Assembly (NCBI GenBank): GCA_905195085.1
Contig: CAJJUK010000001.1
Location: 41,719-105,718, forward strand
From: an uncultured Christensenella sp.
Lineage (GTDB): Bacteria > Bacillota > Clostridia > Christensenellales > UBA1242
Direction: 5' to 3'
Length of the DNA stretch: 64,000 nt
Shown here: piece by piece, positions 1 through 64,000 of the stretch
How the letters are laid out: every line of letters starts with the position of its first letter
Numbering within the stretch: position 1 is the stretch's first letter
Translations under genes and position numbers: made by a program
The notes under the pieces: model-generated
Told to the model about the DNA's origin: nothing
Database searches by the model: none
The model's input: the letters and a program-made list of their open reading frames with translations, nothing else

Positions 1-2
1 TT

Positions 3-164
3 TCATTCCCAGCATTGGTTGCAGGGCTTACTGCAGGTGCAGGGGTAGGACTTGTCATTTTGTTTACAAGAAACAAAAAGCATATGCTTGAAAATTTTGG
101 TATTCTTGCTTTGCAATATGCAGTCGGCGTTATTTCAGGAATGTTCCTGACAATCTTTTTCTGA
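3..164 (+). CDS. C-terminal fragment of an integral membrane protein (5' end outside window)
   Basis: Frame 3 is open from the window edge to TGA at 162-164. It reads SFPALVAGLTAGAGVGLVILF...GVISGMFLTIFF, which is two hydrophobic helices. A terminator follows. 53 aa is too short for a family call. Confidence 0.5.
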   Translation, partial: SFPALVAGLTAGAGVGLVILFTRNKKHMLENFGILALQYAVGVISGMFLTIFF

Positions 165-204
165 AAATAAAGTGAAAGAAATATCAATGATCAAATTCAG
201 AAAA

Positions 205-240
205 AATAAAAACACCATCAAAATTGAAGGTGTTTTTTTG
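205..240. terminator. Bidirectional rho-independent terminator
   Basis: Stem AAACACC (210-216) pairs with GGTGTTT (229-235) over a 12-nt loop. An A-run precedes it and a T-run follows. It sits between convergent genes. Confidence 0.7.
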
Positions 241-296
241 TTGCATAAGTTGCTCTGTGGTTGAAAAATACAAGCAGGTTTAGACTGTTTTTGACA

Positions 297-548
297 TTAA
301 CCATGCAAGCCGTTTGCCTGTCTTTCCATGTTTTCGACAACAATGTCTTGAATGTCACCAAGTGAGTCACAATATTCCAGAACTTTCCATGGTGTGTTTG
401 TGTGGAAATGAATTTTGATAAGTTCGTCATCTCCAACAACAAGCAAACAATCTCCTTCAATGTTGTCTGTGATGTATTGTCTGATTTTTTCGTCAGACAA
501 ATTTTTTCCTTCAATCAAAAGTTGTGTGTCAAATTTGTATTCAATCAT
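297..548 (-). CDS. Small stand-alone protein resembling the FakA/YloV (DAK2-fusion) non-kinase domain
   Basis: ATG at 548 is preceded by GGAAGGGAAG. The sequence GDCLLVVGDDELIKIHFHTNTPWKVLEY..GDIQDIVVENM matches the recurrent YloV/FakA segment (GDSLLVVGD..iKvHvHT..P..vle). It is only 83 aa. Confidence 0.6.
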   Translation of the reverse strand: MIEYKFDTQLLIEGKNLSDEKIRQYITDNIEGDCLLVVGDDELIKIHFHTNTPWKVLEYCDSLGDIQDIVVENMERQANGLHG

Positions 549-570
549 TTTTTCTTCCCTTCCTTTGTTT

Positions 571-1206
571 TTAGTTTTGATTGTAAAAATCAAACGCTTT
601 CATGATTTCTTCCAAGTCTTCTGTTGGATTTAAAGCCTCTTCAAAATCGAAACCACTTTCACTTACGGGCAAATCTTTCAAAGTTTTTGGTTCTTTTTTG
701 ATGGTAGAAATATGGACTTCTTTTGGAGGCTCATGCCCTTTCTTATAGTCCTGCATTTTGTTAAGAAGCAGGCGCATGCTGTCATTTTCTGAGTAGATAG
801 GTTGAGTGATGACAGAAGCTTTCTCAAGTTTGTCTTTGTAATCATGAATGATGTTTGAAAATTCATAAAGCAAGTTCATAAAGTCCTGATTTTTTTTCAG
901 TTCTGGAAACTTCAATGACAGTTCTTTGAGCAACAATTCCAATTTGTCCATAATCAACTTGTAATATGTTTTTGAGCCTTCTTCTTGGAATTTTTTTGCT
1001 TTTTCAATGGCATTAAGAGCAGTCATGATGTTTTTTTCTTTGTTTTCAATTTCAAAGCGTTCATTTTTCATGTCCAAAACTTTCTTTTCAGAATCCAAAG
1101 CTTTAAGTTTTTCTTCCATGAGTTTTGCTTCATAATTTGCTTTCATTCTTTGAATGTAACTGTCTACTTCTGATTTTTTATAGCCATCAGTTTCCTGTGA
1201 AAACAT
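571..1206 (-). CDS. DivIVA-domain coiled-coil protein
   Basis: N-terminal F..ETDGYKKSEVDSYIQ is the DivIVA-type motif and the rest is heptad-rich. I prefer ATG 1206, which has GGAG 9 nt upstream and starts 2 nt after the upstream stop. The ORF-track start at 1221 has no SD. Confidence 0.7.
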   Translation of the reverse strand: MFSQETDGYKKSEVDSYIQRMKANYEAKLMEEKLKALDSEKKVLDMKNERFEIENKEKNIMTALNAIEKAKKFQEEGSKTYYKLIMDKLELLLKELSLKFPELKKNQDFMNLLYEFSNIIHDYKDKLEKASVITQPIYSENDSMRLLLNKMQDYKKGHEPPKEVHISTIKKEPKTLKDLPVSESGFDFEEALNPTEDLEEIMKAFDFYNQN

Positions 1207-1208
1207 AC

Positions 1209-1709
1209 CTACTTTCTCCATTTTTTGTCATAAAATATTTCTACAACTAATAATACCAAAAATAGAGATATAAAAGCAATAAAAATAGGCAATGTTATAA
1301 AATTTTTTACCAGCAAAAGAGCAAAAATAGTCACGAAAATTAGCGAATAAGCAAATATGAGATGAAAGTTTTGTCCGGTGAAAATGAAGGTGAAAATAGA
1401 TGCCAAAATGAATGCCAAAGAGATGAAAAATGGGGCATAATTGCGAGTTTCTGTAAACCAAAAAAGATATCCGGCAAGTCCAATAAACAGAAGTAAAAAA
1501 CCTATGTAAAGGGCGCTGTCAAGTTTAAAGAAAAAGCCTTTGACAATTTGAAACAGCCCAAGAGAGATGCAGAAATTATAGAACCAAAGGTCTGGAATTT
1601 TTAGGGAGTAAAGTGCGAAAAAGGTTGCGACAGCAAAGCATAAAAAAAGAAAAATTGCCGTTATTTTCAACAGCAGACTTTTCTTAATCCCAAACACTCT
1701 TCCTTTCAT
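1209..1709 (-). CDS. Polytopic membrane protein, unknown function
   Basis: 166-aa ORF made almost entirely of hydrophobic helices. It abuts the DivIVA-like gene. Confidence 0.6.
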   Translation of the reverse strand: MKGRVFGIKKSLLLKITAIFLFLCFAVATFFALYSLKIPDLWFYNFCISLGLFQIVKGFFFKLDSALYIGFLLLFIGLAGYLFWFTETRNYAPFFISLAFILASIFTFIFTGQNFHLIFAYSLIFVTIFALLLVKNFITLPIFIAFISLFLVLLVVEIFYDKKWRK

Positions 1710-1771
1710 GGAATTATTATGTTTATAATTTTATGTTTTAAACTTGTAATCAATTGTTTTGCAAATCTGAT

Positions 1772-2623
1772 TTAAAGGTCTGACTTCACTATTTCCATAA
1801 TTTTATCAAAACTGTCTTCACTTTTCTTTTTGGTTAAGGTGTTGTATAAGATTATTGCAAGCCCAAGAATGATGAAAATGACGCTTAATAATTGTGAAAT
1901 TCTGATTGAACCTAAATACAAACTGTCAGTTCTCAACCCTTCAATGAACATTCTTCCGATGCCATAGAGAATGAGATAATATGAAGCAACCATTCCATTT
2001 CTTTTGAAGTTAACTTTGTAGAGCAGAATCATCAAAATTGCAAAGGAAATGAAGTTCCATAAACTCTCATAGAAGAATGTTGCCAAGTGCCAGCCACTTC
2101 CACCACAGGTGCAGTCAGGTTGTGTGCAATGGTCAATGTAAACTCCAAATGGGAACCATTGCCAACTTGGATTTTCAATTGGGTAGCCATAGGCTTCTTG
2201 ATTGAAGAAGTTTCCCCAACGTCCAAGTGCTTGAGCGCAAATAAGGGCAGGGGCGATGATGTCAATCAAGGCAAAGAAGTTTTTCTTGTGGATAAGACAA
2301 TAAAGCAGGACTGCCAATGCTCCACCGATCAAACCGCCGTAGAATCCAAGCCCGCCTTCCCAAATTTTGAAGATATCCCAAAAGTTTGTGTAATATTCCA
2401 ATCTAAACAAAACATAGTAAAGTCTTGCGCCAATAATGGCAAAAGGAATGACATAGCAAGCAAGTGTCACTATATCTTCAATTTTGAAACCTCTCTTTTT
2501 TGCGACTAGACAAGTGATGACAATGCCTAAAAGATAAGAGAGGGCACTGATGATTCCGTAGAAATTCACTCTCCAACCAAACAGGTCAAAACCACTTGGT
2601 ATTGAAAGAATTATGTTGCTCAT
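1772..2623 (-). CDS. lgt: Prolipoprotein diacylglyceryl transferase
   Basis: 283-aa polytopic protein with Lgt hallmarks: GGLGFYGGLIGG and GRWGNFFNQEAYG. Confidence 0.92.
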   Translation of the reverse strand: MSNIILSIPSGFDLFGWRVNFYGIISALSYLLGIVITCLVAKKRGFKIEDIVTLACYVIPFAIIGARLYYVLFRLEYYTNFWDIFKIWEGGLGFYGGLIGGALAVLLYCLIHKKNFFALIDIIAPALICAQALGRWGNFFNQEAYGYPIENPSWQWFPFGVYIDHCTQPDCTCGGSGWHLATFFYESLWNFISFAILMILLYKVNFKRNGMVASYYLILYGIGRMFIEGLRTDSLYLGSIRISQLLSVIFIILGLAIILYNTLTKKKSEDSFDKIMEIVKSDL

Positions 2624-2699
2624 TATACCTCCAGTTGAATGGGCGAGGTTGCTCTTAAAATTATATTAATAAGTATAAAAATTTAGACATATAAAGTCA

Positions 2700-2738
2700 A
2701 ACAAAAAACAAAGCGTTCTTATGAATTCATAAAAACGC
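2700..2738 (-). terminator. Rho-independent terminator after the Rho-like gene
   Basis: The minus strand reads GCGTTTTTATGAATTCATAAGAACGC, a ~12-bp stem with one mismatch, followed by TTTGTTTTTTG. Confidence 0.6.
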
Positions 2739-2772
2739 CTATTTGCAATGACAATCGTTTGTGTGTTGAATC

Positions 2773-3969
2773 TTATAACTCAATCTTTTTTGAAACTTTG
2801 TAAACAGCTGAAACATACATTTGGTCAAACATATCTGTTTCGTCTAGGGTGGTGAAAATTGTTGTGTGTTTGTGTTCTCCACCGGCCTTGGCCAAAAGCA
2901 TGAGTTGTTTGATTATGTCAACAGCATTTTCTGTGTGTCCCATGAGAACTTTTGTGTTTGTTTTGAATGCGAAATCAATATCGTTTGCCAAGGTGGTTAT
3001 ATCCTGCACAAACAAAGCAACTCTCAAGCCTTGTTGTTGCAAACGTTTGATGTGTTCAATGACCATGAGCATCGTTTCATATACGGAGAGTGGGCGGTCA
3101 TTGTAATTAAGAACAAACAAATTGTTGAATCCCAAACTTTTGATTGCTTCTTGGTCTTCAAACATCACATTTGGAATGATTCCCAAAGTGATTATCTTGT
3201 TTTCATTGAGTTTCTTAAGCAAATTTTTGAATTTGTCAATGTTATCAATGAACTTGCCTTGTTTCAACATATATCTGCTTCCCAAAACAATTTCGTTATT
3301 CTCAAAAGCAAGTTTTTGGGTTGGAACAGTCTGTTCATATTCGTTTGTGATGTCTTGATAGTTTTGATAATTTTGGAAATTGAGATATTCAATGCTGTCA
3401 AGTATGTAATCTTTTTCCTCATTCATAATGACTGCAGTTCCGACAACATAGTCATAAGGTTTGAGTCTTGTGTCCATGTTCTTTTTAACCAAAACAAAAC
3501 CTTTTTTTTCGGAATTGTATTGGTTGTAGAAGAAAAATTCTTTTTCGTTTCTTTCGCAAAGGATTCCTTTAACTTTGATTGGAAAGAGTTTCTGTTTGAT
3601 CACATCATCTTCCATTTGTCTGAAGGTGACAACTTTTTGTAAACGATTTGTTCCTCTTTGTTGATTAGATTTCAAGGAATAGTCCTTTCCAGTGATTTGA
3701 GAAAGTTCTGCCAAAATGCCTTCAATGTTGCTGAGTTCTTTATATGGTCTGCCTTGTCTGAGAGGAATTGGTTTCAAATCTTCCCCAGAAATGATTTTGT
3801 TCATGACAATAGAGATATGGTCATTTCTCTTCAAGGTGGTAGGTGAATTGTCGCCAAAAACTCTTGCAAGTGCTCTGAGTTCATAAATTCCCAAAGACTC
3901 AATAAGTGATAAACAATCTTGTTGAGCCTTTGTCAGATTGTTAAATTCGTAAGCATTTTGTTTTGCCAT
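2773..3969 (-). CDS. Rho-like protein lacking a Walker A P-loop
   Basis: ATG 3969 has AAAGGAG 7 nt upstream. The N-terminus resembles the Rho N-terminal bundle (ELRALARVFG...). The C-terminus is collinear with the Rho RecA core (LRVALFVQDITTLAN...TTIFTTLDETDMFDQMY). No GxxxxGK[ST] motif occurs anywhere. Confidence 0.6.
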   Translation of the reverse strand: MAKQNAYEFNNLTKAQQDCLSLIESLGIYELRALARVFGDNSPTTLKRNDHISIVMNKIISGEDLKPIPLRQGRPYKELSNIEGILAELSQITGKDYSLKSNQQRGTNRLQKVVTFRQMEDDVIKQKLFPIKVKGILCERNEKEFFFYNQYNSEKKGFVLVKKNMDTRLKPYDYVVGTAVIMNEEKDYILDSIEYLNFQNYQNYQDITNEYEQTVPTQKLAFENNEIVLGSRYMLKQGKFIDNIDKFKNLLKKLNENKIITLGIIPNVMFEDQEAIKSLGFNNLFVLNYNDRPLSVYETMLMVIEHIKRLQQQGLRVALFVQDITTLANDIDFAFKTNTKVLMGHTENAVDIIKQLMLLAKAGGEHKHTTIFTTLDETDMFDQMYVSAVYKVSKKIEL

Positions 3970-4022
3970 AAATTGCTCCTTTCTCGTTTCGTAAAATTTA
4001 AAAATATTCAAAATACGTTGTT

Positions 4023-4051
4023 ATTATATCACATTTCGACACGAAATACAA
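4023..4051 (-). promoter_or_regulatory. Sigma-A-type promoter for the Rho-like gene
   Basis: The minus strand reads TTGTAT, a 17-nt spacer, then TG-a-TATAAT (extended -10). The spacer contains TGTCGAA. Confidence 0.5.
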
Positions 4052-4116
4052 ATAAAACCCAACAAAAGCAAAAAAAATTCAAAATAACAAAAATTATCAA
4101 AATTTTCAAAATTAGA

Positions 4117-4150
4117 TTGCATATCACACAAGATGTTGTGTATTATGCAA
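4117..4150. repeat. Palindromic repeat unit (family member 1)
   Basis: TTGCATATCACACAA-gatg-TTGTGTATTATGCAA has 15-nt imperfect inverted arms. It starts 1 nt beyond the SDR gene stop codon. Confidence 0.8.
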
Positions 4151-4888
4151 TTATTCGAGCACTAAACCACCATCTACATACAAGGTTTGACCGGTGATGA
4201 AAGATGCATTATCACTTGACAAAAATGCAACTGCGTTTGCAATGTCATCTGTTGTTCCAAGCCTTTTGAGAGGGGTAATTTCACAAAATTCATCTTTTTC
4301 TTCTTGTGAAAGATTGTTGTTCATTTTTGTGTCAATGAATCCAGGTGCAACGACATTTATTCTCACATCAAGATTTCCAAGTTCGCTTGCCAATGATTTA
4401 CACAAGCCGGAAAGTCCACTTTTTGTTGCTGTGTAAACACTTTCACAGGAACAGCCGTTTTTGTTGACGAAAGAACCAATCAAAACTATGCCTGCAGGGT
4501 TCTTGTTTATTGTGCGCTTTGTGAATTCTCTTATGCATCTGATTGCAGATTTGATGTTTACTTCAAACAGATTGTCGATTTCTTCATCGGACACATCAAA
4601 AATCAGTTGCCTTTTTTGGGCAACTCCTGAACAAAAAACCAAAGTATCCCAATATTTGAAGTCATGTTCCATTTCTTCAAACACCTTCTTAATTTGTGCA
4701 GGTTGGCATAAATCAAGTTTATAACTTTTGATTTCAACGTTTTTCTTGTTTTCAATTTCTTTTTCAAAATCAACTTGATTTGAGTTGTATGTAAGTGCCA
4801 AATTAAATCCTTCTTGAGCCATATGTTTTGCAGTTTCAAGTCCGATATCACTTGAAGCACCAATAATTATTGCTGTTTTCTTTATCAT
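4151..4888 (-). CDS. Short-chain dehydrogenase/reductase (FabG-like)
   Basis: GASSDIG nucleotide-binding motif, catalytic YTATK (YxxxK) and NVVAPGFIDT. Confidence 0.85.
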   Translation of the reverse strand: MIKKTAIIIGASSDIGLETAKHMAQEGFNLALTYNSNQVDFEKEIENKKNVEIKSYKLDLCQPAQIKKVFEEMEHDFKYWDTLVFCSGVAQKRQLIFDVSDEEIDNLFEVNIKSAIRCIREFTKRTINKNPAGIVLIGSFVNKNGCSCESVYTATKSGLSGLCKSLASELGNLDVRINVVAPGFIDTKMNNNLSQEEKDEFCEITPLKRLGTTDDIANAVAFLSSDNASFITGQTLYVDGGLVLE

Positions 4889-5076
4889 TTTAATCCTCCA
4901 ATTTTTATTTTGTTATTGACATTATAACATAGATTGCATTAGGAAAATAGTTCTTTTTTCAAGAACCTAAAATTGATGACAACTTTCTGAAGGTTGTTTA
5001 TTAACAAAACAATATCTAAAAAGGGAAACACTTGTTTTTATTAATCTTCAAAAACGAAGTGGAAAAGCTGACAGAT

Positions 5077-5919
5077 TTATGATTCAGCAATCCATGCAAG
5101 ACCGATTGCTGGGCCAACGTGTGCAGCATTAACTGGGCCCACTTCACCTTCATAAACTTCAATTTTGTCTTTGTCTGGGCGTTTTGCAAGATATTCATAA
5201 ACAAATTTCTTTAACATTTCAAAGAATTTTGTGTTGGCAATATGAATAATGAACAATCTTTTTATTTTTTCAGGGATAGAAGCAATAAGGTCCTTCATTG
5301 CTTTTTGAAGACCAATGCTTTTCTTGTCGGATAATGTCCCTTGTTTAAAGGTGATTATTGGTTTGATTTTCAAAATTGAACCTATTGTGGCAGTGACTTT
5401 TCCAATTCTTCCACCTTTTGCGAGATATTCCAAAGTGTCAGGAATGAAAGAAACTGCGCTGTTTGGAATAAGGCTTTCAATACGTTTGATGATTTCTTCA
5501 CAAGTGGCACCGGCATTTCTCATGTTAACCGCTTCCATTACATATCCCAAAACTGTTTGGGTGTTTCCTTGAGAATCAATCACATGAACTTTGCTTGGAT
5601 CTTTGCATTGATCTTTTGCAAGGCAAGCAACACTATAAGTGCCAGAAAGGGTGCTGCTGATTGTGAAAACAATGACTTCATCTCCCTTATCAATGGCTTT
5701 TTCATATTCTTCAATGAAAGTTTCCAAAGAAGGTTGGCTTGTTTTTGGAAAAACTTTTGTCTTTGTGAAATCTTCAAAAAAGGCATCGTATGTTCCAGGA
5801 TACCCTTCATCAAACTCTTGGTCTTTGTATAAAACTCTGAGTGGAATAACAGTTATATCATTTGCTTCAGCATATTCTTTTGGAGTATATGCCGTACTAT
5901 CAACGATGATTTTAATCAT
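5077..5919 (-). CDS. DegV family fatty-acid-binding protein (FakB-like)
   Basis: The N-terminus MIKIIVDSTAYTP..., the TSQPS motif and the 280-aa length are typical of DegV. Confidence 0.9.
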   Translation of the reverse strand: MIKIIVDSTAYTPKEYAEANDITVIPLRVLYKDQEFDEGYPGTYDAFFEDFTKTKVFPKTSQPSLETFIEEYEKAIDKGDEVIVFTISSTLSGTYSVACLAKDQCKDPSKVHVIDSQGNTQTVLGYVMEAVNMRNAGATCEEIIKRIESLIPNSAVSFIPDTLEYLAKGGRIGKVTATIGSILKIKPIITFKQGTLSDKKSIGLQKAMKDLIASIPEKIKRLFIIHIANTKFFEMLKKFVYEYLAKRPDKDKIEVYEGEVGPVNAAHVGPAIGLAWIAES

Positions 5920-6052
5920 AATTTTCTCCTTAATGGTCCATTTTGGACTTCTCTTATTTTAGCATACAAAATTTTCTTTTCCAAATGATTTTTATATGTT
6001 TCATCACTTTGTGTATGTGCGAATTTTGACGAATGACAAAACCCTCAATTTG

Positions 6053-6081
6053 TTGACTTACTTTGTTTTATATGTTATATT
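6053..6081 (+). promoter_or_regulatory. Sigma-A-type promoter upstream of lysS
   Basis: TTGACT, 17-nt spacer, TG-t-TATATT. It lies ~33 nt upstream of the lysS SD (GGAGG). Confidence 0.5.
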
Positions 6082-6113
6082 TAAACATAATATTCAAAAA
6101 GCGGAGGCATTAA

Positions 6114-7571
6114 ATGGAAGAAAACTTATCAAACGAAATTGATATAAGAAGACAAAAAATCGAAGAACTCAAGAAAATGGGAGAAATTCCATACAAAGAG
6201 AAGTTTGAAAGAACTTGCACAATCAAAGAAGCAAGAGAAAAATTGGGCGAACATGTCAAAATTGCTGGTCGTATCATTTTTCGTCGTATAATGGGAAAGT
6301 TTGGTTTCTGCCAAATCAGAGATATCTATGACAAAATTCAAATTTCAGTTGGAAGAAATGAGTTTTCAGAAGAAGACTATAATTTCTACAAAAAGATGAT
6401 TGATATTGGTGACTTTATTGGAGTTGAAGGGGAAGTTTATCAAACACAAACTGGTGAAATTACAGTCAAGGCAGAAAAGGTTGTTTTGCTTTCAAAAACA
6501 CTTCGTCCGCTTCCAGAAAAATTCCACGGAATTGCAGACACTGAGATTAAATATCGTCAGCGTTATCTTGACCTTATCACAAATGAAGACAGCAGAAAGA
6601 TTTTCTTAACAAGAAGCAAGGTTGTTTCATTTATCAGAAGATATTTGGAAGACAATGGTTTCATTGAAGTTGAAACTCCAATCTTGCAGACAAGTGTTTC
6701 TGGTGCGAGTGCAAAACCTTTCTTCACACATCACAATGCTTTGGACATTGAATGTAACTTGAGAATTGCAACAGAGTGTCATTTGAAGCAATGTATTGGT
6801 GCAGGAATTGACAGAGTTTTTGAACTTGGAAAAGACTTCAGAAACGAAGGAATGGATCCATCTCACCTTCAAGAATTCACTCAGGTTGAGTGGTATGCTT
6901 CTTATTGGAACTTTGAAGACAACATCAAATTCTTCCAAACAATGCTGACGAGTCTTATGCAAGAATGTTTGGGAACAACAAAAATCAACTATCAGGGTCA
7001 GGAAATTGACTTTGGTGGACAATGGCCAAGAATTGATTATGTTGCAAGAATGAGAGAACTTTTGGGTTGTGATTTTCTTTCAATTGATGATGTTGACGAA
7101 TTGAAAAAGATTGTTGTTGACAGAGGGCTTTTTGGCTATACAGAACTTGAAGAATGCAAGACTGTCAGAACCCTTATTGATTATGTCTATAAACGTAAAA
7201 TTCGTGCTGACATTGTCAATCCAACAATTCTTTACAACTATCCAGCATCTCTCATTCCTCTTGCCAGAAGAAATGATAAAGATGAAAGAATTATTGATGT
7301 TTTCCAAGTGGTTGCAGGTGGTGCAGAACTTGTTAAGGCATATTCTGAGCTTGTTGATCCAATCACTCAAAGAAGAACATTGGAACTTCAACTTGAAGAA
7401 AAGAAGGCTGGCGATGAAGAGACTATGGACGTTGATGAAGATTTCTTGCTTGCAATGGAACATGGTATGCCACCAATTTCAGGTTTGGGTTTTGGAATTG
7501 ACAGGTTTTTGCAATTCATTTTCGATTGTCCAAACATCAGAGATGTTGTGCTTTTCCCATTGATGAAATAA
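6114..7571 (+). CDS. lysS: Lysine--tRNA ligase (class II)
   Basis: 485 aa with an N-terminal OB anticodon-binding region and class II motifs (FRNEG, GFGIDRF). Confidence 0.95.
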   Translation: MEENLSNEIDIRRQKIEELKKMGEIPYKEKFERTCTIKEAREKLGEHVKIAGRIIFRRIMGKFGFCQIRDIYDKIQISVGRNEFSEEDYNFYKKMIDIGDFIGVEGEVYQTQTGEITVKAEKVVLLSKTLRPLPEKFHGIADTEIKYRQRYLDLITNEDSRKIFLTRSKVVSFIRRYLEDNGFIEVETPILQTSVSGASAKPFFTHHNALDIECNLRIATECHLKQCIGAGIDRVFELGKDFRNEGMDPSHLQEFTQVEWYASYWNFEDNIKFFQTMLTSLMQECLGTTKINYQGQEIDFGGQWPRIDYVARMRELLGCDFLSIDDVDELKKIVVDRGLFGYTELEECKTVRTLIDYVYKRKIRADIVNPTILYNYPASLIPLARRNDKDERIIDVFQVVAGGAELVKAYSELVDPITQRRTLELQLEEKKAGDEETMDVDEDFLLAMEHGMPPISGLGFGIDRFLQFIFDCPNIRDVVLFPLMK

Positions 7572-7587
7572 CAAAAGAGGTTGTGCG

Positions 7588-8259
7588 ATGATAGATAGCA
7601 AAAGTGTTGTAAGCGGTCTTGATAAAATGATTGAAAACCCAAGATGTGAACTTGAACATCAAACTCCTTTTGAACTTTTGGTTGCAGTCATTTTGTCTGC
7701 CCAATGCACAGATAAGAGAGTCAATCAGGTCACAAATGAACTTTTCAAAACTCACAACAAACCACAAGATTTTGTCGATATTTCTCAAGAAGAATTGGAA
7801 GAGAAAATTCATTCTTGTGGGTTTTATCACAACAAAGCAAAATCAATCAAGTCCGCAAGCCAAGATATCATAAGCAGATTTGGCGGGAAAGTTCCTGACA
7901 ATTTTGATGACCTTTTGACACTTGCGGGTGTTGGAAGAAAAACAGCAAATGTTGTTATGGCTGTGGCTTTTGGTGGAGATAATTTTGCTGTGGACACTCA
8001 TGTGCTTAGAGTTTCCAATCGTCTTGGACTTGTGAACACCAAGGATCCAAACAAATGCGAAGAAAAATTGTGCGAGATTTTTCCAAAAAATGAATGGTCA
8101 AAATTGCACTATCAAATGGTTTTGTTTGGGAGATATGTATGCAAGGCAATGAAGCCAGATTGTGAAAACTGTGTCTTTAATGCAAATTGTCCAAGTTCAC
8201 GCATAGGCGTTCCGCCAGAAGACTTAAAAACAAAGAAAGATGCAAAAACAAAAAAATAG
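7588..8259 (+). CDS. nth: Endonuclease III
   Basis: HhH-GPD region (FELLVAVILSAQCTD, LAGVGRKTANVV) and a C-terminal 4Fe-4S Cys cluster (CKAMKPDCENCVFNANC). Confidence 0.93.
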   Translation: MIDSKSVVSGLDKMIENPRCELEHQTPFELLVAVILSAQCTDKRVNQVTNELFKTHNKPQDFVDISQEELEEKIHSCGFYHNKAKSIKSASQDIISRFGGKVPDNFDDLLTLAGVGRKTANVVMAVAFGGDNFAVDTHVLRVSNRLGLVNTKDPNKCEEKLCEIFPKNEWSKLHYQMVLFGRYVCKAMKPDCENCVFNANCPSSRIGVPPEDLKTKKDAKTKK

Positions 8260-8267
8260 GAGAGTTT

Positions 8268-9539
8268 ATGTTTCTTGACAGAGTTAAAATCTCAATAAAA
8301 GCAGGAAACGGTGGCAAAGGTTCCACCTCTTTTTTGCGTACCGCTCAAACTGCCAATGGTGGTCCAGATGGTGGTGATGGTGGAAAGGGTGGAGATGTGA
8401 TTTTCAAGGCTACAAATGACTTGAACACATTGTATAGTTTCAGATTCAAAAAGAAATTTGTCGCTGAAAATGGCGAAGACGGACATCAAAAAAATCAGAC
8501 CGGAAAGAGTGGAAAAGATGAGATTATTCTTGTTCCAACTGGAACAATTTTGATCAATCCTAAAACGGACAAAATCATTGCTGATTTGAATGAAGATGGG
8601 GCTGTCTTTGTGGCTCTGAAAGGTGGTGTTGGTGGACATGGAAATGCTTACTATAAGTCTTCAATCAAACAGGCACCAACATTCTCTCAACTTGGAGAAA
8701 CAACTTCACCAAAAGAAGTGATTTTGGAACTTAAAACCATTGCTGATGTTGGATTGGTGGGCTTTCCAAATGTTGGAAAATCCACGCTTTTGTCGGTCAT
8801 TTCAAACGCAAATCCAAAGATTGCAAACTATCCTTTCACAACAATATATCCAAATTTGGGAGTGTGTGAAGTTTTGGGAGAAGCCTTTGTTGTTGCGGAC
8901 ATTCCTGGGCTTATTGAAGGGGCAAGTGAAGGGACTGGTCTTGGGCATTATTTCTTGAAACACGTTGAGCGTGTCAGGCTTATCGTTCATTTGATTGACA
9001 TATCTGAAAGTGAAGGAAGAAGTGCTGTTGAAGATTACAAAATCATCAATGATGAACTTGGGAAATATAACAAAGAACTTCTCAAAACAAAACAAATCGT
9101 GGTCTTTTCTAAGTGTGATTTGCTTGACGAAGAAGAACTGAAGAAAAAAATAGACAATTTCACAAAAACTTTGAAGATTTCTGATTATGTTTGCATTTCT
9201 TCATACACTAGAGAGGGTGTTGAAACCTTAAAGAAGAAGATTTTGGAAAACCTGAAGAAAATTCCAAAGAAACAGGCTCTTGCAGTTGAAGAATTTGACT
9301 TTGACAAAAAGGACTTTTCTTCTATCGAAATCACAAGACATGATGATGGCAGTTTTGAAGTTTCTGGGGGAAGAATTGAGAACTTGGCAAGAGGTGTTGT
9401 GATTTCTGACCAAATGTCTTTTGCTTATTTCCAAAACAAACTTAAAGAAATGGGTGTCATTGATATGCTCAAAGAAAAAGGTTTGAAAGAGGGTGACACT
9501 GTTGTGATTAAAGATATTTCATTTGAATATATCGAATAA
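8268..9539 (+). CDS. obg: GTPase Obg
   Basis: The start MFLDRVKISIKAGNGGKG is preceded by AGGAGAG. G1 motif GFPNVGKST is present, with a C-terminal OCT-like domain. The ORF-track start at 8187 would overlap nth. Confidence 0.95.
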   Translation: MFLDRVKISIKAGNGGKGSTSFLRTAQTANGGPDGGDGGKGGDVIFKATNDLNTLYSFRFKKKFVAENGEDGHQKNQTGKSGKDEIILVPTGTILINPKTDKIIADLNEDGAVFVALKGGVGGHGNAYYKSSIKQAPTFSQLGETTSPKEVILELKTIADVGLVGFPNVGKSTLLSVISNANPKIANYPFTTIYPNLGVCEVLGEAFVVADIPGLIEGASEGTGLGHYFLKHVERVRLIVHLIDISESEGRSAVEDYKIINDELGKYNKELLKTKQIVVFSKCDLLDEEELKKKIDNFTKTLKISDYVCISSYTREGVETLKKKILENLKKIPKKQALAVEEFDFDKKDFSSIEITRHDDGSFEVSGGRIENLARGVVISDQMSFAYFQNKLKEMGVIDMLKEKGLKEGDTVVIKDISFEYIE

Positions 9540-9588
9540 TTGCATATTACACTTTAGATTGTTGTGTTATGCAACATAATACACAACA
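9540..9588. repeat. Palindromic repeat unit (family member 2, three half-sites)
   Basis: TTGCATATTACAC-tttagat-TGTTGTGTTATGCAA-CATAATACACAACA. It begins immediately after the obg stop, upstream of yhbY. Confidence 0.8.
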
Positions 9589-9616
9589 TATTGTGATTAA
9601 ATTAAAAGGAAATGAT

Positions 9617-9910
9617 ATGATAACAACAAAACAAAGAGCGTATTTGAGAGGTCTTGGAAATGCACTTGACCCAGTTATGCAGATTGGAAAAGATGGCATT
9701 TCTGAAAATGTCCTTAATGGAGTCAACTTGCTTTTGGAAGCAAGAGAACTTGTCAAAATCAAAATGCTCAAAAATTGTGACTATGAAATTAAAGATTTGG
9801 CAAATGAAATTGCACAAAAAACGAATGCTGAAGTGGTGCAAGTGATTGGCAATATTTTCATTTTATACAAATCAACTCGAAAAGATTTCAAACACATTCA
9901 ATTGCCTTAA
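9617..9910 (+). CDS. yhbY: YhbY/CRS1-type RNA-binding ribosome assembly protein
   Basis: MITTKQRAYLRGLGNALDPVMQIGKDGI... matches the CRM/YhbY domain. AAAAGGA lies 6 nt upstream of ATG 9617. Confidence 0.85.
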   Translation: MITTKQRAYLRGLGNALDPVMQIGKDGISENVLNGVNLLLEARELVKIKMLKNCDYEIKDLANEIAQKTNAEVVQVIGNIFILYKSTRKDFKHIQLP

Positions 9911-9966
9911 TTTGTCGTGTTGACATCGACAACATGAAACAGATGCACCTGTCTGCTTCATTGTTG

Positions 9967-10016
9967 TTTATGTTATTTATTTTATGTTATTTATTATGTG
10001 ATTTTATGTTATGCAA
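9967..10016. repeat. Tandem 14-bp direct repeat plus a family half-site
   Basis: TTTATGTTATTTAT occurs twice in tandem (9967-9994). TTATGTTATGCAA follows at 10004-10016. The region lies between convergent 3' ends. Confidence 0.7.
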
Positions 10017-10022
10017 TTGTTT

Positions 10023-10835
10023 TTATAGGATTTCGCTTTCGGTCTTGACATTGAAATATGGATTGAATTGTGAAATAAGAGCAAAAATTACCAATATCGA
10101 TGCAACGACGCAATAATAGATTGTCATTCTGATAAACAAACTGCTCAAGATAAGGATGATGGCGGAGAATAAATAGCCCTTTGTCCTTTTTTTATTGAAC
10201 GAATAGGCAACAAAGTCTTTGAATGCAAGTTTCTTTTCTTTTTTATATTGATGAGTTATTTCAGGGAAACAATCATAGAATTTGTAAAGTTTTTCGTAGG
10301 TGGCATAGGTGTCCAAAATCAAAAATTTTTCATTAAAATTTTGGCAAAATGCACTGAGCCCTTTGTCCGTTATTTCTTTGCAACAAATGACAATCTTTGT
10401 TGCTTTTTCTTTTTTGACACTGTTATAGATGCTCATGAATCTTGAAATTGTCATTCCTTCAAAAGAAACATCAACATAAAGCAGAGTTTTCACTTTTTCT
10501 TCGACATGGTTAATCACAATGTATTTCTTGTGTTTTGTTATGTTTTTGTGCTTTTTTGAGGCGAGTTTGACAAAAAATTCCATAGGGTCAGTTTGACAGG
10601 CTAAGGACAAGAACATATTTTCAGCATCTTCTTTTTCTTTCATCTTCAAACCGGTTTTGTTTTGCTTATTTCTCTGCACGCAGAAAATGATGAGATAGAT
10701 CAGACTTGTCAGTATGAATGTGAGAAGAACGGACAGCCACAATTTTTTTATGAAATATCTTATCCAAACGAAGCAAAAAAGATAGATAAGTGTGAACTTC
10801 AGAATTTCTTGAAATATAAGGTTAATCTTTCTCAT
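10023..10835 (-). CDS. Membrane protein, unknown function (2 N-terminal and 2 C-terminal TM helices around a soluble domain)
   Basis: 270-aa ORF with a clear hydrophobic N- and C-terminus. I recognise no diagnostic motif. Confidence 0.6.
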   Translation of the reverse strand: MRKINLIFQEILKFTLIYLFCFVWIRYFIKKLWLSVLLTFILTSLIYLIIFCVQRNKQNKTGLKMKEKEDAENMFLSLACQTDPMEFFVKLASKKHKNITKHKKYIVINHVEEKVKTLLYVDVSFEGMTISRFMSIYNSVKKEKATKIVICCKEITDKGLSAFCQNFNEKFLILDTYATYEKLYKFYDCFPEITHQYKKEKKLAFKDFVAYSFNKKRTKGYLFSAIILILSSLFIRMTIYYCVVASILVIFALISQFNPYFNVKTESEIL

Positions 10836-10890
10836 GGCAGAATTTTTGACAATTTTACCTTTTTTAATCAGTAACAGGCTAAAAAATTGT

Positions 10891-10919
10891 TTGACAAAAA
10901 ATGTTTGTGCTGTTACAAT
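10891..10919 (+). promoter_or_regulatory. Sigma-A-type promoter abutting the rsfS start codon
   Basis: TTGACA, 17-nt spacer, TG-t-TACAAT. Only 6 nt (ttaaat) separate the -10 from ATG 10926 and there is no SD. Confidence 0.55.
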
Positions 10920-10925
10920 TTAAAT

Positions 10926-11237
10926 ATGATAAACATCAAGGAACTTGTATCCATTTTGCAAGACAACAAAATCAAAAATGTTTCGGTTTACAATCTTTCA
11001 ACTTCTGAAGAAGAAAAGTTTGTAATTCTTTCTACATCCAACAAAGTTACTGACAGCAAAAAAGTTGCAGACATTCTCGCTGAGAAATATGATTATACAG
11101 AAAAAATTGAAGGATATTTCAAAGGAGAGTGGATTGTTTTTGACTTTCCGCATGTGACACTTCATATCTTTCTGCAAAAGGTCAGAGAAAAGTATAATTT
11201 GGACAAACTTTACAAACCAAAAAAGATATCTATTTGA
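10926..11237 (+). CDS. rsfS: Ribosomal silencing factor RsfS (iojap family)
   Basis: The 103-aa sequence ...KFVILSTSNKVTDSKKVADIL...GEWIVFDFPHVTLHIF fits the RsfS pattern. Confidence 0.85.
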   Translation: MINIKELVSILQDNKIKNVSVYNLSTSEEEKFVILSTSNKVTDSKKVADILAEKYDYTEKIEGYFKGEWIVFDFPHVTLHIFLQKVREKYNLDKLYKPKKISI

Positions 11238-11269
11238 TGCGATTAAACTAAAAAAATATCGAAATTTTT

Positions 11270-11300
11270 AAAAACAAAGTATTTTGCTTTGTTTTTTTTG
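11270..11300 (+). terminator. Rho-independent terminator after rsfS
   Basis: AAACAAAG-tattttg-CTTTGTTT followed by a T-run. Confidence 0.7.
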
Positions 11301-11332
11301 TTTTTTAGGTTATAATCACTTTAGGTGAACTT

Positions 11333-11761
11333 ATGATTGATATTTGCTTTGTTTGCACAGGAAACACATGTCGGTCGGTTATGGCTGAAAGAATTGCAAA
11401 AAAACTTTGTAAGGACAGAAAAATCAAAGATGTCAAATTCTCTTCGGCAGGCATCTATGCGAAAGGAGAAAACATCACAGATGGTGCTGTCTTTGCTTTG
11501 AAAAAACTTGGCTATGACGGACGCAAAAGAAAGAGTGTCAAACTTTCAAAAATCAAACCAAACACCATTTATGTTGCTGTTACCAATGCTCACAAAGACT
11601 TCATACACTCCAAAAAATGTCTGAGTTTTGAAGATTTGGCGGGTGCAGTGAATGACCCTTATGGGCAAAGCAATGAAGTTTATCTTCAAACAGCAAAACA
11701 AATTGAAAACAACGTTAATGTCCTGCTTGAAAAAATTGAAAATTTAAGAGGTGCACTATGA
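11333..11761 (+). CDS. Low-molecular-weight protein tyrosine/arginine phosphatase
   Basis: The CTGNTCRS (CX5R-S) P-loop sits at the N-terminus of this 142-aa protein. It is adjacent to rpiB, as ywlE-ywlF are in Bacillus. Confidence 0.88.
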   Translation: MIDICFVCTGNTCRSVMAERIAKKLCKDRKIKDVKFSSAGIYAKGENITDGAVFALKKLGYDGRKRKSVKLSKIKPNTIYVAVTNAHKDFIHSKKCLSFEDLAGAVNDPYGQSNEVYLQTAKQIENNVNVLLEKIENLRGAL

Positions 11762-12197
11762 TTATTATGGCAAGCGACCACAGAGGCTATTTGCTTAAAG
11801 AAGAACTTAAAACGTTTTTTAATCAAGAAAACATCATCACTATTGATGTTGGAACATACAGCAAAGAACCTGTTGATTATCCTGATTTTGCCAAACTTGG
11901 AATTGAAAAAATTTTGGAAAATAAGAATAATGTCGGCATCTTTATTTGTGGCTCAGGAATTGGCATGAGCATTGCCGCAAACCGAAATCCCAAAATTCGT
12001 GCTGCACTTTGTTTGAATACGACCATGGCATCACTTGCAAGAAAAGACAATGATGCTAATGTTTTGTGTTTGCCTGGAAACTTCTTGAAAAAAAGAAAGG
12101 CAATCAGCATCGTTAAGGTCTTTTTGACAACAAGTTTTGAAGGTGGTCGTCATGCCAGAAGATTGAAGAAAATCTCAGGAGAAATCAAGGAGGACAA

Positions 12198-12201
<4 letters not shown>
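11758..12201 (+). CDS. rpiB: Ribose-5-phosphate isomerase B
   Basis: ASDHRGY... and GIFICGSGIGMSIAANR are typical RpiB/LacAB motifs. The ATGA start overlaps the upstream stop. Confidence 0.92.
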
Positions 12202-14013
<1,812 letters not shown>

Positions 14014-14037
14014 ATTTGAAAGGGTTGGAGAAAAGAT

Positions 14038-14250
14038 ATGAAACCACAAAGTGAAAGAAAAGAAATTCAACTTGTTGATTATTGTTTGGATGATGACAAT
14101 GATAATTATAATCGAAGAGATTATGAAAACAGATTGATGCGTAATGCTATTGAAGACATTAGGAGTCGTGCAACATCTAATAGTTGGTGTAATAGAGTCG
14201 TTTTGCCAGACGAGCTTGATAAGAAACTTGATAAAATCATTGAAAGATGA
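14038..14250 (+). CDS. Small acidic hypothetical protein (70 aa)
   Basis: GGAG lies 8 nt upstream. There is no terminator between the gap stop and this ORF. No family recognised. Confidence 0.5.
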   Translation: MKPQSERKEIQLVDYCLDDDNDNYNRRDYENRLMRNAIEDIRSRATSNSWCNRVVLPDELDKKLDKIIER

Positions 14251-14290
14251 TCTTTTCGCATTTTGAACAAGAAGATAAAAGGAAGATGTT

Positions 14291-15235
14291 ATGAAAAATC
14301 AATTGAACAGAGATTTGATTGAGGAGCTTAATGAAAGCAACAATCCAGAATTTTTGGATAATGTCAATGACAAGATTTATGATTTGATTTCTTGCACAAT
14401 CAGTGACATATCTTTAAAATCGCCTTTTATCAAAACTGACAAATGTGTTCTTCTTCCTGTCAATGAACTTTACACTGGTGCGGTTTCACAGTTGTCGGAA
14501 TTCACATACTTCCTTGGTGTTGAAAATCCTCAGATTGAATTTAATTCCAAGAAAAAGAGCAACTTTTGGAAAAATTTATGGAGAGAATTCAGAGCTTCTT
14601 GGAGACTGGGCAAGAAGAAATATAAAAAACAAAAAAACACTCTTTCAACAGACCCAGTTGACAAATATAATATGAATGATTTTAAGCATGACATTGTCAA
14701 GGTTATGGCGGATTATTTAAGTCAAACCTCTGTGATTTATGAGTACACTTCTCATCTTTCAATTGTTGGAATTGATGATTTTGGAACAAATGTCAGAATC
14801 AATATCATCGTCTGCTGTTATGATTCTCGTAAAAACCTTTACAAAATCTATAATCAGCGAAAAAATAAATATTTTGTTGTTGATTTTGGCAACAGGTTTT
14901 CTAATATCAGTTACAAAACAAAAACGTGTGGGCTTATCTATATTGACATGATTAAACTTATAAACATTCTCTATTCAAAGAACTACAACAAAATTCCAAA
15001 TCAAATCTTGGTGGAAAGTTTGCTGTTTAATTGCCCAAATGTTTTGTTTGACAATAATGATGTCTATAAAACTTTTGTCAATGTTGCAAATTACATTCGT
15101 CTTGCAAGTCCACAATCTTTCCTTTCAATTTGTGACGGAAGCAAGACAATTTTTCAAGACGAACTCATAACAAAAAACAATTCTCATCTTGATTACAGCA
15201 AAATAATCGGTATGCTTGATAATTTTAAGTATTAA
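14291..15235 (+). CDS. Hypothetical protein with nucleotidyltransferase-fold-like layout (tentative)
   Basis: 314 aa with an AAGGAAG SD. LYTGAVSQLSEFTYFLGV sits where hG[GS]x9-13[DE]h[DE]h would be. The distal helix region IKLINILYSKNY..ILVESLLFNCPNVLF resembles SMODS/CD-NTase-type proteins. This resemblance is from memory only. Confidence 0.4.
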   Translation: MKNQLNRDLIEELNESNNPEFLDNVNDKIYDLISCTISDISLKSPFIKTDKCVLLPVNELYTGAVSQLSEFTYFLGVENPQIEFNSKKKSNFWKNLWREFRASWRLGKKKYKKQKNTLSTDPVDKYNMNDFKHDIVKVMADYLSQTSVIYEYTSHLSIVGIDDFGTNVRINIIVCCYDSRKNLYKIYNQRKNKYFVVDFGNRFSNISYKTKTCGLIYIDMIKLINILYSKNYNKIPNQILVESLLFNCPNVLFDNNDVYKTFVNVANYIRLASPQSFLSICDGSKTIFQDELITKNNSHLDYSKIIGMLDNFKY

Positions 15236-15291
15236 TCGGCAATGTTGTATATTTTTCGACATTTTGCAAATCCTATTTGTAGGAGGAGCAA

Positions 15292-15486
15292 ATGAAAGAA
15301 ATTTGGATGGTTGTTGGTTTTGGTGCCGGACTTGTGACAGGGGCACTTCTCTACAAACATTGTGAAGATGCAAAGAAACTTGTCAACAAGGGTGAAAAAG
15401 CCGTAAAAAAAGAGGTCGAAAACTTGAAAGAAGCGGTCAAAAAACCACAAAAGGCAATGAAACAACAAACTAAAACAGAAAATTAA
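15292..15486 (+). CDS. YtxH-like small membrane-anchored protein
   Basis: N-terminal TM helix (WMVVGFGAGLVTGALLY) followed by a Lys/Glu-rich helix. Strong SD AGGAGGAG. Confidence 0.6.
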   Translation: MKEIWMVVGFGAGLVTGALLYKHCEDAKKLVNKGEKAVKKEVENLKEAVKKPQKAMKQQTKTEN

Positions 15487-15489
15487 ATA

Positions 15490-15527
15490 AAAAAGCAGAA
15501 TTAGATTAATTCTGCTTTATTTTTTGT
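15490..15527 (+). terminator. Rho-independent terminator
   Basis: AGCAGAATTA-gat-TAATTCTGCT followed by TTTATTTTTT. Confidence 0.8.
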
Positions 15528-15537
15528 TTTGATTAAC

Positions 15538-15567
15538 AAAAAAGCAAGGACATTGACCTTGCTTTTT
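15538..15567. terminator. Bidirectional terminator (3' end of SRP RNA)
   Basis: GCAAGG-acattga-CCTTGC is flanked by an A-run and a T-run, directly after the SRP RNA 3' end on the minus strand. Confidence 0.75.
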
Positions 15568-15570
15568 TCA

Positions 15571-15837
15571 TACTAGGCGAATGCTTCGTTACAATCTGAC
15601 TGACTGCCTCGCAGTTTTTCAACTCCACCAAAGTTTCCTCATGGCACATCAACTTATCTTCTTAATGATGCTTCCGTCAGGACCTGACATGGTTCGAAGG
15701 AGTCAATTGCATAAGACCTTAATTTCACCATCAAAAAGCTACGCACATATTCAACCAAATTGCACCTAGGCAAGCGTTCAATCCTGCTGTAGCGGATTGC
15801 AGGTTACAGGGCACCGCTAACTCCCCATCTAGCCTAG
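15571..15837 (-). ncRNA. ffs: Signal recognition particle RNA, long (Bacillus-type, with Alu domain)
   Basis: The minus strand contains the domain IV core GUCAGGUCCUGACGGAAGC. It also has an Alu-like 5' region GGGGAGUUAGCGGUGCCCUGUAACCUGCAAUCCGCU. 5' CUAGGC pairs with 3' GCCUAG. A consensus promoter and a terminator flank it. Confidence 0.85.
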
Positions 15838-15844
15838 TTTTATT

Positions 15845-15873
15845 ATTATATGCATTTTTCAAAATTATGTCAA
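15845..15873 (-). promoter_or_regulatory. Consensus sigma-A promoter of SRP RNA
   Basis: The minus strand reads TTGACA, exactly 17 nt, then TATAAT. 7 nt later the RNA 5' end CTAGGC begins. Confidence 0.8.
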
Positions 15874-16006
15874 GTGTAGAAACGAAAAACTTGATGTTCT
15901 TTTGTTTTGTTTGAATTGCTTACTCTGTTCAATTTGTGATTTTGATTCTTCGACAAAATGAAATAAAACCATTCAAATTTCTTCACAAAATCAAAGCAGG
16001 GGTTTT

Positions 16007-16014
16007 CATACAAT
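16007..16014 (+). promoter_or_regulatory. Possible sigma-E-type -10 element upstream of spoIIIAA
   Basis: CATACAAT matches the sigma-E -10 consensus CATACA-T and lies 19 nt before ATG 16033. I could not find a convincing -35. Confidence 0.3.
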
Positions 16015-16032
16015 GCTCTAAAGAGGTGGAGT

Positions 16033-16938
16033 ATGTTAGAGAAAATCTTGCCTGATAAGTTCTACAAAATCTTGTCCGAAAAAGTGAATTTGAAAGCGGT
16101 TAATGAAATCAGACTTCGTGCAGACAAGCCGGTTGTGATCAATGTCAGCGGAAAGATGTATTTCTTATCCGAAAATGGTGTGACTGGCAATGTGAACAAC
16201 AGTCTTTATGCCAGCAAGATTATGATTGAAGATGTCATTTTCAGGGCAAGCGAATGTTCCATCTACTCCGTCAATGAACAGATAAAAAAGGGGTTTATTG
16301 TCACAGATGATGCTGTCAGAATTGGTATTGGTGGAAATTTGATTGAAGAGAACGGACACATAAAAACAATGACAAACTTTTGCAGTTGCAACATCAGAGT
16401 TCCACACGTCGTGAAAAATTGCAGTTTGACAGCCTATCCATTTATGGTTTCTGAAAGTGGAGTGGCAAACACCTTGGTCATTTCTCCGCCAGCTTGTGGA
16501 AAGACGACATTTTTGCGTGATTTTGTCTATCAACTCAGTGAACGTAATCTTCCATATAACATTCTTCTACTGGACGAGAGAGGGGAACTTGATTGCGGAA
16601 TAAACTCAAAGTTTACTGACAAGATTGCATTCGCAACAAAAAAAGTTGGATTTGAAAATGGCATTAGGTCGCTGTCACCAGACATTATTGTGACGGACGA
16701 AATCGGACAGGAAGAGGACATTGAAGCAATCAGATATGCAAGTTCTTGCGGGGTTAAAGTTTTGGCATCAACGCACGCTGACAACATGGAAACTTTTTGC
16801 AAAAAAGGACTTTTTCAAACGCTAATCAAAGAAAAGGTTTTCAAAAGATATGTTCTTCTTTCAAAGCGAAATGGTCCAGGGACTTTTGAGGGAATTTATG
16901 ACGAGAACTTCTCAAGAGTTTTCAGCAATTTCAAATGA
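16033..16938 (+). CDS. spoIIIAA: Stage III sporulation protein AA (ATPase)
   Basis: Walker A SPPACGKTTFLRD and Walker B IIVTDEIG. It is the first gene of an 8-gene spoIIIA-ordered cluster. Confidence 0.92.
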   Translation: MLEKILPDKFYKILSEKVNLKAVNEIRLRADKPVVINVSGKMYFLSENGVTGNVNNSLYASKIMIEDVIFRASECSIYSVNEQIKKGFIVTDDAVRIGIGGNLIEENGHIKTMTNFCSCNIRVPHVVKNCSLTAYPFMVSESGVANTLVISPPACGKTTFLRDFVYQLSERNLPYNILLLDERGELDCGINSKFTDKIAFATKKVGFENGIRSLSPDIIVTDEIGQEEDIEAIRYASSCGVKVLASTHADNMETFCKKGLFQTLIKEKVFKRYVLLSKRNGPGTFEGIYDENFSRVFSNFK

Positions 16939-16952
16939 TTTTTGGAGGGGTT

Positions 16953-17447
16953 ATGAAATATGTCTTGATTGTTTTTATTTTTTGCTTGTGTGCACTTGTG
17001 GGTTACATTTTTTCGGTCAAATATATGAAAAGAAAAAAGTTCTTCAACTCTTTGATTGTTTTTGCTGACAAGTTGTCACTGGAAATTAATTTTTCAAGAG
17101 AACGTTTAAAGGTGTTGCTTGAGAATTTTGACTCTGCAAACAAGAAAAACCTTCTTGGAATTGATGAAAAATTTGTGGAGTATTTGGACAAAAAAATTGA
17201 ACTCACATCCGAGAACATCTTCAAAAAGGCCGATGTTTTAAAGAATGACGAAAAAGATTTTATTCTGCTCTTTTTGAAAACATTGGGCAGAAGCGATGTT
17301 GAAAATCAAACAAAAGAAATTCAAAACTTTATTTCTCGATTTAATGAAATGAAAACTCAATGCGACACCGAACAAAAGAAATATGGCTCATTGTCTTTGA
17401 AACTTGGCATTGTTGCAGGGTTGTTTTGGGTGGTTATTTTGCTTTAG
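16953..17447 (+). CDS. spoIIIAB: Stage III sporulation protein AB
   Basis: The N-terminal TM helix, ~165-aa size and operon position fit SpoIIIAB. ATG 16953 follows GGAGGGG. Confidence 0.8.
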   Translation: MKYVLIVFIFCLCALVGYIFSVKYMKRKKFFNSLIVFADKLSLEINFSRERLKVLLENFDSANKKNLLGIDEKFVEYLDKKIELTSENIFKKADVLKNDEKDFILLFLKTLGRSDVENQTKEIQNFISRFNEMKTQCDTEQKKYGSLSLKLGIVAGLFWVVILL

Positions 17448-17471
17448 TTCAGATTCCAAGAAGGAGTGTTT

Positions 17472-17684
17472 ATGGATGTTGACATCATTTTCAAAATTGC
17501 GGCAATCGGTATTTTGACCGCTGTGATAAGTCAAATTCTCAAAAACAGTGGAAAGGAAGACATCTCGACATTGGCGACACTTGCTGGTGTTGTCATTGTT
17601 CTGTTTATGGTCTTGGGGCTTATCAGCGAACTGTTCACTTCAATCAAAACGATTTTCAATTTCAGTTTGTTGCCGTTCATATAA
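17472..17684 (+). CDS. spoIIIAC: Stage III sporulation protein AC
   Basis: Small 2-TM protein MDVDIIFKIAAIGILTAV..., paralogous to the next gene. AAGGAG lies 5 nt upstream. Confidence 0.88.
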   Translation: MDVDIIFKIAAIGILTAVISQILKNSGKEDISTLATLAGVVIVLFMVLGLISELFTSIKTIFNFSLLPFI

Positions 17685-17711
17685 AAACGAAGATTGCAAA
17701 AAGGAGGGCAA

Positions 17712-18104
17712 ATGGACACAATTTTCAAAATTATAGGCATTGCACTTATCACTTGTGTAACTTGTCTGATAATCAAACCTGTTCGGCCAGATTTTGCGAT
17801 TTTCATTTCTATTGTTGGCGGAATTATCATCATCTTTTTTCTGCTTTCATATCTTTCAGGAATTTTTGACATTTTCAACAACATCTTTGAAATTTCTGGA
17901 GTCAATGGTTCGCTTTATGGAGTGATTTTCAAAATTATTGGTGTTGGATATTTGACAGAGTTTACGGCGAGCATTTGCAGTGACACGGGGAATAACAGCC
18001 TTGGAGATAAAGTGCTTTTGGGAGGGAAAATTATCATACTTGTCATGGCTCTTCCTATTGTGACAAGTATTTTGGACATTGTCATGGAATTGTTGCCACA
18101 ATGA
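17712..18104 (+). CDS. spoIIIAD: Stage III sporulation protein AD
   Basis: MDTIFKIIGIALITCV... with 4 TM helices. AGGAGGG SD. Operon position fits. Confidence 0.88.
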   Translation: MDTIFKIIGIALITCVTCLIIKPVRPDFAIFISIVGGIIIIFFLLSYLSGIFDIFNNIFEISGVNGSLYGVIFKIIGVGYLTEFTASICSDTGNNSLGDKVLLGGKIIILVMALPIVTSILDIVMELLPQ

Positions 18105-19384
18105 TGAAGAGAAGATTGTTTCGTCCGCCAAAAAGGAAGAGCAGGCGGAGAAAATTTTATCCAATTTTTGTTGTCTTATTGATTTTTGTTTCTTGTTTTT
18201 ATGGCAGATTTGACGTTGTGACTGGTTTTGAAAGAAACAACGGAATTGCTTATGCAACTTCTTCAGTCGAGGCTGAAAGCACGGAAGAGTTGGAAGAAAT
18301 GCTTCAAGAAGAAATTGATAAACAAATTGGCAACCTTGATTTCTCTGGCATTGAAGACATAATTTCAAAATTGAGCACCGATGCAAAAAATCTTTTTAAT
18401 TCCAATTCATTTGTTGAGAAAGTAAGTTATGTCATATCTGGTGAATATGCCGAAAATTCTGAAAATTTCTTTTCTGCAGTCCTTTCAATCTTCTGGCAGG
18501 GTTTGAAAGATTATCTTCCAATCATCGGAAGCATAATATCCATTTCCATTTTGGGTGGCATGGTTTCCAACTTGAAACCTAACACAAATGGAAAATCTGT
18601 TGGAAACATCATTCACTTTGTCACTTATGGTGTTGTCATCATTTTCCTTGGAGTTTCACTTGTGGAAATCATCAAAGTGACAACCACAACACTTACATCA
18701 GTGAAAAATATGTTTGATGGGATTTTCCCAATTTTGCTGACACTGTTGACAGCTGTTGGCGGAACAGTCTCGGTGGGAATTTATCAGCCAGCAATTGCAC
18801 TTCTGAGCAATGTTTTCATTTCTCTTATCACATATATCTTTCTTCCGCTTTTCATTTTTTCTATGGTTTTCTCAATTGTCGGAAATCTCTCAAACAACAT
18901 AAAACTGGACAAATTTGTTTCTTTTTTGCAAGGGGCGTTCAAGTGGACAATTGGTCTTTGTTTTACGATTTTTCTTGGGTTTGTGAGCATTCAAGGAATC
19001 ATGGCAGGGGCTGTTGACGGGCTTTCAATAAGGACAGCGAAATATGCAATCAAGAGTTATATTCCTGTTGTCGGCGGATATGTCTCTGACGGACTTTCCA
19101 TCATCATGGCAAGCAGTATGTTGATTAAAAATGCGGTTGGTGGTGTTGGACTTTTCTTACTTTTTTCCAGTGTGATTTCGCCAGTCATTAACCTTGCAAT
19201 CTTCATTCTTTCGCTGAAGTTTATGGCTGGAATAATTGAACCAATAGGCGACAAAAAGACGGCAAATTTCATAAGCGACATATCCAAAAGTTTGTCACTT
19301 CTTGTTGCGCTTCTTGTTGCAGTTTCGTTCATGTATTTGGTTATGACCGGGCTGATTATGTGCAGTGCCAATTTGGTGATTTAA
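18101..19384 (+). CDS. spoIIIAE: Stage III sporulation protein AE
   Basis: 427-aa polytopic membrane protein at the AE position. Confidence 0.88.
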   Translation: MMKRRLFRPPKRKSRRRKFYPIFVVLLIFVSCFYGRFDVVTGFERNNGIAYATSSVEAESTEELEEMLQEEIDKQIGNLDFSGIEDIISKLSTDAKNLFNSNSFVEKVSYVISGEYAENSENFFSAVLSIFWQGLKDYLPIIGSIISISILGGMVSNLKPNTNGKSVGNIIHFVTYGVVIIFLGVSLVEIIKVTTTTLTSVKNMFDGIFPILLTLLTAVGGTVSVGIYQPAIALLSNVFISLITYIFLPLFIFSMVFSIVGNLSNNIKLDKFVSFLQGAFKWTIGLCFTIFLGFVSIQGIMAGAVDGLSIRTAKYAIKSYIPVVGGYVSDGLSIIMASSMLIKNAVGGVGLFLLFSSVISPVINLAIFILSLKFMAGIIEPIGDKKTANFISDISKSLSLLVALLVAVSFMYLVMTGLIMCSANLVI

Positions 19385-19483
19385 AATTTTATAAAACATT
19401 GAAGTTTGCATTAATAGGCAAATTCTGAAAGTTGAAACAAAAGTAAATTTTCTTATGAAAACAAATCAAAAAAAGGAGGAGAA

Positions 19484-19981
19484 ATGGGTGCGGTATCAAG
19501 TTGGTTGTTGTCAATTGCTGGCGTCATCATTTTGAGTGTCTTGGCAGAATTTGTTCTTCCAGAAGGACAAATAAATCGATACACAAAAGTCATTTTTTCA
19601 TTCGTCATCTTGCTTGTCATCATCATGCCTCTTCCTTCCATTTTTGGAAAAGATTTTGATTTGTCTGACTACTTTGGAACGAGTGAAAGCGCATTGCAAG
19701 AGGATTATTTATATCAACTGAATTTGGACAAACTTACAACCTTGAATGAAGACCTTTCAAAGAAAATTCAAAATGAAGGAATGAATAATGTGGAGGTCTC
19801 AATCAATGCAAATGTGCTTTCACAGACATTGGAAATTTATGGTGTTTATGTCGATTTATGCGAAATTGAATATGACGAAAAATTTGAAAGTAAAGATATT
19901 GCGACAGCGAAGTTGAAAATAAGAGAGATCATAGATGGTTTTTCCATCTTAGATGGTGTGGAGGTTAAATTTAATGAGTAA
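19484..19981 (+). CDS. spoIIIAF: Stage III sporulation protein AF
   Basis: Two N-terminal TM helices plus a soluble domain. AGGAGGAG SD. Operon position fits. Confidence 0.82.
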   Translation: MGAVSSWLLSIAGVIILSVLAEFVLPEGQINRYTKVIFSFVILLVIIMPLPSIFGKDFDLSDYFGTSESALQEDYLYQLNLDKLTTLNEDLSKKIQNEGMNNVEVSINANVLSQTLEIYGVYVDLCEIEYDEKFESKDIATAKLKIREIIDGFSILDGVEVKFNE

Positions 19982-20492
19982 AATTAAAGAATTTTGGGCG
20001 AAACTGAAATCTATTAAACAATTTGAGATTTGGGTTGCTGTTGTCATTGGGCTTTTGGTTTGTGTGATTTATTTCTCTTTCTTCTCACAACCAAAAAACG
20101 ACAGCATTGAAAATGATGCGACAAAAGAATACTCTTCCGCTGAGGAATATGTGGACTACCTTGAGAATAAGTTATGTAATGTATTGTCCAAGATTTCTGG
20201 CGTGGGTGATTGCAGTGTGATTATCACTTTGGAAAGTGGTTTTTCTTATGAGTATGCAACCGAAACAGACACGAAAACCACAGTTTCAGGTGGAACAGAA
20301 ACGACAATAACAACAGAAACAGTCATTCTTGTTTCTAATGAGCCTGTGATTATCAAGGAAAATTATCCTGTCATAAAGGGGGTGGTGATTGTTGCAAAAG
20401 GTGCAGAAAACTTTTCAATTAAGATGGACATCTTAGAAGCTGTTGAAACTGTCTTGGAAGTTGACAGTGGCAATATAACAATTCTTTCATAA
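19974..20492 (+). CDS. spoIIIAG: Stage III sporulation protein AG
   Basis: N-terminal TM helix and a ring-building-motif-like C-domain (GVGDCSVIITLESG...IKGVVIVAKGA). ATG 19974 overlaps the spoIIIAF stop. Confidence 0.85.
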   Translation: MSKIKEFWAKLKSIKQFEIWVAVVIGLLVCVIYFSFFSQPKNDSIENDATKEYSSAEEYVDYLENKLCNVLSKISGVGDCSVIITLESGFSYEYATETDTKTTVSGGTETTITTETVILVSNEPVIIKENYPVIKGVVIVAKGAENFSIKMDILEAVETVLEVDSGNITILS

Positions 20493-20505
20493 AAGGAGAT
20501 AAAAC

Positions 20506-20973
20506 ATGAAAAAAAGAACAAAAATCATCATTCTTTCACTTATGATTGTCCTCTTGGGAGTGACAGGATATTTGAACATTGTTTTGAACAATTCAATCAA
20601 AGAAACAAACACTGGTGTGACGACAACAAGTTATTTCACATCTTATCGCAATGACAGAGAAAGCACTCGCGATCAAGAAATTTTGTATTATGATGCAATC
20701 ATTGACAGTGCATCATCAACAGAAGCGGCAATTGCTGCAGCAGAACAAGCAAAACTTGACCTTATTGAAACAATGGAAAAAGAACTTGCTGTTGAAGGAC
20801 TCATCAAAGCACAAGGATTTTCTGATTGTGTGATTGCAATTTCTGACACAAAAGTTAATGTTGTTGTCAAGAGCACAACACTTACAGAAAATGAAGTTGC
20901 TCAAATTTCAACAATTGTCAAAGAACAACTTGGCACAGAACTTAAAAATATTGTGATAATTCCAGCAGAATAA
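20506..20973 (+). CDS. spoIIIAH: Stage III sporulation protein AH
   Basis: N-terminal TM helix plus a soluble domain. It is the last gene of the cluster. AAGGAG SD. Confidence 0.8.
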   Translation: MKKRTKIIILSLMIVLLGVTGYLNIVLNNSIKETNTGVTTTSYFTSYRNDRESTRDQEILYYDAIIDSASSTEAAIAAAEQAKLDLIETMEKELAVEGLIKAQGFSDCVIAISDTKVNVVVKSTTLTENEVAQISTIVKEQLGTELKNIVIIPAE

Positions 20974-21032
20974 TTTGCAAAATGTTATAACTTATGATAA
21001 AATATCTTTGTTATTAACACAAGGAGAAGGTT

Positions 21033-21401
21033 ATGGCAGTAAAAAACCAAGACACCAATAATGGAAAAATCACTTTGGACAGAAAAATTCTTGTTTCAAT
21101 CATAAATCTGGCTGCAAAGGAAATCAATGGCGTTGAGAGTGTGACAAATTCCGCTCGTCCATGGTATAAAAAACTTTTCAATCGTTATGACGACGGGGTG
21201 GAAATCAAATTTGAGAAAAATGGAGCACTCACTGTTGATGTTTATATCAATATCTACATTGGATTCAGCGTTCCGGACATTGCATACAGAGTTCAAGAAA
21301 ACATCAGAAACTCACTTGCAACAATGGTTGCATTGAAACCACTCAAAATCAACATTCATGTCATCAATGTGGAATGTGACAAAGAGGTGGAAAATGCGTA
21401 A
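21033..21401 (+). CDS. Asp23/Gls24 family envelope stress protein
   Basis: ITLDRKILVSIINLAAKEINGVESV is the typical Asp23 N-terminal motif. 122 aa. Confidence 0.85.
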   Translation: MAVKNQDTNNGKITLDRKILVSIINLAAKEINGVESVTNSARPWYKKLFNRYDDGVEIKFEKNGALTVDVYINIYIGFSVPDIAYRVQENIRNSLATMVALKPLKINIHVINVECDKEVENA

Positions 21402-21774
21402 CGACGCACGTGAGAATGCCTTTAAATTGATTTTTGAAAGTTTGTTTCATGAATACGACGAACAACTTTCCAAGGGAAATTTGACTGTCTTGAAAAAAGA
21501 AGATGACAACAAGTTTTTTGAAGATATAATGAAGAACTTCAACGAACATAAAAAATTTCTCAAAGAAGAAATTGAAAAACATCTGAAAAATTTTGAATAT
21601 GACAGACTTTTTAAAATCGATTTGGCAATAATATATCTTGCAGTCACAGAAATCAAATTTTGTGAAACTCCTAAGGCTGTTGCAATCAATGAAGCACTGG
21701 AACTTGCAAAAAAATATAGCACAGAGAAATCTTCAAAATTTATTAATGGACTAGTTTCTGCCATAGTCAATTAG
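21394..21774 (+). CDS. nusB: Transcription antitermination factor NusB
   Basis: MRNDARENAFKLIF... and INEALELAKKYS..SSKFINGLV are NusB signatures. ATG 21394 follows AAGAGGTGG. Confidence 0.9.
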   Translation: MRNDARENAFKLIFESLFHEYDEQLSKGNLTVLKKEDDNKFFEDIMKNFNEHKKFLKEEIEKHLKNFEYDRLFKIDLAIIYLAVTEIKFCETPKAVAINEALELAKKYSTEKSSKFINGLVSAIVN

Positions 21775-21780
21775 AAATAG

Positions 21781-22968
21781 ATGTCAAATTCAAATTTTAC
21801 TTTAACAGTAACAAAATTCAACACAATAATAAGGGATATTTTCAACGCCGAAGAGTTGCTCCACAATGTCAAGATTGCTGGGGAAGTCTTTGGCGTTTCT
21901 CTTTCCAAAACTGCTGTTTATTTTTCCATTAAAGACGAGGCAAGTTCTTTGCCTTGTGTTTGTTTTTATGGCGAACTTGCAAAAGACATCAAAGAAGGCG
22001 ACATGGTCGTCGTTACAGGAAGTCCAAATTATTACGCAAAAAGCGGAAGATTCAATTTTGTTGTAAATAAGATTGAACCGTTTGGACAAGGACTTTTGTA
22101 TCAAAGATTCTTGCTTTTGAAAGAGCAACTCGAAAAAGAGGGTTTGTTTGACCAATCACACAAAAAACCAATTCCTACAAACGTTAAGAGAATTGGAGTT
22201 GTGACATCAAAAGATGGAGCAGTCATTCAAGATATCAAAAATGTGACATGGAGAAGAAACCCTGGAATTGACATTGTGCTTTATGACACCAAAGTTCAAG
22301 GAAACGGAGCCGAAAGAGAAATTGCTGAGGGGATTAAATTCTTTTCTGAATATGACAATGTTGATGTTGTCATTGTTGCTCGTGGGGGTGGAAGTCTGGA
22401 AGATTTGTCGGCATACAACACTGAACTTGTTGCTCGTGCAACTTATGATTGCAAAAAGCCGATTGTGTCAGCTGTTGGACATGAGACCGATTTCACAATC
22501 ATAGACTTTGTTTCTGACCTTAGAGCGCCAACACCGAGTGCTGCGGCAGAGCTTTTGGCAAAAGACACAAAGTCGCACAAAATGGCATTAAAGAAGGATA
22601 TATCGCGTCTTTCTCGAAACATTGACACCTACATTGCAGACAAAACATTGCAATTTCAAGGAACAAAAAACATCATTGTTTCAATGGTTGAAGATATGGT
22701 GGCAGATAAGAAACTGCAGATTGAGAAACTGACGAATCAAATATCAAGCAAGTTGAATGAATTTGTTGTTAAGAGAGATTATGAACTCAAACTCAAACTT
22801 GCCACATTAAAGAAACTTAATCCGCTTGACATATTGTCACAAGGATATGCTAAAATAGAACAAAATGGAAAACCAATCGGACTGGCAAAAAACGTTGACT
22901 TTGGCAGTCAAATTGAAATCAACTTTTCAGATGGCTGTGTTAAAGCAATGCCACAAAATAAGGAGTGA
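21781..22968 (+). CDS. xseA: Exodeoxyribonuclease VII large subunit
   Basis: N-terminal OB fold and the catalytic region VARGGGSLEDL. Confidence 0.93.
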   Translation: MSNSNFTLTVTKFNTIIRDIFNAEELLHNVKIAGEVFGVSLSKTAVYFSIKDEASSLPCVCFYGELAKDIKEGDMVVVTGSPNYYAKSGRFNFVVNKIEPFGQGLLYQRFLLLKEQLEKEGLFDQSHKKPIPTNVKRIGVVTSKDGAVIQDIKNVTWRRNPGIDIVLYDTKVQGNGAEREIAEGIKFFSEYDNVDVVIVARGGGSLEDLSAYNTELVARATYDCKKPIVSAVGHETDFTIIDFVSDLRAPTPSAAAELLAKDTKSHKMALKKDISRLSRNIDTYIADKTLQFQGTKNIIVSMVEDMVADKKLQIEKLTNQISSKLNEFVVKRDYELKLKLATLKKLNPLDILSQGYAKIEQNGKPIGLAKNVDFGSQIEINFSDGCVKAMPQNKE

Positions 22969-22971
22969 TTT

Positions 22972-23175
22972 ATGAGTTACGAAGAAGCAATAAAGGAAAT
23001 GGAAGAAATAATTGAAAAACTTGAGAATGAGCAATTGCCGTTGAAGAAAGCACAAGAACTTTTTGAGCGTGCAAGCGAACTCGCAAAATTCTCTCAAGAA
23101 GAACTTTCCAAAACAACAGGAAAATTATATCAAATCAAGAAAGAACTTGACCAAATCACAGAGGAGGAAGTATGA
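22972..23175 (+). CDS. xseB: Exodeoxyribonuclease VII small subunit
   Basis: 67-aa helical protein MSYEEAIKEMEEIIEKLE immediately after xseA. Confidence 0.9.
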   Translation: MSYEEAIKEMEEIIEKLENEQLPLKKAQELFERASELAKFSQEELSKTTGKLYQIKKELDQITEEEV

Positions 23176-24902
23176 AAATAAGCAAACTTGTTGGAGAACG
23201 ACTGAAAGATGCTCCAAACAATGCAACATTAAAAAGTCACATTTTACTTTTGCGTGCGGGCTACATAAAACAAGTCAGCACAGGAATTTTTTCTTTGCTT
23301 CCACCAGCACAAAGAGTAAACTTGAAAATTCAAAACATTATCAGAGAAGAAATGAACAATCTTGGTGGGCAAGAAGTTCTTTTCCCTGTTGTTATGCCAC
23401 GCGAACTTTGGGAAATGTCTGGAAGATACGGAACAATTCAAGAAGAACTTTTGCGTTTTAAAGACAGAAATGGACATGACATGGTTTTGGGTATGACTCA
23501 TGAAGAAGCAGCTGTTCATATGGCTTTGAACACCATCAAAAGTTATGATCAATTGCCTTTTATGATTTATCAAATTCAAACAAAATACAGAGATGAAGCA
23601 AGACCACGTGGTGGACTTATCAGAGTGAGAGAGTTCACAATGAAAGACGCATACTCATTTCACACATCACAGGAAGATTTGGAAAACTTCTACAAAAAAG
23701 TGTATGACGCTTATGTCAGAATCTATAAAAGAATTGGATTTAAAAACTTTATATCTGTCAAGAGTGACAGTGGCATGATGGGTGGAAAGGTTGCTGATGA
23801 ATTTATGGCTGTGACAGATTCTGGGGAAGATAGACTTGTGCTTTGCTCTGAATGTAACTACAGCAGCAATATGGAAGTTGCAGATTCAATCAAAGATGAA
23901 AATGACGGACAGATGACAGGGGAAATGGAAGAAGTTTTCACTGGCAATGCTCACACTATTGAAGAGGTTTGTGCCTTCCTTGAAACTGATTCAAAGCACA
24001 CTGCAAAAGCTGTTTGTTATCAAACATTAGATGAAAGACTTGTCGTAGCTTTTCTTCGTGGAGACTGTGACGTGAACGAAACAAAGTTGAAAAAACTTGT
24101 TCAAAGTGAATTATATCCTGTTGAAGTGGAAAAATATGGATTGGAAGCGGGAAACATTGGTTGCGTAAACTTGAATGTTCCAGAAAATTCTTTTGTGTTC
24201 TTTGATGAAACTTTGAAGGGATTGGGAAGTTTTGTTACTGGAGCAAATAAAAAAGACTTCCACTTGAAAAATGTAAGCATTTCAAGAGATGTCAAAGTTG
24301 ACAAATTTGTGAATATCTCTCTGGTTAGAGAAGGTGATTTGTGCCCAGTTTGTCATAAGCCTTTGCATTTAAGCCGTGGTATTGAAATTGGCAACATTTT
24401 CCAACTCGGAACAAAATACACAAAACCTATGGGAATGAAAATAACAATGCCAGACGGAACCGTGAAAGAACCTATCATGGGCTGTTACGGAATTGGTGTT
24501 GGAAGATGTCTTGCAAGCATTATCGAAGAAAAAGCAGATGATAAGGGACTTATTTGGCCAATGACAATTGCACCTTGGCAAGTTCATTTCTGCCCAATCA
24601 GATTGGATAACGAAAATGTCAGTGCGGTTGCAGACGAACTCTACAAAAAGATGGAAAATGCAGGCATTGAAGTTTTGTTTGATGACAGGAATATTTCTGC
24701 AGGAATCAAACTTACTGACAGCGAACTTATGGGTATGCCAATTAGGGTTGTTATAAGTCCAAAAACACTGGCAAACGGAACAGCAGAAGTCACAGTCAGA
24801 GGAGAAGAAGGCGAACCTCTGTTTATCCCAATAGCAGACTTAATTCCAGAACTTAAAGTCATGATTCAAGATGAGATTGATGAAATTGAGAAATCTTTAT
24901 AA
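23172..24902 (+). CDS. proS: Proline--tRNA ligase (bacterial type with INS editing domain)
   Basis: 576 aa with class II motifs (YQIQTKYRDEARPRGGLIRVREF, GCYGIGVGR). Confidence 0.95.
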   Translation: MKISKLVGERLKDAPNNATLKSHILLLRAGYIKQVSTGIFSLLPPAQRVNLKIQNIIREEMNNLGGQEVLFPVVMPRELWEMSGRYGTIQEELLRFKDRNGHDMVLGMTHEEAAVHMALNTIKSYDQLPFMIYQIQTKYRDEARPRGGLIRVREFTMKDAYSFHTSQEDLENFYKKVYDAYVRIYKRIGFKNFISVKSDSGMMGGKVADEFMAVTDSGEDRLVLCSECNYSSNMEVADSIKDENDGQMTGEMEEVFTGNAHTIEEVCAFLETDSKHTAKAVCYQTLDERLVVAFLRGDCDVNETKLKKLVQSELYPVEVEKYGLEAGNIGCVNLNVPENSFVFFDETLKGLGSFVTGANKKDFHLKNVSISRDVKVDKFVNISLVREGDLCPVCHKPLHLSRGIEIGNIFQLGTKYTKPMGMKITMPDGTVKEPIMGCYGIGVGRCLASIIEEKADDKGLIWPMTIAPWQVHFCPIRLDNENVSAVADELYKKMENAGIEVLFDDRNISAGIKLTDSELMGMPIRVVISPKTLANGTAEVTVRGEEGEPLFIPIADLIPELKVMIQDEIDEIEKSL

Positions 24903-24914
24903 AGGAGTTTGATA

Positions 24915-25448
24915 ATGGTTAAAATCAAAACTAAATTGGACGAAAATGCAACCAAAGAAATCACAAATTTCCAAATGAAAAAAATTTGGTGGCTATATTT
25001 GTTGTTTTCACTGATATTCATTTTGTTGGGTGCGCTTACGATAATCGAAGACCCAGGAATGATTGCAACTGCGGTTGTGTTTATTGTCATTGGAGTTTTG
25101 TTTACACCATTATGCATATTGCTGACTAAGGGAATTTCAAAAAGTAATAACAATTTATCCCCATTGCTTAAAGATGAAATTGTTGAGACTTACAGATTTG
25201 ATGATAACAAGTTCACAATTGAGCAAACCAAGGGTGACACTTTTAAATCTTTCACAGAAAGTGAATATTCATACATCCACATGGTCAGAGAAACTGACAA
25301 ATATTGGCTTCTTTATATTTCAACATCTCAAGTTCATCTTCTTCCAAAAGACAAAATCACAGAAGGTTCAGTTGGGGAATTAAATGATATTTTCAAACAA
25401 AAACTTAAGAATAAATTTTTTGCATATAATAAGAAAGAAAAAAAATAA
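24915..25448 (+). CDS. YcxB-like membrane protein
   Basis: Two N-terminal TM helices and a C-terminal segment ...YWLLYISTSQVHLLPKDKI... typical of the YcxB family. AAGGAG lies 7 nt before ATG 24915. Confidence 0.6.
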   Translation: MVKIKTKLDENATKEITNFQMKKIWWLYLLFSLIFILLGALTIIEDPGMIATAVVFIVIGVLFTPLCILLTKGISKSNNNLSPLLKDEIVETYRFDDNKFTIEQTKGDTFKSFTESEYSYIHMVRETDKYWLLYISTSQVHLLPKDKITEGSVGELNDIFKQKLKNKFFAYNKKEKK

Positions 25449-25510
25449 TAAAAAATTGAAAAATGTTTAACAAAATAATATAAGGAATCTATATAAAAGA
25501 GGTGAATTAT

Positions 25511-26539
25511 ATGGAAAAAGAAAAGTATATAATCACAGGAGCAACAGGTCACATTGGAAATGTTCTGGCAAGAAAACTTTGCAAGCAGAATAAAGATGTA
25601 ACTGCATTTGTTTTGCCAAATGAAGATTTGACACCAATTAAAAATTTGAATTTGAAAATTGTTTATGGTGACGTCACTGACAGAGAAGCGGTTTTCAAAT
25701 TGATTGAAAAAAATTCCATTGTGATGCATTTGGCTGGAATCATTGATATAGGAACAATGCAAGAAGAAATCATTAGAAAAGTCAATGTGGAAGGGACAAA
25801 AAATGTCGTTGATGCTTGTGTTGAAAATCAAGCAAAAAAATTGATATATCTCAGCACCGTTCACATCATCGACCCACAAAATGAAGGAGATATTCTTGTT
25901 GAACCAACTGTCTTTGACAAAAATAAGGTTGTGGGGAATTATGCAAAAACAAAATTGGAAGCAACAAAATACATCTTTGATGCTTGCAAAGAAAAAGGGC
26001 TGAAAGCATCTGTTTTGTATCCTTCCGGTGTTTTGGGACCTTATGATTACAAAATTTCCGAACTTGGCCAAGTCATTTTGGATTATATGAATCACAAACT
26101 TATTGCCTATGTCAAAGGCGGATATAACTTTGTCGATGTCAGAGATGTCGTTGATGCTGCAGTGAATGCAGTAACTATGGGGCGTGACGGTGAAGGTTAT
26201 ATTGTCAGTGGTCGTGCTGTTGACTTGAAAGAACTTCTAAGCATAATCAACAAGAAACTAGGGCGCAAAAGACTTCCTCCAAAGATTGCATTGTGGTTTG
26301 TGAGAATGTTTGCAGGGTTAAGCAATTTGTATTACAAAATGAGAAAAAAGAAACCTGTCTTTTCAAAATATTCACTCTATACTTTGAATGTAAATCACAA
26401 TTTCAGCAATGAAAAAGCAAAGAAAGAACTCAAGTTCAAACCAAGAGATGTTGTTGAAAGTGTGAATGATTCAGTTGATTGGTTCATCAAGAATAAGCCA
26501 GAACTTGTCAACTTCAAAAAACTCAACATAGACAAATAA
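25511..26539 (+). CDS. NAD-dependent epimerase/dehydratase family (extended SDR) protein
   Basis: ITGATGHIGNVLARKL Rossmann motif and YAKTK (YxxxK). ~340 aa. Confidence 0.85.
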   Translation: MEKEKYIITGATGHIGNVLARKLCKQNKDVTAFVLPNEDLTPIKNLNLKIVYGDVTDREAVFKLIEKNSIVMHLAGIIDIGTMQEEIIRKVNVEGTKNVVDACVENQAKKLIYLSTVHIIDPQNEGDILVEPTVFDKNKVVGNYAKTKLEATKYIFDACKEKGLKASVLYPSGVLGPYDYKISELGQVILDYMNHKLIAYVKGGYNFVDVRDVVDAAVNAVTMGRDGEGYIVSGRAVDLKELLSIINKKLGRKRLPPKIALWFVRMFAGLSNLYYKMRKKKPVFSKYSLYTLNVNHNFSNEKAKKELKFKPRDVVESVNDSVDWFIKNKPELVNFKKLNIDK

Positions 26540-26587
26540 ATTTTCACTGTTTGTCCTAAACAAAAGCAATTCAAAATATAATAAAAT

Positions 26588-27217
26588 ATGAAGAAAAACA
26601 ATCTAAGGTGGGCATTTAAGACACTTATTCTCTCCATATTTCTATCTATTGTGTTCAGTGTTGTGTCACAAAGCCTTTTTCCAAATCTATCAATTTTTCT
26701 TTCACTTTTTATCATTGCGTTTTTCATTGTTGTCAGTGTAATTTTTGACATGATAAGCGTCGCAGTGACATCAATCAAGATTGAACAGATTGAAAAATAT
26801 TCCAAACAAAAGGGCTATCAAACGGCAATTAAGCTTTGTCAAAACACAGAAAAGGTTTCTTCATTTTGCGGAGATGTTGTGGGTGACATTTGCGGAATCT
26901 TGAGTGGTGCAGGGGGTGTCAGTCTTGTTCTTAATATGCATCTGCAAGATGAAACAATTTATTTCATTGTGACTTGTGTTGTCAGTGCATTGATTGCAGG
27001 ATTGACAATTTTCGGGAAAGCAGTCATGAAAGGATATTCTGTTGATAAGTGTGAAAATGTCGTCATGAAAACAGCAAGCATAATGGAAACATCTCCGCTG
27101 GCATTGATAAAAGGGATTAAGTTCAGAAAAAATAAAGTTGGAAATAAAAACAAGAGTAATGATTTTGATGATAAAAGCAAAAAATCAGAAAATGCTGAAA
27201 AAATTTTGAAAAAATGA
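26588..27217 (+). CDS. Membrane protein, possibly DUF21/CNNM-like TM domain only
   Basis: 4 predicted TM helices. IEQIEKYSKQKGYQTAIKL...SFCGDVVGDICGILSGAGG loosely follows the DUF21 pattern. No CBS pair. Confidence 0.45.
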   Translation: MKKNNLRWAFKTLILSIFLSIVFSVVSQSLFPNLSIFLSLFIIAFFIVVSVIFDMISVAVTSIKIEQIEKYSKQKGYQTAIKLCQNTEKVSSFCGDVVGDICGILSGAGGVSLVLNMHLQDETIYFIVTCVVSALIAGLTIFGKAVMKGYSVDKCENVVMKTASIMETSPLALIKGIKFRKNKVGNKNKSNDFDDKSKKSENAEKILKK

Positions 27218-27246
27218 TTGACATAAAAATTTCATTGTGATATTAT
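27218..27246 (+). promoter_or_regulatory. Sigma-A promoter of the infC-rpmI-rplT operon
   Basis: TTGACA, 17-nt spacer, TG-a-TATTAT (extended -10). Confidence 0.7.
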
Positions 27247-27386
27247 ATTGCAGTAAGAAAGCAGAAGTTCTCCTTCTCACCCATCGAATTTCGTTTTGAT
27301 GTGGTCAAAAATTTGAATATCTTTATTGATGATAATTTTTGATTTGTGTGATTTTTGGTAGAACTTTGCGTCCTACCAAATTTTTT
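27247..27386 (+). promoter_or_regulatory. infC operon leader with attenuator terminator (L20-leader type)
   Basis: ~140-nt untranslated leader ending in TTTGGTAG-aactttgcgtc-CTACCAAA plus T6 (27354-27386), just before the infC SD. This position is typical of the Firmicute L20 autoregulatory leader. The fold was not verified. Confidence 0.55.
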
Positions 27387-27407
27387 ATTAAAAAGGAGAT
27401 TACGACA

Positions 27408-27920
27408 ATTTTTAAGGAATTATTGATCAATGATCAAATCACTTCAAAAGAAGTTAGATTGATTGGAGAAGAAGGAGAGCAACTTGGGGTTCTCTCAAAA
27501 TCAGAAGCACAAAACATTGCTGACAAGCAAGGGTTGGATTTGGTGCTTATGTCGCCAAACGCAAATCCACCAGTTTGCAAACTTATGGACTATGGCAAAT
27601 ATAAGTTTGACACAGTCAAGAAAGAAAAGGAAATTCGCAAAAATCAAAAAATAAGTGAAGTTAAAGAAATTCAACTTTCAATGAGAATTGATGAATATCA
27701 CATCAGTTTCAAACTTAAAAATGCTCAGAAGATCTTGCAAGACGGGGACAAAGTCAAAGTGTCATTGCGCATGAGAGGAAGAGAACAAGCATATTCACAA
27801 AATGCTGTTGAGATTGTGAAGAAGTTTGTCCAAGATTTGTCAGAATATGGTTCAATTGACAAAGAGCCTGTAATTATGGGCAGAAATGTCTTTGTCGTAA
27901 TCAACCCTAAAAAAAGCTAA
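27408..27920 (+). CDS. infC: Translation initiation factor IF-3
   Basis: INDQITSKEVRLIGEEGEQLG... is canonical IF-3. No in-frame ATG/GTG/TTG follows the AAGGAG SD (27393-27398). ATT at 27408 is the likely non-canonical start, as known for infC. Confidence 0.9.
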   Translation: MFKELLINDQITSKEVRLIGEEGEQLGVLSKSEAQNIADKQGLDLVLMSPNANPPVCKLMDYGKYKFDTVKKEKEIRKNQKISEVKEIQLSMRIDEYHISFKLKNAQKILQDGDKVKVSLRMRGREQAYSQNAVEIVKKFVQDLSEYGSIDKEPVIMGRNVFVVINPKKS

Positions 27921-27940
27921 AATAAAAGGAGAAAAGGAAA

Positions 27941-28135
27941 ATGCCTAAAATGAAAACACACAGTGGTGCAAAGAAAAGATTTTCACTCACTGCAACAGGA
28001 AAAGTTAAGTATGCAAGACCAAACAAAGGTCACTTCTTGACAAACAAAAACAAAAATCGTAAAAGAAAACTCAGAAAAGGGTCTTATATTGCTGGAAAGA
28101 ATGCAAGCAACATCAAGACATTGCTCTGCAAGTAA
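27941..28135 (+). CDS. rpmI: 50S ribosomal protein L35
   Basis: MPKMKTHSGAKKRF... 64 aa. Confidence 0.95.
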   Translation: MPKMKTHSGAKKRFSLTATGKVKYARPNKGHFLTNKNKNRKRKLRKGSYIAGKNASNIKTLLCK

Positions 28136-28148
28136 TTAGGAGGGGAAA

Positions 28149-28496
28149 ATGAGAATTAAAAGAGGAGTAAACGCAGTTAAGAAGCGTAGAAAAATTTTAA
28201 AACAAGCAAAAGGTTACTTTGGAGCAAAGAGTAAACTTTACAGAACAGCAAGAGAACAAGTTATGAAGAGCGGACAATATGCTTATATTGGACGTAAACA
28301 AAAGAAGAGAGATTTCCGTGCTCTTTGGATCACAAGAATCAATGCTGCTTGCAGATTGAATGACATTTCATACAGCAGATTCATTAACGGACTCAAGAAA
28401 GCAAATGTGACTCTTAACAGAAAAGTTCTTGCTGATATGGCTGTAAGAGAACCAGAAGCTTTTGCCAACCTTGTTGAAGTTGCTAAGAAGGCATAA
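28149..28496 (+). CDS. rplT: 50S ribosomal protein L20
   Basis: [25 protein letters not shown]... 115 aa. Confidence 0.96.
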
Positions 28497-28500
28497 CTTC

Positions 28501-29250
28501 ATGTTGAAGGCGACAAATAATTTCATATTGAACCTTAAAAAGCAAAAACGAGAAAATAAGTCTTTGCTTTTTTTGGATAATGTGAAAATAATCAAAGACG
28601 CATTAGAAGGTGGTTCAATCAAGCCGGAATGTGTTTTAACCAGCCTTGACAAACTTCCATTTGAGTGTGAAAGTTGTCAGGTTTATAAGGTTGATGAAAA
28701 AATAATTGAGCAGTTGGCAGACACAAAAACACCACAAAAAGTATTATGCATTGCATACCTCACACAAAATGTTGTGGAATTGCCTAAAACAAACTTTCTT
28801 GTTTTGGACGGACTTCAAGACCCAGGAAATGTTGGAACACTCATTCGCTCTGCTTTTGCCTGTGGATTTGAAACCATCTTTCTGGTGAATTCTGTTCGTA
28901 GAGAAAACAGCAAACTTATCAGAAGTTCTGTCGGTGCAGTGTTCAATTCAAAAGTCTATCAAATGTCAAGAGAAGAGTTTGTCACTTATGCAAAAAAAAA
29001 CTCTTTCAAATTGATTATGTGTGATATGAATGGAGAAAACATATTTGACTTTGCTGAAAACAACTCAAGTGACAAACAACATCTTGGAGTTGTTGTTGGA
29101 AACGAGGGGCAGGGTGTAAGTGACGAAATTGCTGCATTATGTTATAAGACTGTCATGATCCCAATGAAAAAGGGAATTGAAAGCCTTAATGCAGGAGTTT
29201 CCGGCTCAATCATTATGTATGAAATAAACAAAAATACTTTAAAGAACTAG
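28501..29250 (+). CDS. TrmH/SpoU family RNA 2'-O-methyltransferase (YsgA-like)
   Basis: SpoU motifs LDGLQDPGNVGTLIRSA, VVGNEGQGVS and ESLNAGVSGSI. It follows rplT, as ysgA does in Bacillus. Confidence 0.88.
   Translation: MLKATNNFILNLKKQKRENKSLLFLDNVKIIKDALEGGSIKPECVLTSLDKLPFECESCQVYKVDEKIIEQLADTKTPQKVLCIAYLTQNVVELPKTNFLVLDGLQDPGNVGTLIRSAFACGFETIFLVNSVRRENSKLIRSSVGAVFNSKVYQMSREEFVTYAKKNSFKLIMCDMNGENIFDFAENNSSDKQHLGVVVGNEGQGVSDEIAALCYKTVMIPMKKGIESLNAGVSGSIIMYEINKNTLKN
28741..28784. repeat. Repeat-family copy embedded in the trmH-family CDS
   Basis: GTATTATGCA-TTGCATACCTCACACAAAATGTTGTGGAATTGCC aligns along its length with unit 4117-4150 (TTGCATATCACACAAGATGTTGTGTATTATGCAA). Confidence 0.55.
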
Positions 29251-29780
29251 TTATTTTTATAGACCTTTTCTTTTGCTGTATTTTCGAATTTTTCTAAACC
29301 AAGCATGGCATTAAACAAAAGGATTCTAGAGTTATTTGTTTCAATGACCAAATTTTTAAATTTGTTTCTTTCAATTTTGGTTATATCTTTGTAATAAATA
29401 ATTTTCTTTTTAAAGAAATGGATATACACAAAAAATTCTTCAAAGTAATATACTTTCTTGTTTATTAAGAGAATTAAGAAATCTAAACAAATGCAAACTA
29501 TAAGCAATGGAATTGAAACTGAATAAAAATTAAAGCCTGAAGATTTAGAAATATCGTTTGAGAAGATGCAAAGCAACAATGATAATATGGTTATAATAAT
29601 GCAACAAACCAACAGAAAAATGATTATAGACTTTTGAAGACAAACTTTATTGTTTTTTTGATTGTCTGCTTCTTCTTTTCTGACCTTTTTTGCAAGCCTA
29701 GGTAAAAGAAAAGCCAAAATAATTTCAATTAAAATAAAACTCAACAGTGTAAATAACAGTTCCATAAATTTATCATACAT
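29247..29780 (-). CDS. Membrane protein, unknown function
   Basis: 177 aa with 4 hydrophobic helices and a Lys-rich C-terminal domain. No motif recognised. Confidence 0.55.
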   Translation of the reverse strand: MYDKFMELLFTLLSFILIEIILAFLLPRLAKKVRKEEADNQKNNKVCLQKSIIIFLLVCCIIITILSLLLCIFSNDISKSSGFNFYSVSIPLLIVCICLDFLILLINKKVYYFEEFFVYIHFFKKKIIYYKDITKIERNKFKNLVIETNNSRILLFNAMLGLEKFENTAKEKVYKNN

Positions 29781-29815
29781 TTTTGGTCACAACTTGTCAA
29801 CTTGACCGATTATAT

Positions 29816-29844
29816 TTGACAGAAATGTCAATTTTTATTATTAT
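29816..29844 (+). promoter_or_regulatory. Sigma-A-type promoter upstream of yebC
   Basis: TTGACA, 17-nt spacer, TATTAT. Confidence 0.55.
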
Positions 29845-29877
29845 ATATAAGGAATTTAACAAAAGGAGATTACAAAA

Positions 29878-30606
29878 ATGTCAGGACATTCAAAATGGCA
29901 CAACATACAAGCTAAAAAAGGTAAGACAGATGCCGCAAGAGGAAAGATTTTCACAAAAATCGGTAGAGAAATCGCAGTTTGCGTTAAAGCAGGCGGTCCT
30001 GACCCTAATGTAAACAGCAAATTAAAGGATATAATCGCAAAGGCTAAACAAAACAATATGCCAAGTGATAACATTGAAAGATCAATCAAGAAGGCCTCAG
30101 GCGAACTTTCTGGAGTAAATTACGAAGCAATCACTTATGAAGGCTACGGAGTTGGTGGTTCTGCTGTTATTGTTGAATGTTTAACAGACAACAAAAACAG
30201 AACTGCTGGAGATGTTCGTCACGCTTTTGACAAACACGGTGGAAGCCTTGGCTCAACAAATTGCGTATCATATCTTTTCAAGAGAAAGGGAATTGTTGTT
30301 GTCACAGATTTCAGCGACATAGACACTCTCATGCTTGATGCAATCGAAGAAGGTGCAGTCGATGTTGTTGAAGATGAAGATGCTGTGGAAATCATAACAG
30401 AACCTAACGAAGATGGAAAAATGCGTGATGCTCTTGAAAAGAAGGGCTACAATGTCGTTTCATCTGAAACTGCACTTGTTCCAGATATGTATGTTGACTT
30501 GAGTGCAGACCAAGAAGCAAAGTTTCAAAGAATGATTGACGCTCTTGAAGATTTGGACGATGTTCAAGAAGTATATCACAACGTAAACCTTTCTGAAGAA
30601 GAATAG
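29878..30606 (+). CDS. yebC: YebC/PmpR family DNA-binding regulator
   Basis: [27 protein letters not shown] is the invariant YebC N-terminus. Confidence 0.93.
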
Positions 30607-30620
30607 AAACAGGCATTTAT

Positions 30621-31034
30621 ATGGATTTTATTATAGAATTCTTTGTTGAGTTTTTTGGATATATTTATCTAAATTTTGCGATGTCATTAGTTCCAGACAA
30701 AAAACTAAAAAAATGGCAGCTGTATCTTCTTAATGCAATCAGTCTAATCGTTTCTTTATATGTTTTAGCTTCACTTTGTTTTGGAATAACATTACTGATC
30801 GTTTCAAAAGACAATTCTCAATTTAATACAGGTTTAGGATTAACAATTTCAGGTGGGTTGCTCTTGTTAATTCAAATCATTTTGTATGTTATAACCAAAA
30901 AGAGAGAAAAGAAATTAAAGAAGAAAAAGGCAATGGAGCGCAGATATAAAAAATTGCAGGAACAAAATGCAAAAAACGCTAACGAAATCATAATAGACCA
31001 AAATGATAACCAAAGTGACAATAAGCAGGGGTGA
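30621..31034 (+). CDS. Membrane protein, unknown function
   Basis: 137 aa with 3-4 TM helices and a Lys-rich tail. Its stop lies inside the terminator hairpin. Confidence 0.55.
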   Translation: MDFIIEFFVEFFGYIYLNFAMSLVPDKKLKKWQLYLLNAISLIVSLYVLASLCFGITLLIVSKDNSQFNTGLGLTISGGLLLLIQIILYVITKKREKKLKKKKAMERRYKKLQEQNAKNANEIIIDQNDNQSDNKQG

Positions 31035-31049
31035 CCTGCTTTTTCTTTT
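31024..31049 (+). terminator. Rho-independent terminator
   Basis: AGCAGG-ggtga-CCTGCT followed by TTTTCTTTT. Confidence 0.7.
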
Positions 31050-31117
31050 ATTTCCTGGCTTGGATTTAGTACGCTTTTTCATTTGACAAAATAAGCGTTT
31101 TTTATTAAAATTAACTT

Positions 31118-31609
31118 ATGAGAATTTTAGGAATTGACCCGGGCTATGGGATTGTTGGTTACGGAATTATTGACACAGACAGAGATAATGCTGTGGTGGA
31201 TTATGGTGTGATTGAAACCCCAAAAGAAGAAACTTTTCCAGTTCGTCTTCAACGAATTGATGAGTCTTTGAGGGTCCTTTTTGAAACCTACAAGCCAGAT
31301 GAAGTTGCGATTGAAGAATTGTTCTATTTCAAGAACCAAAAAACTGTCATTCAAGTGGCTCAAGCAAGAGGAGTTATTGTGCTTGCCAGTCAAAAGTATT
31401 GTGGCAGAACATTTGAATATACACCAATTCAAATCAAACAGGCTCTCACTGGCAATGGAAGAGCGGACAAACATCAGATGCAGTTTATGGTAAAGAATGT
31501 TCTGGGGCTTGCTTCAATTCCAAAACCAGATGACGCGGCAGATGCTTTGGCGGTTGCACTATGTCACAGTCAAATCAATCCTCGCTTGAATGTTAATATG
31601 ATGCAATAA
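31118..31609 (+). CDS. ruvC: Holliday junction resolvase RuvC
   Basis: MRILGIDPGYGIVGYG... and the C-terminal DAADALAVALCH. Confidence 0.93.
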   Translation: MRILGIDPGYGIVGYGIIDTDRDNAVVDYGVIETPKEETFPVRLQRIDESLRVLFETYKPDEVAIEELFYFKNQKTVIQVAQARGVIVLASQKYCGRTFEYTPIQIKQALTGNGRADKHQMQFMVKNVLGLASIPKPDDAADALAVALCHSQINPRLNVNMMQ

Positions 31610-31622
31610 TTAAGGAGAAAAT

Positions 31623-32222
31623 ATGATTTCATTTCTTGTTGGAACAATTGAAGAAAAAAGAGAAAATCTGTTGGTCATAGACGTCAATGGTGTTGGATAT
31701 GAACTGACAATTTCAAACAACACACTTGCAAGTTTGCCTATGGAAGGAGAGACAACCAAGGTTTTGACATATTTGCAAGTGAGTGAAAACACAGGGGTAT
31801 GTCTATATGGCTTTGCGACCGAAGAAGAAAAAGCGATGTTTTTGCGACTTATCACGGTTTCCGGCGTTGGACCTAAAATGGCAATCACAATTTTGTCTGG
31901 CATGAAACTTTCAGATTTGGTTGTTGCAATTGTGAGTGAAGATTCCACTCTTCTTTCAAAAATAAAGGGACTGGGAAAGAAAACTGCAGAAAGAATTTGT
32001 TTGGAACTTAAAGATAAGATTTCAGCAACTTCATTCAACATCCAAGGTTCAGAGATGATTGACAACAATTACAGCGAAACTGCTTTGAATGATGCTGTTG
32101 ACACATTAATCAACTTGGGTGTAAACAAAAATGAAGCATACAGACTTGCAAGAAGCAAAGCTACTGCAGACACAACTGCTGAAGAAATCATTCTGAAAGT
32201 TCTCAGAGAACTTGGTAGATAA
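31623..32222 (+). CDS. ruvA: Holliday junction DNA helicase RuvA
   Basis: MISFLVGTI...VNGVGYEL and the HhH region ITVSGVGPKMA. Confidence 0.93.
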   Translation: MISFLVGTIEEKRENLLVIDVNGVGYELTISNNTLASLPMEGETTKVLTYLQVSENTGVCLYGFATEEEKAMFLRLITVSGVGPKMAITILSGMKLSDLVVAIVSEDSTLLSKIKGLGKKTAERICLELKDKISATSFNIQGSEMIDNNYSETALNDAVDTLINLGVNKNEAYRLARSKATADTTAEEIILKVLRELGR

Positions 32223-32231
32223 TTCATTTAA

Positions 32232-32282
32232 ACACAAAATATTGTGTGTTATGCAGATAATGGCGTTGAATAATACACAACA
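32232..32282. repeat. Repeat-family unit between ruvA and ruvB
   Basis: ACACAA-aata-TTGTGTGTTATGCAG-ataatggcg-TTGAATAATACACAACA, i.e. inverted half-sites with degenerate variants. Confidence 0.7.
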
Positions 32283-32299
32283 AAAAGGAAATGGGAAAT

Positions 32300-33310
32300 A
32301 TGGAAGATAGATTTATAACTAGCACAAAAAATTGGACTGATGCAGAAATTGAAAACTCTCTCAGACCAACAAAGCTATCCGAATATGTTGGACAAGAGAA
32401 GGTCAAACAAAGCCTTGAAATTTATATTAAAGCTGCAAAATCAAGAAAAGATGCTTTGGACCATGTTCTTTTGTATGGACCTCCAGGACTTGGAAAAACA
32501 ACTCTTGCACATATCATCGCAAATGAACTCGGCTCACAATTCAAAATAACTTCTGGTCCAGCTATTGAACACGCAGCGGATCTTGCTGCCATTTTGACAA
32601 ATTTGGGCAAAAATGATGTTTTGTTTATAGATGAAATTCACAGATTAAACAAAAGTGTTGAAGAAATCTTATATCCTGCCATGGAAGATTTTGCATTGGA
32701 TTTCATTGTTGGAAAAGGCCCGTCTGCAAAAAATATGAGACTTAAAATTCAACCTTTCACATTGATTGGTGCAACAACAAAGGCGGGAATGCTTACAAGT
32801 CCATTGCGTGACAGATTTGGGGTTATTTGCCGTTTGGAACTTTATGAAAATGAAGAACTTCAAGTTATCATCAAACGTTCTGCAAAAATTTTGAATATTG
32901 ACATAAACGAACAAGCAAGTCTTGACATTGCAAAACGTTCTAGAGGAACTCCTCGTATTGCAAACAGACTTCTTAAAAGGGTTAGAGATTACGCAGAAGT
33001 TTTGGGAACAGGAAAAATCACAAAAGAAATTGCTGACCAGGCTCTCGCGAAAATGGAAATTGATGAATTGGGACTTGATTTCATTGACAGAAAAATCTTG
33101 GAAAGCATAATCTACAAATTTGGCGGTGGTCCAGTTGGTCTTGACACATTGTCTGCCACAATAAGCGAAGATTCAAGCACAATTGAAGATGTTTATGAAC
33201 CTTATCTTCTTCAACTTGGTTTCATCGCAAGAACACCAAGAGGAAGAGTGGCACTTGAAAATGCATATCATCATTTGGGAATGGACTACCCAGAAAATAA
33301 AGGACATTAA
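32300..33310 (+). CDS. ruvB: Holliday junction DNA helicase RuvB
   Basis: Walker [12 protein letters not shown] and sensor motifs. ATG 32300 has better SD spacing than 32291. Confidence 0.95.
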
Positions 33311-33311
33311 G

Positions 33312-34355
33312 ATGCAAAGAGAACTTTTAAAAAGCACATATTTTTATGAACTTCCAGAAGAGCAAATTGCTCAAACACCAATTGAGCCAAGAGATCACTC
33401 AAGGCTTCTTTGCTATAATCGAAAGACTGACAAAATTGAGCATAAACACTTTTTTGATGTAATTGACTTCTTAAAACCTGGAGATGTTTTGGTTGTAAAC
33501 AACAGTAAGGTTCTTCCTGCAAGATTGTTTGGATACAAAGCTGAAACAGGTGCAAAAATTGAAGTATTGCTTCAAAAAAGAATTGATTTGAAAAACTGGG
33601 AAGTTATCACAAAACCTCAAAAAAGATTGAACGTTGGAACAGAAATTGTTTTTAACGAAAACATCAAATGCACTGTGACTGAAAAAGGTGATTATGGTTC
33701 TTGCAAAGTTAAGTTTGATTATAAGGACAACAAAACTTTTGAAGAACATTTGATGGAAATTGGCACAATGCCACTTCCACCATACATCAAAGAAAAACTG
33801 AAAAATCAAAATCGTTATCAGACGGTTTATGCAAAAGTTGATGGTTCGAGTGCGGCTCCAACTGCAGGACTTCATTTCACTCCAGAACTTCTGAGAAAGA
33901 TCAAAGAAAAAGGAGTGGAGATTTTGGAGGTGCTTTTGCATGTTGGACTTGGAACTTTCAGACCTGTCAAAGAAGATAATATTGAAGACCATGAAATGCA
34001 CAGCGAATATTTTGAAATCTCTCAAGATGTTGCAGACAAAATTAATAAAGCAAAAAGCGAAGGCAGAAGGGTTATAGCAGTCGGCACAACATCAGTCAGA
34101 GTTCTTGAAAGTGGTGTTGATGAAAATGGAAAGCTGCAAGCCCAAAAAAGAGAGACAAAAATTTTTATCTATCCACCTTACAAATTTAAAATGGTTGATG
34201 CACTTATCACCAATTTTCACTTGCCAGAAAGCACTTTAATTATGTTGGTTTCGGCCTTTATAGGAGATATTGATAAGACTCTCGATTTGTATAAACTTGC
34301 AGTTAGAGAGAAATATAGATTTTTCAGTTTTGGCGATGCAATGTTTATCGAATAA
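33312..34355 (+). CDS. queA: S-adenosylmethionine:tRNA ribosyltransferase-isomerase
   Basis: YELPEEQIAQTPIEPRDHSRLL and FFSFGDAMFI. The start at 33312 lies right after the ruvB stop. The ORF-track start at 33183 overlaps ruvB. Confidence 0.94.
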   Translation: MQRELLKSTYFYELPEEQIAQTPIEPRDHSRLLCYNRKTDKIEHKHFFDVIDFLKPGDVLVVNNSKVLPARLFGYKAETGAKIEVLLQKRIDLKNWEVITKPQKRLNVGTEIVFNENIKCTVTEKGDYGSCKVKFDYKDNKTFEEHLMEIGTMPLPPYIKEKLKNQNRYQTVYAKVDGSSAAPTAGLHFTPELLRKIKEKGVEILEVLLHVGLGTFRPVKEDNIEDHEMHSEYFEISQDVADKINKAKSEGRRVIAVGTTSVRVLESGVDENGKLQAQKRETKIFIYPPYKFKMVDALITNFHLPESTLIMLVSAFIGDIDKTLDLYKLAVREKYRFFSFGDAMFIE

Positions 34356-34382
34356 TTAATATGCTGAAATTAAGGAATTGTT

Positions 34383-35513
34383 ATGAATGATGTAAATTTT
34401 AGTTATGAAATAATAAAAGAATGTCCTAAAACAGGAGCAAGAGCTGGAATTCTTCACACTCCAAGAGGGGATATAAAGACACCTGTTTTTATGCCTGTTG
34501 GAACGCAAGCAACTGTCAAAGGACTCAGACCTGAAGATTTAAATGAGATGGGTGCACAAATAATTTTATCAAACACCTATCATCTTTTTTTGCGTCCAGG
34601 TGAAGATATTGTCGAAAAAGCAGGTGGCTTGCATAAATTTATGAACTGGGAAAAACCAATTCTCACTGATAGTGGCGGTTTTCAAGTTTTTTCTTTGTCT
34701 GATTTGCGAAAAGTTTCTGAAAAAGGTGTTGAATTCCGTTCTCATTTAAGCGGAGAAAAGTTTCTGATGACGCCAGAACTTTGTATGCAAATTCAGCACG
34801 CTCTTGACAGTGACATTAATATGGCTCTTGACCAATGCACGGAAGCAGGGGCAACTTATGCCGAGGCAGAAGAAGCAGCAAAATTAAGTAAGATTTGGCT
34901 TGAAAGATGTTATGAGGAACATAAGGGAGGAGATCATGTTCTTTTCCCAATTGTTCAAGGCAATATGTATAAAGATTTGCGTGCAAAATGTGTTGAATAC
35001 TGCACACCATTTGCAAAATGTGGAATCGCAATAGGCGGACTTTCGGTCGGAGAAGAGAAAAGTGTCATGTATGATATGCTAGACTTTTTAAATCCAATTC
35101 TTCCACATGATATGCCAAGATATCTGATGGGCGTGGGAAGTCCTGACTGCTTGATTGAAGGCTTTGCAAGAGGTGTTGATATGATGGACTGTGTTTTGCC
35201 AACAAGAATTGCGAGAAATGGAACAGCATTCTCAAGCACAGGAAAGATGGTCATAAAAAATTCTTCATTCAAAGAAGATTTCAGACCAATTGAAGAAGGG
35301 TGTGATTGCTATGCCTGCAAACACTTCTCTAGGGGCTATATAAGACATCTGATAAACGCAGGAGAAATGTTGGGGGCAGAGCTTTTGTCAATTCATAACT
35401 TAAGATTTTTAATCCGACTTGCAGAACAATCAAGAGAGGCCATTTTAGGGGGCTATTTTGCAGAATTTAAAGAAGATTTCTTAAGAAAGTATAAGATCAC
35501 TGCAACATTCTAA
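34383..35513 (+). CDS. tgt: Queuine tRNA-ribosyltransferase
   Basis: TPVFMPVGT, DSGGFQ and the zinc site CDCYAC...H. Confidence 0.95.
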   Translation: MNDVNFSYEIIKECPKTGARAGILHTPRGDIKTPVFMPVGTQATVKGLRPEDLNEMGAQIILSNTYHLFLRPGEDIVEKAGGLHKFMNWEKPILTDSGGFQVFSLSDLRKVSEKGVEFRSHLSGEKFLMTPELCMQIQHALDSDINMALDQCTEAGATYAEAEEAAKLSKIWLERCYEEHKGGDHVLFPIVQGNMYKDLRAKCVEYCTPFAKCGIAIGGLSVGEEKSVMYDMLDFLNPILPHDMPRYLMGVGSPDCLIEGFARGVDMMDCVLPTRIARNGTAFSSTGKMVIKNSSFKEDFRPIEEGCDCYACKHFSRGYIRHLINAGEMLGAELLSIHNLRFLIRLAEQSREAILGGYFAEFKEDFLRKYKITATF

Positions 35514-35526
35514 TTGTGAGGTAAAT

Positions 35527-36147
35527 ATGAAAGTCAAAGATCAAATCTTTTATCAAATTGCAACCAATAGAGATTTTAAAGTAGGGGACAAACTCCATTT
35601 TGGAGATGAGATTAATGGACAATCCAGGATTTTTGATTTTTCATACACATTAGATGGAAAACCATTGCATGAACTTGCTTTCAAAGATTCGAAAAAACGA
35701 ATGTTCAGAGACAGAAATCTGACTTTTGAAACAGCAAAGGCTCTCTCAAACTATGATTTATTTATGAGAGAAATCGCTCTTGAAGAAGTCAGAAAAGAAA
35801 AGTTTCCCAATTTACCTTCTCGCTTTTTCTGTATGTATCTATCAGAACACAAAGAAGATATGATGGAAAACTTTAATAAATATAAGAAATACACATCATC
35901 AAAGTCAAAAAATTTTGCAGTAAGAAATCAGGGCGACTCATATCAAGCTGTCGCTGTGAAAGTGACCGGAGAAGCCTTCTTTTGTAAGGGCGTAGGGATA
36001 AGTCGAGAAGGTCTTTCATTTAATGATTATAAAAAACGAGCAGTTGAGTATTGGTCACAATCACAAACATCAAATGAAAAAACAAAAGAAATTCTGTTTG
36101 TTGGTGACGCAGAGGTTGTTGAAATTTTTGATGAAATTAGGCCATAA
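35527..36147 (+). CDS. Hypothetical protein (206 aa)
   Basis: Clean ORF starting 13 nt after tgt, with GAGG upstream. I cannot place it in a family. Confidence 0.55.
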   Translation: MKVKDQIFYQIATNRDFKVGDKLHFGDEINGQSRIFDFSYTLDGKPLHELAFKDSKKRMFRDRNLTFETAKALSNYDLFMREIALEEVRKEKFPNLPSRFFCMYLSEHKEDMMENFNKYKKYTSSKSKNFAVRNQGDSYQAVAVKVTGEAFFCKGVGISREGLSFNDYKKRAVEYWSQSQTSNEKTKEILFVGDAEVVEIFDEIRP

Positions 36148-36182
36148 ATTGACTGGGGATTATCTAAATTTCGCAAATTTTA

Positions 36183-36360
36183 ATGCATAATACTGCTTTC
36201 TATCTATTCGTAAAACACAAGTTTTACGAATAGATAGGCTATATTTTGAGTAATATGCACAAATAATTCAACTATATATTGTGTTATGCAACAAATTGTT
36301 CATTCTTATTTTTTGAGCATTTTATTTGAAAATTATTTTGCATAATACCTGTGTTATGAA
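36183..36360. repeat. Cluster of five repeat-family half-sites
   Basis: ATGCATAATAC (36183), GTAATATGCAC (36250), ATTGTGTTATGCAA (36278), TTGCATAATACC (36338) and TGTGTTATGAA (36350), in a convergent intergenic region. Confidence 0.75.
36198..36238 (+). terminator. Perfect 17-bp hairpin (probable terminator of the 206-aa gene)
   Basis: CTATCTATTCGTAAAAC-acaa-GTTTTACGAATAGATAG, followed by gcTATATTTT. The U-tract is imperfect. Confidence 0.5.
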
Positions 36361-36364
36361 TATA

Positions 36365-36396
36365 AAAAACATCTACCAAATTTAGCAGATGTTTTT
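36365..36396. terminator. Terminator downstream of nifU
   Basis: AAAAACATCT-accaaatttagc-AGATGTTTTT. The A/T runs form the stem ends. It lies 5 nt from the nifU stop. Confidence 0.55.
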
Positions 36397-36401
36397 ATTT
36401 T

Positions 36402-36851
36402 TTATTCTTCTTCAACAGATTCAACAGAAACTTCAGCTTTTTTCTTAGTTTTTCTTATTTCCGCTTTTGTTTCTTTTTCTTTTTTCTTGTAATAATCTTC
36501 TATTGCAGCTCTTATGGATTCTTCAGCCAAAATTGCACAATAAACTTTTTGAGATGGAAGTTCTCCTAAAATTTTAATAATGTCTTTGTTTGAAACTTTC
36601 AAAGCATCATCTATTGATTTTCCTTTAACTAAATCACAAGCGATATCAGAAGAAGCAATCGCTGCGCAACATCCAAATGTTTTGAATTTTGCATTTTCAA
36701 TCATTCCGTTATCATCGATTTTTAAATACATTTTGATGATATCACCACAAGTTGTGGAACTTCCAACCTGCCCAATTGCATTTGCTCCATGCATACCACC
36801 AGCATTACGAGGGTTTTGAAATCTATCTAAAACAGTTTTTGTGTACATCAT
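36402..36851 (-). CDS. nifU: Fe-S cluster scaffold NifU/IscU-like
   Basis: DRFQNPRNAGG, CGD and FGCCAAIASS. GGGAGGA lies 8 nt upstream of ATG 36851. Confidence 0.92.
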   Translation of the reverse strand: MMYTKTVLDRFQNPRNAGGMHGANAIGQVGSSTTCGDIIKMYLKIDDNGMIENAKFKTFGCCAAIASSDIACDLVKGKSIDDALKVSNKDIIKILGELPSQKVYCAILAEESIRAAIEDYYKKKEKETKAEIRKTKKKAEVSVESVEEE

Positions 36852-36853
36852 AA

Positions 36854-38029
36854 TCAAATCCTCCCTGCTTGAATTGGCGAAATTGCCCTAAGCTTTGTTA
36901 CAACTTTTTCTATTTCATCAACGACATAATCAACATCTGACTTTGATATGTTTGTTCCAAATGAAATTCTAATTGACCCTTGTGCAATTTCATCTGGTAT
37001 TCCCATTGCTTTCAAAACATGAGAAGGCAAAAGTGATTTTGACGTGCAAGCTGAAGATGTTGAAACTGCAATCCCTGCAAGGTCAAGAAGCATCAAAATT
37101 GATTCTCCTTCAATGCCGTAGAATGATATGTTCAAAATTGCATTTGATTTTTGATGAGGATGTCCATTAACTTGGAAAAATTGAACTTTCTCAGACAATT
37201 TTTCAAGGAAATATTCTCTGATCATTTTGAGTTTCTTGTTGTTTATAATATAGTTCTTTGTTGCAATTTCGATTGCTTTTCCAAATCCAGCAATTCCTGC
37301 AACATTTTCTGTTCCGGCTCTTTTTCCTCGTTCTTGGTTGTTTCCACCAAAAGTTATTGGATCAATTCTGACACCATTTTTAACATATAATGCGCCAACG
37401 CCCTTTGGTCCGTGGATTTTGTGAGAAGACATTGACATCAAATCGATTTCCATGTCTTGAACGTCCATTTTGATGTTGCCAATTGCCTGAACAGCATCAG
37501 TATGGAAAATGATTCCATAATCATGAGCAATCTTTGCAATTGCCTTGATGTTTTGAATTGTTCCAACTTCATTGTTTACTGACATAATTGAAATCAAAGT
37601 TGTATCTTTTCTTATTGCATGCAAAAGTTCTGGAAGTTTAACAAGTCCCGTGCTGTCAACTGGCAAATAAGTCACTTCAAATCCTTCTTTTTCCAATTGT
37701 TCGCACGCATGCAAAACAGCATGATGTTCAATTTGACTTGTTATGATGTGTTTTCCCTTCTTTTCATAAGCATGAGCAACACCAATGATTGCCCAGTTGT
37801 CAGCTTCAGTTCCACCACTTGTGAAGTAGATTTCATTGGCCTTACTTGCGTTTATTGCCTCTTTGACTCTGTCTCTCGCTCTGTCTACAATTGCCATGGC
37901 GTCACGACCAAAACTATGAAGAGAACCAGCGTTGCCATAGATTGTATTGAAACAAGGCAACATTTCACTTAAAACCTCATTAGAAACAAAAGTTGTTGAA
38001 GCGTTATCCAAATAAATTTTTCTTTCCAT
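36854..38029 (-). CDS. nifS: Cysteine desulfurase NifS
   Basis: PLP-lysine motif SSHKIHGPKGVG and the catalytic SSACTS loop. Confidence 0.94.
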   Translation of the reverse strand: MERKIYLDNASTTFVSNEVLSEMLPCFNTIYGNAGSLHSFGRDAMAIVDRARDRVKEAINASKANEIYFTSGGTEADNWAIIGVAHAYEKKGKHIITSQIEHHAVLHACEQLEKEGFEVTYLPVDSTGLVKLPELLHAIRKDTTLISIMSVNNEVGTIQNIKAIAKIAHDYGIIFHTDAVQAIGNIKMDVQDMEIDLMSMSSHKIHGPKGVGALYVKNGVRIDPITFGGNNQERGKRAGTENVAGIAGFGKAIEIATKNYIINNKKLKMIREYFLEKLSEKVQFFQVNGHPHQKSNAILNISFYGIEGESILMLLDLAGIAVSTSSACTSKSLLPSHVLKAMGIPDEIAQGSIRISFGTNISKSDVDYVVDEIEKVVTKLRAISPIQAGRI

Positions 38030-38129
38030 GCTCTTATCCTTTTATATAACAATTTTAACACCAATAAAAAAGATTGTCAATAGGCAACAATTAAAAATCA
38101 CCTACAACAATCAATAAAAGTTTCATATA

Positions 38130-38438
38130 TTAAAGATATTTTTTGATAGCTTCTGTTAAGTCTTCTTGCATCCAGAGACCAATATGTTTTTCTTTGATTT
38201 CTCCGTCAACAAAGATATAAATTGTTGGAATGCTCATGATTCCAAAACTTCTTGCCAATTTTTCATTTTCGTCAACATCAACCTTGAAAATTTTCACAGC
38301 ATCACCAAGTTCATCCTGAACATTTTCAAGAATTGGAGCCATCATACGACATGGTCCACACCAAGTTGCAAAAAAGTCTACAACCACAAGTCCCTTTTTT
38401 GTTTTTTCTTCAAAATTCTTTTCTGTCAAAAGTTCCAT
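38130..38438 (-). CDS. trxA: Thioredoxin
   Basis: WCGPC active site. ATG 38438 follows AGGGGGA. The ORF-track start at 38504 would overlap tcdA. Confidence 0.93.
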   Translation of the reverse strand: MELLTEKNFEEKTKKGLVVVDFFATWCGPCRMMAPILENVQDELGDAVKIFKVDVDENEKLARSFGIMSIPTIYIFVDGEIKEKHIGLWMQEDLTEAIKKYL

Positions 38439-38455
38439 AACAAATCCCCCTTTTT

Positions 38456-39136
38456 TTAATTTAAAATTTTGTTTATAACATAAGCACTGAGAACACATCC
38501 ACACATTGCAGGATAATATGATATGCTTCCAATGATGTTTTTATTTTCATCATTTTTAATTGCTGGACTTTCGCTTGTTACAACATCAAGTTTTTCAATC
38601 CCTTGCTCTCTCAGTTTTTTTCTCATCACTCTCGCCAAACCATCGTTGGACGTTTTGTAAATATCCATAACCTTAAAATGTGGTATATCAATTCGATTTC
38701 CAGCCCCCATTGCTGAAATTATATTGATGCCATGTTGTTTGCAACAAACAATCAATTCAATTTTGTCTGAAACACTGTCAATTGCGTCAACGACATAATC
38801 GAACTTATTTGAAAACAATCTATCAGCAAACAGTGCGCAAAATCTTTCTGAAAATATGTCAACTTTGCAGTCTTTGTTTATGCTTAAGATCATGTTTTTC
38901 ATAACTTCCGTTTTCAGCATACCTATTGTATTTACATTTGCGACAACTTGCCTATTTATGTTTGTTTCATCAACTCTGTCAAAATCAACCAAAGTTATTC
39001 TTCCAACACCTGCTCTTGCAAGCATCAAACAAACATATCCGCCAACGCCACCAACACCAATCACTGCAACGTGGCTGTTTTCAAGTTTTTTGACACCATC
39101 ATCTCCAATAAGAGCTTTTGTTCTATCTTTCCACAT
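38456..39136 (-). CDS. tcdA: tRNA threonylcarbamoyladenosine dehydratase (ThiF/MoeB family)
   Basis: VAVIGVGGVGGY Rossmann motif and LVDFDRVDETNINRQ. ~226 aa, which is TcdA/CsdL size. Confidence 0.8.
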   Translation of the reverse strand: MWKDRTKALIGDDGVKKLENSHVAVIGVGGVGGYVCLMLARAGVGRITLVDFDRVDETNINRQVVANVNTIGMLKTEVMKNMILSINKDCKVDIFSERFCALFADRLFSNKFDYVVDAIDSVSDKIELIVCCKQHGINIISAMGAGNRIDIPHFKVMDIYKTSNDGLARVMRKKLREQGIEKLDVVTSESPAIKNDENKNIIGSISYYPAMCGCVLSAYVINKILN

Positions 39137-39166
39137 AGATTTTCCTTTTTAATTTAAGCACAACAT

Positions 39167-39205
39167 ATTGTGGTATTATTCAATATTTTATTGCATAACA
39201 CAACA
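39167..39205. repeat. Repeat-family unit between hslU and tcdA
   Basis: ATTGTGGTATTATTCAA-tatttta-TTGCATAACACAACA, i.e. inverted half-sites. Confidence 0.7.
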
Positions 39206-39215
39206 ATTTCTAGTG

Positions 39216-40511
39216 TTACAACACATATTTCTTAAGGTCGAATTTTTTCTGTCTATCCTTGAAAACATTATTAACATAGTTCTTGTCAATGATTATGTCA
39301 AGCATAGGATGTTCTCCTGTTGCATTGAAGGAAACATCTTCCAAAAGTGCTTCCATGATCGTATGAAGTCTTCTTGCTCCCAAATCTTCGCTGGTTTCGT
39401 TTTCTTTTTCTGCCATTTCAGCAATTTCGTCAAGAGCATCATCTTTGAATACCAAATTTATGTTGTCAACTTTCAAAAGATTTGAATATTGAACAGTCAC
39501 CGCATTCTTTGGAGTGCTTAAAATCTTCTTAAAATCATCTTTTGTCAAACTTTCAAGTTCCACTCTGATTGGGAATCTTCCTTGAAGTTCTGGAATCATA
39601 TCTTCCATTTTTGCAACATGGAATGCCCCTGCCGCAATAAACAAAATGAAGTCCGTTTTTACATTTCCATATTTTGTTGGAACTGTGCTCCCTTCAACAA
39701 TTGGCAAAATGTCTCTTTGAACACCCTCTCTTGAAACATCAGCACTGTTTGTTGCCTGACTTTTGCCAATGATCTTGTCGATTTCGTCAATGAAGATGAT
39801 CCCCTGTTCTTCTGCCAAACTGATGGCCTCTTCATTCACGTTGTCCATATCAATGATTTTGTCTGCTTCTTCTTGCAATAGAGTTTCTCTTGCATGTTTA
39901 ATAGTCATTTTTTTCTTCTTATGTCTTTGTGGCGTCAAACCGTCAAACATCGAGCCAAGATTGATTTCGTTTCCACCTATTGCCATCATTGGTTTTGGAG
40001 TTTCCAAAACAACAACTTCAATCACCTCATCTTCACATTTTCCACTGTGCAATTCTTCAAACAAGTTGTCTCTGTTGACATCAACCATCGTAACTCTTCT
40101 GTTTTGGAAAAGAGCATCAACAATCTTGTTTTCAACGATTGGCATAACTTTATCTTCAACTTCTTTTTTCTTTTTGTCTTTAACCATTCTGACAGCAACT
40201 TCAACAAGGTCACGAACCATACTTTCAACATCTCTGCCGACATAACCAACTTCGGTATATTTTGTTGCTTCAACCTTAACAAATGGTGCTCCAACAAGTT
40301 TTGCAAGACGTCTTGCGATTTCAGTCTTACCAACACCAGTAGGTCCACTCATAACAATGTTTTTTGGTGTGATTTCGTCACGAACTTCTGCTGGAAGTTT
40401 GCTTCTTCTGTATCTGTTTCTAAGAGCAACAGCCACCGCCTTTTTTGCCTTGGTTTGTCCAACGATATATTTATCTAATTCTGTTACAATTTGTTTAGGT
40501 GTGTAATTCAT
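39216..40511 (-). CDS. hslU: ATP-dependent protease ATPase subunit HslU
   Basis: TPKQIV.ELDKYIVGQ and Walker A GPTGVGKTEIARRLA. Confidence 0.95.
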   Translation of the reverse strand: MNYTPKQIVTELDKYIVGQTKAKKAVAVALRNRYRRSKLPAEVRDEITPKNIVMSGPTGVGKTEIARRLAKLVGAPFVKVEATKYTEVGYVGRDVESMVRDLVEVAVRMVKDKKKKEVEDKVMPIVENKIVDALFQNRRVTMVDVNRDNLFEELHSGKCEDEVIEVVVLETPKPMMAIGGNEINLGSMFDGLTPQRHKKKKMTIKHARETLLQEEADKIIDMDNVNEEAISLAEEQGIIFIDEIDKIIGKSQATNSADVSREGVQRDILPIVEGSTVPTKYGNVKTDFILFIAAGAFHVAKMEDMIPELQGRFPIRVELESLTKDDFKKILSTPKNAVTVQYSNLLKVDNINLVFKDDALDEIAEMAEKENETSEDLGARRLHTIMEALLEDVSFNATGEHPMLDIIIDKNYVNNVFKDRQKKFDLKKYVL

Positions 40512-40538
40512 ACATTATTCTCCCTTTATCTTGAAAAA

Positions 40539-41078
40539 TTATAATTCTTCAACAATGATGTTATCATTTGTGAAAACACAAATTTCGCTGGCAATTTTAA
40601 GTGCCTTATAAGCAATTTCTTTTGCAGAAAAATTGGTGTTTTGAGCAAGTGCCTTTGCTGCTGCAAGAGCATAGTTTCCACCAGAACCAATTGCACAAAC
40701 ATCATCTTGGGGTTCGATGACATCACCAGTTCCGTCAACGATCAAGATTTGTTTTTTGTCTGCAACAATCATCATTGCTTCAAGTTGACGACCTGCTTTT
40801 CCTTCTCTCCAAGTTTGAGCAAGTTCAACAGCACTTCTGAGCAAGTTCCCAGCAAATTTGTTGAGCATTTCTTCAAATTTTTCACTCAATGAGAAAGCAT
40901 CAGGAACAGACCCTGCAAACCCAATGACAACGCTGTTGTTATAGATTCTTCTAACTTTTCTTGCGTTGCTTTTGAAAATGATGCTGTTTTGCATAGTGAC
41001 TTGTCCATCACCTGCAACACAGATTTTTCCATCTTTTTTAACAGCACAAATAGTTGTACCTCTAAAAATACTTTCCAT
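40539..41078 (-). CDS. hslV: ATP-dependent protease subunit HslV
   Basis: ...[11 protein letters not shown]...GDGQVT. ATG 41078 follows AAGGAG. Confidence 0.93.
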
Positions 41079-42417
41079 AAAATTTCTCCTTAAATTTCTC
41101 AATTTGCGATTTAGATAAGAATTTTTGAACTTCAACTTGCTTACTGAAAAGTTGCAAGTCCTTGTCTTCTTTATTGATTATATCATATTTCAGATTGAAT
41201 AACCTAAAATTTATAACACTTTTTTTAAGTAAATTGTCAAGTATAACACTGATGCAAGTTTTGTCTCTCAAAAGCTCCACACCCAGTTTGTTTTTTCTTT
41301 CTGCGATAATTGTGTATGCACAATAGTTTGCCATTAGCAAAACTTCAAAAGCGTCAGCAAGTCCAGCAAGTCCTCCGCAAACATAGACATTTTCATGTCC
41401 CAAAATTTGTAAATTTTGATTTAAACAAGTTGGAGTCAACAAGAAGGTTTTTCTTTTAATCTTGCTAAATCTTACAACCTGGCAATTTTTTAAAACATCA
41501 ATATTTTTAATAATTTTCTCTTGGTCTTCATCATCAAAAGCAGAAAAGAATTCCTCAAAAATTAAAACATTCTCCTTGTCATTATAACTGCATTTTAAAC
41601 TTGCGTAAGGTCTTTTTTGCTGGCTGATTTCTCCGTTGAAATATGGCCTAAAAATCGCATTTCTAAGTCCACCCTGCCCTCTTCTTGCAGTGTTTTCTAT
41701 GGAAATTTGTTTTTCGTCTGCAATCTCAGATGGCATGACATATTCCTTATCCAACTCAATTATTGTCTTATAGACATTGTTATATTCCTCTTCAGTAAGA
41801 TTGATGTAACAAACATCGTCAGAGACAAAGTTGAGTCTGTTTAAATCAACCGTAGTGGCATCAACAACCATTTTCTCTGGCTGAAAATAACAGATATGAA
41901 ATTTTCCAACATATTTCTCCAATTCATCAAGCAACACTTTCTCTGTGTTGTGCCCCGTTGCAATGACCGTTGTTTCTGTTTCGTTTATTGTATCAATCTT
42001 CATGTTGAAAATTTTAATTTTTTGGTTTGACAACAACAATTCTTTGACTTTACTCATGAAATTATCATCATAAACAAATCCAAAATCATTGAAATCATAT
42101 CTTTTAGCAACAGAAATAAGAGGACTGTTCAAACACTCCAGTTCATATTTCATGTTGTCCGTCAAATATGTGTCATAAATGTCATTGTAATGTCTTTCTT
42201 GTCCATCACCCTGCTGATTCGGACTTTTGTCAGCACCAAGTGCAATTTCCTCATCAGAAATGACATTTCTTTCTTTTTTATCTTCAAAATTGCAATCAAA
42301 AATATGCACATCAAAACCATTGTTGGCAAGAATAAAAGCAATTTCTGCACCTGCCAACCCACAACCAACAATTTTTATTGGCTTCTTTGAAAATTTTGGT
42401 GTGATGTTTTCAATCAT
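41062..42417 (-). CDS. Divergent TrmFO/Gid-like FAD-binding protein
   Basis: [14 protein letters not shown] dinucleotide motif. It is collinear with TrmFO ([36 protein letters not shown]) and sits at the topA-trmFO-hslVU syntenic slot. I cannot find the CSNS or second catalytic Cys motif. Confidence 0.55.
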
Positions 42418-44474
42418 TCTTCTGCTGGAACCTCATATTTGCAAGATGAACACTTGATTTTCTTTCCTTTTTTGATGAGATATTTCCCACATTCAGGACA
42501 CTTGTCACCTGTAGGAATATCCCAACTCATGAAATGACAACCTTCTTTGTCTTCACAAGCATAGAAAATTTTCCCTCTTTTGGTCTTAAATGCAAACACA
42601 TTCTTTCCACAGTCTGGGCATTTTCCAACTGGTTTTTTGGAGTCATCTTCAAGAGGCTTGACATTCTTACATTTAGGGAAATTTGAGCAACCCAAAAACT
42701 TGCCATATCTCCCTTCTCTGATAACCATCTTATGTCCACACTTGTCGCAAACGATGTCAGTTTCAATTGGTTGAGATTTCATAGTCACACTGCTTGCATC
42801 AGCATTTGCAAGCAAATCTTTGAAACCATTCCAAAAACTGTCGACAACACTGTGCCAATCATCTTTGTTTTCAGCAATATCATCCAAACGGTTTTCCATA
42901 TGAGCCGTAAATTTCACATTAATTACGCCACGGAAGAACTTTTCAAGATATTCAGTGATTTTTGTTCCAAGCTCGGTTGGAACAAGATATCTGCCTTCTT
43001 TTGTGCAATAATTTCTTGCCGTCAAAATTGTAATGGTTGCAGCATAAGTTGCAGGACGACCAATTCCTTTTTCTTCCATTGCCTTCACAAGACTTGCTTC
43101 AGTGTATCTTGCTGGTGGTTTTGTGAATTTTTGTTCTTCAGTAATTTTCAGAACTTTGACACTTTCCCCTTCATTAAGGACTGGAAGTTTGCTTATTTCT
43201 TGTTTTTCATCATCGGTATATTCTTTATAAACTGCAGTATAACCCGCAAATTCAAGAGTCTTTCCAACAGCCTTAAAATTGTAGTCATTCACATTGAATG
43301 TGACATTGACGTTTGAATATTCCGCCTCACTCATTTGGCTTGCAATGAAGCGTTCATAAATAAGTTTATAAAGTCTGTAATTATCTTTTGAAAGAGAATC
43401 TTTAACTTTCTCTGGTGTGATTTGCATTGAAATAGGTCTGATAGCTTCGTGTGCATCTTGTGCATTTTTCTTTGATGCATAGATGTTTGGTTTTTCTGGA
43501 ATGTAATTTTTTCCGTATTTCTCAACGATAAAATCACGGCAAGCATTTTGTGCCTCAATGGAAACTCTTGTAGAGTCAGTTCTGATGTATGTGATAAGAG
43601 CAATCTTGCCTTCGCCCTTGACTTCAACGCCTTCATACAACTCTTGTGCAGATGCAGTGGTTCTTTTCAAACTCATTCCAAGTTTGTTCAAAGCATCTTG
43701 TTGCATTGTGCTTGTGGTGAAAGGTGCAAGTGCATGAGACTTTGTTCTTCTCTTTGTTATGCTTTCAACGACAAAATTCTGACCTTTGATTGCGGACAAA
43801 ATCTTTTCAACTTCTTCTTTGTTTGTTGGTTTGATTTTCTTGTTCTTATAAGATGTCAAAGAAGATTTGAATTTAATATCGTCTTTTTCATGCTCAGCAG
43901 TAACTGTCCAATATTCTTCCGGTTTAAAGTTTTGAATTTCTTTTTCTCTGTCAACAACAAGTTTCAAAGCAACAGATTGAACTCTTCCTGCTGAAAGTTT
44001 TGGGGCGATTTTTTTGGAAAGAATTGGAGAAAGTTTATAGCCCACAATTCTGTCCATAACACGCCTTGCCTGTTGAGCATTGACAAGATTCAAATCTATC
44101 GCTCTTGGTTCTGTCAATGCTTTCAAAACTGCTTTCTTTGAAATTTCATTGAATTGAATACGACACTTTGTGTTTGGGTCCAATCCCAAAACATGAGCAA
44201 CGTGCCATGAAATTGCCTCCCCTTCTCTATCAGGGTCGGTTGCAATCAAAACTTCATCAGCTTTTTTCGCTTTGCTCTTGAGTTCCTCAATAAGTTGTTT
44301 CTTATCAGGATTGTTTTCATAGTGTGGTTCATAATTATTGTTTAAATCAATAGCAAATGATTTTGCTGGCAAATCTCTGATATGTCCTTTTGTGGCAAAC
44401 ACTTCGTAACCATCTCCGAGATATTTTTTCAATGTGTCCCTTTTTGCTGGGGCTTCTATAACAACAAGTTTCAA
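42414..44474 (-). CDS. topA: DNA topoisomerase I
   Basis: Toprim N-terminus (KLVVIEAPAK), active-site region YIRTDS and C-terminal CxxC zinc ribbons. Confidence 0.96.
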   Translation of the reverse strand: MKLVVIEAPAKRDTLKKYLGDGYEVFATKGHIRDLPAKSFAIDLNNNYEPHYENNPDKKQLIEELKSKAKKADEVLIATDPDREGEAISWHVAHVLGLDPNTKCRIQFNEISKKAVLKALTEPRAIDLNLVNAQQARRVMDRIVGYKLSPILSKKIAPKLSAGRVQSVALKLVVDREKEIQNFKPEEYWTVTAEHEKDDIKFKSSLTSYKNKKIKPTNKEEVEKILSAIKGQNFVVESITKRRTKSHALAPFTTSTMQQDALNKLGMSLKRTTASAQELYEGVEVKGEGKIALITYIRTDSTRVSIEAQNACRDFIVEKYGKNYIPEKPNIYASKKNAQDAHEAIRPISMQITPEKVKDSLSKDNYRLYKLIYERFIASQMSEAEYSNVNVTFNVNDYNFKAVGKTLEFAGYTAVYKEYTDDEKQEISKLPVLNEGESVKVLKITEEQKFTKPPARYTEASLVKAMEEKGIGRPATYAATITILTARNYCTKEGRYLVPTELGTKITEYLEKFFRGVINVKFTAHMENRLDDIAENKDDWHSVVDSFWNGFKDLLANADASSVTMKSQPIETDIVCDKCGHKMVIREGRYGKFLGCSNFPKCKNVKPLEDDSKKPVGKCPDCGKNVFAFKTKRGKIFYACEDKEGCHFMSWDIPTGDKCPECGKYLIKKGKKIKCSSCKYEVPAEE

Positions 44475-44582
44475 AATTTAAACTCCTTTTCGCTTTTTAT
44501 GTAATCAAAAGTCGCCTTTCTAAGAATATACAAAACCAATTTGTAAATTCCTTTCCGCTCACTGCTATGATTGATTGCCCAA

Positions 44583-45653
44583 TCAAATCAAAGCGTAACA
44601 TTGCGCTGGCAACTTTCTTATTAAACCACGAATTTCCAATGTTGTCAAACAACTGTTTAAAATATTAACAGGAATTTTGGTTTTTCTTGACAAGTAATCA
44701 AAATCTTTTTCTCCGTCAGACAGCGCGTCAACAACTGCTTTTTCATCAAAACTCAGTGTCAACACCTTTTGCTTCTCTGCTTTCTTCATTCCGTAGAAAT
44801 CAACAATCTCATCAGCAGACAACACACATTCTGCCTGACCAGATTTGATAAGTTGATTTGTCAATTCGCTTTTGTTGCTGGTTATGTTGCCAGGAACGGC
44901 AAAGATATCCCTGCCGTATTCCAAGGCATATTCTTTTGTGTGAATTGTTCCACTCTTAATCCCCGCTTCAACAATCAAAACTCCGTCGCTAAGTCCGGCA
45001 ACGATTCTGTTTCTTCGCGGAAAAGTGTATCTCTTTGGTTTGAAAGATGGTGGATATTCAGAAAGCAACAATCCTTTTTCTGCGATTTCCAAAGAAAGTG
45101 TTGTATTTGTGGCTGGATATATGTTGTTAAATCCACTGCCTACAACAGCAATTGTTTTTCCACCAACCGCAAGAGTCCTTTTGTGTGCGATTTCATCAAC
45201 TCCATAGCAAAGACCACTAACCACAACCAATCCACTTTGTGCAAGTTTTTCTGAAAATTTCTCTGTCACAATTCTGCCATAATTCGATGGCATACGTGTG
45301 CCGACAACTGCAACAGATTTTTGATTTGCAAGACTTAAGTCTCCCCTAGCATACAAAATCAATGGTCTGTCTGGCAAATCTCTTAATTTTTCAGGATATT
45401 CATCAGAAAAAATTGTCACAATTTCAATGCCATTTCTTTGCATATTATCAATTGAAGAGTCAAGAACTCTTTTGTCATAGCTTGACACAAGTTTATGATA
45501 TTCTTCTGTTGTCAAGATGCTCAAAACCTTAGAGTTTCTCAGCATACTATCAACAGAAAAATCTTCAAGAGAGTCCAAAATGCTCTCCTGCTTTTTTATT
45601 GATAATTCAAAAGCTGATAAAAACACCAACAATCTATCTTTATCTGATAACAA
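44583..45653 (-). CDS. dprA: DNA processing protein DprA
   Basis: VAVVGTRMPS.YG and GLCYGVD, the Rossmann-like DprA core. Confidence 0.92.
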   Translation of the reverse strand: MLSDKDRLLVFLSAFELSIKKQESILDSLEDFSVDSMLRNSKVLSILTTEEYHKLVSSYDKRVLDSSIDNMQRNGIEIVTIFSDEYPEKLRDLPDRPLILYARGDLSLANQKSVAVVGTRMPSNYGRIVTEKFSEKLAQSGLVVVSGLCYGVDEIAHKRTLAVGGKTIAVVGSGFNNIYPATNTTLSLEIAEKGLLLSEYPPSFKPKRYTFPRRNRIVAGLSDGVLIVEAGIKSGTIHTKEYALEYGRDIFAVPGNITSNKSELTNQLIKSGQAECVLSADEIVDFYGMKKAEKQKVLTLSFDEKAVVDALSDGEKDFDYLSRKTKIPVNILNSCLTTLEIRGLIRKLPAQCYALI

Positions 45654-45684
45654 CCTTTTCTCCTTTCTATTAATGCTGTTTTAT

Positions 45685-47226
45685 TTATATATTCCAATAT
45701 TTTCTGTCAAGTCCACGATATGAAATTGCTTCTGCAATGTGCTGTGGTTGAATGTTTTCTTCTCCAGCAAGGTCAGCAATTGTTCTTGCAACCTTCAAAA
45801 TTCTATCATGTGCTCTTGCACTCAACTTCAAACTTGTAAATGCCTGTTCCATCAAACTTTGACATTCTTTTGAAAGTGAACAGAATTTCTTAGTCTGGGG
45901 AACACTCATTTTGGAATTTGAAAATGTCTTAGAATTTTTAAATCTTTCAAGTTGAATTTTTCTAGCCTTATCCACTCTTTGTTTGATGCTTGCAGAACTC
46001 TCTTCTTTCTGCTCTTTGTTTAAGTCAGAATAAGAGATATTGTCAACTTCAACATGAATGTCAATTCTGTCCATAATTGGCCCAGAAATTTTGGACAAAT
46101 ATTTATGTATCTGTGCCGGCGAACATTTGCACTCTCTGTCCTTTGAACCATAGTTTCCACATGGGCAAGGATTCATGCTGGCAATCAGAGTGAAACTTGC
46201 AGGATATGTCACCGTTTGATTTGCTCTTGCCACAGTAATGCTCCCATCTTCAAGCGGTTGTCTTAATGTTTCAATCAAATGCCTTGAATATTCTGGAAAT
46301 TCATCCAAATAAAGCACTCCATTGTGTGCAAGACTGATTTCTCCTGGTTTGCTGTGATTGCCACCACCAGTCATACTGACAGTTGATGCAGTGTGATGTG
46401 GTGTTCTGAAAGGTCTTTCTGTGATTATTCCCTTCTTCAAATCAAGTTCACCCGCAATGGAATGAATTTTTGTCACTTCAAGTGCTTCTTCAAATGTCAG
46501 GTCTGGCAAGATTCCAGAGAAACACTTTGCAAGCATACTCTTTCCACTTCCTGGCGGACCAATCATCAAAACATTATGACCACCAGCCGCAGCAATCTCC
46601 AATGCTCTCTTTGCTGATGCCTGTCCCTTGACATTTTCAAAGTCCAATTTGTTGTTGTTTGTTTTTGCAACTTCTTCAAAAGATTTTGTTTCCAATCTTT
46701 CAAATGTAACTTGATTCTCGCCATTCAAAAACTCAACAACTTCTCTCAAATTAGAAAAGGCATAAATTTCCATTCCTGAAATAAATTTCGCCTCTTCACT
46801 GTTCTCCTTTGGCAAAATAAACTTCGTGTATCCCATGTTCCTTGCACTGATAAGAATTGGCAAAACTCCACGAACTTTCTTGATCGTTCCGTCCAAAGAT
46901 AACTCGCCTATGAAAATGAAATCTTTATATTTTTTCGTTTTTATTTGTTCTGATGCAGACAAAATTCCAACTGCAATTCCGAGATCATAAAATGGTCCCT
47001 CTTTCTTGACATCAGCAGGTGCAAGATTAATTGTATAATGTTTGACAGGATATTCAAAACCAGAGTTTCTTATTGCGGATTTAACTCTATCTTTCGCTTC
47101 TTTAACAGCAGTATCACCAAGTCCAACAATTTCAAAATGAGGGACACCACCAATTATATCTGTTTCTATTTGAGTTAAAAATCCATCAATGCCAGTCAAA
47201 CCAAAACTTTGAACTTTAGATAACAT
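45685..47226 (-). CDS. comM: YifB/ComM family Mg-chelatase-like ATPase
   Basis: N-terminal Lon-like domain, Walker A GPPGSGKSMLAK and a C-terminal ChlI region. ATG 47226 follows AGGGG. Confidence 0.92.
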   Translation of the reverse strand: MLSKVQSFGLTGIDGFLTQIETDIIGGVPHFEIVGLGDTAVKEAKDRVKSAIRNSGFEYPVKHYTINLAPADVKKEGPFYDLGIAVGILSASEQIKTKKYKDFIFIGELSLDGTIKKVRGVLPILISARNMGYTKFILPKENSEEAKFISGMEIYAFSNLREVVEFLNGENQVTFERLETKSFEEVAKTNNNKLDFENVKGQASAKRALEIAAAGGHNVLMIGPPGSGKSMLAKCFSGILPDLTFEEALEVTKIHSIAGELDLKKGIITERPFRTPHHTASTVSMTGGGNHSKPGEISLAHNGVLYLDEFPEYSRHLIETLRQPLEDGSITVARANQTVTYPASFTLIASMNPCPCGNYGSKDRECKCSPAQIHKYLSKISGPIMDRIDIHVEVDNISYSDLNKEQKEESSASIKQRVDKARKIQLERFKNSKTFSNSKMSVPQTKKFCSLSKECQSLMEQAFTSLKLSARAHDRILKVARTIADLAGEENIQPQHIAEAISYRGLDRKYWNI

Positions 47227-47348
47227 ACAAACCCCTAAAACCAATATCATAAAGTATACCAAAAAATTCAAACTTATCAAAATGATTTGTTCAAATAATC
47301 ACAAAATGCAATAAAAAAACAAACCATAAAAGATTTGTTTTCTTAATT

Positions 47349-47717
47349 TTAGTAGAAAATCATTCCAAGCAAAAATGCAACAGCACAAGCAAAACAAAAC
47401 ACAATCACAAACCATTTGATGATTTTGTCTTTCAGTGTTTTCTTGGAGAACTCTTTTTTAAATTGAGCAACATTACTGTCAAAATATTCTGCTGTTGTTT
47501 GTTTATTGTTGACTGTTTCAGCCCTAAAAATCTTAAATCTTTCTTCCAATTCCTTTTGAAAATCCGTGAAATATTTATAGATCTGCCAACAGCCCCAAAA
47601 CAAAGACAACAAAAGAAGAATGGCAAGCACAAAATAAGCAAAACCTGCCCAAACATTAACCAAGATAGCAAAAATGCCTGCCAACACAATGGCAACGATT
47701 GTGATTATATAAGCCAT
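47349..47717 (-). CDS. Membrane protein, unknown function
   Basis: 122 aa with 2 N-terminal and 1 C-terminal TM helices. A terminator-like hairpin lies downstream. Confidence 0.55.
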   Translation of the reverse strand: MAYIITIVAIVLAGIFAILVNVWAGFAYFVLAILLLLSLFWGCWQIYKYFTDFQKELEERFKIFRAETVNNKQTTAEYFDSNVAQFKKEFSKKTLKDKIIKWFVIVFCFACAVAFLLGMIFY

Positions 47718-47753
47718 TCTTCCCTCGTAAAATATTGACTTGATGTCAACCTA

Positions 47754-48095
47754 TTAGATAAGAGCAAAAATATAGATAACGACAATAACAACTGTTGCAA
47801 CAATCCAGCAAATTAACCACCAGATATTTCTCTTTCTTCTAGTCCAATAGAAACCAAGCCAAATTGCAATGATGTAAGCAAGACACTCACCAATTGATTG
47901 GAAAGCGCTGGCAACTTGTGGGCTGTTTTCCTTGAAAATCAATCTCAAAATCAAAGCAATTGCAATGAACATAATTGCAAAGTAAGCAACACAGTCCAAA
48001 ATTTTTGTTGATGACCAAGTGCGTGTTGATTTAGTCACAGTTTTTGAATTTGAGCTTGAACTTGAAGATGACGATTTTTTCTTTTTTTCTGCCAT
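47754..48095 (-). CDS. Membrane protein with Ser-rich N-terminus, unknown function
   Basis: 113 aa. MAEKKKKSSSSSSSSNSK is followed by 3 TM helices. Confidence 0.55.
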   Translation of the reverse strand: MAEKKKKSSSSSSSSNSKTVTKSTRTWSSTKILDCVAYFAIMFIAIALILRLIFKENSPQVASAFQSIGECLAYIIAIWLGFYWTRRKRNIWWLICWIVATVVIVVIYIFALI

Positions 48096-48183
48096 TTTTT
48101 TACTCCTTTTATATTTTATATGTCAAAACGGTTTCGAATTTCAATAACAAATTATTCAAAATCAAACCGTTTGCATACCAACA

Positions 48184-49767
48184 TTATTTCGCAGTTTCTG
48201 TGAATCTGCTTTCTCTGATGACATTGACTTTGATTTGTCCAGGATATTGCATTTCATTTTCAATCTTTGTTGCAATATCTTTTGCCAAGAACATCGCCTG
48301 ACTGTCGGAGATTTGGTCAGGTTTAACAATAATTCTCACCTCTCTTCCCGCTTGAACGGCATATGACTTATCAACGCCCTCAAAGCCATTTGCAATTTCT
48401 TCAAGTTGTTGCAAACGTTTGATATAGTTCTCAAAACTATCTCTTCTTGCACCAGGTCTTGAACTTGAAATTGCATCTGCCACCTGAACAATAACTGCCT
48501 CAATTGATTTGAATTCAACATCAAAGTGATGTGCTTCAATGCAGTGAACAACTGCTTCGCTTTCTCCATATTTTCTTGCATATTCCACACCGAGTTGAAC
48601 ATGAGTTCCTTCCATTTCATGATCAAGAGCTTTCCCAAGATCATGCAAAAGTCCACCACGTTTTGCAACTTTGATGTTTGCTCCCATTTCGCTTGCAAGA
48701 AGCCCTGCAATGATGGAAGTTTCAATGGAATGTTTCAAAACATTTTGTCCATAACTTGTTCTATATTTCAAACGCCCAAGAATTTTCACAAGTTCAGGAT
48801 TCAAGTTGAAAATGCCAGTTTCATTGCAAGCTTCGTCACCAGCTTGTTTGATGATTCTGTCAACTTCTTTTTGCATCTTTTCAACAATTTCTTCAATTCT
48901 TGTTGGATGAATTCTTCCATCGGCAATCAATTTCTCAAGAGAAAGTCTAGCAACCTCTCTTCTTATTGGATCAAATCCTGAAATTGTGATTGTCTCAGGA
49001 GTGTCATCAACGATAAGTTCAACACCTGTTGCGGCTTCAATTGCTCTGATATTTCTCCCTTCACGACCAATAATTCTTCCTTTCATTTCGTCATTTGGAA
49101 GAGAGACAACAGAAACTGTCATTTCACTAGCCGTTTCAGTTGCACATCTTTGAAGTGCTTGGCCGATGATCCAACGAGCCTTGTTTTCCCCTTCTTCTTT
49201 GGCATCATCTTCAATTTTCTTAACGATGACAGCAGCTTCTTTTTGTGCATCATTTTTCATGTTTGCAATAAGCATATCTTTTGCTTCTTGCTTGGAAAGT
49301 TTGGCAGTTTTTTCAAGTTCTTCCAAAATCTGCTCCTTCAAACTTTCTTGTTCTTGCTTCAATTTTTCCAAATTTTCTTTCATTGAAACAATTTCTTTCT
49401 TTTCTTCGTCAAGTTGTTCATTTTTCTTGTCTGCAGCAAGTTCTTTTTTCTCTATATATTCTTCTCTTTGGTTGAGACGCTCTTCAAGTTTAACAACCTC
49501 GGCACGTCTTTCTTTCACTTCTAGCTCAACTTCATCTTTGTATTTTTGAGCCTGTTCTTTGCTTTCAATGATAGCCTCTTTCTTTATTGTCTTAGCTTCT
49601 GCATACGCATCTTCAATAATCTTAATAGCATTAGATTTGTTTTTTTCAATTTTTTTACTGCTATAAATTTTATATACTACCAGCCCAATGGCAAGTCCAA
49701 CAAGGAATAATACAACCGATATAACCGACACGATAGCAGGAGAGACATTTAACAAAATACCACTCAT
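48184..49767 (-). CDS. rny: Ribonuclease Y
   Basis: N-terminal TM helix, long coiled coil, KH domain (GRIIGREGRNIR) and HD domain (LLHDLGK). Confidence 0.96.
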   Translation of the reverse strand: MSGILLNVSPAIVSVISVVLFLVGLAIGLVVYKIYSSKKIEKNKSNAIKIIEDAYAEAKTIKKEAIIESKEQAQKYKDEVELEVKERRAEVVKLEERLNQREEYIEKKELAADKKNEQLDEEKKEIVSMKENLEKLKQEQESLKEQILEELEKTAKLSKQEAKDMLIANMKNDAQKEAAVIVKKIEDDAKEEGENKARWIIGQALQRCATETASEMTVSVVSLPNDEMKGRIIGREGRNIRAIEAATGVELIVDDTPETITISGFDPIRREVARLSLEKLIADGRIHPTRIEEIVEKMQKEVDRIIKQAGDEACNETGIFNLNPELVKILGRLKYRTSYGQNVLKHSIETSIIAGLLASEMGANIKVAKRGGLLHDLGKALDHEMEGTHVQLGVEYARKYGESEAVVHCIEAHHFDVEFKSIEAVIVQVADAISSSRPGARRDSFENYIKRLQQLEEIANGFEGVDKSYAVQAGREVRIIVKPDQISDSQAMFLAKDIATKIENEMQYPGQIKVNVIRESRFTETAK

Positions 49768-49819
49768 ACTATATTCCCCTTTTTAATAAGTTTTGTTGCC
49801 AATATGACGAAAAATAAAA

Positions 49820-49855
49820 GGCAAACTTACTTACATAAAAAGTTTACCTTTTTTT
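49820..49855. terminator. Hairpin terminator between the 193-aa gene and rny
   Basis: GGCAAACTT-acttacataaa-AAGTTTACC with T/A runs on both sides. Confidence 0.55.
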
Positions 49856-49926
49856 GACTTCTTTGTCAAATATTTATTAAATATTTTTATAAATACCAAT
49901 CAAAACACAAACAAATCGCAAGTTTT

Positions 49927-50508
49927 TTATCTGTCACCAAGTTCTCTTTTGGCTTCAGATTCAATCACCGCAATGGCATCATTCAAGACTTTTCTAGTTG
50001 CAGGATTTTTTCTTGCAATATCCGAATCTTTCAATGTAACCGTAAGATTTCTCGGATTCAGTCTGTTGCAATCCAGTGCAATAAAAGCAGGCTTATCTTC
50101 AATGATAGCTCTGAGTCCATGCAAAGAATTTTCTTGTTCAGAAGGTTCAAAATTGGTTTTGATAAAGTCATAAACATGAGCATCATTTCCCACCTTATCA
50201 CAAAGATAAACAGGCATTTTGTCGAAATTTACTGTCGGATAAAATTTTTCTTCGTATTCAAATCCTTTTGGAACAACACACTTTCTTTCAAAACGAACAC
50301 TGATATAAATTTTGCAATTTCTTATAATTTTTTTGATATCTTCTTCATTTTCTGCATCTTGATCTCTGAACACTTTGAGATATTCCCAATGTGCAGTCAC
50401 CTTACATACATAACCTGTGTAGTCAGAAGAACTCCCACCAGTCACTTGATTCAACGCTCTGCTCAAATCACCCAATTTGATTTTGTGAACTCTGTTTACC
50501 TTTTCCAT
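49927..50508 (-). CDS. Hypothetical soluble protein (193 aa)
   Basis: Clean ORF between clpX and rny. No motif recognised. Confidence 0.55.
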   Translation of the reverse strand: MEKVNRVHKIKLGDLSRALNQVTGGSSSDYTGYVCKVTAHWEYLKVFRDQDAENEEDIKKIIRNCKIYISVRFERKCVVPKGFEYEEKFYPTVNFDKMPVYLCDKVGNDAHVYDFIKTNFEPSEQENSLHGLRAIIEDKPAFIALDCNRLNPRNLTVTLKDSDIARKNPATRKVLNDAIAVIESEAKRELGDR

Positions 50509-50646
50509 CTTCCACCCTCTTTATTAAGAGTTTAACACAAAGCCATTTGCTTGTCAATACTGAATTTACGCATAAAAAATCGCCAGCGTAATGCCAGCGA
50601 AATTTTACAATTAATGTGATGTTAATTCAAAAAACATTCTTCTTCA

Positions 50647-51936
50647 TCAAACAGCCTCAGCATCAGATTCTTTTTTCTTTTCAACAAGAATCGGTGGTTC
50701 ACCATTTTCGATAAACCCTTTTGTGATGATGATTTTGTCATAAACTTTAGGATCAGGCAAGTCAAACATAAGTTCCAACATCTTTGTTTCCATGATTGTC
50801 CTGATTCCCCTTGCTCCAGTTTTCAAATCAATCGCCTTTTGAGCAACATAGGCAATTGCATCATCATCAAAATCAATGTCAAAACCATCAATTTTGAACA
50901 TTTGTTTGTATTGTTTGATTAAAGAATTTTTTGGTTCAACCAAAATTCTCTGAAGAGCCTTATCATCAAGGTCGTCAAGCCCTGTGATGATTGGGAGTCT
51001 TCCAACAAATTCTGGAATGAGACCAAACTTAATCAAATCATCAGGTTGAACATCTTTTGAATAGTCCAATTTTGCTTTTTCTTCTGAATTTTTGATGTTT
51101 GCGTTGAAACCAATTGCAGAAGTTGAAAGTCTTTTGTGAATGATGTCATCAAGCCCGACAAAAGCACCACCACAAATAAACAAAATGTTTGTGGTGTCAA
51201 TTTGAAGCATTTCTTGATGTGGATGTTTTCTTCCGCCTTGTGGTGGAACACTTGCAATTGTGCTTTCAATGATTTTCAAAAGTGCTTGTTGCACTCCCTC
51301 ACCGCCTACATCACGGGTCAAAGAGCGGTTTTCACTTTTTCTTGCCAATTTGTCGATTTCGTCAATATAGATGATGCCTCTCTGTGCCTTTTCAATGTCA
51401 TAGTCAGCATTTTGAATGAGTTTCAAAAGGACATTTTCAACATCTTCGCCCACATATCCGGCCTCTGTCAAAGTTGTCGCATCAGCAACCGCAAACGGAA
51501 CATCAAGGATTTTTGCCAAAGTTCTGACAAGCAATGTCTTCCCAGAACCAGTTGGTCCAATCATCAAGATGTTGCTTTTTTCAAGTTCAACATTTTGAGA
51601 ATCGATTTCTTTTTCTTTGTTTTTCTTGTTTGCTTTGTTGTGTTCGTTATAATTAATTCTTTTATAATGGTTAAAAACAGCAACAGAAAGCACTTTCTTT
51701 GCCTGTTCTTGACCAATTACGAAACTGTCCAAACTCTTTTTGATTTCTTTTGGAGAAGGCAACACCAAATCTTTGAAGACCCTAAGTTTCATATTTTCTT
51801 CTTTGATGATGTCAGCACAAATTCTTATGCAATCATCACAAATAAAGGCATCTCCATTTGGACTTGCAATCAATTTTTTTGCTGCTTTTTGCGGTCTGCC
51901 ACAAAAAGAACAAGCACACATTTCGATATCTTTCAT
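50647..51936 (-). CDS. clpX: ATP-dependent Clp protease ATP-binding subunit ClpX
   Basis: N-terminal C4 zinc finger (CSFCG...CDDC), Walker [11 protein letters not shown] and the IGF-like loop. Confidence 0.96.
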
Positions 51937-51945
51937 GCTATCCCC

Positions 51946-52539
51946 TTATTTTTTATTTGCTTTACGAGTGACAAAGATGTTGTCAATCAAACCATATTTC
52001 TTGGCTTCTTCAGCGGACATATAGTTGTCTCTGTCAGTATCTTTCTCAATTTCTTCCAAAGACTTGCCTGTGTTTTCGCTGAGAATTTTGTTGAGCATAT
52101 TCTTAGTCTTTTTCATATGCTTAGCCTGAATTTCAATGTCACTTGCCTGCCCTTGAGTTCCGCCAAGAGGTTGATGAATCATAATTTCGCTGTTAGGCAA
52201 AGCAAAACGCTTTCCTTTTGCGCCACTTGAGAGCAAGAAAGCTCCCATGGAAGCAGCAAGACCAACACAAATTGTTGAAACATCACATTTGATGTAGTTC
52301 ATAGTGTCATAGATGGCAATTCCGGCACTGACAGATCCGCCTGGACTGTTGATATACAAGAATATATCTTTGTCTGGGTTTTTGCCTTCCAAATAGATAA
52401 GTTGTGCAATGACAACATTGGCAGTTGCATCAGTAATTTCGCCGGTCAAAAAGATGATTCTGTCTTCCAAAAGTCTGGAATAGATATCATAAGATCTTTC
52501 ACTTGCACCTGTTTGGTCAACAACCATAGGTATCAACAT
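51946..52539 (-). CDS. clpP: ATP-dependent Clp protease proteolytic subunit
   Basis: [11 protein letters not shown], catalytic GLAASMG and IMIHQP. Confidence 0.96.
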
Positions 52540-52610
52540 AAAAACACCTCCATTTTCAACTTAACTTAAATTTTGGTTTATCTTGCGTGACAAAACAAAG
52601 TCAAATCAAA

Positions 52611-53885
52611 TTAGCAATTAGGGCAAGAATGTTGTTCTTCTTGGATAATTTCCAATTTGTTGTTTTCTTTCAAGAATTTGTGAAGTTTGTCAAGCAAGAG
52701 TTCGTTTTCTTTTCTAACGATTTCGTGACTGTCTTTCATTCCCTTTGTTGCTTCTTCAAGTTCTTTTGCAGAAACTTCGATTTTGTTTTCTTCAAGAAGT
52801 TTTCTATAGATATAACGAGTCTTGATCATCTTCAAAGTTCTTTCTTTTGCACCTTTCAAATAGTCTTGCAAGTTAGAACCAGTTTGAGTGAGATAGTCTT
52901 CCAAAGTGATATTATATGCACCAAGAGCATCTCTCATTCTTTGAACGTCGTCGTTAACTGCGTTTTCCACCATAACTTCAGGAATTTCCACCTTAGTGTT
53001 TGCAAGCAAATATTCCCTCATGTTGTATTCAAATTCATCCTCAAATTGCTTGTCCTTCATATCTTGAATATGAGCAGTTAAATCTTTTCTATACTCTTCA
53101 ACAGTTTCAAATTCTGTCGTATCAGCAACAAATTTGTCATTGAACTCTGGCAAAGTTTTTTCTCTAACATCGTTGACAACAACTTTAAAGAGTGCTTTTT
53201 TGCCTTTAAATTCTTCTGCTTGATAGTTTTCAGGGAAAGTCACATTGACATCAACCTTGTCACCTTTCTTGTGTCCAATGAGTTGGTCTTCAAAGTTGTC
53301 AATGAAACTGTGAGAACCAATTTCAAGAGGATAATCTTTTGCAGCACCACCATCAAAAGCAACATCATCAATGTATCCAGTGAAGTCAATCAAAGCGCTG
53401 TCGCCGTTTTTGATTTCTCTGTCAACAGAAACAAACTTTGCGTTATCTTCAAGAAGATGATGGATTTGATGTTCAATGTCATGTTCTGTCACTTCTTTGC
53501 TGTGAACTTTGATTGTAACATCTTTATATTTGCACAATTCAAAGTCAGGAACGATATCAAAGAAGATTTTCATTTTGAGACCATCGTTTGCTGTGAAACT
53601 TTCAAATTGAGTTGTTGGCATTGCAACAGGTTCAAGTTCTGGGTTTTGAGCAAGAACTTCGCCGATTGTGTCGTTAACAAATTTTTCTACAGTATCTTCA
53701 AAAAACACGCTGTCACCATAAAGTTGTTCAATAACTTTTCTTGGAGCATGTCCCTTTCTAAAACCTTCAATATTAAATTTGCTTTTTGAGGATTCATAAA
53801 CTTGTTGAACCCCTTTTTCCCATTCAACATTGTCAATAGACAAGTCAATTTCTACTTTTGTATTTTCTTTTTTTACACTAAACAT
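52611..53885 (-). CDS. tig: Trigger factor
   Basis: The GFRKGHAP ribosome-binding motif, a central FKBP domain and its position upstream of clpP-clpX. Confidence 0.94.
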   Translation of the reverse strand: MFSVKKENTKVEIDLSIDNVEWEKGVQQVYESSKSKFNIEGFRKGHAPRKVIEQLYGDSVFFEDTVEKFVNDTIGEVLAQNPELEPVAMPTTQFESFTANDGLKMKIFFDIVPDFELCKYKDVTIKVHSKEVTEHDIEHQIHHLLEDNAKFVSVDREIKNGDSALIDFTGYIDDVAFDGGAAKDYPLEIGSHSFIDNFEDQLIGHKKGDKVDVNVTFPENYQAEEFKGKKALFKVVVNDVREKTLPEFNDKFVADTTEFETVEEYRKDLTAHIQDMKDKQFEDEFEYNMREYLLANTKVEIPEVMVENAVNDDVQRMRDALGAYNITLEDYLTQTGSNLQDYLKGAKERTLKMIKTRYIYRKLLEENKIEVSAKELEEATKGMKDSHEIVRKENELLLDKLHKFLKENNKLEIIQEEQHSCPNC

Positions 53886-54070
53886 TTTTACCTCCGTTGT
53901 TTAACTGATAGATTTTAGCATATCAAAGAGCAAAAAGCAACAAATATTGACACATAAACAGGCATTTTTTGTCGAAAATTGCAAGATTATGCCTATTGTC
54001 AACCCTCAAGAACCCCAAAAAATTATTTTTATTTGCAAATAATCACAAAATCTCCAAAAATTTGTGATAT

Positions 54071-54107
54071 AAATTAGATAAATCAAGATGTTGTGAGTGT
54101 TATGCAA
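54071..54107. repeat. Repeat-family unit upstream of the recombinase gene
   Basis: AAATTAGATAAATCAAGATGTTGTGAGTGTTATGCAA shares AATTAGAT...AGATGTTGTG..TTATGCAA with unit 4109-4150. Confidence 0.7.
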
Positions 54108-54189
54108 AAGAAAAACTAAATATAGAACAAAGCAAGTTAGCCAAAGCAAAGAAAAGTTTCTTATTTACATAACTTTATTTTTCATTTGT

Positions 54190-54217
54190 TTGATTTTTAT
54201 TTTATTTTTGCTATAAT
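54190..54217 (+). promoter_or_regulatory. Sigma-A-type promoter abutting the recombinase start codon
   Basis: TTGATT, 16-nt spacer, TG-c-TATAAT. Only 6 nt (aaaaac) separate the -10 from ATG 54224 and there is no SD. Confidence 0.5.
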
Positions 54218-54223
54218 AAAAAC

Positions 54224-55267
54224 ATGAGTAAATTGTCTTATTATGAAAAAAGAGATTTGTTAAATATGCAGAGAATTGGAAACTATCTTTCCACTTTGCC
54301 TGAATATTGCTATGATTTCTTCACGGGAATTGAAAACAACACTTCCAGCCTAACCCGTGTGAACTATGCCATGGATTTGTGTGTCTTTTTTGATTATTTG
54401 GAAAAATATGTCTTCAGAAAACCAAAGATTCAAATCACTCTTGATGACTTAAATCAAATTCAATCAAGAAACATAGAAAATTTTCTCTCATATTTGTCTT
54501 TCTATCAAAACGATGAGAACAAGATGATTAAAAACACAGAAAAGGGAAAAGCCAGAAAACTTGCAAGCATCAGAAGTTTTTTCAAATATCTTTTCAATCA
54601 TGATTTGATAAAGGCCAATGTTGCCAGCAAAGTTGAGACTCCAAAACTTCACAACAAAGAAATCATAAGACTTGAACAAGACGAAGTTGAGCGTATGCTT
54701 GATGCCGTTCAATCACCAACAACCTTCACAGAAAGACAAAAACATTACAACAAAAACACCCAAGAGCGAGATAACGCCATTGTCACCTTATTCCTTGGAA
54801 CTGGCATAAGAATCTCCGAGCTTGTTGGTCTCAATGTTGAGGACTTTGATTTTTCTCAAAATGCTTTCAAAGTGACAAGAAAAGGTGGAAATCAGACCAT
54901 TTTATATTTCTCTCGAGAAGTTGCCGAAGCCCTGCAGGAATGGCTCAGAAAAAGAGAAACACTCAAACTCAACGAAGATGAAAACGCCATGTTTGTCTCC
55001 CTTCAAAACAAAAGAATCTGTGTTCGTGCAGTGGAAAATCTTGTCAAAAAGTTTGCAAAAGAGGGAAGTCCTTTGAAAAAAATCTCTCCACACAAACTTC
55101 GTTCCACTTTTGGCACAAATTTGTATAGAGAAACAAAAGACATCTACATTGTCGCCGATGTGTTGGGACATAAAGATGTCAACACAACCAGAAAACACTA
55201 CGCAGCAATCAGTGAAGATATGAGAAAGTCTGTCGCAAACGTAGTCAAAATTCATAATGATGATTAA
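54224..55267 (+). CDS. Tyrosine site-specific recombinase (XerC/XerD/XerS-like)
   Basis: C-terminal catalytic residues fit: GTGIRISEL (Arg), HKLRSTF (H-x-x-R) and LGHKDVNTTRKHY (His...Tyr). The N-terminal SAM-like domain is present. ATG 54266 is an alternative start. Confidence 0.88.
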   Translation: MSKLSYYEKRDLLNMQRIGNYLSTLPEYCYDFFTGIENNTSSLTRVNYAMDLCVFFDYLEKYVFRKPKIQITLDDLNQIQSRNIENFLSYLSFYQNDENKMIKNTEKGKARKLASIRSFFKYLFNHDLIKANVASKVETPKLHNKEIIRLEQDEVERMLDAVQSPTTFTERQKHYNKNTQERDNAIVTLFLGTGIRISELVGLNVEDFDFSQNAFKVTRKGGNQTILYFSREVAEALQEWLRKRETLKLNEDENAMFVSLQNKRICVRAVENLVKKFAKEGSPLKKISPHKLRSTFGTNLYRETKDIYIVADVLGHKDVNTTRKHYAAISEDMRKSVANVVKIHNDD

Positions 55268-55270
55268 GTC

Positions 55271-55313
55271 ATTGCATAATACCATATAAGTTGTGATTAT
55301 TTGGCATAATACA
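55271..55313. repeat. Repeat-family unit downstream of the recombinase gene
   Basis: TTGCATAATACC-atataag-TTGTGATTATT-TGGCATAATACAC is homologous along its length to 57311-57354. Confidence 0.75.
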
Positions 55314-55347
55314 CTATATATGGTATTTTTTATTGCTCATAATTTAT

Positions 55348-56523
55348 TTACACCATCCAATCAACATAGACACCATAACCCTTTGTTGGGTCATTTAAAA
55401 ACACGTGCGTCACAGCACCAACAATTTTCCCGTCTTGAATGATTGGAGAACCACTCATACCCTGGACAATCCCCCCTGTCATTTCAAGCAGACGCTTGTC
55501 TTTAACTCTGAAAACAAGGCTTTTGTCATCGGCAGACTTTTGATAGTTTGCTTTTATTATCTCAATTTCATATTCTTCTCTGATTCCACTGATGCTTGAA
55601 GCAATGTAGGCTTTTCCCATTTTCACACCCAGTCGTCCACCAAGTTTTGCAGTGACATTCTCGTCAACAAGCCCCTTAACATCACTCAAAACACCATTAA
55701 TACCAAATTTGGAATTGTTTTCAATCGTTCCCTTGCTTTTGGAATTTGAAACAAAAACACATCTCAGTTCTCCTGGAGCATTTCTTTTTCCTTTGTTTAT
55801 ACCGATCAAATTGCATTCATAAATGTTGCCATTTGCCACAGGCACAACATTCCCACTATTTGCTTCGACAATCGGATGCCCCAAAGCTCCATATTCCTTG
55901 GTTTTCTTGTTGACAAATGTCAAAGTTCCAACTCCAGTTATGTCGTCTTTGACCCACAAACCTAGTTTAAGTTTTCCAGAATTTTCATCTCTAGTGGTTT
56001 TTATCAGAGTCTTGAGCTCCTTGTTTTTCCTTAGAAACTTAACTTCCGCTTCTTCTCCGCTTTCCTGCAAAATATCCTCAATTTGGCTTAAACTTTCAAT
56101 CTCTTGTCCGTTAATCTGCGTGATAATGTCTCCCTCTTTCAAAGAAGTTACAATGTCATTTTCTTCACTGACAACAATTGCTCCGTCAGAGCATATAGAA
56201 AGTCCAATCGGAACCCCACCAACATAATATTCATCATCGCTTGCCAAGACAACATCAACTTTTTTAATTGGAATGAATCCAAACAGTTTGAATACCACTT
56301 CTCCCTGTTTGACTTTTTGTCCACCAACAATCTTTTCTTTTTCCTTCAATTCAGCCTTGAAAAAGTCGCCAAACGTCTTATTTTCATTGACCGACTCAAT
56401 GTCGTTTAATTCAACCAAAAAACCATTTTCCAAACTCATAATTTCCTGCAATGGAAAATATATAGAACAGCAAAGAAAAACAATTAAAAACAAAGAGAAA
56501 AATGTAATAGAATATTTTTTCAT
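55348..56523 (-). CDS. spoIVB: SpoIVB sporulation signalling peptidase (S55)
   Basis: Signal anchor, PDZ domain and the S55 core GVGTLTFVNKKTKEYGALGHPI...GMSGSPI. Confidence 0.92.
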   Translation of the reverse strand: MKKYSITFFSLFLIVFLCCSIYFPLQEIMSLENGFLVELNDIESVNENKTFGDFFKAELKEKEKIVGGQKVKQGEVVFKLFGFIPIKKVDVVLASDDEYYVGGVPIGLSICSDGAIVVSEENDIVTSLKEGDIITQINGQEIESLSQIEDILQESGEEAEVKFLRKNKELKTLIKTTRDENSGKLKLGLWVKDDITGVGTLTFVNKKTKEYGALGHPIVEANSGNVVPVANGNIYECNLIGINKGKRNAPGELRCVFVSNSKSKGTIENNSKFGINGVLSDVKGLVDENVTAKLGGRLGVKMGKAYIASSISGIREEYEIEIIKANYQKSADDKSLVFRVKDKRLLEMTGGIVQGMSGSPIIQDGKIVGAVTHVFLNDPTKGYGVYVDWMV

Positions 56524-56610
56524 AACTGCTTTTAGTCTTTGTAATATTTGAAAAAATATGCCATATTCAAAAATAAAAATCTGACCATAAAGCCAGATCT
56601 TTTAATACTT

Positions 56611-57240
56611 TTAGAAAGCTGTCTTAAGAACAAATGAAAATTGACTAAGCTCTTTCTTAAGTGCTTTGTAATTAGGACAAAGTTTTTCCAAGTCTTTCCA
56701 AAACTGTGGTTTGTGATTCATATGAATGCTGTGACACAATTCATGATAAATAACATACCTAATCAACCTTTCTGGCAAAACAAGCAGTTTGAAGTTCAAT
56801 TTCATCTGTCCTTTTGAATTATAACTTCCCCAAACACGCACAGAATTAGAAGGCTTAATTTCTTTGAATTTAAGCCCTGTCTCTTTTGACAACTTATCTG
56901 CAAGTTCTTCCAGTTTCCAAAACAATGACAAATAATATTTCCTTATTTCTTCCCATTTGTTCTTTGCGCTCAACTTCTCAAAACCAATGCTGATTTCATT
57001 TGTGGAAATGAATTGTTTCCCATCAAGATAAATAAATTTTTCAAAGTCGAAAGCAGTAGAAAACTGTTCTGTTTCTTTCATTCTTTTTGTAACACGATTC
57101 AGCCAATTCGCCTTGCTCTTCAAAAACTCTTCAATCTTTTTGTCACTGATGCTTTTTGGGGCTTTCAAAATGGCATTCTCACTGTCAATCACTTTCAGAG
57201 CAATCGTTTTTCTTTGTTCTTTGATAAGTTTGATTTTCAT
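56611..57240 (-). CDS. DUF45/YgjP-type zinc metallopeptidase (M48-like)
   Basis: C-terminal YVIYHELCHSIHMNHKPQFW contains HExxH in the DUF45 context. ~209 aa. Confidence 0.8.
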   Translation of the reverse strand: MKIKLIKEQRKTIALKVIDSENAILKAPKSISDKKIEEFLKSKANWLNRVTKRMKETEQFSTAFDFEKFIYLDGKQFISTNEISIGFEKLSAKNKWEEIRKYYLSLFWKLEELADKLSKETGLKFKEIKPSNSVRVWGSYNSKGQMKLNFKLLVLPERLIRYVIYHELCHSIHMNHKPQFWKDLEKLCPNYKALKKELSQFSFVLKTAF

Positions 57241-57310
57241 GCCTATATGATAACACTTTTGAAATCAAAAATCAAAAGATTTTGACTTTGTCCAAATATT
57301 TGATCAATTT

Positions 57311-57400
57311 TTGCATATTACCACCATATCTTGTGTCTTATGTTGCATATCACCATAATATTTTGTTATAGTATGCAATTAAATTTTTTTGCATAATACC
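57311..57400. repeat. Densest cluster of repeat-family half-sites (five in 90 bp)
   Basis: TTGCATATTACC (57311), TTGTGTCTTATG (57331), TTGCATATCACC (57343), TTGTTATAGTATGCAA (57363) and TTGCATAATACC (57389). The cluster ends 11 nt (57401-57411) before the -35 of the PadR-like gene. Confidence 0.8.
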
Positions 57401-57411
57401 CCTTAATTTAT

Positions 57412-57440
57412 TTGACAAATATTGTTTGTATATATATAAT
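57412..57440 (+). promoter_or_regulatory. Consensus sigma-A promoter of the PadR-like gene
   Basis: TTGACA, exactly 17 nt, TATAAT. An SD (TAGGAG) and ATG 57463 follow. Confidence 0.7.
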
Positions 57441-57462
57441 TTTGTTATAGGAGAATTGTAAT

Positions 57463-59334
57463 ATGGCATTTAATTCAAATGGTCAAATTCAATTTTTGGT
57501 ATTAGACAGCCTTTCACATGGTTCCAAATATGGTTTGGAAATCATAGAATTTATCTCTCAAAGAACTGGCGGAAATTATATAATGAAAAAGCCAACCCTT
57601 TATTCATGTTTGACAAGAATGGAAAAGAAAGGTTTGGTTTCATCTTCATATTGGGGAGAAAGCGAATTTGGTGGCAAAAGACACTACTACACCATAACAA
57701 ATGAAGGTAAGAAAGTTTTGGAACAACTTGCTCCAGAATTTGAAGGTATGCAATTCAACACAGAAAAAGAAACCAGCGAAGAGACAAGCTCTAATTTAAG
57801 CGACAACGCTGTTTCAAGTGGATATAACTCAACCGATCAAGAAACCACGAAAGAAGACAAGCCTATCTTTTTGCAACAAGACAGCATTTTTAATATGGTT
57901 AAGAACGAAGAAAACAAAAACTCACAAACAATAAGCGCCCAACAAACCAATGAGGACGATGGGGTTGTTGAAAATCAAATGGATTTCTTCTCATATCAAC
58001 CTGAACAAACTGAAACTGTTGAAAATGAGAACGAAACTTTCTCATTTAACAACTCTGCCGAAAACAACGACACACAAAAAGACTCAAATTCGGCAGAAGA
58101 ATTTAATGAAAACACTCAAGATCAAGATTATGAAAAAATTCAATATTATCAAAACATCCTTGAAACCAATTCCTATCCACAGCAACCAGAGACAGAAGAG
58201 ATAAAGGACGATGCAAAACTCTTGGATGAAGACGAAAAATTGACCCTTACCCCTTTCCAAGAAGAACAAAACAGAAGATTGTATGACACTTCAAGCGAAC
58301 TCAAGAAATATAGAAAGAAAAAATCTTTCTCTGAAAACCAGATTGAAATGTCTGTTGTTTATGAAAATGCTGAAGATAGAGAAATTCAAAAAGCAAGAAT
58401 CGAACAACTTAAACAGTCAATGTTGAATGCAAGACAAAACGGATTTGACAACATTCAGCAACCTGCAACATTTGGACAATCACAAACAAACGAAAATGCA
58501 TCACAAACCGGCATTGACAGTGGTTTTTCTTATAAGAAAGAAGAAATCTCAGAAGATGTTGTGAGTGGAGAAGAAGAACGCAAAGATGACGCCATTTTCA
58601 TCACAAACCCAAGAATTGACGAAAGCCAAATTCCAATTCAAAAGAAGATTACCCCACCAAACATCGAAGTTAACATCTATGATGACAATTTGCCTGCACC
58701 AAAGCGTGACAGCAATTTGGAACCTACCTACAAAGACATGATGGCAAAACTCTTTGAACGTAAAAAAGAGAAAAAACAAGCTGAATACATTCCACAAACT
58801 GAAGAAAGTCAAAACTATTCAGATATGGAAAGTTTTGCAGACTATGGAACTTTGAAAAAGTACTATTCTGGACACGGCATTGATTTCAAGGAATATAAGA
58901 AAACATCAGTCGAAAGAAATCACAACACCAACCTGCTCAAATTCATAAATTCTGCGATATTGCTTCTTTTGGCTGGCGTTGGTTGTGGAGTGCTTTATGG
59001 AATTTTGAGCGCGGTAGGTTTGACTAAAGCAGAGACCAATTTCATGTATTACACCCTGCCTATTCTCTTCCTTGTATATTTCATTTACACATTGATTGTT
59101 TACAAAGTTTCAATAAGCAAAAAAGCAGTATTAATTTACAACAGCATAATAAACTGGGCAGTTTTTGTATTGGCATCAATCGTTGTTTTGGTAATCAACA
59201 TCATTTGTGGAATGCAATATGAAACAATGGGAGAATTCTTAACCACCCTCCTGGTGCCAATCTTAGGACTTTTGATTGCATTTCCTGTCAATTACTACAT
59301 CAAGAAATTTATTTATAAAAAATTTGCTAAATAA
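57463..59334 (+). CDS. Membrane-tethered PadR-family winged-helix protein with long low-complexity linker
   Basis: aa 1-95 form a PadR wHTH (GSKYGLEIIEFI...KPTLYSCLTRMEKKGLVSS...HYYTITNEGKKVL). ~380 aa of E/N/Q/T/D-rich linker follow. The C-terminal ~130 aa carry 4 hydrophobic helices. Confidence 0.75.
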   Translation: MAFNSNGQIQFLVLDSLSHGSKYGLEIIEFISQRTGGNYIMKKPTLYSCLTRMEKKGLVSSSYWGESEFGGKRHYYTITNEGKKVLEQLAPEFEGMQFNTEKETSEETSSNLSDNAVSSGYNSTDQETTKEDKPIFLQQDSIFNMVKNEENKNSQTISAQQTNEDDGVVENQMDFFSYQPEQTETVENENETFSFNNSAENNDTQKDSNSAEEFNENTQDQDYEKIQYYQNILETNSYPQQPETEEIKDDAKLLDEDEKLTLTPFQEEQNRRLYDTSSELKKYRKKKSFSENQIEMSVVYENAEDREIQKARIEQLKQSMLNARQNGFDNIQQPATFGQSQTNENASQTGIDSGFSYKKEEISEDVVSGEEERKDDAIFITNPRIDESQIPIQKKITPPNIEVNIYDDNLPAPKRDSNLEPTYKDMMAKLFERKKEKKQAEYIPQTEESQNYSDMESFADYGTLKKYYSGHGIDFKEYKKTSVERNHNTNLLKFINSAILLLLAGVGCGVLYGILSAVGLTKAETNFMYYTLPILFLVYFIYTLIVYKVSISKKAVLIYNSIINWAVFVLASIVVLVINIICGMQYETMGEFLTTLLVPILGLLIAFPVNYYIKKFIYKKFAK

Positions 59335-59408
59335 ATGCATATTTAAAAAATTTTGACGCACTATATAAGTAAGTTAAGATTTCCAGAGAGAAAACTTAAC
59401 TTAAAAAC

Positions 59409-59463
59409 GAAAAGAGATATTTTAGTTCGTGCAGAACAAAACAATCATCTCTTTTCTTTTTTT
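59409..59463. terminator. Bidirectional terminator between convergent genes
   Basis: GAAAAGAGAT...ATCTCTTTTC is a 10-bp stem with a 28-nt loop that has an inner GTTC/GAAC stem. T7 follows and an A-run precedes. Confidence 0.55.
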
Positions 59464-59485
59464 ATCTCCTAAAATTCTTATATCT

Positions 59486-60121
59486 CTAATTAACATCGTT
59501 TTTAACAACATTCTCTTTATGTCTTCTGGTTAAAAGTTTTTTGGCAAAGAAAATTGCAACATTAATAATCAAATATAAAGCAACAAATATAAGTGAAAAC
59601 ATAAAAATGTAAAAAGCGGAATTTTCAAAGTACAAACAAAGAAGCAAAATTGCAAGACATGATAAGATTTCTCCAACAAGAATTGAAACGAATGATTGCC
59701 AAATTTTCAGATTGGTAAACCCAGCAATCAAACTGCCTGTATAAACGCCGGTCAAAGGCAGTGGAACAGCAACAAATGTTGACAAAAGCAAGCATTTTTT
59801 GAAGGTTGATTCTTTTTTATCTAACTTGGAAAATTTGGTTTTATATTTCTCTTGAATTTTTGAAACAAACTTGTCATGAACAAAACCGCTTGTTTTGTTT
59901 TTAATTAATCGGGCAAGCAAGATGACGACAATTGCTGGCAACATACTTCCCAAACAAGAGCTCAAAAATGCCATTCCAGGAGAAAGCACATTATCGCCCC
60001 ATATTTGCCCAGCCATAGCAAAAGGGATTGCCACCTTACTTTCAATAGTTGGAATCATTGCCATAAGCATAACTGCCAAGAAAACACAATCTGAAAAGTT
60101 ATCTGAAAAAAATTCAAGCAT
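59486..60121 (-). CDS. Small-multidrug-export-like membrane protein (COG2426 type)
   Basis: 211 aa with ...PTIESKVAIPFA... and ...VAVPLPLTGVYTGSLIA..., as I recall for this family. Confidence 0.55.
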   Translation of the reverse strand: MLEFFSDNFSDCVFLAVMLMAMIPTIESKVAIPFAMAGQIWGDNVLSPGMAFLSSCLGSMLPAIVVILLARLIKNKTSGFVHDKFVSKIQEKYKTKFSKLDKKESTFKKCLLLSTFVAVPLPLTGVYTGSLIAGFTNLKIWQSFVSILVGEILSCLAILLLCLYFENSAFYIFMFSLIFVALYLIINVAIFFAKKLLTRRHKENVVKNDVN

Positions 60122-60221
60122 TGGACAAACACTCCTTATAGATTTATTGTATGAATCAATCGTCTCAATAATGAAGAATTTGTTGAATATTGGAATAAGC
60201 GAGCACTGTAACTTTTAATAA

Positions 60222-60255
60222 AAACAAAAAAAGACAAGATCGATTTTCTTGTCTT
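60222..60255 (-). terminator. Rho-independent terminator after recN
   Basis: The minus strand reads AAGACAAGAA-aatcga-TCTTGTCTT followed by TTTTTGTTTTT. Confidence 0.75.
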
Positions 60256-60282
60256 AGTTATTTTTTTATAACAAATTACATA

Positions 60283-61947
60283 TTAAAATTTAGCGTCAAA
60301 AAGTTTTTTAGAATGCTCAATTGCGGTTTCTGAAACATCTTTTCCGCCATCAATCAGCCTTGCAACTTCAAAGATCGCCTGCTGTCTATCCAAACTCTTG
60401 ACTGTTGAAACCGTGTTATCTTCGATAACATTTTTCTCAACCAACAAAAACGCATCACCCTTTGATGCAACAACTGGCGTGTGAGTAATACAAATAATTT
60501 GTGTAAATTTGGAAATGTTTTCCAATTTTTCAGCAAGTCTTCCCGCGGTGTGACCACTTATTCCAGCGTCTATCTCATCAAAAACAACTGTTTGCACATT
60601 CTCCTTGTCAAGCATGACATTTTTAAAAGCAAGAAGCAATCTTGACAACTCTCCACCAGAAGCCGTTTTATGTAAGTCCTTAATCTCCTGCCCAATATTT
60701 GCCGAAAACATAAACTTGACACTGTCACAACCCTTGGAAGAACACGCAACATCTTCAAAAGATACTTTGAAATATGTTCCTTTCATTTCAAGGTCTTCAA
60801 GTTGTTTTGTAAGTTGTTCTTCAAGAAGTTTTGCATACTTTTTTCTTTCAGTACTCAAAGTCTTGCATGCATCAGTCAACGCAACTTCCCTTTCTTGAAG
60901 TTCTTTTTGGAGCTTTTCCAAAATAAATTGACTGTTTTCCAACTCATCAAGTTGTGATTTGCATCTATTTAAATACTGCAAAATATCCTCAATGTTTTTG
61001 CCATATTTCTTCGACAAATTCTTAATCAGATCAAGTCTAGCATCAATTCTTTCAAGCTCTTTTGGATCAAAATCAGTGTTTTGTTTAATCCCCTCAAGCG
61101 TGTCAACAACATCTTTAATTTCATAATAACAGTTTTCAATTCTCTCTTTGCAATCTTCAATATCTTTAAAATTTGCAAATTCAGAAAGTGAGTTTTTTGC
61201 TTCATACAGCAACACCGCAGCATTATCTCTCTGTTCATCAAGTTTGCTAAGAGCCTCTCCAACCTTTTCAAAAATGTTTTCAGCTGAAGAAATGAAATCA
61301 AATCTTTCTCTCAATTCCACATCTTCGCCAACTGTCAAACCAGCATTTTCAATTTCTTGGATCTGATATTCCAACAACTCCTTTGTTCTTTCTCTTTCTG
61401 CGTCATTGCCACCAAGAGATTGAATCTTCTTTTCTGTCTCCTTGACAGCTTCAAACAAACTCTCAACATTGGACTTAAGTTTGGCGACATCATTCCCAGC
61501 AAATCTATCAAGCAAAGCCAAATGATTGTTGACATTCAAGAGGCCAACGCTGTCATGTTGTCCACAGAAGTCAACCATAGACTCTGCAAAATCTTTAAGC
61601 ATTTTTACTGTTGCAGGGAAGCCATTAATCTTTATGGAAGATTTCCCATCAGAATTGAGAGTTCTTGTTATAATCACTTCATCATCATAATCTATTTCCA
61701 TTTCATCAAGAAAATGCTTCTCAACATCTGAAAGGTCAGTAAAGACAGCATCAACCCTCAAAGCATTTTCCCCAGAACGTATCAAATTTTTGTCAGCTTT
61801 TGCACCCAACGAAAAACTGAGAGCATCAATGATAATACTCTTTCCAGCACCAGATTGTCCCAAGATGCAATTAAAACCTTTTTGAAACTCAATGGTCTGC
61901 TTTTTTATCAAAGCAACATTATTCAGAGAAAGTGAAGATAACATCAA
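60283..61947 (-). CDS. recN: DNA repair protein RecN
   Basis: Walker A GQSGAGKS, a long coiled coil and the signature SGGELSR plus Walker B VVFDEIDAG. Confidence 0.95.
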   Translation of the reverse strand: MMLSSLSLNNVALIKKQTIEFQKGFNCILGQSGAGKSIIIDALSFSLGAKADKNLIRSGENALRVDAVFTDLSDVEKHFLDEMEIDYDDEVIITRTLNSDGKSSIKINGFPATVKMLKDFAESMVDFCGQHDSVGLLNVNNHLALLDRFAGNDVAKLKSNVESLFEAVKETEKKIQSLGGNDAERERTKELLEYQIQEIENAGLTVGEDVELRERFDFISSAENIFEKVGEALSKLDEQRDNAAVLLYEAKNSLSEFANFKDIEDCKERIENCYYEIKDVVDTLEGIKQNTDFDPKELERIDARLDLIKNLSKKYGKNIEDILQYLNRCKSQLDELENSQFILEKLQKELQEREVALTDACKTLSTERKKYAKLLEEQLTKQLEDLEMKGTYFKVSFEDVACSSKGCDSVKFMFSANIGQEIKDLHKTASGGELSRLLLAFKNVMLDKENVQTVVFDEIDAGISGHTAGRLAEKLENISKFTQIICITHTPVVASKGDAFLLVEKNVIEDNTVSTVKSLDRQQAIFEVARLIDGGKDVSETAIEHSKKLFDAKF

Positions 61948-62010
61948 ACATACTCCAAAGACTTTTAATTATAAAAGAGGCAAAATTTCAGCCCCTTTTA
62001 ATTTACATTA

Positions 62011-62463
62011 TTATAACATAAGTTGGTTTAAAGTTACAACTGCTTCGCTAGCAAAAGTTGTAGAAGGAAAAACCAACAGAACAGTATCATCGCCGTAGGT
62101 TGCTCCCATAAGTTCTGTCAAATTCAATTTATCAATAAATGAGCAAACACTGACACCCATTCCCTTGATTGTTTTCACAACAGCCAAATTCAAAGCGGAC
62201 TTAACAGAGATGACGCATTCTTTAAATATGTTTATGTATTTATTTGAAACGACTTGTTGTTCAGAACCAAGAATAGCATATTTATATTTGCCAGAACTGC
62301 TCAAAATTTTCGTCAAACCAAGTTCTTTGATATCACGAGAAATGGTGGCTTGAGTAATTTCAAAATTTGCATTTTTCAATTCTTTGGCCAACTCTTCTTG
62401 AGTTTCAATCTCTTTGGTTGAAATCAATTCCAAAATTTTTGACTGTCTTGAACTTCTTGCCAT
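62011..62463 (-). CDS. argR: Arginine repressor
   Basis: RQSKILELIS...ETQEELAKELK...TQATISRDIKELGL wHTH and the C-terminal GTYGDDTVLLV oligomerisation core. Confidence 0.93.
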   Translation of the reverse strand: MARSSRQSKILELISTKEIETQEELAKELKNANFEITQATISRDIKELGLTKILSSSGKYKYAILGSEQQVVSNKYINIFKECVISVKSALNLAVVKTIKGMGVSVCSFIDKLNLTELMGATYGDDTVLLVFPSTTFASEAVVTLNQLML

Positions 62464-62527
62464 TTCAAACTCCTTAATCTCTACACTCCGCTAAATTAGG
62501 GCGATGTAGCGTTTATGCATAATTATA

Positions 62528-62545
62528 AATTTATGTTTATTCATG
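62528..62545 (-). promoter_or_regulatory. Candidate ARG box upstream of argR
   Basis: The minus strand CATGAATAAACATAAATT matches the first 10 nt and about 13 of 18 nt of the Bacillus AhrC box CATGAATAAAAATKCAAK. It lies ~65-80 nt upstream of the argR ATG. Confidence 0.4.
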
Positions 62546-62787
62546 CATTTTTGATTATTATACATTAAAATTTATAAATATGCAAGTGATTTTTGTATAT
62601 TTATTCACTCATTTTTTATAAAAATATGAATTTATGAAAATTTATAAAATCAAAATTTATAATTATAACCCAATATACATTTTATAAATTTAACCTTTCA
62701 AAGCACCAATCAACCTATAGCCACCCACCCAAGACATCAGCCAAACCCACAAACACTCGCTCAACAACCTTCATCATGATACTATAT

Positions 62788-62815
62788 AAAAAAAGACATA
62801 TCAATAAGATATGCC
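62788..62815 (-). terminator. Rho-independent terminator (minus strand) in the thiI-argR spacer
   Basis: The minus strand GGCATATC-ttatt-GATATGTC has an 8-bp stem with one G-U pair and is followed by T7. Confidence 0.7.
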
Positions 62816-62985
62816 ATTTAATTATTAACAACCAACCACAACAACTCACCCAATCATCTCTCTCAAATTACAAAATAAAAAATATGGCGTTTACATCAAC
62901 ACATTGCTGCCACCTGTTAAGACTCGCCATATTTTCACAATTTTATAACAAACATCTCAGCACAATTTTCACACTCAAGCAAATT

Positions 62986-64000
62986 TTAATAATTTTTAAT
63001 TTCGATAATCTCTTCATTAGCAAGCGCTTCATTAATCAAGTTTTCAATGTCGAGATTTTTCTCTAAATATTCCGCCCTTTTAATTGTTGGCCTAATGACG
63101 GGATTCTTTGGCAAGAAGACCGTGCAACAATCTTCATAAGGAAGAATTGAAGTTTCATAAGTTCCTATATTTTTTGCCACACTCATGATCTCTTCTTTGT
63201 CATAAGCAATCACAGGCCTGAAAACCGGCAAACTAACAACTGAATTTGTCACAGTCATACTTTGCATAGTTTGACTTGCAACCTGCCCAAGACTCTCCCC
63301 TGTAACAATTGCCCCTAAACCATTTTCATGACAGATTCGTTCAGCGATACGCATCATAATTCTTCTCATAATTGTGATCATATATTCTTCATCACAATTT
63401 TTATGTATTTGTTCTTGAATCTCTGTGAAAGAAACAACATGGAGTTTAATTTCCCCACAATACTTTGAAATCAAATTTGCAAGTTCAATAACCTTTTCTT
63501 TTGCTTGCACACTAGTATATGGATAAGAATGAAAGTGCACTGCCTCCAATCTAAGTCCACGCTTTGACATCAAGTAACCCGCCACCGGGCTGTCAATTCC
63601 GCCAGACAAAAGCAAAAGCGCTTTTCCAGCACTCCCAAGTGGAAGCCCACCAGCACATGGCAGAAGACTTTTATATATGTAAGTTTTCTTATTGACTCTA
63701 AGTTCAACAAAAAGCACAAGTTCCGGATTATACAAATCAACCTTCAAATTTGGAAACTGATTCAAAACAACTCCGCCCAAATGTCTTTCCAATTCCATAG
63801 AAGTCATATCAAAAGTTTTGTCGGCACGCTTAACTTCAACTTTAAAAGTTTTAACCCCAGACAAATCAATATTCCTAATTTCGTTTTCAATTCCTTCCAA
63901 AGAGGTATCAATTTCAACAGCAGACGCCACACCAATCAACCCAAACACAGTTTGAAGTTTTGAAACAATTTCATCTTCAAAAGATTCCGAATAATCAGAA
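62986..64000 (-). CDS. thiI: tRNA 4-thiouridine synthase ThiI (5' end outside window)
   Basis: PP-loop SGGIDSPVAGYLM and a THUMP-adjacent region. The frame stays open upstream of the ORF-track GTG (63948) to the window edge (...SKLQTVFGLIG). Confidence 0.9.
   Translation of the reverse strand, partial: SDYSESFEDEIVSKLQTVFGLIGVASAVEIDTSLEGIENEIRNIDLSGVKTFKVEVKRADKTFDMTSMELERHLGGVVLNQFPNLKVDLYNPELVLFVELRVNKKTYIYKSLLPCAGGLPLGSAGKALLLLSGGIDSPVAGYLMSKRGLRLEAVHFHSYPYTSVQAKEKVIELANLISKYCGEIKLHVVSFTEIQEQIHKNCDEEYMITIMRRIMMRIAERICHENGLGAIVTGESLGQVASQTMQSMTVTNSVVSLPVFRPVIAYDKEEIMSVAKNIGTYETSILPYEDCCTVFLPKNPVIRPTIKRAEYLEKNLDIENLINEALANEEIIEIKNY

Follow-up and report, generated by a model that had tools for sequence, protein, structure and literature searches.

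RhoL, a family of apparently ATPase-dead Rho homologues in uncultured gut Clostridia

The stretch of DNA analysed here (64,000 nucleotides, hereafter the window) encodes a homologue of the transcription terminator Rho, termed RhoL, which is very probably an ATPase-dead Rho derivative maintained by selection. The protein keeps the architecture of Rho, with an N-terminal bundle, a GRPxK linker, an OB fold and a RecA-like core, in a chain from which the motor residues appear to have gone. Extended to include the modulation of transcription termination, the combined reading is reasonably probable. Rho is regarded as a near-universal ATP-driven terminator, and its presence or absence defines "Rho-dependent" lineages; the RhoL family represents a third state, a conserved Rho-derived pseudo-enzyme that is invisible to Pfam and NCBIfam.

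The features of the gene, its product and its neighbours are collected in Table 1. The product had been given as 399 aa in the original prediction; the open reading frame list and the sequence correct this to 398 aa plus the stop codon. The prediction also assigned the gene its own extended -10 promoter and its own terminator, and both find support, the promoter as a putative site read from the sequence. Its -35 element is TTGTAT (4051-4046), followed by a 17-nt spacer with a TG and a -10 element TATAAT (4028-4023), such that the extended -10 reads TGATATAAT (4031-4023). The -35 element is weak, with 3 of 6 consensus matches, and because of this poor -35 the site is omitted by a consensus promoter scan. 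The terminator, whose hairpin and T-run lie at 2740..2711, folds at -20.3 kcal/mol (z = -3.66) and is the sole terminator-like site found by the scan in 2500-4300. The expression signals of RhoL therefore appear intact. The genome is AT-rich, with a GC content of about 35%.

Table 1. Features of the RhoL gene, its product and the genes downstream of it (window coordinates)
Feature	Residues	Position	Strand	Details and evidence
CDS, Rho-like protein (RhoL)		2773..3969	-	398 aa + stop, ATG at 3969; ORF list and sequence
Ribosome-binding site AGAAAGGAG		3976..3984	-	GGAG at 3979-3976, ATG 6 nt downstream; sequence
Putative sigma-A promoter, RhoL gene		4023..4051	-	Inferred from reading the sequence
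Intrinsic terminator, RhoL gene		2701..2740	-	13-bp stem, 4-nt loop, then T-run; terminator scan
Rho_N-type three-helix bundle (LIESLGIYELRALARVFGDNSPTTLKRNDHISIVMNKII)	12-61	3787..3936	-	AlphaFold, hhalign
QGRPYK, GRPxK (AT-hook-like) motif	72-77	3739..3756	-	Disordered linker
OB fold, Rho RNA-binding (CSD-like) domain	129-200	3370..3585	-	AlphaFold, alignments
RecA-like core without catalytic motifs	219-398	2776..3315	-	hmmsearch, Foldseek, motif alignment
KQGKFIDN, loop at the Walker A place (Rho PPKAGKT)	236-243	3241..3264	-	Alignments
MGHT(E), at the Rho Q-loop position	343-346	2932..2943	-	Aligns to Rho TLSGGxD
lgt		1772-2623	-	Downstream of RhoL
166-aa membrane protein gene		1209-1709	-	Downstream of lgt
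216-aa protein gene, DivIVA-like N-terminus		571-1221	-	Downstream of the membrane protein gene

Homology to Rho and domain architecture

As a single sequence RhoL gives zero matches against Pfam and three marginal matches against NCBIfam at 14.6 bits each, two to Rho models and one to pdxJ; for the Rho model NF006886 this lies below the family cutoff of 315, and TIGR00767 is not reported in the NCBIfam search. Likewise, a single-sequence search of the PDB returns a spurious kinase match only (E 0.43), and a family profile was needed. With that profile, hmmsearch against the PDB finds Rho chains exclusively, at E ~1e-3, and profile positions 224-372 correspond to Rho 171-322. The best 50 PDB matches that Foldseek returns for the AlphaFold monomer model are all Rho, with E values from 3.7e-16 to 6e-12. 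Finally, hhalign against canonical Clostridial Rho gives a probability of 97.65% and an E value of 2.6e-12 over 344 columns, with RhoL residues 22-375 equivalent to Rho 10-377. RhoL is a Rho homologue, and the collinearity with Rho that had been proposed from the sequence is well above chance, as the profile search, the structure comparison and the profile alignment agree, despite the absence of any Pfam match. A transitive chain leads to the same family: the profile matches the proteins P0207, P0226, P0250 and P0255 at E 3e-16 to 1e-11, and these score 123-180 bits against the NCBIfam Rho equivalog and 1e-20 to 1e-31 against E. coli Rho in tblastn. Against viral structures Foldseek finds only generic P-loop-fold matches (E at least 9e-5). 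Searches of PHROGs and PADLOC with RhoL gave no matches, and therefore no phage or defence link for the protein.

The four parts of the chain can be recognised individually. AlphaFold places the helices of the N-terminal bundle at residues 14-24, 28-37 and 48-61, and hhalign aligns this segment to the Rho N-terminus, bearing out its assignment as a Rho helix bundle; relatives match Pfam Rho_N and Rho_RNA_bind. The bundle is followed by a linker with pLDDT <50 for residues 68-78, in which the GRPxK motif is conserved at 100% for G, 100% for R, 96% for P and 95% for K among 130 sequences of the superfamily defined below (the window protein, five members of its family and 124 representatives with 340 aa or more). 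The sequence pattern is that of an AT-hook, LRQGRPYK in the window protein and K/R-GRP-x-K in relatives, within an unstructured linker. In the OB fold, foreseen as an OB-like middle segment and seen again in the AlphaFold strands, the full-length Foldseek matches and the hhalign alignment, beta strands span residues 131-196 and align to Rho G53, G94-D95 and N120. The RNP1-like GFGFLR, which in Rho belongs to the primary binding site, is not kept; what is common is limited to aromatic residues at the positions of Rho F64 and Y80, where the alignment is approximate. The RecA-like domain is modelled with pLDDT >90, and hmmsearch against PDB Rho, Foldseek and hhalign all uphold the reading of the C-terminal part as a RecA-like core.

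Loss of the motor and the origin of the superfamily

The original prediction held that RhoL has no P-loop and is ATPase-dead. Indeed, no GK[ST] occurs anywhere in the protein, and at the Walker A position it is absent from 40 of 40 aligned family members, a few of which have one elsewhere at non-homologous positions; the Walker A-equivalent columns are unconserved among these 40 members. A P-loop in another frame or with another start is ruled out by the continuous frame, the collinear homologues and the non-conserved loop at the Walker A place. The losses extend well beyond the P-loop. The Rho DERPEE segment aligns as IPNVMFED, with E211 replaced by V268 and R212 by M269, and only the equivalent of E214 is kept. 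Walker B, LLD265S in Rho, aligns as FVQ322-D323, such that the position of D265 is occupied by Q or E and a near-invariant Asp lies one residue later. In place of the Q-loop there is a family-specific K(V)LMGHTE, of which H345 is invariant in 40 sequences, and the R-loop region, LDETDMFD, contains no lysine. In the motif alignment the chain ends near E. coli Rho 346-350, which agrees with the predicted shortening by about 70 residues relative to canonical Rho and removes the Arg finger R366 and the C-terminal subdomain.

Family-wide, these alignments show no Walker A, no catalytic Glu, neither a Q-loop nor an R-loop, and a chain without the final ~70 residues, in which the Arg finger lies. With these parts and the Arg valve gone, RhoL is predicted to be unable to act as an ATP-driven RNA translocase. 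The loss of the C-terminal subdomain may also block ring formation.

Full-length homologues of 390-400 aa form ~160 clusters at 90% identity, and the exact RhoL protein occurs on 8 public contigs. As to the phylogenetic distribution of the protein, which the prediction had asked to be mapped, full-length intact orthologues are present at 58 loci in species-representative genomes, and the superfamily, which we define here with the window protein as its query and a profile match of E<=1e-3 as its threshold, comprises 391 representative clusters at 50% identity. Its members are 360-470 aa long and have in common an N-terminal LGIxELRxLARxxGVxSPTTxKR, followed by GRPxK, the OB fold and a P-loop-less RecA-like core, a description to which RhoL conforms. 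This large superfamily in uncultured Clostridia was previously unnamed; NCBI names for the family are "hypothetical protein" or "Rho termination factor N-terminal domain-containing protein", and our literature search on Rho and its relatives found no description of it. Members of the RhoL family occur widely among uncultured Clostridia of human and animal guts.

The P-loop is kept in only 2 of 147 superfamily representatives, and the loss of motifs across the superfamily is graded, from forms with the P-loop present, to forms that have lost it and keep the C-terminus, to forms that have lost the C-terminus as well. The RhoL family is the tip of a superfamily that shows stepwise decay of the motor, and the superfamily as a whole offers a natural series of intermediates for a hexameric helicase losing its motor. 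Its source appears to be the canonical Rho of the Christensenellales type, with which it has the N-terminal bundle and the RRGRPPK motif in common. Canonical Rho of Christensenellales and related Clostridia (for example P0366 and P0347, both named "transcription termination factor Rho" by NCBI), which carries an inserted segment between its N-terminal bundle and its OB fold, has the same domain order as RhoL. The two share the N-terminal signature GIxELRxIARxxGVxSPT..K+..LI and an RRGRPPK-type motif, and the OB fold and RecA-like core fall within the 344 aligned columns. The canonical members, at 480-590 aa, keep SPPKAGKT, DERPEEV, MDSLTRLAR, the Q- and R-loops and SGTRRE, whereas RhoL has none of these; the same N-terminal and GRPxK motif is carried by canonical Rho with all motifs intact. 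In a neighbour-joining tree all dead forms nest inside canonical GRPxK-type Rho, although their grouping as a single clade could be a long-branch artefact.

Selection and the locus

Against the orthologue L002, RhoL has a dN/dS of 0.044 overall at a dS of 0.48. By part, the ratio rises from 0.010 in residues 1-100 through 0.024 in the OB fold to 0.068 in the RecA-like domain, demonstrating strong purifying selection on every domain. A dN/dS of 0.04 rules out a decaying gene or pseudogene.

The order RhoL, lgt, membrane protein, DivIVA-like protein is kept in nearly all of the 58 species loci, even around relatives that are only 25-27% identical, and lgt has a promoter-like site of its own at 2700-2672 in the promoter scan. 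These neighbours give no hint of a role in transcription. In the 64-kb window, tblastn with E. coli Rho finds the RhoL gene alone, and no canonical rho lies within 10 kb of RhoL in 58 related genomes (58 x 21 kb, a few percent of each genome). The rho-locus markers rpmE (searched with the B. subtilis sequence), prs and Lactamase_B_3 are absent from the window and the related loci. The canonical rho locus has the order DUF1846-prs-Lactamase_B_3-rho, whereas RhoL instead lies upstream of lgt. One superfamily member departs from this: the ATPase-dead P0207 lies in the canonical rho locus, behind a Lactamase_B_3 gene that is 53% identical to the one preceding canonical rho, and so resembles a decayed orthologue more than a paralogue. 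Given this case, the window protein could be either a paralogue or a decayed orthologue.

Possible functions and comparison with known systems

We propose that the almost invariant N-terminal module may still bind the ligand of the N-terminal domain of the clade's canonical Rho, which could be either single-stranded RNA or else RNA polymerase together with its partners, and that the dead RecA-like domain would serve only as a folded oligomerisation or interaction scaffold. RhoL would then bind statically, with no need of ATP, and so influence either transcription termination or the fate of RNA. It might sit on the sites where Rho loads or, in a cell that also has canonical Rho, enter mixed rings that are inactive; given such coexistence, RhoL would be a candidate for an endogenous Rho regulator that is itself made from Rho. 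This specific termination-modulating mechanism is put forward tentatively. The GRPxK motif and the helix-extended-helix bundle would fit binding to AT-rich double-stranded DNA equally well. As RhoL isolates the N-terminal module from the motor, it could reveal the role of this module and of the clade-specific GRPxK insertion alone.

Whether RhoL acts beside a canonical Rho or in place of one separates two further accounts, each possible and each somewhat unlikely. In the first, RhoL is a true paralogue, a non-catalytic partner or poison subunit that co-assembles with canonical Rho or competes against it for loading sites and lowers Rho-dependent termination, for example during sporulation or under other specific conditions. 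In E. coli, Rho mutants with a defective ATPase act as dominant negatives, which we count towards a partner or poison subunit, and the retained RecA-like fold (Foldseek) and the clade-specific N-terminal module common to RhoL and the canonical Rho of related Clostridia point the same way; co-assembly is nevertheless doubtful because the C-terminal interface region is missing from RhoL. The conserved RhoL locus, unlike the canonical rho locus, fits the expectation for a duplicate. On the other side, a rho locus can be occupied by a dead form, as P0207 demonstrates, and neither the window nor the related loci yielded a canonical rho, in a search that reached only a few percent of each genome (58 x 21 kb for the related loci).

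In the second account, RhoL is the sole rho descendant in a lineage that abandoned Rho-dependent termination and has been re-used as an ATP-independent nucleic-acid binder. It might, for example, associate with the nucleoid or bind AT-rich DNA by means of the helix-extended-helix bundle and GRPxK, or be an RNA chaperone. The best conserved feature superfamily-wide is the GRPxK in its disordered basic linker, in a genome that is itself AT-rich (~35% GC), which would suit such a binder; however, GRPxK is found in fully functional canonical Rho also, an RNA-binding protein, so its presence does not have to mean a different ligand. The graded decay, with P0207 as one case in situ, is in line with a sole descendant; the difference between the RhoL locus and the canonical rho locus argues against it. 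Clostridia comprise both Rho-positive and Rho-negative species (PMC13613805; PMC11347177), and this too is consistent with a sole descendant. On a broader scale, it is conceivable, though we consider it rather improbable, that a radiation of gut Clostridia turned the Rho motor into a motor-less, long-kept ATP-independent factor, maybe the sole Rho descendant in the lineage of the window. If so, the factor would terminate transcription as a static protein, act against termination, or form a ring or scaffold that binds the nucleoid or RNA by using the N-terminal module and the AT-hook-like motif. Surveys would score such bacteria as "Rho-negative" despite their Rho-derived factor, and the family would capture a stepwise route of Rho loss or repurposing.

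That RhoL is still an NTPase with a non-canonical nucleotide site is very unlikely. The RecA-like fold is predicted with confidence, and among the acidic and polar residues D323 is near-invariant and D332, H345, D379 and D382 are invariant; yet the P-loop position is unconserved even inside the family, the catalytic Glu and Arg finger are gone, and we are aware of no working NTPase of the RecA fold that lacks a P-loop. A decaying relic, or a resemblance to Rho by chance, might have been suspected from the zero Pfam matches and the single-sequence NCBIfam Rho score of only 14.6 bits, but is refuted to near certainty by dN/dS (0.04 at dS 0.48), by the full-length intact orthologues at 58 loci in species-representative genomes, and by Foldseek, hhalign and profile matches exclusive to Rho.

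The preferred reading, an ATPase-dead Rho derivative kept by selection, has parallels in known systems. The F1 alpha and V1/A1 B subunits are non-catalytic homologues of RecA-like ring ATPases kept as structural or regulatory subunits, and Rho and F1 alpha/beta belong to a common Pfam family, ATP-synt_ab. By analogy RhoL may likewise be kept as a structural or regulatory protein, yet it also lacks the C-terminal domain. Another shortened Rho relative named apart from the main equivalog is NCBIfam NF041509, [quoted passage not shown], of which RhoL is not a member (14.6 bits vs a cutoff of 628). We take this short form to be the Group B or Type 4 Rho of the survey considered below, which has no N-terminal domain and keeps the ATPase; its pattern would then be opposite to that of RhoL.

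Closer in concept, that survey reports Rho-derived proteins without a recognisable Rho ATPase domain in 421 species (PMC11347177). RhoL embodies the same concept. The class is defined by Pfam/HMM matches (PMC11347177), and as RhoL gives no Pfam match, it would be missed by a class so defined. RhoL does have the full RecA-like fold minus its motifs. Finally, Rho_N-only proteins, plant RHON1 and the cyanobacterial DUF4912 "Rho-like" family, are described in PMC13613805. As in RhoL, the N-terminal bundle of Rho is re-used in these proteins outside a functional motor; as described there, however, RHON1 and DUF4912 are without the OB fold and the RecA-like domain, both of which RhoL keeps.

Homology of the window protein to Rho

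A Pfam search with the window protein (RhoL) gives zero matches, and a PDB search with its single sequence returns nothing meaningful. NCBIfam returns Rho at 14.6 bits and no more, against cutoffs of 315 for curated Rho and 628 for the 'short form' Rho paralogue NF041509, so that the protein is a member of neither. Its homologues form ~160 clusters at 90% identity. All are 390–400 aa long and lack Pfam domains, and their sources are uncultured Clostridia, 'Candidatus Caccovivens' being one example. When the profile of a 40-sequence alignment of this window family (A1) is compared with the PDB, 11 of the 12 matched sequences are Rho (E ~1e-3), and the match begins at the GRGQRG strand that precedes Walker A and ends at the strand preceding the R-loop. 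The AlphaFold2 model of the window protein has a mean pLDDT of 84.8, with values >90 in the C-terminal domain. The top 50 PDB matches of this monomer in Foldseek are all Rho (E 3.7e-16 to 6e-12; E. coli, M. tuberculosis, T. thermophilus, and T. maritima), many of the alignments covering ~400 columns. Finally, hhalign of the family against canonical Clostridial Rho (A3) yields a probability of 97.65% (E 2.6e-12) over 344 columns, pairing window-protein residues 22–375 with Rho 10–377. The agreement of these three comparisons establishes, at the level of profiles and a predicted fold, homology to Rho across the full length of the protein, beyond mere resemblance. The original prediction of collinearity with Rho is therefore borne out, and the N-terminal helix bundle, OB-like middle, and RecA-like core that it described are all kept in profile and model. 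In one homologue, P0110, a ~65-residue low-complexity insertion (A1 columns ~237–305; repeats rich in A, E, N, and K, ...AENKAGAENG...) separates the OB fold from the RecA-like domain, and the connector therefore tolerates large insertions.

The motor motifs were mapped by aligning the window protein with E. coli Rho and Clostridial Rho. The 171–322 segment of the E. coli query agrees with the PDB alignment, and database Rho sequences lead to the same conclusions on motif loss. The window protein contains no GK[ST], and in 40 of 40 aligned family members the Walker A position is without one. Both the loss of the P-loop and the early end of the chain had been predicted, and both stand. The motif comparison shows the window protein to be a Rho derivative that is predicted to be unable to hydrolyse ATP in the manner of Rho.

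Rho motor elements and their counterparts in the window protein
Element	Rho	Window protein
Walker A	PPKAGKT	KQGKFIDN; columns unconserved in family
Catalytic Glu and Arg valve	DE211R212PEE	PNVMFED
Walker B	LLD265S	FVQD; near-invariant Asp one position off
Q-loop	TLSGGxD	LMGHTE; family-specific, conserved
R-loop	DTGSKMD	DETDMFD; without lysine
C-terminus	Arg finger R366 and C-terminal subdomain	Absent; ends at ~Rho residue 346–350

Origin of the family among Clostridial Rho

A profile search run exhaustively over 1.84 billion representatives (E ≤ 1e-3) recovers a superfamily of 391 clusters at 50% identity, 350 to 470 aa in length. Common to all members is the N-terminal signature LGIxELRxLARxxGVxSPTTxKRxELI followed by GRPxK, in which G and R are conserved at 100%, P at 96%, and K at 95% (n = 130 sequences). 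Walker A (GxKxSGK[ST]) occurs at the Rho position in 2 of 147 representatives, P0226 and P0255 (~460 aa). The longer members score 74–180 bits against the NCBIfam Rho equivalog (123–180 for P0207, P0250, P0226, and P0255), under its cutoff, and several match Pfam Rho_N, Rho_RNA_bind, and ATP-synt_ab. In plain tblastn searches, P0207, P0250, P0255, and the P0226-cluster protein match E. coli Rho with E values of 1e-20 to 1e-31. Motif alignment places the superfamily in a graded series: forms with the P-loop present and the catalytic Glu absent; forms of ~440–470 aa with the P-loop absent and the C-terminus present; and forms of 360–400 aa, including the window family, cut off directly past the last core strand. 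Within Rho, the window family is a conserved branch of pseudo-ATPases whose decay series can be traced.

With P0207 as query, the nearest relatives found are canonical Clostridial Rho. Among 119 of these, 22 have the superfamily's N-terminal signature together with an RRGRPPK motif (for example P0366, named 'transcription termination factor Rho [Christensenellales bacterium]'), with SPPKAGKT, DERPEEV, MDSLTRLAR, the Q- and R-loops, and SGTRRE all intact. Because fully motif-bearing Rho share these elements, the distinctive N-terminal module of the window family is, judging from sequence, inherited from bona fide Rho of this clade. The dead forms, which lack the Rho motor motifs, make up one clade in a neighbour-joining tree and nest there among canonical GRPxK-type Rho. 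P0207 is basal, followed by the long forms and then the short ones, with the window family at the tip; the single clade may be due to long-branch attraction. The AT-hook-like RRGRPPK sits in an N-terminal insertion of the canonical rho products (L068, L071–L075 type), of which no discussion was found in the literature examined.

The canonical GRPxK-type rho locus is constant, (DUF1846)-prs-Lactamase_B_3-rho, in MAGs of related Clostridia (L071–L075), with a variant in L068 that has a 154-aa gene in place of Lactamase_B_3. The gene of the dead P0207 immediately follows a Lactamase_B_3 gene 53% identical to that of the canonical locus, and from this position it looks like in-situ decay of the resident rho. 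P-loop-retaining forms and some long forms are located after veg-sipL-spoIIR-sleB-ypeB; some Rho-like relatives adjoin spoIIR, sleB, ypeB, or sigF genes. No canonical rho is present in the 64-kb window or ≤10 kb from the gene in 58 loci (a few percent of each genome), and rho-locus markers are absent from the window and the loci searched. Several distant Rho-like genes lie beside giant ORFs of 2488–2804 aa (L059 11469–18935, L063 11576–19342, L065 12539–20953) with no Pfam domain, followed in L059 and L065 by a TraG/VirD4-type coupling protein; this neighbourhood may be a mobile or surface-protein region.

Expression, selection, and proposed function

Features in the window
Feature	Position	Strand	Remarks
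Window protein CDS	2773–3969	–	Intact ORF, 398 codons + stop; ATG at 3969
Shine-Dalgarno AGAAAGGAG	3984–3976	–	6 nt 5' of ATG; from sequence
Putative extended –10 TGATATAAT	4031–4023	–	Perfect; from sequence
Putative –35 TTGTAT	4051–4046	–	Weak; from sequence
Terminator	2740..2711	–	13-bp stem, 4-nt loop, T-run; 33 nt past stop; scan
Promoter-like site for lgt (next gene)	2700–2672		After terminator
lgt, 166-aa multi-pass membrane protein, 216-aa coiled-coil protein	571–2623	–	Beside Rho-like gene
SpoIIIAA	16033–16938		Within 16033–~21400 sporulation region
SpoIIIAE	18101–19384		In apparent spoIIIA operon
Tyrosine recombinase	54224–55267	+	Phage-integrase/XerC-D type
SpoIVB peptidase	55348–56523
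PadR-domain protein	57463–59334	+	623 aa

The extended –10 promoter and terminator claimed for this gene were both found, the former by reading the sequence and the latter by a terminator scan and folding. A simple promoter scan does not list the extended –10 site, the promoter at 4051–4023 being missed because its –35 is poor. The terminator is the sole terminator-like site that the scan finds in the region of the gene, and the 86-nt stretch containing it folds at –20.3 kcal/mol (z = –3.66 versus shuffles). With its own promoter and terminator, followed by a separate promoter-like site for lgt, the gene looks monocistronic, in line with the stand-alone unit originally proposed.

Measured against the L002 orthologue (dS 0.48, unsaturated), dN/dS is 0.044 for the whole protein, 0.010 for the N-terminal 100 residues, 0.024 for the OB fold, and 0.068 for the RecA-like domain. 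The low value in the last argues that the dead domain is kept up by selection; the protein as a relic was rejected on the range of 0.010–0.068 in every region. Purifying selection is shown for all retained parts: the N-terminal bundle, the GRPxK linker (which the AlphaFold2 model leaves disordered), the OB fold, and the well-folded RecA-like domain.

The window protein may be an ATP-independent binder that affects termination or RNA fate. The N-terminal module would still bind the ligand of the clade's Rho N-terminal domain, either single-stranded RNA or RNA polymerase and its partners, with the RecA-like part as a scaffold. Acting without ATP, the protein might occupy Rho loading sites or, if a canonical Rho is present, poison or partner it. 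A rival reading links its role to cell-envelope or division neighbours; the window family lies 5' of lgt and of the genes for the 166-aa membrane protein and the 216-aa protein, whose N-terminus is DivIVA-like, an order kept in nearly all 58 loci, down to relatives 25–27% identical. A repurposed DNA or nucleoid binder would agree with the AT-hook pattern of GRPxK and the helix-extended-helix fold of Rho_N, but working Rho carries the same GRPxK motif. The DivIVA-like N-terminus of the 216-aa coiled-coil protein has the pattern F..ETDGY.K.EVD.YI, and neither it nor the membrane protein has a Pfam or PHROGs match.

The finding is real and the original prediction essentially right, its term 'paralogue' holding only if the genome also has a canonical rho. 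No description of the family was found in the literature, and family libraries and a viral structure search gave no phage or defence affiliation. In a 2024 survey of the diversity of Rho, 'Rho-like' sequences are those defined through Pfam domains (PMC11347177), a definition that would miss the window protein because it has no Pfam match. A 2026 metagenome study reports both Rho-positive and Rho-negative species among Clostridia and states that divergent Rho homologues may go undetected (PMC13613805). The family bears on how Rho gets lost or repurposed, and its significance would be greater if the protein were an endogenous Rho regulator or the sole Rho descendant in these bacteria.

Other features of the window

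At ~36000, between 35527–36147 (+) and 36402–38029 (–), GC skew flips from positive to negative and the predominant gene orientation changes from + to –, as would be expected of a replication terminus. Given the sporulation genes in the window, the host, though an uncultured gut Clostridium, is probably an endospore former. The PadR-domain protein is unusually long for a PadR regulator; its sole Pfam match is the PadR DNA-binding domain (residues 13–87), and the other ~530 residues have none. The tyrosine recombinase gene, flanked by trigger factor/clpP/clpX on one side and spoIVB on the other, runs on the opposite strand from these neighbours; its product may be a Xer recombinase or belong to an integrated element.

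Follow-up and report, generated by a model that had tools for sequence, protein, structure and literature searches.

Why does the same short inverted repeat recur in so many intergenic gaps of this DNA, and what reads it? A first-pass annotation had listed ten loci, proposed that their copies are homologous and dispersed, likened them to REP/BIME elements, and named an operator array as the alternative. Direct sequence reading and a scan with an HMM of the repeat unit confirmed all ten loci, which are listed here with the genes that bear on the question.

4117..4150, no strand: 34-nt tail-to-tail palindrome Box1-Box2-Box1', adjoining the stop codon of an SDR/YmfI-like gene
4151-4888, minus strand: the SDR/YmfI-like gene
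9540..9596, no strand: + - + array spanning the whole obg-yhbY gap, from stop codon to Shine-Dalgarno sequence
10006..10016, minus strand: solitary weak Box1 (TTGCATAACAT) of only 4.0 bits
28741..28776, no strand: head-to-head pair (13.7 bits), in frame within a SpoU-type rRNA methyltransferase gene
32232..32282, no strand: - + pair in the ruvA-ruvB gap, running up to the Shine-Dalgarno sequence
36183..36360, no strand: four Box1 copies (36183+, 36250-, 36281-, 36338+) and one degenerate copy
39159..39216, no strand: - + pair in the hslU-tcdA gap
54084..54107, minus strand: single unit in the divergent tig-xer gap
54224..55267, plus strand: Xer-like tyrosine recombinase, a rival candidate binder; core gene, seemingly leaderless
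55272..55325, plus strand: two direct units 30 nt apart, the first 4 nt past the stop of the Xer-like gene
56611..57240, minus strand: YgjP-like/WLM metallopeptidase gene, divergently paired with the PadR-TM gene, an arrangement that is conserved
57311..57401, no strand: largest array (+ + - +), flanked by the promoters of the divergent YgjP-like and PadR-TM genes
57412..57440, plus strand: promoter of the PadR-TM gene, sigma-70 type (TTGACA-17-TATAAT, 12/12 matches)
57463..59334, plus strand: PadR-TM gene, encoding the candidate binding protein

A clade-specific family of extragenic repeats

Within the window (the whole 64-kb stretch analyzed), TTGCATAWYAC has 12 exact matches over both strands against 0.21 expected, a 57-fold excess; none of 100 dinucleotide shuffles reached 12 matches. 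Allowing one mismatch gives 27 matches against 6.8 expected. The exact 11-mer TTGCATAATAC, initially counted three times, is real at all three places, although one copy starts at 55272 rather than 55271 and a fourth lies on the minus strand at 4140-4150. Similarly, the "five half-sites" given for both the 36.2-kb and the 57.3-kb arrays comprise four clear Box1 copies each, the fifth being degenerate. The repeat unit is bipartite and ~22 nt long: Box1 (TTGCATA-NN-AC) is followed, after a linker of 0-3 nt, by Box2 (CACAAnATATnTTG). Units are arranged tail to tail as the 34-nt palindrome, head to head, or in + - + arrays.

Most copies sit between genes. The gene assignments at the obg-yhbY, ruvA-ruvB, and hslU-tcdA gaps were upheld, and the hslU stop codon falls within a Box1-like TTGTAACAC; the 412-aa protein described as rho-like has no NCBIfam or Pfam family match. 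The weak Box1 at 10006-10016 lies 6 nt past the stop of a 270-aa gene and adjoins tandem TTTATGTTAT repeats, while the 36183-36360 array lies between convergent genes and alternates with two ordinary terminator-like hairpins. At 55272-55325 the Xer-like gene is convergent with spoIVB. The copy reported within a coding sequence is indeed in frame: it encodes aa 94-105 of the SpoU-type methyltransferase, in the 16-residue linker between its two domains (aa 26-95 and 112-253).

The family extends to ~63 ingroup loci from uncultured human-gut Clostridia ("Ca. Caccovivens" and relatives), where 119 sites occur in 1.02 Mb, or about one intergenic gap per 9 kb; these data represent one ~64-kb chromosomal neighborhood plus ~15 metagenome contigs, and many of the site counts include orthologous, nonindependent sites. 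Only 6 of the 119 sites lie inside ORFs (~95% intergenic), and a previous count over a partly shared set placed 79/86 sites in intergenic DNA, which makes up ~10% of the total by rough ORF calls. Gene ends are preferred: 40/97 sites (41%) begin ≤5 nt from a facing stop codon, compared with 17% when sites are placed at random within those gaps. Palindromes on the metagenome contigs adjoin unrelated housekeeping genes (rplL, serS, truB, ftsY, a sigma factor, mnmA, spoIIAA, scpB, and pheS), which points to genome-wide spread. The copies also differ by clade. Ingroup and outgroup have 80 and 1 copies of GCATAxxACAC, respectively, against 0 and 20 copies of GCATACTAG, and a sister clade carries the concerted variant GCATAMTAG. 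In one clade (L045-48/L050) units are completely absent and the obg-yhbY junction is a tight 10 nt; ruvA and ruvB of the distant relative L131 are contiguous, with zero gap. The dispersed copies proposed at first thus form a genuine repeat family, extragenic and clade specific. Overrepresented short motifs, often in inverted pairs just past genes, are also known from Neisseria (DNA uptake sequences and Correia elements). The uptake sequences, however, are almost exact 10-12-mers and are frequent inside genes as well, whereas here the N positions are degenerate and 95% of copies intergenic.

Selection on sequence rather than on pairing

REP/BIME and REPIN-RAYT elements of Proteobacteria offer the closest likeness in distribution: they too are short palindromic repeats outside genes, numbering hundreds per genome, that lie in 3' UTRs and in gaps separating co-transcribed genes, in clusters of alternating orientation and with lineage-specific variants. 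If the units were selfish elements of this kind, the 34-nt palindrome, or a Box1 + Box2 hairpin, would be recognized as single-stranded DNA by a dedicated transposase (RAYT or other) encoded elsewhere in the genome, which would copy the elements and co-evolve with them. Any effect on the host would arise at the RNA level, with hairpins in 3' UTRs acting as barriers to exonucleases or coupling translation.

Pairing is not selected in either of the two candidate helices. No compensatory changes were found in the tail-to-tail and head-to-head helices (26 and 18 distinct copies), where the variable columns are mostly unpaired. Covariation in the tail-to-tail helix is 0.068 against 0.082 in shuffles, with columns 8/27 unpaired in 15/26 copies and columns 14/21 in 22/26; for the head-to-head helix the values are 0.106 and 0.111. 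The 4117-4150 palindrome folds at -17 kcal/mol (z -4.4), but only two of seven stretches fold better than shuffles and the other five have z of -1.1 to -1.7. The absence of covariation and the weak folding indicate that sequence, not structure, is selected. Nor do the units carry the GTAG-type tetranucleotide of REP elements or target-site duplications. Of the REP/BIME comparison drawn in the first-pass annotation, the extragenic location, the 3'-end and intercistronic bias, and the alternating clusters therefore stand, and the hairpin mechanism does not.

Gaps between head-to-head copies are 2-3 nt (n=22) or 12-16 nt (n=17), orthologous sites being included in this histogram above all other counts and roughly half of the 12-16-nt class being orthologues of the PadR-TM promoter. 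Direct-repeat units are spaced by 31-33 nt. The fixed gap classes, together with spacing peaks that lie ~10-11 nt from one another, suggest DNA-like spacing. We consider it very unlikely that the units act as RNA cis-elements, a 3'-UTR or intercistronic motif recognized by its sequence (by an RNA-binding protein, a ribonuclease, or a small RNA) to set mRNA ends or couple translation. Units do lie between stop codon and intrinsic terminator, or between stop and next Shine-Dalgarno sequence, and + - + arrays may adopt alternative pairings sensitive to a terminating ribosome. However, the PadR-TM array is upstream of the -35 element and hence outside that promoter's transcript, both orientations are seen between convergent genes, and, besides these spacing peaks and the lack of covariation, Rfam gave no match at any locus.

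Conservation, copying, and the Xer-like recombinase

Orthologous sites are kept in >40 species, which sets the family apart from REP/BIME elements, and among 11 strains the units are invariant, with zero presence/absence polymorphism. Arrays at the SDR stop, at obg-yhbY, at the 3' end of xer, and in front of PadR-TM are retained where Obg is 79-98% identical, and drift within orthologous arrays is confined to N positions. The SDR-stop copy has an orthologue in nearly all ingroup species, regardless of the gene that follows, and the obg-yhbY junction carries arrays in both ingroup and outgroup species. Compared with strain L002, positions 54078-54121 show 0 substitutions, whereas 42/338 positions differ over the whole gap. 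The retained arrays and this unchanged segment argue for purifying selection on the units.

Copies have also been made. The flank AATTAGAT occurs only four times in the window, twice directly 5' of units that share the center CAAGATGTTGTG (the 4117 locus and the tig-xer unit at 54084-54107), bearing out the shared flanking context remarked on at first; at least one copy arose by duplication. Judged from the common flank and center, the tig-xer unit was copied recently from the 4117 locus, and it is missing in L123, L125, L126, and L127. The shared flank, the species-specific gain in the tig-xer gap, the in-frame linker copy, the concerted clade variants, the unit-free clade with its tight obg-yhbY junction, and the variable Box1-Box2 linker all suit REP/REPIN-like elements. 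Against them stand, beyond the structural results, the near-universal retention of orthologous arrays under position-specific constraint, the uniformity of strains, and the neighborhoods of ~135 loci, in which neither a RAYT nor any other transposase adjoins the units. A promoter Box1 (below) is, moreover, fixed in two lineages where dispersed copies were not found in the 21.7 and 5.1 kb searched. We regard the REP/REPIN-like reading as unlikely.

The single conserved Xer-like recombinase is a highly improbable reader. The units would then be its binding arms or recombination sites, akin to dif half-sites or XerD-only sites, which would explain a 13-8-13 geometry and rearrangement breakpoints. 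The palindrome can indeed be read as two 13-bp arms flanking an AT-rich spacer of 8 bp, and TATTATGCAA is similar to the XerD arm of Firmicutes dif. Units lie past the xer stop in 7/9 species and at 3/4 inversion boundaries in the region, and xer alone is inverted in L124. Yet 3/4 boundaries has a chance P of ~0.06, the unit upstream of xer is not conserved, and the L035 junctions and the L124 5' flank lack units. The 11-6-11 structure of dif is absent from the units, no canonical dif was found in the window, hundreds of recombination sites would be a hazard to the genome, and a lone Box1 whose distance to a -35 element is constant resembles an operator rather than a recombination site.

A candidate operator of a membrane-anchored PadR-family regulator

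The position of Box1 upstream of the PadR-TM promoter is fixed. In the window, the last Box1 of the largest array (57389-57401) is followed directly by the 12/12 sigma-70 promoter and lies 21 nt before its -35, measured from the G of GCATA. Across 12 species, in which PadR-TM identity ranges from 27% to 100%, Box1 starts 19-21 nt before TTGACA. This Box1 reads GCATAATAC/G except in the most divergent species, which has CATAATACC; it has an inverted partner further upstream, and takes the type-2 variant in the type-2 species L133. The fixed position extends, within these 12, to L131 and L134, in whose short stretches (21.7 and 5.1 kb searched, respectively) dispersed units were not found. The operator array suggested in the first-pass annotation fits best at 57311-57401; most other copies have no such fixed position relative to a promoter, so that neither the REP/BIME nor the operator reading is enough alone.

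PadR-TM (~620 aa) carries a PadR winged helix-turn-helix at its N terminus and approximately four transmembrane helices at its C terminus, joined by an acidic linker of low complexity in which some blocks are conserved. The recognition-helix region P-S/T-L-Y-S-x-L-x-R-M is kept in all homologues compared, and the closest solved relatives of the domain are PadR-s2 proteins, cdPadR1 among them. PadR-family genes are usually autoregulated (PMC5050560), and known operators (including ATGT-N8-ACAT) are short half-sites inverted around an AT-rich spacer in the regulator's own promoter: ATATGCA-N6-TGCATAT for AphA (PMC3440409), whose TGCATA recurs in the half-site here, and TACT-N11-12-AGTA for cdPadR1 (PMC5050560). 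The cdPadR1 motif also has ~200 genomic matches, more than half of them reported to lie upstream of hypothetical-protein genes, inside ORFs, or between convergent genes (PMC5050560). Two head-to-head Box1 copies likewise form a 20-21-bp inverted repeat, GTATTATG-N4-5-CATAATAC, which would be typical PadR-operator geometry. PadR-TM differs from known PadR systems in its size and four transmembrane helices, and its candidate site in being fused to a second box, amplified into arrays, and placed mostly away from promoters.

We therefore favor, at roughly even odds (~0.5), the view that this REP/BIME-like family derives by amplification from an ancestral PadR-type operator and works as protein-binding DNA. 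The conserved unit positions would be a recognition sequence on double-stranded DNA rather than a hairpin, and Box1 the ancestral operator half-site of PadR-TM. Once joined to Box2, the operator would have spread by copying within a single gut Clostridia clade, reaching about one intergenic gap every 9 kb, mainly just past stop codons, in 3' UTRs and intercistronic gaps, and its copies retained since by purifying selection. The motif is probably the binding site of this unusual membrane-anchored regulator, with PadR-TM as the presumed protein on the units, although Box2 has no counterpart in the putative ancestral operator, the preponderance of 3' ends over promoters is odd for a classical regulon, and co-evolution of hundreds of sites one by one with a regulator would account for their concerted change between clades less readily than continued copying or gene conversion.

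A different regulator of the YgjP-like/PadR-TM pair could bind the same boxes. That the units serve such another protein, an abundant nucleoid-associated or boundary protein, seems distinctly unlikely: all the DNA-level evidence fits it equally and a bias toward 3' ends is more what one would expect of an architectural or roadblock protein than of a classical repressor, but it requires one additional factor, and the usual autoregulation of PadR-family genes and the match of the TGCATA/CATAATAC half-site and inverted-repeat geometry to known PadR operators speak against it.

With PadR-TM as the binder, the arrangement recalls, at the level of the idea, Noc/NBS and ParB/parS, in which palindromic protein-bound sites are scattered over the chromosome and Noc also contacts the membrane; PadR is not of the ParB family, and the putative sites here are much denser and intergenic. 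Binding at gene ends would then have a function for the host, perhaps as a boundary or roadblock, in regulation of the next gene, or in tethering DNA to the membrane.

Architecture and distribution of the repeat unit

A comparison with a shuffled control, which the first-pass annotation had proposed for the whole genome, was run on the window: the half-site TTGCATAWYAC occurs 12 times on the two strands, against 0.21 expected from dinucleotide shuffles (0 of 100 reach 12), and 27 times against 6.8 expected when one mismatch is allowed. All ten loci listed in that annotation were upheld, both on reading of the loci and in a scan with a profile built from the copies. The exact 11-mer TTGCATAATAC, reported there three times, does recur, and a fourth exact copy lies on the minus strand at 4140; the locus at 55.3 kb is present and starts at 55272 instead of 55271. 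The gene identities obg, yhbY, ruvA, ruvB, hslU, tcdA, SDR/YmfI-like reductase, tig and SpoIVB stand; the 412-aa protein described as rho-like matches no NCBIfam or Pfam family and is not Rho-like by these searches. The second conserved protein adjacent to units, of 270 aa, likewise matches no family in either collection. The principal features of the window are as follows.

2773-4011, minus strand: gene for the 412-aa protein
10023-10835, minus strand: gene for the 270-aa protein
54224-55267, plus strand: gene for a Xer-like recombinase (xer)
56611-57240, minus strand: gene for a YgjP-like/WLM metallopeptidase
57311-57401: largest array of repeat units
57463-59334, plus strand: PadR-TM, a membrane-anchored PadR-family gene

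Copies from the window and from related genomes define a bipartite unit. Box1 (TTGCATA-NN-AC) has two free positions (A/C/T and C/T), and Box2 (CACAA-N-ATAT-N-TTG(TG)) follows straight after it or one extra base later. Units are arranged tail-to-tail, forming a 34-nt palindrome (TTGCATAATACACAATATATTGTGTATTATGCAA); head-to-head (…GTATTATGCA-A-TGCATAATAC…); as direct repeats ~32 nt apart; and in clusters of alternating orientation (+ - +, as well as - + and + -). The commonest dispersed arrangement is head-to-head with a 2-3-nt gap, which gives a 20-21-bp inverted repeat, GTATTATG-N4-5-CATAATAC. The spacings cluster, with head-to-head gaps of 2-3 or 12-16 nt, tail-to-tail gaps of 12-13 nt and direct repeats at 31-33 nt, and the peaks of unit spacing lie ~10-11 nt apart. 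This is a property of double-stranded DNA, for which the spacing evidence is moderate because a single locus and its orthologues supply about half of the 12-16-nt class. Between the convergent yhbY and 270-aa genes (9960-10016), TTTATGTTAT(TTA) is repeated in tandem three to four times, the series closing with a weak Box1 copy, TTATGCAA; these repeats could be decayed units.

Contigs encoding proteins identical to those of the window come from human-gut metagenomes. The obg neighborhood was found in 80 species-level genomes, all of uncultured Clostridia and several of them 'Candidatus Caccovivens'. In the ingroup (Obg 79-98% identical to that of the window), a profile scan over 1.02 Mb yields 119 sites (1.16 per 10 kb). 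The outgroup (Obg 66-73%) carries a concerted variant, GCATAMTAG-CACAA…, with G, often plus one or two further bases, between the boxes: GCATACTAG is found 20 times in the outgroup and never in the ingroup, and of GCATAxxACAC the ingroup has 80 occurrences and the outgroup one. One clade (L045-48 and L050) has zero units in 62 kb, and there only a tight 10 nt separates obg from yhbY. Scanning metagenome contigs for the pattern adds ~19 palindromes of the family, the majority on contigs without similarity to the window and adjoining rplL, serS, truB, ftsY, a sigma-factor gene, mnmA, spoIIAA, scpB and pheS; the family is therefore genome-wide and not regional. The pattern is found in 0 of 2.9 million viral contigs, and a phage origin of the units was rejected on this ground. 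A literature search for the 11-mer motif strings returned unrelated results only, with no description of such a repeat family for this gut clade.

Placement, conservation and structure of the units

The intergenic location noted in the first-pass annotation is borne out: only 6 of the 119 ingroup sites fall inside ORFs, and in an earlier tally of an overlapping set 79 of 86 sites were intergenic, against ~10% of the DNA, a share that rests on rough ORF calls. One in-frame copy lies in the SpoU-type methyltransferase gene, in the linker joining the two domains of the protein. The share of gaps with units is 21% for convergent, 8% for co-directional and 4% for divergent ones, and 40 of 97 stop-facing sites begin ≤5 nt from the stop codon (17% under random placement in the same gaps), counts that overstate the number of independent events because many sites are orthologous. 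Several stop codons fall within Box1-like sequence, as at obg (GTTGAATAA-CAC). Where space allows, the stop codon is followed by units, then by an ordinary intrinsic terminator and the next promoter.

Nearly all ingroup species examined have the arrays at the SDR stop codon, at obg|yhbY, at the 3' end of xer and ahead of the PadR-family gene; within these arrays the conserved columns are fixed and the N columns drift, and the number and orientation of units vary between species. Among 11 strains of the species represented by the window there are no presence/absence differences. Across the tig|xer gap, 42 of 338 positions differ in the most divergent strain (L002), and none of the 42 falls in 54078-54121, which holds a unit (chance ~0.003 at the average rate). 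That unit (54084-54107) is missing from four other species; it has in common with the 4117 locus a rare center, CAAGATGTTGTG, and a flank, AATTAGAT, which is no part of the consensus and has only four occurrences in the window. Duplication does give rise to new copies, and the concerted clade variants argue for turnover by copying or conversion. The search for copying traces found no target-site duplications, transposase or strain polymorphism.

In location and clustering the family resembles REP/BIME elements, which are high-copy, extragenic and often in 3' UTRs or within operons; the units likewise prefer convergent and co-directional gaps and likewise form clusters of alternating orientation. 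It also differs from them. REP/BIME elements have a GTAG-like 5' tetranucleotide by the palindrome, whereas the consensus of the units has none (26 palindromes, ~160 units), the conserved flanking part being the 9-11-nt Box1. REP/BIME elements also have a conserved stem-loop. If the units functioned as hairpins, the free positions would be expected to co-vary between the arms, and no such covariation is seen: for the helix of the 34-nt palindrome (26 distinct copies) covariation is 0.068 versus 0.082 in shuffles, with 440 of 500 shuffles as high, and for the head-to-head helix it is 0.106 versus 0.111. The compensatory changes that the first-pass annotation had suggested looking for are thus absent from both helices. 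Of the 26 copies of the palindrome, 15 have columns 8/27 unpaired and 22 have columns 14/21 unpaired; a separate count agrees. Two of seven folded stretches fold better than shuffles: at 4117-4150, where the palindrome is perfect, z = -4.4, and at the 55.3-kb locus z = -3.1 on one strand; the other five are like shuffles (z = -1.1 to -1.7).

These data bear on two other accounts of the family. Were the units read at the level of RNA, their 3'-UTR position would be explained; such a reading fits neither the untranscribed promoter array nor the ~10-11-nt phasing of the spacings. A classical REPIN-RAYT system, a less probable source of the units, would account for their copying and for the clade variants, but leaves unexplained both the lack of selection on the stem and the conservation of orthologous sites. 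REP/BIME elements of that kind flank a single-copy RAYT gene, an IS200/IS605-like Y1 transposase; no transposase is found among the genes called in the fetched loci. With moderate confidence, we conclude that the family, REP/BIME-like in location and clustering, is yet maintained as a protein-recognition sequence on DNA.

Other element classes were considered and rejected. Direct repeats do not flank the palindromes and copies are equally present across the 11 strains, which speaks against a MITE. No unit was called as an intrinsic terminator (G+C-rich stem and T run), and ordinary terminators adjoin the units. The spacing fails for a sigma-70 promoter within the unit (TTGCAT as -35 or CATAAT as -10), and about half of the copies have C at position 9, where the -7 T would fall. 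The spacings were also judged by eye to be unfit for the sigma-54 and sporulation sigma (F/G/E/K) consensus sequences; likenesses to DnaA, ARG, Fur, Rex, LexA and TnrA boxes failed alignment by eye. At the gathering threshold of Rfam the sole match is the bacterial large SRP RNA (15573-15837, minus strand; 150.7 bits), which fills most of an ~800-nt 'empty' gap (15235-16033). With E up to 1, Rfam has no match at the loci in regions 3950-10100 and 53850-57480; a DABA-DC-AT RNA match inside the spoIVB coding region (55384-55499, minus strand; 24.6 bits versus a gathering threshold of 56.1) is almost certainly due to chance.

The Xer-like recombinase and the surrounding region

Use of the units by the Xer-like recombinase is a further alternative. 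The recombinase gene is part of the core, with 77-92% identity within the clade, units follow xer in 7 of 9 species, and the 13-8-13 geometry of the palindrome fits such use; against it, conservation does not extend to the unit upstream of xer, and units are missing from several of the rearrangement junctions. The units are not themselves a dif/Xer site, a single 28-31-bp element at the terminus with 11-bp arms and a 6-8-bp center, since the family is many-copy and genome-wide. No canonical Firmicutes-type dif was found in the window. Upstream of xer (54046-54073), AATCACAAAAT-CTCCAA-AAATTTGTGAT has a dif-like 11-6-11 palindromic shape; it is probably no functional dif, because it carries approximately six substitutions in strain L002.

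Related species (L026, L035, L040, L041, L124, L128 and L130) differ by several inversions of this region, with module boundaries at p412|SDR, tig|xer, xer|spoIVB and spoIVB|YgjP (4012-4150, 53886-54223, 55268-55347 and 56524-56610 in the window). Units lie on three of these four boundaries in the window (P ~0.06 by chance), and in five species SDR and spoIVB meet at their 3' ends, the gap between them filled by units. In L124 the xer gene is inverted alone, and its 5' flank there has no unit, for which reason inversion of xer by flanking units was rejected. The xer gene appears to lack a leader, since a TG-extended TATAAT has its end 6-7 nt ahead of the ATG, both in the window (54190-54226) and in L102 (8640-8700), a species whose Xer-like protein is only 59% identical.

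The dprA-topA-trmFO-hslV-hslU block (minus strand, from 41062-42417 to 39216-40511) has no xerC/codV between trmFO and hslV, which would suit dependence of this clade on one Xer-like gene, that at 54.2 kb. Its order otherwise matches the Bacillus subtilis order, smf-topA-gid-codV-clpQ-clpY. GC skew and gene orientation flip at ~36 kb (36100-36400), where cumulative skew peaks; genes are on the plus strand over 6-36 kb and on the minus strand over 36-54 kb. This switch is a replication-terminus signature. Terminus-specific sites of the matS or Ter type were rejected for the units on account of the metagenome copies, which flank unrelated housekeeping genes.

The PadR-TM promoter as the probable home of Box1

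The largest array lies between two divergent promoters, with a perfect TTGACA-17-TATAAT promoter directly 3' of its last Box1. This promoter drives PadR-TM, a 623-aa protein with a PadR winged helix at its N-terminus, then a long acidic linker containing conserved blocks and approximately four C-terminal transmembrane helices; among solved structures its PadR domain is nearest to PadR-s2 proteins, C. difficile cdPadR1 and LmrR among them. The same array architecture is found upstream of PadR-TM in 12 species, with Box1 starting 19-21 nt before the -35 element and an inverted TATGCA 7-14 nt upstream of that Box1, across an AT-rich spacer. The resulting inverted repeats are TATGCA-N(7-14)-TGCATA or GGTATTATG-N4-CATAATACC. 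Position relative to a promoter is thus fixed at PadR-TM, but most dispersed copies follow stop codons.

The decisive comparison used distant full-length homologues at 34%, 32% and 27% protein identity, taken from a 50%-clustered protein library. Their promoters keep the box at an unchanged distance: CATAATACCCCC…TTGACA in L131, with a partner GGGTATTATG 4 nt upstream; TTGCATAATAGTG…TTGACT in L133, a type-2 (TAG) variant; and TTGCATAATACATAC…TTGACA in L134. No dispersed units are seen in 21.7 kb of L131 or in 5.1 kb of L134. Because distant homologues keep the box there without dispersed units, Box1 is older than the dispersed family and has its home at the PadR-TM promoter; REPIN-RAYT activity leaves unexplained an operator in lineages where no dispersed copies are found. 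The recognition-helix region of the PadR domain (P-S/T-L-Y-S-x-L-x-R-M) is conserved throughout the homologues, and the divergent YgjP-like neighbor is kept in L133 and L134, the two with a readable neighbor. Confinement of the PadR-TM family to the motif-bearing clade is not supported, as full-length relatives exist down to 25% identity. The YgjP-like/WLM gene and PadR-TM form a conserved divergent pair (L123-L134) down to 27% protein identity, which suggests a module of protease and tethered regulator.

The Box1 inverted repeats are in the same style as known PadR-family operators, those of AphA (ATATGCA-N6-TGCATAT; PMC3440409) and of cdPadR1, which is autoregulatory and binds TACT-N11-12-AGTA with an AT-rich spacer (PMC5050560). 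The cdPadR1 motif has ~200 genomic matches, more than half of which are reported to lie between convergent genes, inside ORFs or in front of genes for hypothetical proteins (PMC5050560). We interpret the family, with moderate confidence, as a PadR-type operator that was joined to a second box and amplified. PadR-TM would be the protein that binds the units, with GTATTATGCAATGCATAATAC and the 34-nt palindrome as candidate targets. Binding at gene ends may act as a roadblock or boundary, in control of the next gene, or in membrane tethering, and the YgjP-like protease may release the DNA-binding domain of PadR-TM.

A fuller scheme, which we consider unlikely, would begin with amplification of the regulator's own operator into a repeat family. 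Membrane-anchored PadR-TM would then occupy a few hundred phased sites at gene ends across the chromosome; the repeats would serve chromosome-wide tethering of DNA to the membrane or insulation of transcription units, and the YgjP/WLM-type metalloprotease could free PadR-TM from the membrane. If true, a bacterial transcription-factor site would have spread through repeat expansion and then been domesticated.

Dispersed extragenic repeats of Bacillota are poorly catalogued. The family is a real, previously undescribed and strongly conserved one in a common gut lineage; extragenic repeats and operators are known kinds of element, and their combination is new. The motif and its clade variants offer sharp markers for binning or classifying these MAGs, and the arrays mark gene boundaries for annotation. 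The candidate partner, a PadR domain tethered to the membrane, is concrete and testable, so that the long-standing question of the host role of REP-like repeats becomes experimentally approachable here. If the operator reading is right, it joins REP-like repeat expansion and transcription-factor operators, which are usually treated apart: a regulator's site would have been multiplied to ~1 per 9 kb and then held by selection in dozens of species.

Follow-up and report, generated by a model that had tools for sequence, protein, structure and literature searches.

The window, the whole 64,000-nucleotide stretch of DNA that was analyzed, carries on its plus strand a gap gene for a glyceraldehyde-3-phosphate dehydrogenase of 335 aa (positions 13006 to 14013; Pfam Gp_dh_N, 4e-35, and Gp_dh_C, 1.5e-65). 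It is followed on the same strand by three open reading frames (ORFs), whose coordinates and quoted peptides in the initial annotation were verified. ORF70 (14038 to 14250) probably encodes a species-restricted orphan small protein in the gap-ORF314 spacer. ORF314 (14291 to 15235), the core of our finding, encodes a CD-NTase-fold protein with an apparently degenerate active site. ORF64 (15292 to 15486) encodes a lineage-restricted small protein and is the usual downstream neighbor of ORF314. The three ORFs stand side by side on one strand, and every one of them has a ribosome-binding site.

A hairpin scan of the plus strand revealed no terminator-like structure between gap and ORF64, as had been proposed, and the gap-ORF70 and ORF70-ORF314 spacers folded no better than shuffled sequence. 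Terminators had been placed at 15490 to 15567, where two hairpins with strong z-scores were found. The first, at 15492 to 15518 on the plus strand, is an intrinsic terminator with a 12-bp stem followed by a U-run (dG −12.7, z −4.1) and marks the end of the putative gap-ORF70-ORF314-ORF64 transcription unit. The second, at 15538 to 15568, is bidirectional and lies between an A-run and a T-run (dG −13.6 on the plus and −14.7 on the minus strand; z −5.7 and −5.3, respectively). It is mainly the terminator of the SRP RNA gene and also provides a backup for the plus-strand unit. Judging by spacing and the absence of hairpins, gap and ORF314 would be cotranscribed, making gap the probable partner of ORF314 on this transcript.

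Within the window, ORF314 is surrounded by rpiB, a gene for a 254-aa transmembrane (TM) protein, gap, ORF64, the SRP RNA gene, and spoIIIA. The SRP RNA gene is convergent (minus strand, 15573 to 15837, with its 3' end at 15573), and the bidirectional hairpin lies immediately 3' of it. The 254-aa protein, which is encoded upstream, was considered as a possible sensor-2TM effector. It gave PADLOC noise only, with no defense match, its profile search against PDB was empty, and its single-sequence model (pLDDT 52) was too poor for a structure search. PROSITE-style motif scans, which are a weak test, found no pgk, tpiA, or eno in the 64-kb window.

The initial annotation had suggested a Pol-beta/SMODS-type nucleotidyltransferase (NTase) fold for ORF314 and proposed a Foldseek search with an AlphaFold model as a check. 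This search returned NTase-fold matches. The AF2 model (pLDDT 86, pTM 0.81) matched CD-NTases exclusively among the best 50 PDB entries, with clade E CdnE enzymes ranking first and 6e0k as the best match (E 7.9e-8, TM 0.62/0.66). The same relationship was obtained from sequence profiles. Alignment A2 contained outgroups, and its E values against PDB (1e-16) were set aside as possibly inflated. The outgroup-free family profile A4 was used instead and retrieved RmCdnE (6e0k, 1.7e-11), EmCdnE (6e0m, 2.8e-10), and LpCdnE (7x4f, 7.3e-6); a narrower profile, A1, reached 0.0036 at best. By fold and homology, ORF314 is a member of the CD-NTase superfamily and is nearest to clade E CdnE.

Neither Pfam, NCBIfam, PADLOC, nor PHROG yielded a significant match for the ORF314, ORF70, or ORF64 proteins, and a Foldseek search of the BFVD viral structures with ORF314 returned nothing below an E value of 0.01. 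Weak precomputed matches to PF26305 (CD_NTase_C) were present on ORF314 homologs. As hmmscan of nine of these homologs failed to reproduce them, they were treated as a hint only, which the profile and structure searches later confirmed. PADLOC models of CBASS cyclases were matched by 39 of 74 members retrieved for the ORF314 family, with a best E value of 7.8e-48. This could be taken to mean that the family is already catalogued. That explanation was rejected, since the best match derives from P0199, a canonical cyclase picked up in the tail of the family profile search. True members of the family match the cyclase models weakly (1e-9 to 1e-3) and in the C-terminal lobe only.

For a residue-level comparison, the clade E CBASS cyclases RmCdnE (6E0K/6E0L), EmCdnE (6E0M-O), LpCdnE (7X4F), and ClCdnE (7X4A) were used. 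Like these enzymes, ORF314 combines a Pol-beta-like core with a C-terminal helical lobe (TM 0.62 to 0.66), is of similar length (approximately 300 aa), and belongs to a family with significant profile-level homology to them. The three peptides highlighted in the initial annotation are located at residues 60 to 77 (LYTGAVSQLSEFTYFLGV), 167 to 176 (NVRINIIVCC), and 219 to 253 (IKLINILYSKNY...NCPNVLF). The helical lobe (14888 to 15232, plus strand) is CD_NTase_C-like according to the weak PF26305 matches, the HMM alignments, and the weak PADLOC matches in relatives. Its helix NQIxVESLLxNCP, including E242, S243, and P249, is conserved and has a counterpart in CdnE (..ECLvYNvP..). Scaffold residues common to LpCdnE and ORF314 are Y98/Y126, D106/D134, N181/N205, K185/K209, E224/E242, and P231/P249; ORF314 also keeps the Ser before strand beta2, the helix pattern E242-x-L...N-x-P249, and N267.

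Unlike CdnE, ORF314 carries an extra helix and a Lys-rich loop of approximately 35 to 45 aa after beta2. The Lys/Arg-rich loop itself (residues 105 to 125, RLGKKKYKKQKNTL...; 14603 to 14665, plus strand) is predicted to be disordered and represents a family-wide insertion. In the AF2 model, pLDDT drops below 50 at residues 116 to 122 and is 50 to 61 for residues 101 to 120. Residues 92 to 127 include 11 Lys and Arg, and the Lys run is present in the family consensus. The loop is without counterpart in the CdnE alignments, and the profile-PDB alignments skip approximately query positions 82 to 128.

The roles of active-site residues have been defined crystallographically for LpCdnE (PMC10442399). 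We transferred them to ORF314 by HMM alignments to the four CdnE structures and counted residues over 67 family representatives. The N-terminal subalignments are individually weak, with domain E values well above 1; the four structures and the secondary structure of the model concur. The G-[GS] motif (LpCdnE G52-S53) corresponds to N58-E59 (14462 to 14467, plus strand) in all four structure alignments, and not to G63 of T-G63-A, which had initially been taken as the Gly of hG[GS]. The S-D-x-D motif with its Mg ligands (LpCdnE S64-D65-V66-D67) corresponds to S69-E70-F71-T72 (14495 to 14506, plus strand) at the start of beta2, where the AF2 model has its strand E71-77. N171 (14801 to 14803, plus strand) aligns with the third catalytic Asp. 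In EmCdnE, LpCdnE (D139), and ClCdnE, this Asp lies within the motif ..ADV[IV]P...

The earlier proposal that the catalytic acids are substituted agrees with this mapping: E70-F-T72 stands at [DE]h[DE] and N171 at the third acid. ORF314 reads N-E in place of G[GS] and E/T/N in place of the D/D/D triad of CdnE (D65 to E70, a position that varies among family members; D67 to T72; D139 to N171). The residues that contact the donor triphosphate and the bases are replaced as well. LpCdnE S53, which binds the donor gamma-phosphate (PMC10442399), is represented by E59, and the other three ligands of this phosphate, N59, K201, and S220, by V65, N225, and Q238, so that all four are exchanged. The donor-stacking Tyr (Y221) is I239, and the acceptor-base readers Q51 and N173 are V57 and V197, respectively. 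On this alignment, ORF314 would have lost catalysis.

Across the family, position 59 is acidic (E or D) in 63 of 67 representatives, with G[SG] retained in one. An acid stands at position 70 in 24 and at position 72 in 44 of the 67; nine have one at both positions, and P0174 is a member with D-x-D retained. Position 171 is Asn in 38 of the 67, with an acid in only 3. None of the 67 representatives has the full acid triad. Within the window's own clade, 15 different combinations at positions 70, 72, and 171 occur among 40 sequences. Other acids that are absent from canonical CdnE are conserved in the family, namely, E83 (56/67), D/E163 (58/67), and D/E134 (64/67).

We identified 95 close homologs of ORF314. 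Clustering at 50% identity gave 114 clusters, nearly every one of full length (approximately 315 aa). The dN/dS of 0.026 is at the level of the housekeeping neighbors, and ORF314 is under strong purifying selection. Synteny was scanned at 54 species loci; 60 related loci carry both genes on the contig. In 60 of 60 such loci, the ORF314 homolog comes immediately after gap (74 to 99% identical), and the median spacer is 29 bp. Since this order is fixed and ancestral in all 60 loci, ORF314 has the behavior of a core gene, and the accessory module appended to gap that had been suggested finds no support. In this gut Clostridia lineage, the gene is conserved and passed on vertically as part of the core gene set. 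Whether the gene always accompanies gap was a question of the initial annotation, and the association holds for the 60 related loci only; distant homologs adjoin serS, RNase Y, L9, or holB, and the gap linkage is lineage specific. As distant lineages do not share it, this linkage may reflect a setting that is convenient for expression and not a functional link with glycolysis.

To our knowledge, nearly all that is known of bacterial CD-NTases concerns the enzymes that produce the signal in CBASS anti-phage systems, where they are mobile, patchy in distribution, and always paired with an effector. In a CBASS locus, the cyclase gene adjoins an effector gene (patatin, endonuclease, TM, TIR, or SAVED protein, among others), with Cap2/Cap3 or HORMA/TRIP13 as optional companions. 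No CBASS effector or Cap gene was found beside ORF314 in the window, across the 54 species, or beside distant members of the family, and 50,697 phage and 72,556 plasmid records contained no match to ORF314. The locus is without CBASS partners and, by context, is not a CBASS system. Unlike CdnE, ORF314 has no effector or Cap neighbor, occupies a fixed housekeeping locus in 54 species rather than a patchy or defense-island position, and the window protein lacks any PADLOC, Pfam, or NCBIfam match. The family, with more than 100 clusters at 50% identity, has kept the fold while losing the catalytic and substrate-binding residues, has gained motifs of its own, and now has a fixed place as a single-copy core gene downstream of strongly expressed housekeeping genes. 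In the literature that we searched on inactive or orphan CD-NTases and on Caccovivens, no description of it was found.

Taken together, ORF314 is probably a re-purposed, noncatalytic CD-NTase-fold protein, as judged from sequence comparison. We consider it moderately likely that it acts as a stand-alone core protein that does not perform nucleotidyl transfer and has a binding, scaffolding, or regulatory role. It retains the two-lobed fold, whereas the machinery for binding two NTPs and two metals would be gone. In Christensenellales UBA1242 (Caccovivens and relatives), it is inherited vertically as a stand-alone core protein. With its position approximately 29 bp behind gap and no terminator in between, it is most likely expressed constitutively from the gap transcript, which would usually also yield the small membrane protein ORF64. 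Two elements are likely to carry the function. One is the re-lined cleft, comprising [N/G][E/D]59, S69, Q81-x-E83-x-N85, R202, N225, Q238, and E242-S243. The other is the family-specific, flexible Lys-rich loop, which would lend itself to contacts with a polyanion, for example nucleic acid or a membrane.

MiD49/MiD51 and MAB21L1/2 are eukaryotic, noncatalytic NTase-fold proteins of the cGAS/Mab21 type that act as adaptors or ligand binders. They may offer the best analogy for the mode of action of ORF314, which likewise retains a cGAS-like fold, appears to have lost the catalytic acids, and is under selection. They belong to another domain of life, have other partners, and share demonstrated homology with ORF314 at the superfamily level only; none of them was among the best 50 Foldseek matches to ORF314 in PDB. 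If a function is found, ORF314 would be a bacterial case in which the scaffold of an immune enzyme has been put to use in cell physiology, in parallel to the cGAS-fold pseudoenzymes of animals, and the uncultured, small-genome UBA1242 gut lineage would have one hypothetical core gene fewer.

A more far-reaching interpretation, which we put forward only tentatively, is that gut Firmicutes of low GC content domesticated a cyclase of the CBASS type. The resulting core protein would have a conserved active or ligand site that is new, together with an undescribed housekeeping function. The site would be recognizable by [N/G][E/D] in place of G[GS], Q-x-E-x-N after beta2, R202, N225, Q238, and the Lys-rich loop. 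The protein might carry out new chemistry on the NTase scaffold, or it might sense a nucleotide or a nucleic acid in connection with central metabolism or translation. The latter is suggested by the location of the gene, which follows gap in one lineage and serS in another. If true, the family would be a bacterial counterpart of eukaryotic MAB21/MiD51.

The conserved acids that CdnE lacks raise the alternative that ORF314 is still an enzyme, either a nucleotidyltransferase or a transferase or hydrolase of other chemistry, with catalytic residues that have migrated. The strongly conserved E/D59, E83, D134, D/E163, and E242 could form a relocated active site. A metal could be held, for example, by E59, by E83 shortly behind strand beta2, by D/E163, and, in many relatives, by D/E72, the last being kept in approximately two-thirds of the wider family. 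The product would be a nucleotide-derived molecule made or modified as a housekeeping function. Such a role would agree with the very low dN/dS, and a review on pseudoenzymes mentions migrated catalytic residues in some apparent pseudoenzymes (PMC10211241). However, the gamma-phosphate ligands, the stacking Tyr, and the base readers are all replaced, with V57, V65, and V197 being hydrophobic, and an acid at the place of the phosphate-binding Ser is unfavorable to a triphosphate. In addition, positions 70, 72, and 171 vary freely, unlike catalytic residues. We therefore regard a rewired enzyme as unlikely and prefer the noncatalytic binding or scaffolding protein.

The initial annotation had interpreted ORF70, ORF314, and ORF64 as a three-gene accessory module, in which the small acidic and membrane proteins would be partners of an inactive NTase. 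Their contiguity on one strand, with separate ribosome-binding sites and no internal terminators, would fit such a module. The proposed cotravel of the three genes did not withstand the comparison of genomes, and an obligate module is refuted by co-occurrence. ORF64 follows ORF314 by approximately 60 bp in most loci of the lineage. It is missing, however, in at least seven species that keep gap-ORF314 (loci L003, L048, L051, L052, and L054 to L056) and is inverted in L053. It is missing in the clade with 43 to 47% identity and beside the distant, serS-linked homologs of ORF314. Together with the single-species distribution of ORF70 and the core, vertically inherited character of the unit, this makes the accessory module highly improbable.

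ORF64 is a real gene that is confined to the window's lineage. It encodes an N-terminal TM helix (IWMVVGFGAGLVTGALLY) followed by a Lys/Glu-rich helical tail, and comparison with a conspecific genome revealed zero nonsynonymous changes. Its homologs form 157 clusters, those listed being 54 to 88 aa long, and 0 of 120 listed homologs have a precomputed Pfam domain. The protein had been described as YtxH-like. It resembles this family in layout only, with a Gly-rich N-terminal TM helix and a charged helical tail, and HMM searches lent no support, as YtxH (PF12732) did not match at an E value of ≤1. Matches to SCAB_CC, Prefoldin, and Rz-like spanin were dismissed as low-complexity or coiled-coil noise.

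ORF70 is probably a coding orphan limited to the window's species. Only three homologous clusters (80 to 90% identity, all 70 aa) were found in 5.8e9 proteins, and the gene fills an insertion of approximately 250 bp between gap and ORF314. All other species lack it, including the relatives with 87% (L040) and 81% (L010) identity, where this spacer measures 51 and 29 bp, respectively. Comparison with the conspecific locus L009 gave a dN/dS of 0.15, a coding-type constraint that counts in favor of the module, with a dS of 0.50 compared to 0.10 to 0.20 in the flanks. The existence of the 70-aa acidic protein is thus likely, but it is only mildly acidic overall (pI 5.08; 16 Asp and Glu versus 14 Lys and Arg). 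Matches to DUF4083 and a 2TM effector (E 0.026) were considered low-complexity or coiled-coil noise. Four other species (L014, L020, L025, and L033) hold small ORFs in the same slot, which were suspected to be diverged ORF70 because KEIQLEDF resembles KEIQLVDY. All-against-all BLASTP showed no relationship, and this kinship was rejected. ORF70 is probably a young, species-specific gene that arrived between gap and ORF314 and would stand outside the mechanism proposed for ORF314.

It is hardly credible that ORF314 is a decaying CBASS remnant, a functionless cyclase inactivated after effector loss; in fold and sequence it comes closest to CBASS cyclases, its catalytic residues are lost, and no effector was found nearby, but an uninterrupted ORF of full length occurs in the 95 close homologs and nearly all of the 114 distant clusters, its dN/dS is as low as that of the housekeeping genes alongside, its position is fixed in 54 species, and new conserved motifs that are absent from CdnE have arisen. 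It should be noted that annotation by homology only could mislabel genes of the ORF314 type as CBASS cyclases, as approximately half of the broader family weakly matches the cyclase models of PADLOC.

ORF314 (14291 to 15235, plus strand), the second of three open reading frames behind gap, gave no matches as a single sequence against Pfam, NCBIfam, PADLOC and PHROGs. Its close homologs (n = 95) share 34 to 98% identity and are all about 315 amino acids long. An exhaustive profile search returned 114 clusters at 50% identity, nearly all full length, with 64 under 1e-30. For some homologs, Pfam lists a precomputed but weak match to CD_NTase_C (PF26305). An AlphaFold2 model built from 40 homologs (pLDDT 86, pTM 0.81) was searched against the PDB with Foldseek, and all of the best 50 matches were cGAS/DncV-like nucleotidyltransferases. 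Clade E led, with RmCdnE (6E0K; E value of 7.9e-8, TM scores of 0.62/0.66) followed by EmCdnE, LpCdnE, ClCdnE, and a STING-associated CdnE, and then by cGAS, CdnC, DncV, CdnD, and CdnB. A 40-sequence profile ranked three CdnE entries first, weakly (0.0036), and a profile of 67 true family members, with outgroups taken out, matched RmCdnE (1.7e-11), EmCdnE (2.8e-10), and LpCdnE (7.3e-6). Since model matches and sequence profiles agree, the SMODS-type nucleotidyltransferase fold that the initial annotation had weakly assigned from sequence patterns is right, as the structure search it proposed bears out: ORF314 is a CD-NTase homolog, closest to clade E.

Crystallographic work on LpCdnE (PMC10442399) assigns Mg binding to Asp65, Asp67, and Asp139, contacts with the donor gamma-phosphate to Ser53, Asn59, Lys201, and Ser220, stacking against the donor base to Tyr221, recognition of the acceptor base to Gln51 and Asn173 (lid 1), and lid 2 to Asn178. 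These residues were mapped onto ORF314 by HMM alignments, whose N-terminal sub-alignments to CdnE are individually weak, although they are the same for four structures and fit model strands 52 to 56 and 71 to 77. The G[GS] motif (G52-S53) corresponds to N58-E59, not to the glycine G63 implied by the initial annotation, which had assigned the substituted acids exactly: S64-D65-V66-D67 reads S69-E70-F71-T72, and D139 reads N171. The remaining gamma-phosphate ligands N59, K201, and S220 become V65, N225, and Q238, the stacking Y221 becomes I239, the base readers Q51 and N173 become V57 and V197, and N178 becomes R202. On these alignments, every canonical catalytic and substrate contact is replaced. 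Among 67 family representatives, none has the full acid triad; 24 carry an acid at position 70, 44 carry one at position 72, and 3 carry one at position 171. G[SG] is retained in one, and Glu or Asp occupies the Ser position in 63. The 40 sequences of the window's own clade show 15 combinations at positions 70, 72, and 171. Scaffold residues common to CdnE and ORF314 are S69, Y126, D134, N205, K209, E242, P249, and N267. The family's own conserved set comprises [N/G][E/D]58-59, Q81-x-E83-x-N85, G160, [DE]163-[FL]-G165, R202, N225, N237-Q238, S243, and S279. A Lys-rich, low-confidence loop (residues 105 to 125) and its preceding helix are present family-wide and are unmatched in the alignments to CdnE.

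The reading that we moderately favor is that ORF314 would be cotranscribed with gap and on through ORF64 to the terminator at 15492 to 15518, and would work as a binder, adaptor, or regulator without nucleotidyl transfer, likely acting through its re-lined cleft and basic loop. The main rival, which we judge improbable, is an enzyme rewired to use E59, E83, and D163, joined by D72 in some members. The conservation of these acids, which is unusually strong, speaks for it; against it, every triphosphate ligand is lost and positions 70, 72, and 171 vary freely. Clade-E CD-NTases are the closest known family; ORF314 is homologous to them, yet it lacks all of the features examined that define an active CD-NTase, and all of those examined that define a CBASS system, and was therefore filed under neither. 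For the favored role as a non-transferase binder, adaptor, or regulator, the nearest functional analogy may be with MiD49/51 and MAB21L1/2, the noncatalytic cGAS/Mab21-fold proteins of eukaryotes. Literature searches turned up no account of a bacterial family of this kind; its fold is firmly identified, and its evolutionary setting is unusual.

Scanning one genome per GTDB species yielded 54 loci, all from metagenome-assembled genomes of uncultured gut Clostridia. Several are named Candidatus Caccovivens, a genus placed by GTDB in the Christensenellales family UBA1242 (PMC8035907). gap lies directly upstream of ORF314 in 60 of the 60 loci with both genes on the contig (median spacer, 29 bp). 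The constant block is rpiB, a 254-amino-acid transmembrane protein (TM254), gap, and ORF314, within a wider order of obg, yhbY, x, rsfS, LMW phosphatase, rpiB, TM254, gap, ORF314, ORF64, spoIIIAA-AH, asp23, and nusB. The position next to gap, which the initial annotation had suggested checking, is kept within the lineage but not by distant members (about 20 to 35% identity), which have other housekeeping surroundings: two lie 17 to 20 bp behind serS (L005 and L063), and others are close to holB or to ribosomal protein L9 and an xerC-like gene. The link to gap is specific to the UBA1242/Caccovivens lineage. No CBASS effector or Cap genes were found beside distant members, and phage and plasmid collections gave no match. 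Given these housekeeping settings without CBASS partners, the family is stand-alone and vertically inherited and tends to sit behind a highly expressed housekeeping gene. Against the conspecific genome L009, dN/dS was 0.026 for ORF314, 0.039 for gap, and 0.074 for TM254. ORF314 is under strong purifying selection and has a core-gene distribution and no signaling partners. The selection and conservation data contradict a decaying CBASS remnant.

TM254 (12198 to 12962, plus strand) overlaps the rpiB stop codon and combines an N-terminal beta-alpha-beta domain with two long C-terminal hydrophobic helices. It is present between rpiB and gap in every lineage species and evolves at the pace of ORF314 (37 to 98% identity). 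It matched no family or PDB entry, and its single-sequence AlphaFold2 model was poor (pLDDT 52).

gap (13006 to 14013, plus strand; Pfam Gp_dh_N/C) starts at the ATG at 13006, with AAGGAGAG just before; a start at 12889, giving a 374-amino-acid ORF, was rejected as an upstream extension. The three genes that the initial annotation placed behind gap, ORF70 (14038 to 14250), ORF314, and ORF64 (15292 to 15486), were confirmed on the plus strand, each with its own ribosome-binding site, and all peptide strings quoted there are present in the window's proteins. The absence of an internal terminator was likewise confirmed: no terminator-like site was found on the plus strand from gap to ORF64, and shuffled sequence folds as well as the gap-ORF70 and ORF70-ORF314 spacers do. 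Two strong hairpins lie past ORF64, one at 15492 to 15518 on the plus strand (dG of -12.7, z of -4.1, then a U-run) and one at 15538 to 15568 that folds on either strand (about -14 kcal/mol). The ORF314-ORF64 spacer (15236 to 15291) folds moderately well (dG of -13.1, z of -2.15). In one of its stems the Shine-Dalgarno sequence of ORF64 is base-paired (CCUAU...GUAGGAGG), and no U-run comes after it, so the structure may control translation of ORF64 and not end transcription.

The initial annotation considered that ORF70, ORF314, and ORF64 could be a small accessory module; an obligate three-gene module is contradicted by co-occurrence. Homologs of ORF70 form only three clusters in 5.8 billion proteins (80 to 90% identity, all 70 amino acids), and neither of the next relatives, L040 (87%, 51-bp spacer) and L010 (81%, 29-bp spacer), carries it. 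Described as acidic, it is mildly rather than strongly so (pI 5.08). It is probably translated, because dN/dS against L009 is 0.15 and the frame is open in all four variants. Its dS of 0.50 (14038 to 14250 versus 3747 to 3959 in L009) is 2.5 to 5 times that of the flanks (0.10 to 0.20) between these two genomes of one species, suggesting either that a divergent allele was brought in by recombination or that evolution is faster at this spot. The gap-ORF314 spacer, normally 6 to 90 bp, is 14014 to 14290 in the window, and unrelated ORFs of 63 to 124 amino acids occupy it in four other species (L014, 3612 to 3986; L020, 3748 to 3939; L025, 3590 to 3850; L033, 3754 to 3987). Small ORFs were gained independently in about 5 of 54 species, coding constraint having been assessed for ORF70 only, and the spacer has the look of a place where small genes repeatedly land or arise downstream of a strongly expressed gene. 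ORF70 itself is a recent insertion, specific to its lineage and outside any conserved module.

ORF64 is a real, conserved small protein (157 clusters, 54 to 88 amino acids) that consists of a single transmembrane helix plus a charged tail. Across the lineage, identity over the N-terminal 49 residues is 60 to 96%, higher than for ORF314. ORF64 matched no Pfam family, including the YtxH to which it had been likened. It lies about 60 bp behind ORF314 in most lineage species, is inverted and divergent from spoIIIAA in L053, and is absent beside the serS-linked ORF314 homologs. At least seven species of a clade with 43 to 47% identity lack it and also have no adjacent spoIIIA operon; in this clade (L003, L004, L048, L051, L052, and L054 to L056), rpiB-TM254-gap-ORF314 is kept. 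ORF64 may therefore track sporulation genes, which this clade may have lost or relocated, rather than ORF314, of which it is at most a lineage-specific companion.

Convergent to the gap unit is a full-length, Bacillus-type large SRP RNA (15837 to 15573, minus strand; RF01854, 150.7 bits) with a perfect TTGACA-17-TATAAT promoter (15873 to 15845), and the hairpin at 15538 to 15568 lies at its 3' end. A 62-amino-acid ORF on the plus strand (15581 to 15769) is a spurious mechanical call overlapping this RNA. The spoIIIAA-AB-AC-AD-AE operon (16033 to 19384 and beyond, plus strand; Spore_III_AA, 6.6e-61; Spore_III_AB, 2.3e-22) starts 200 bp past the SRP RNA promoter, and the organism is an endospore former or a descendant of one.
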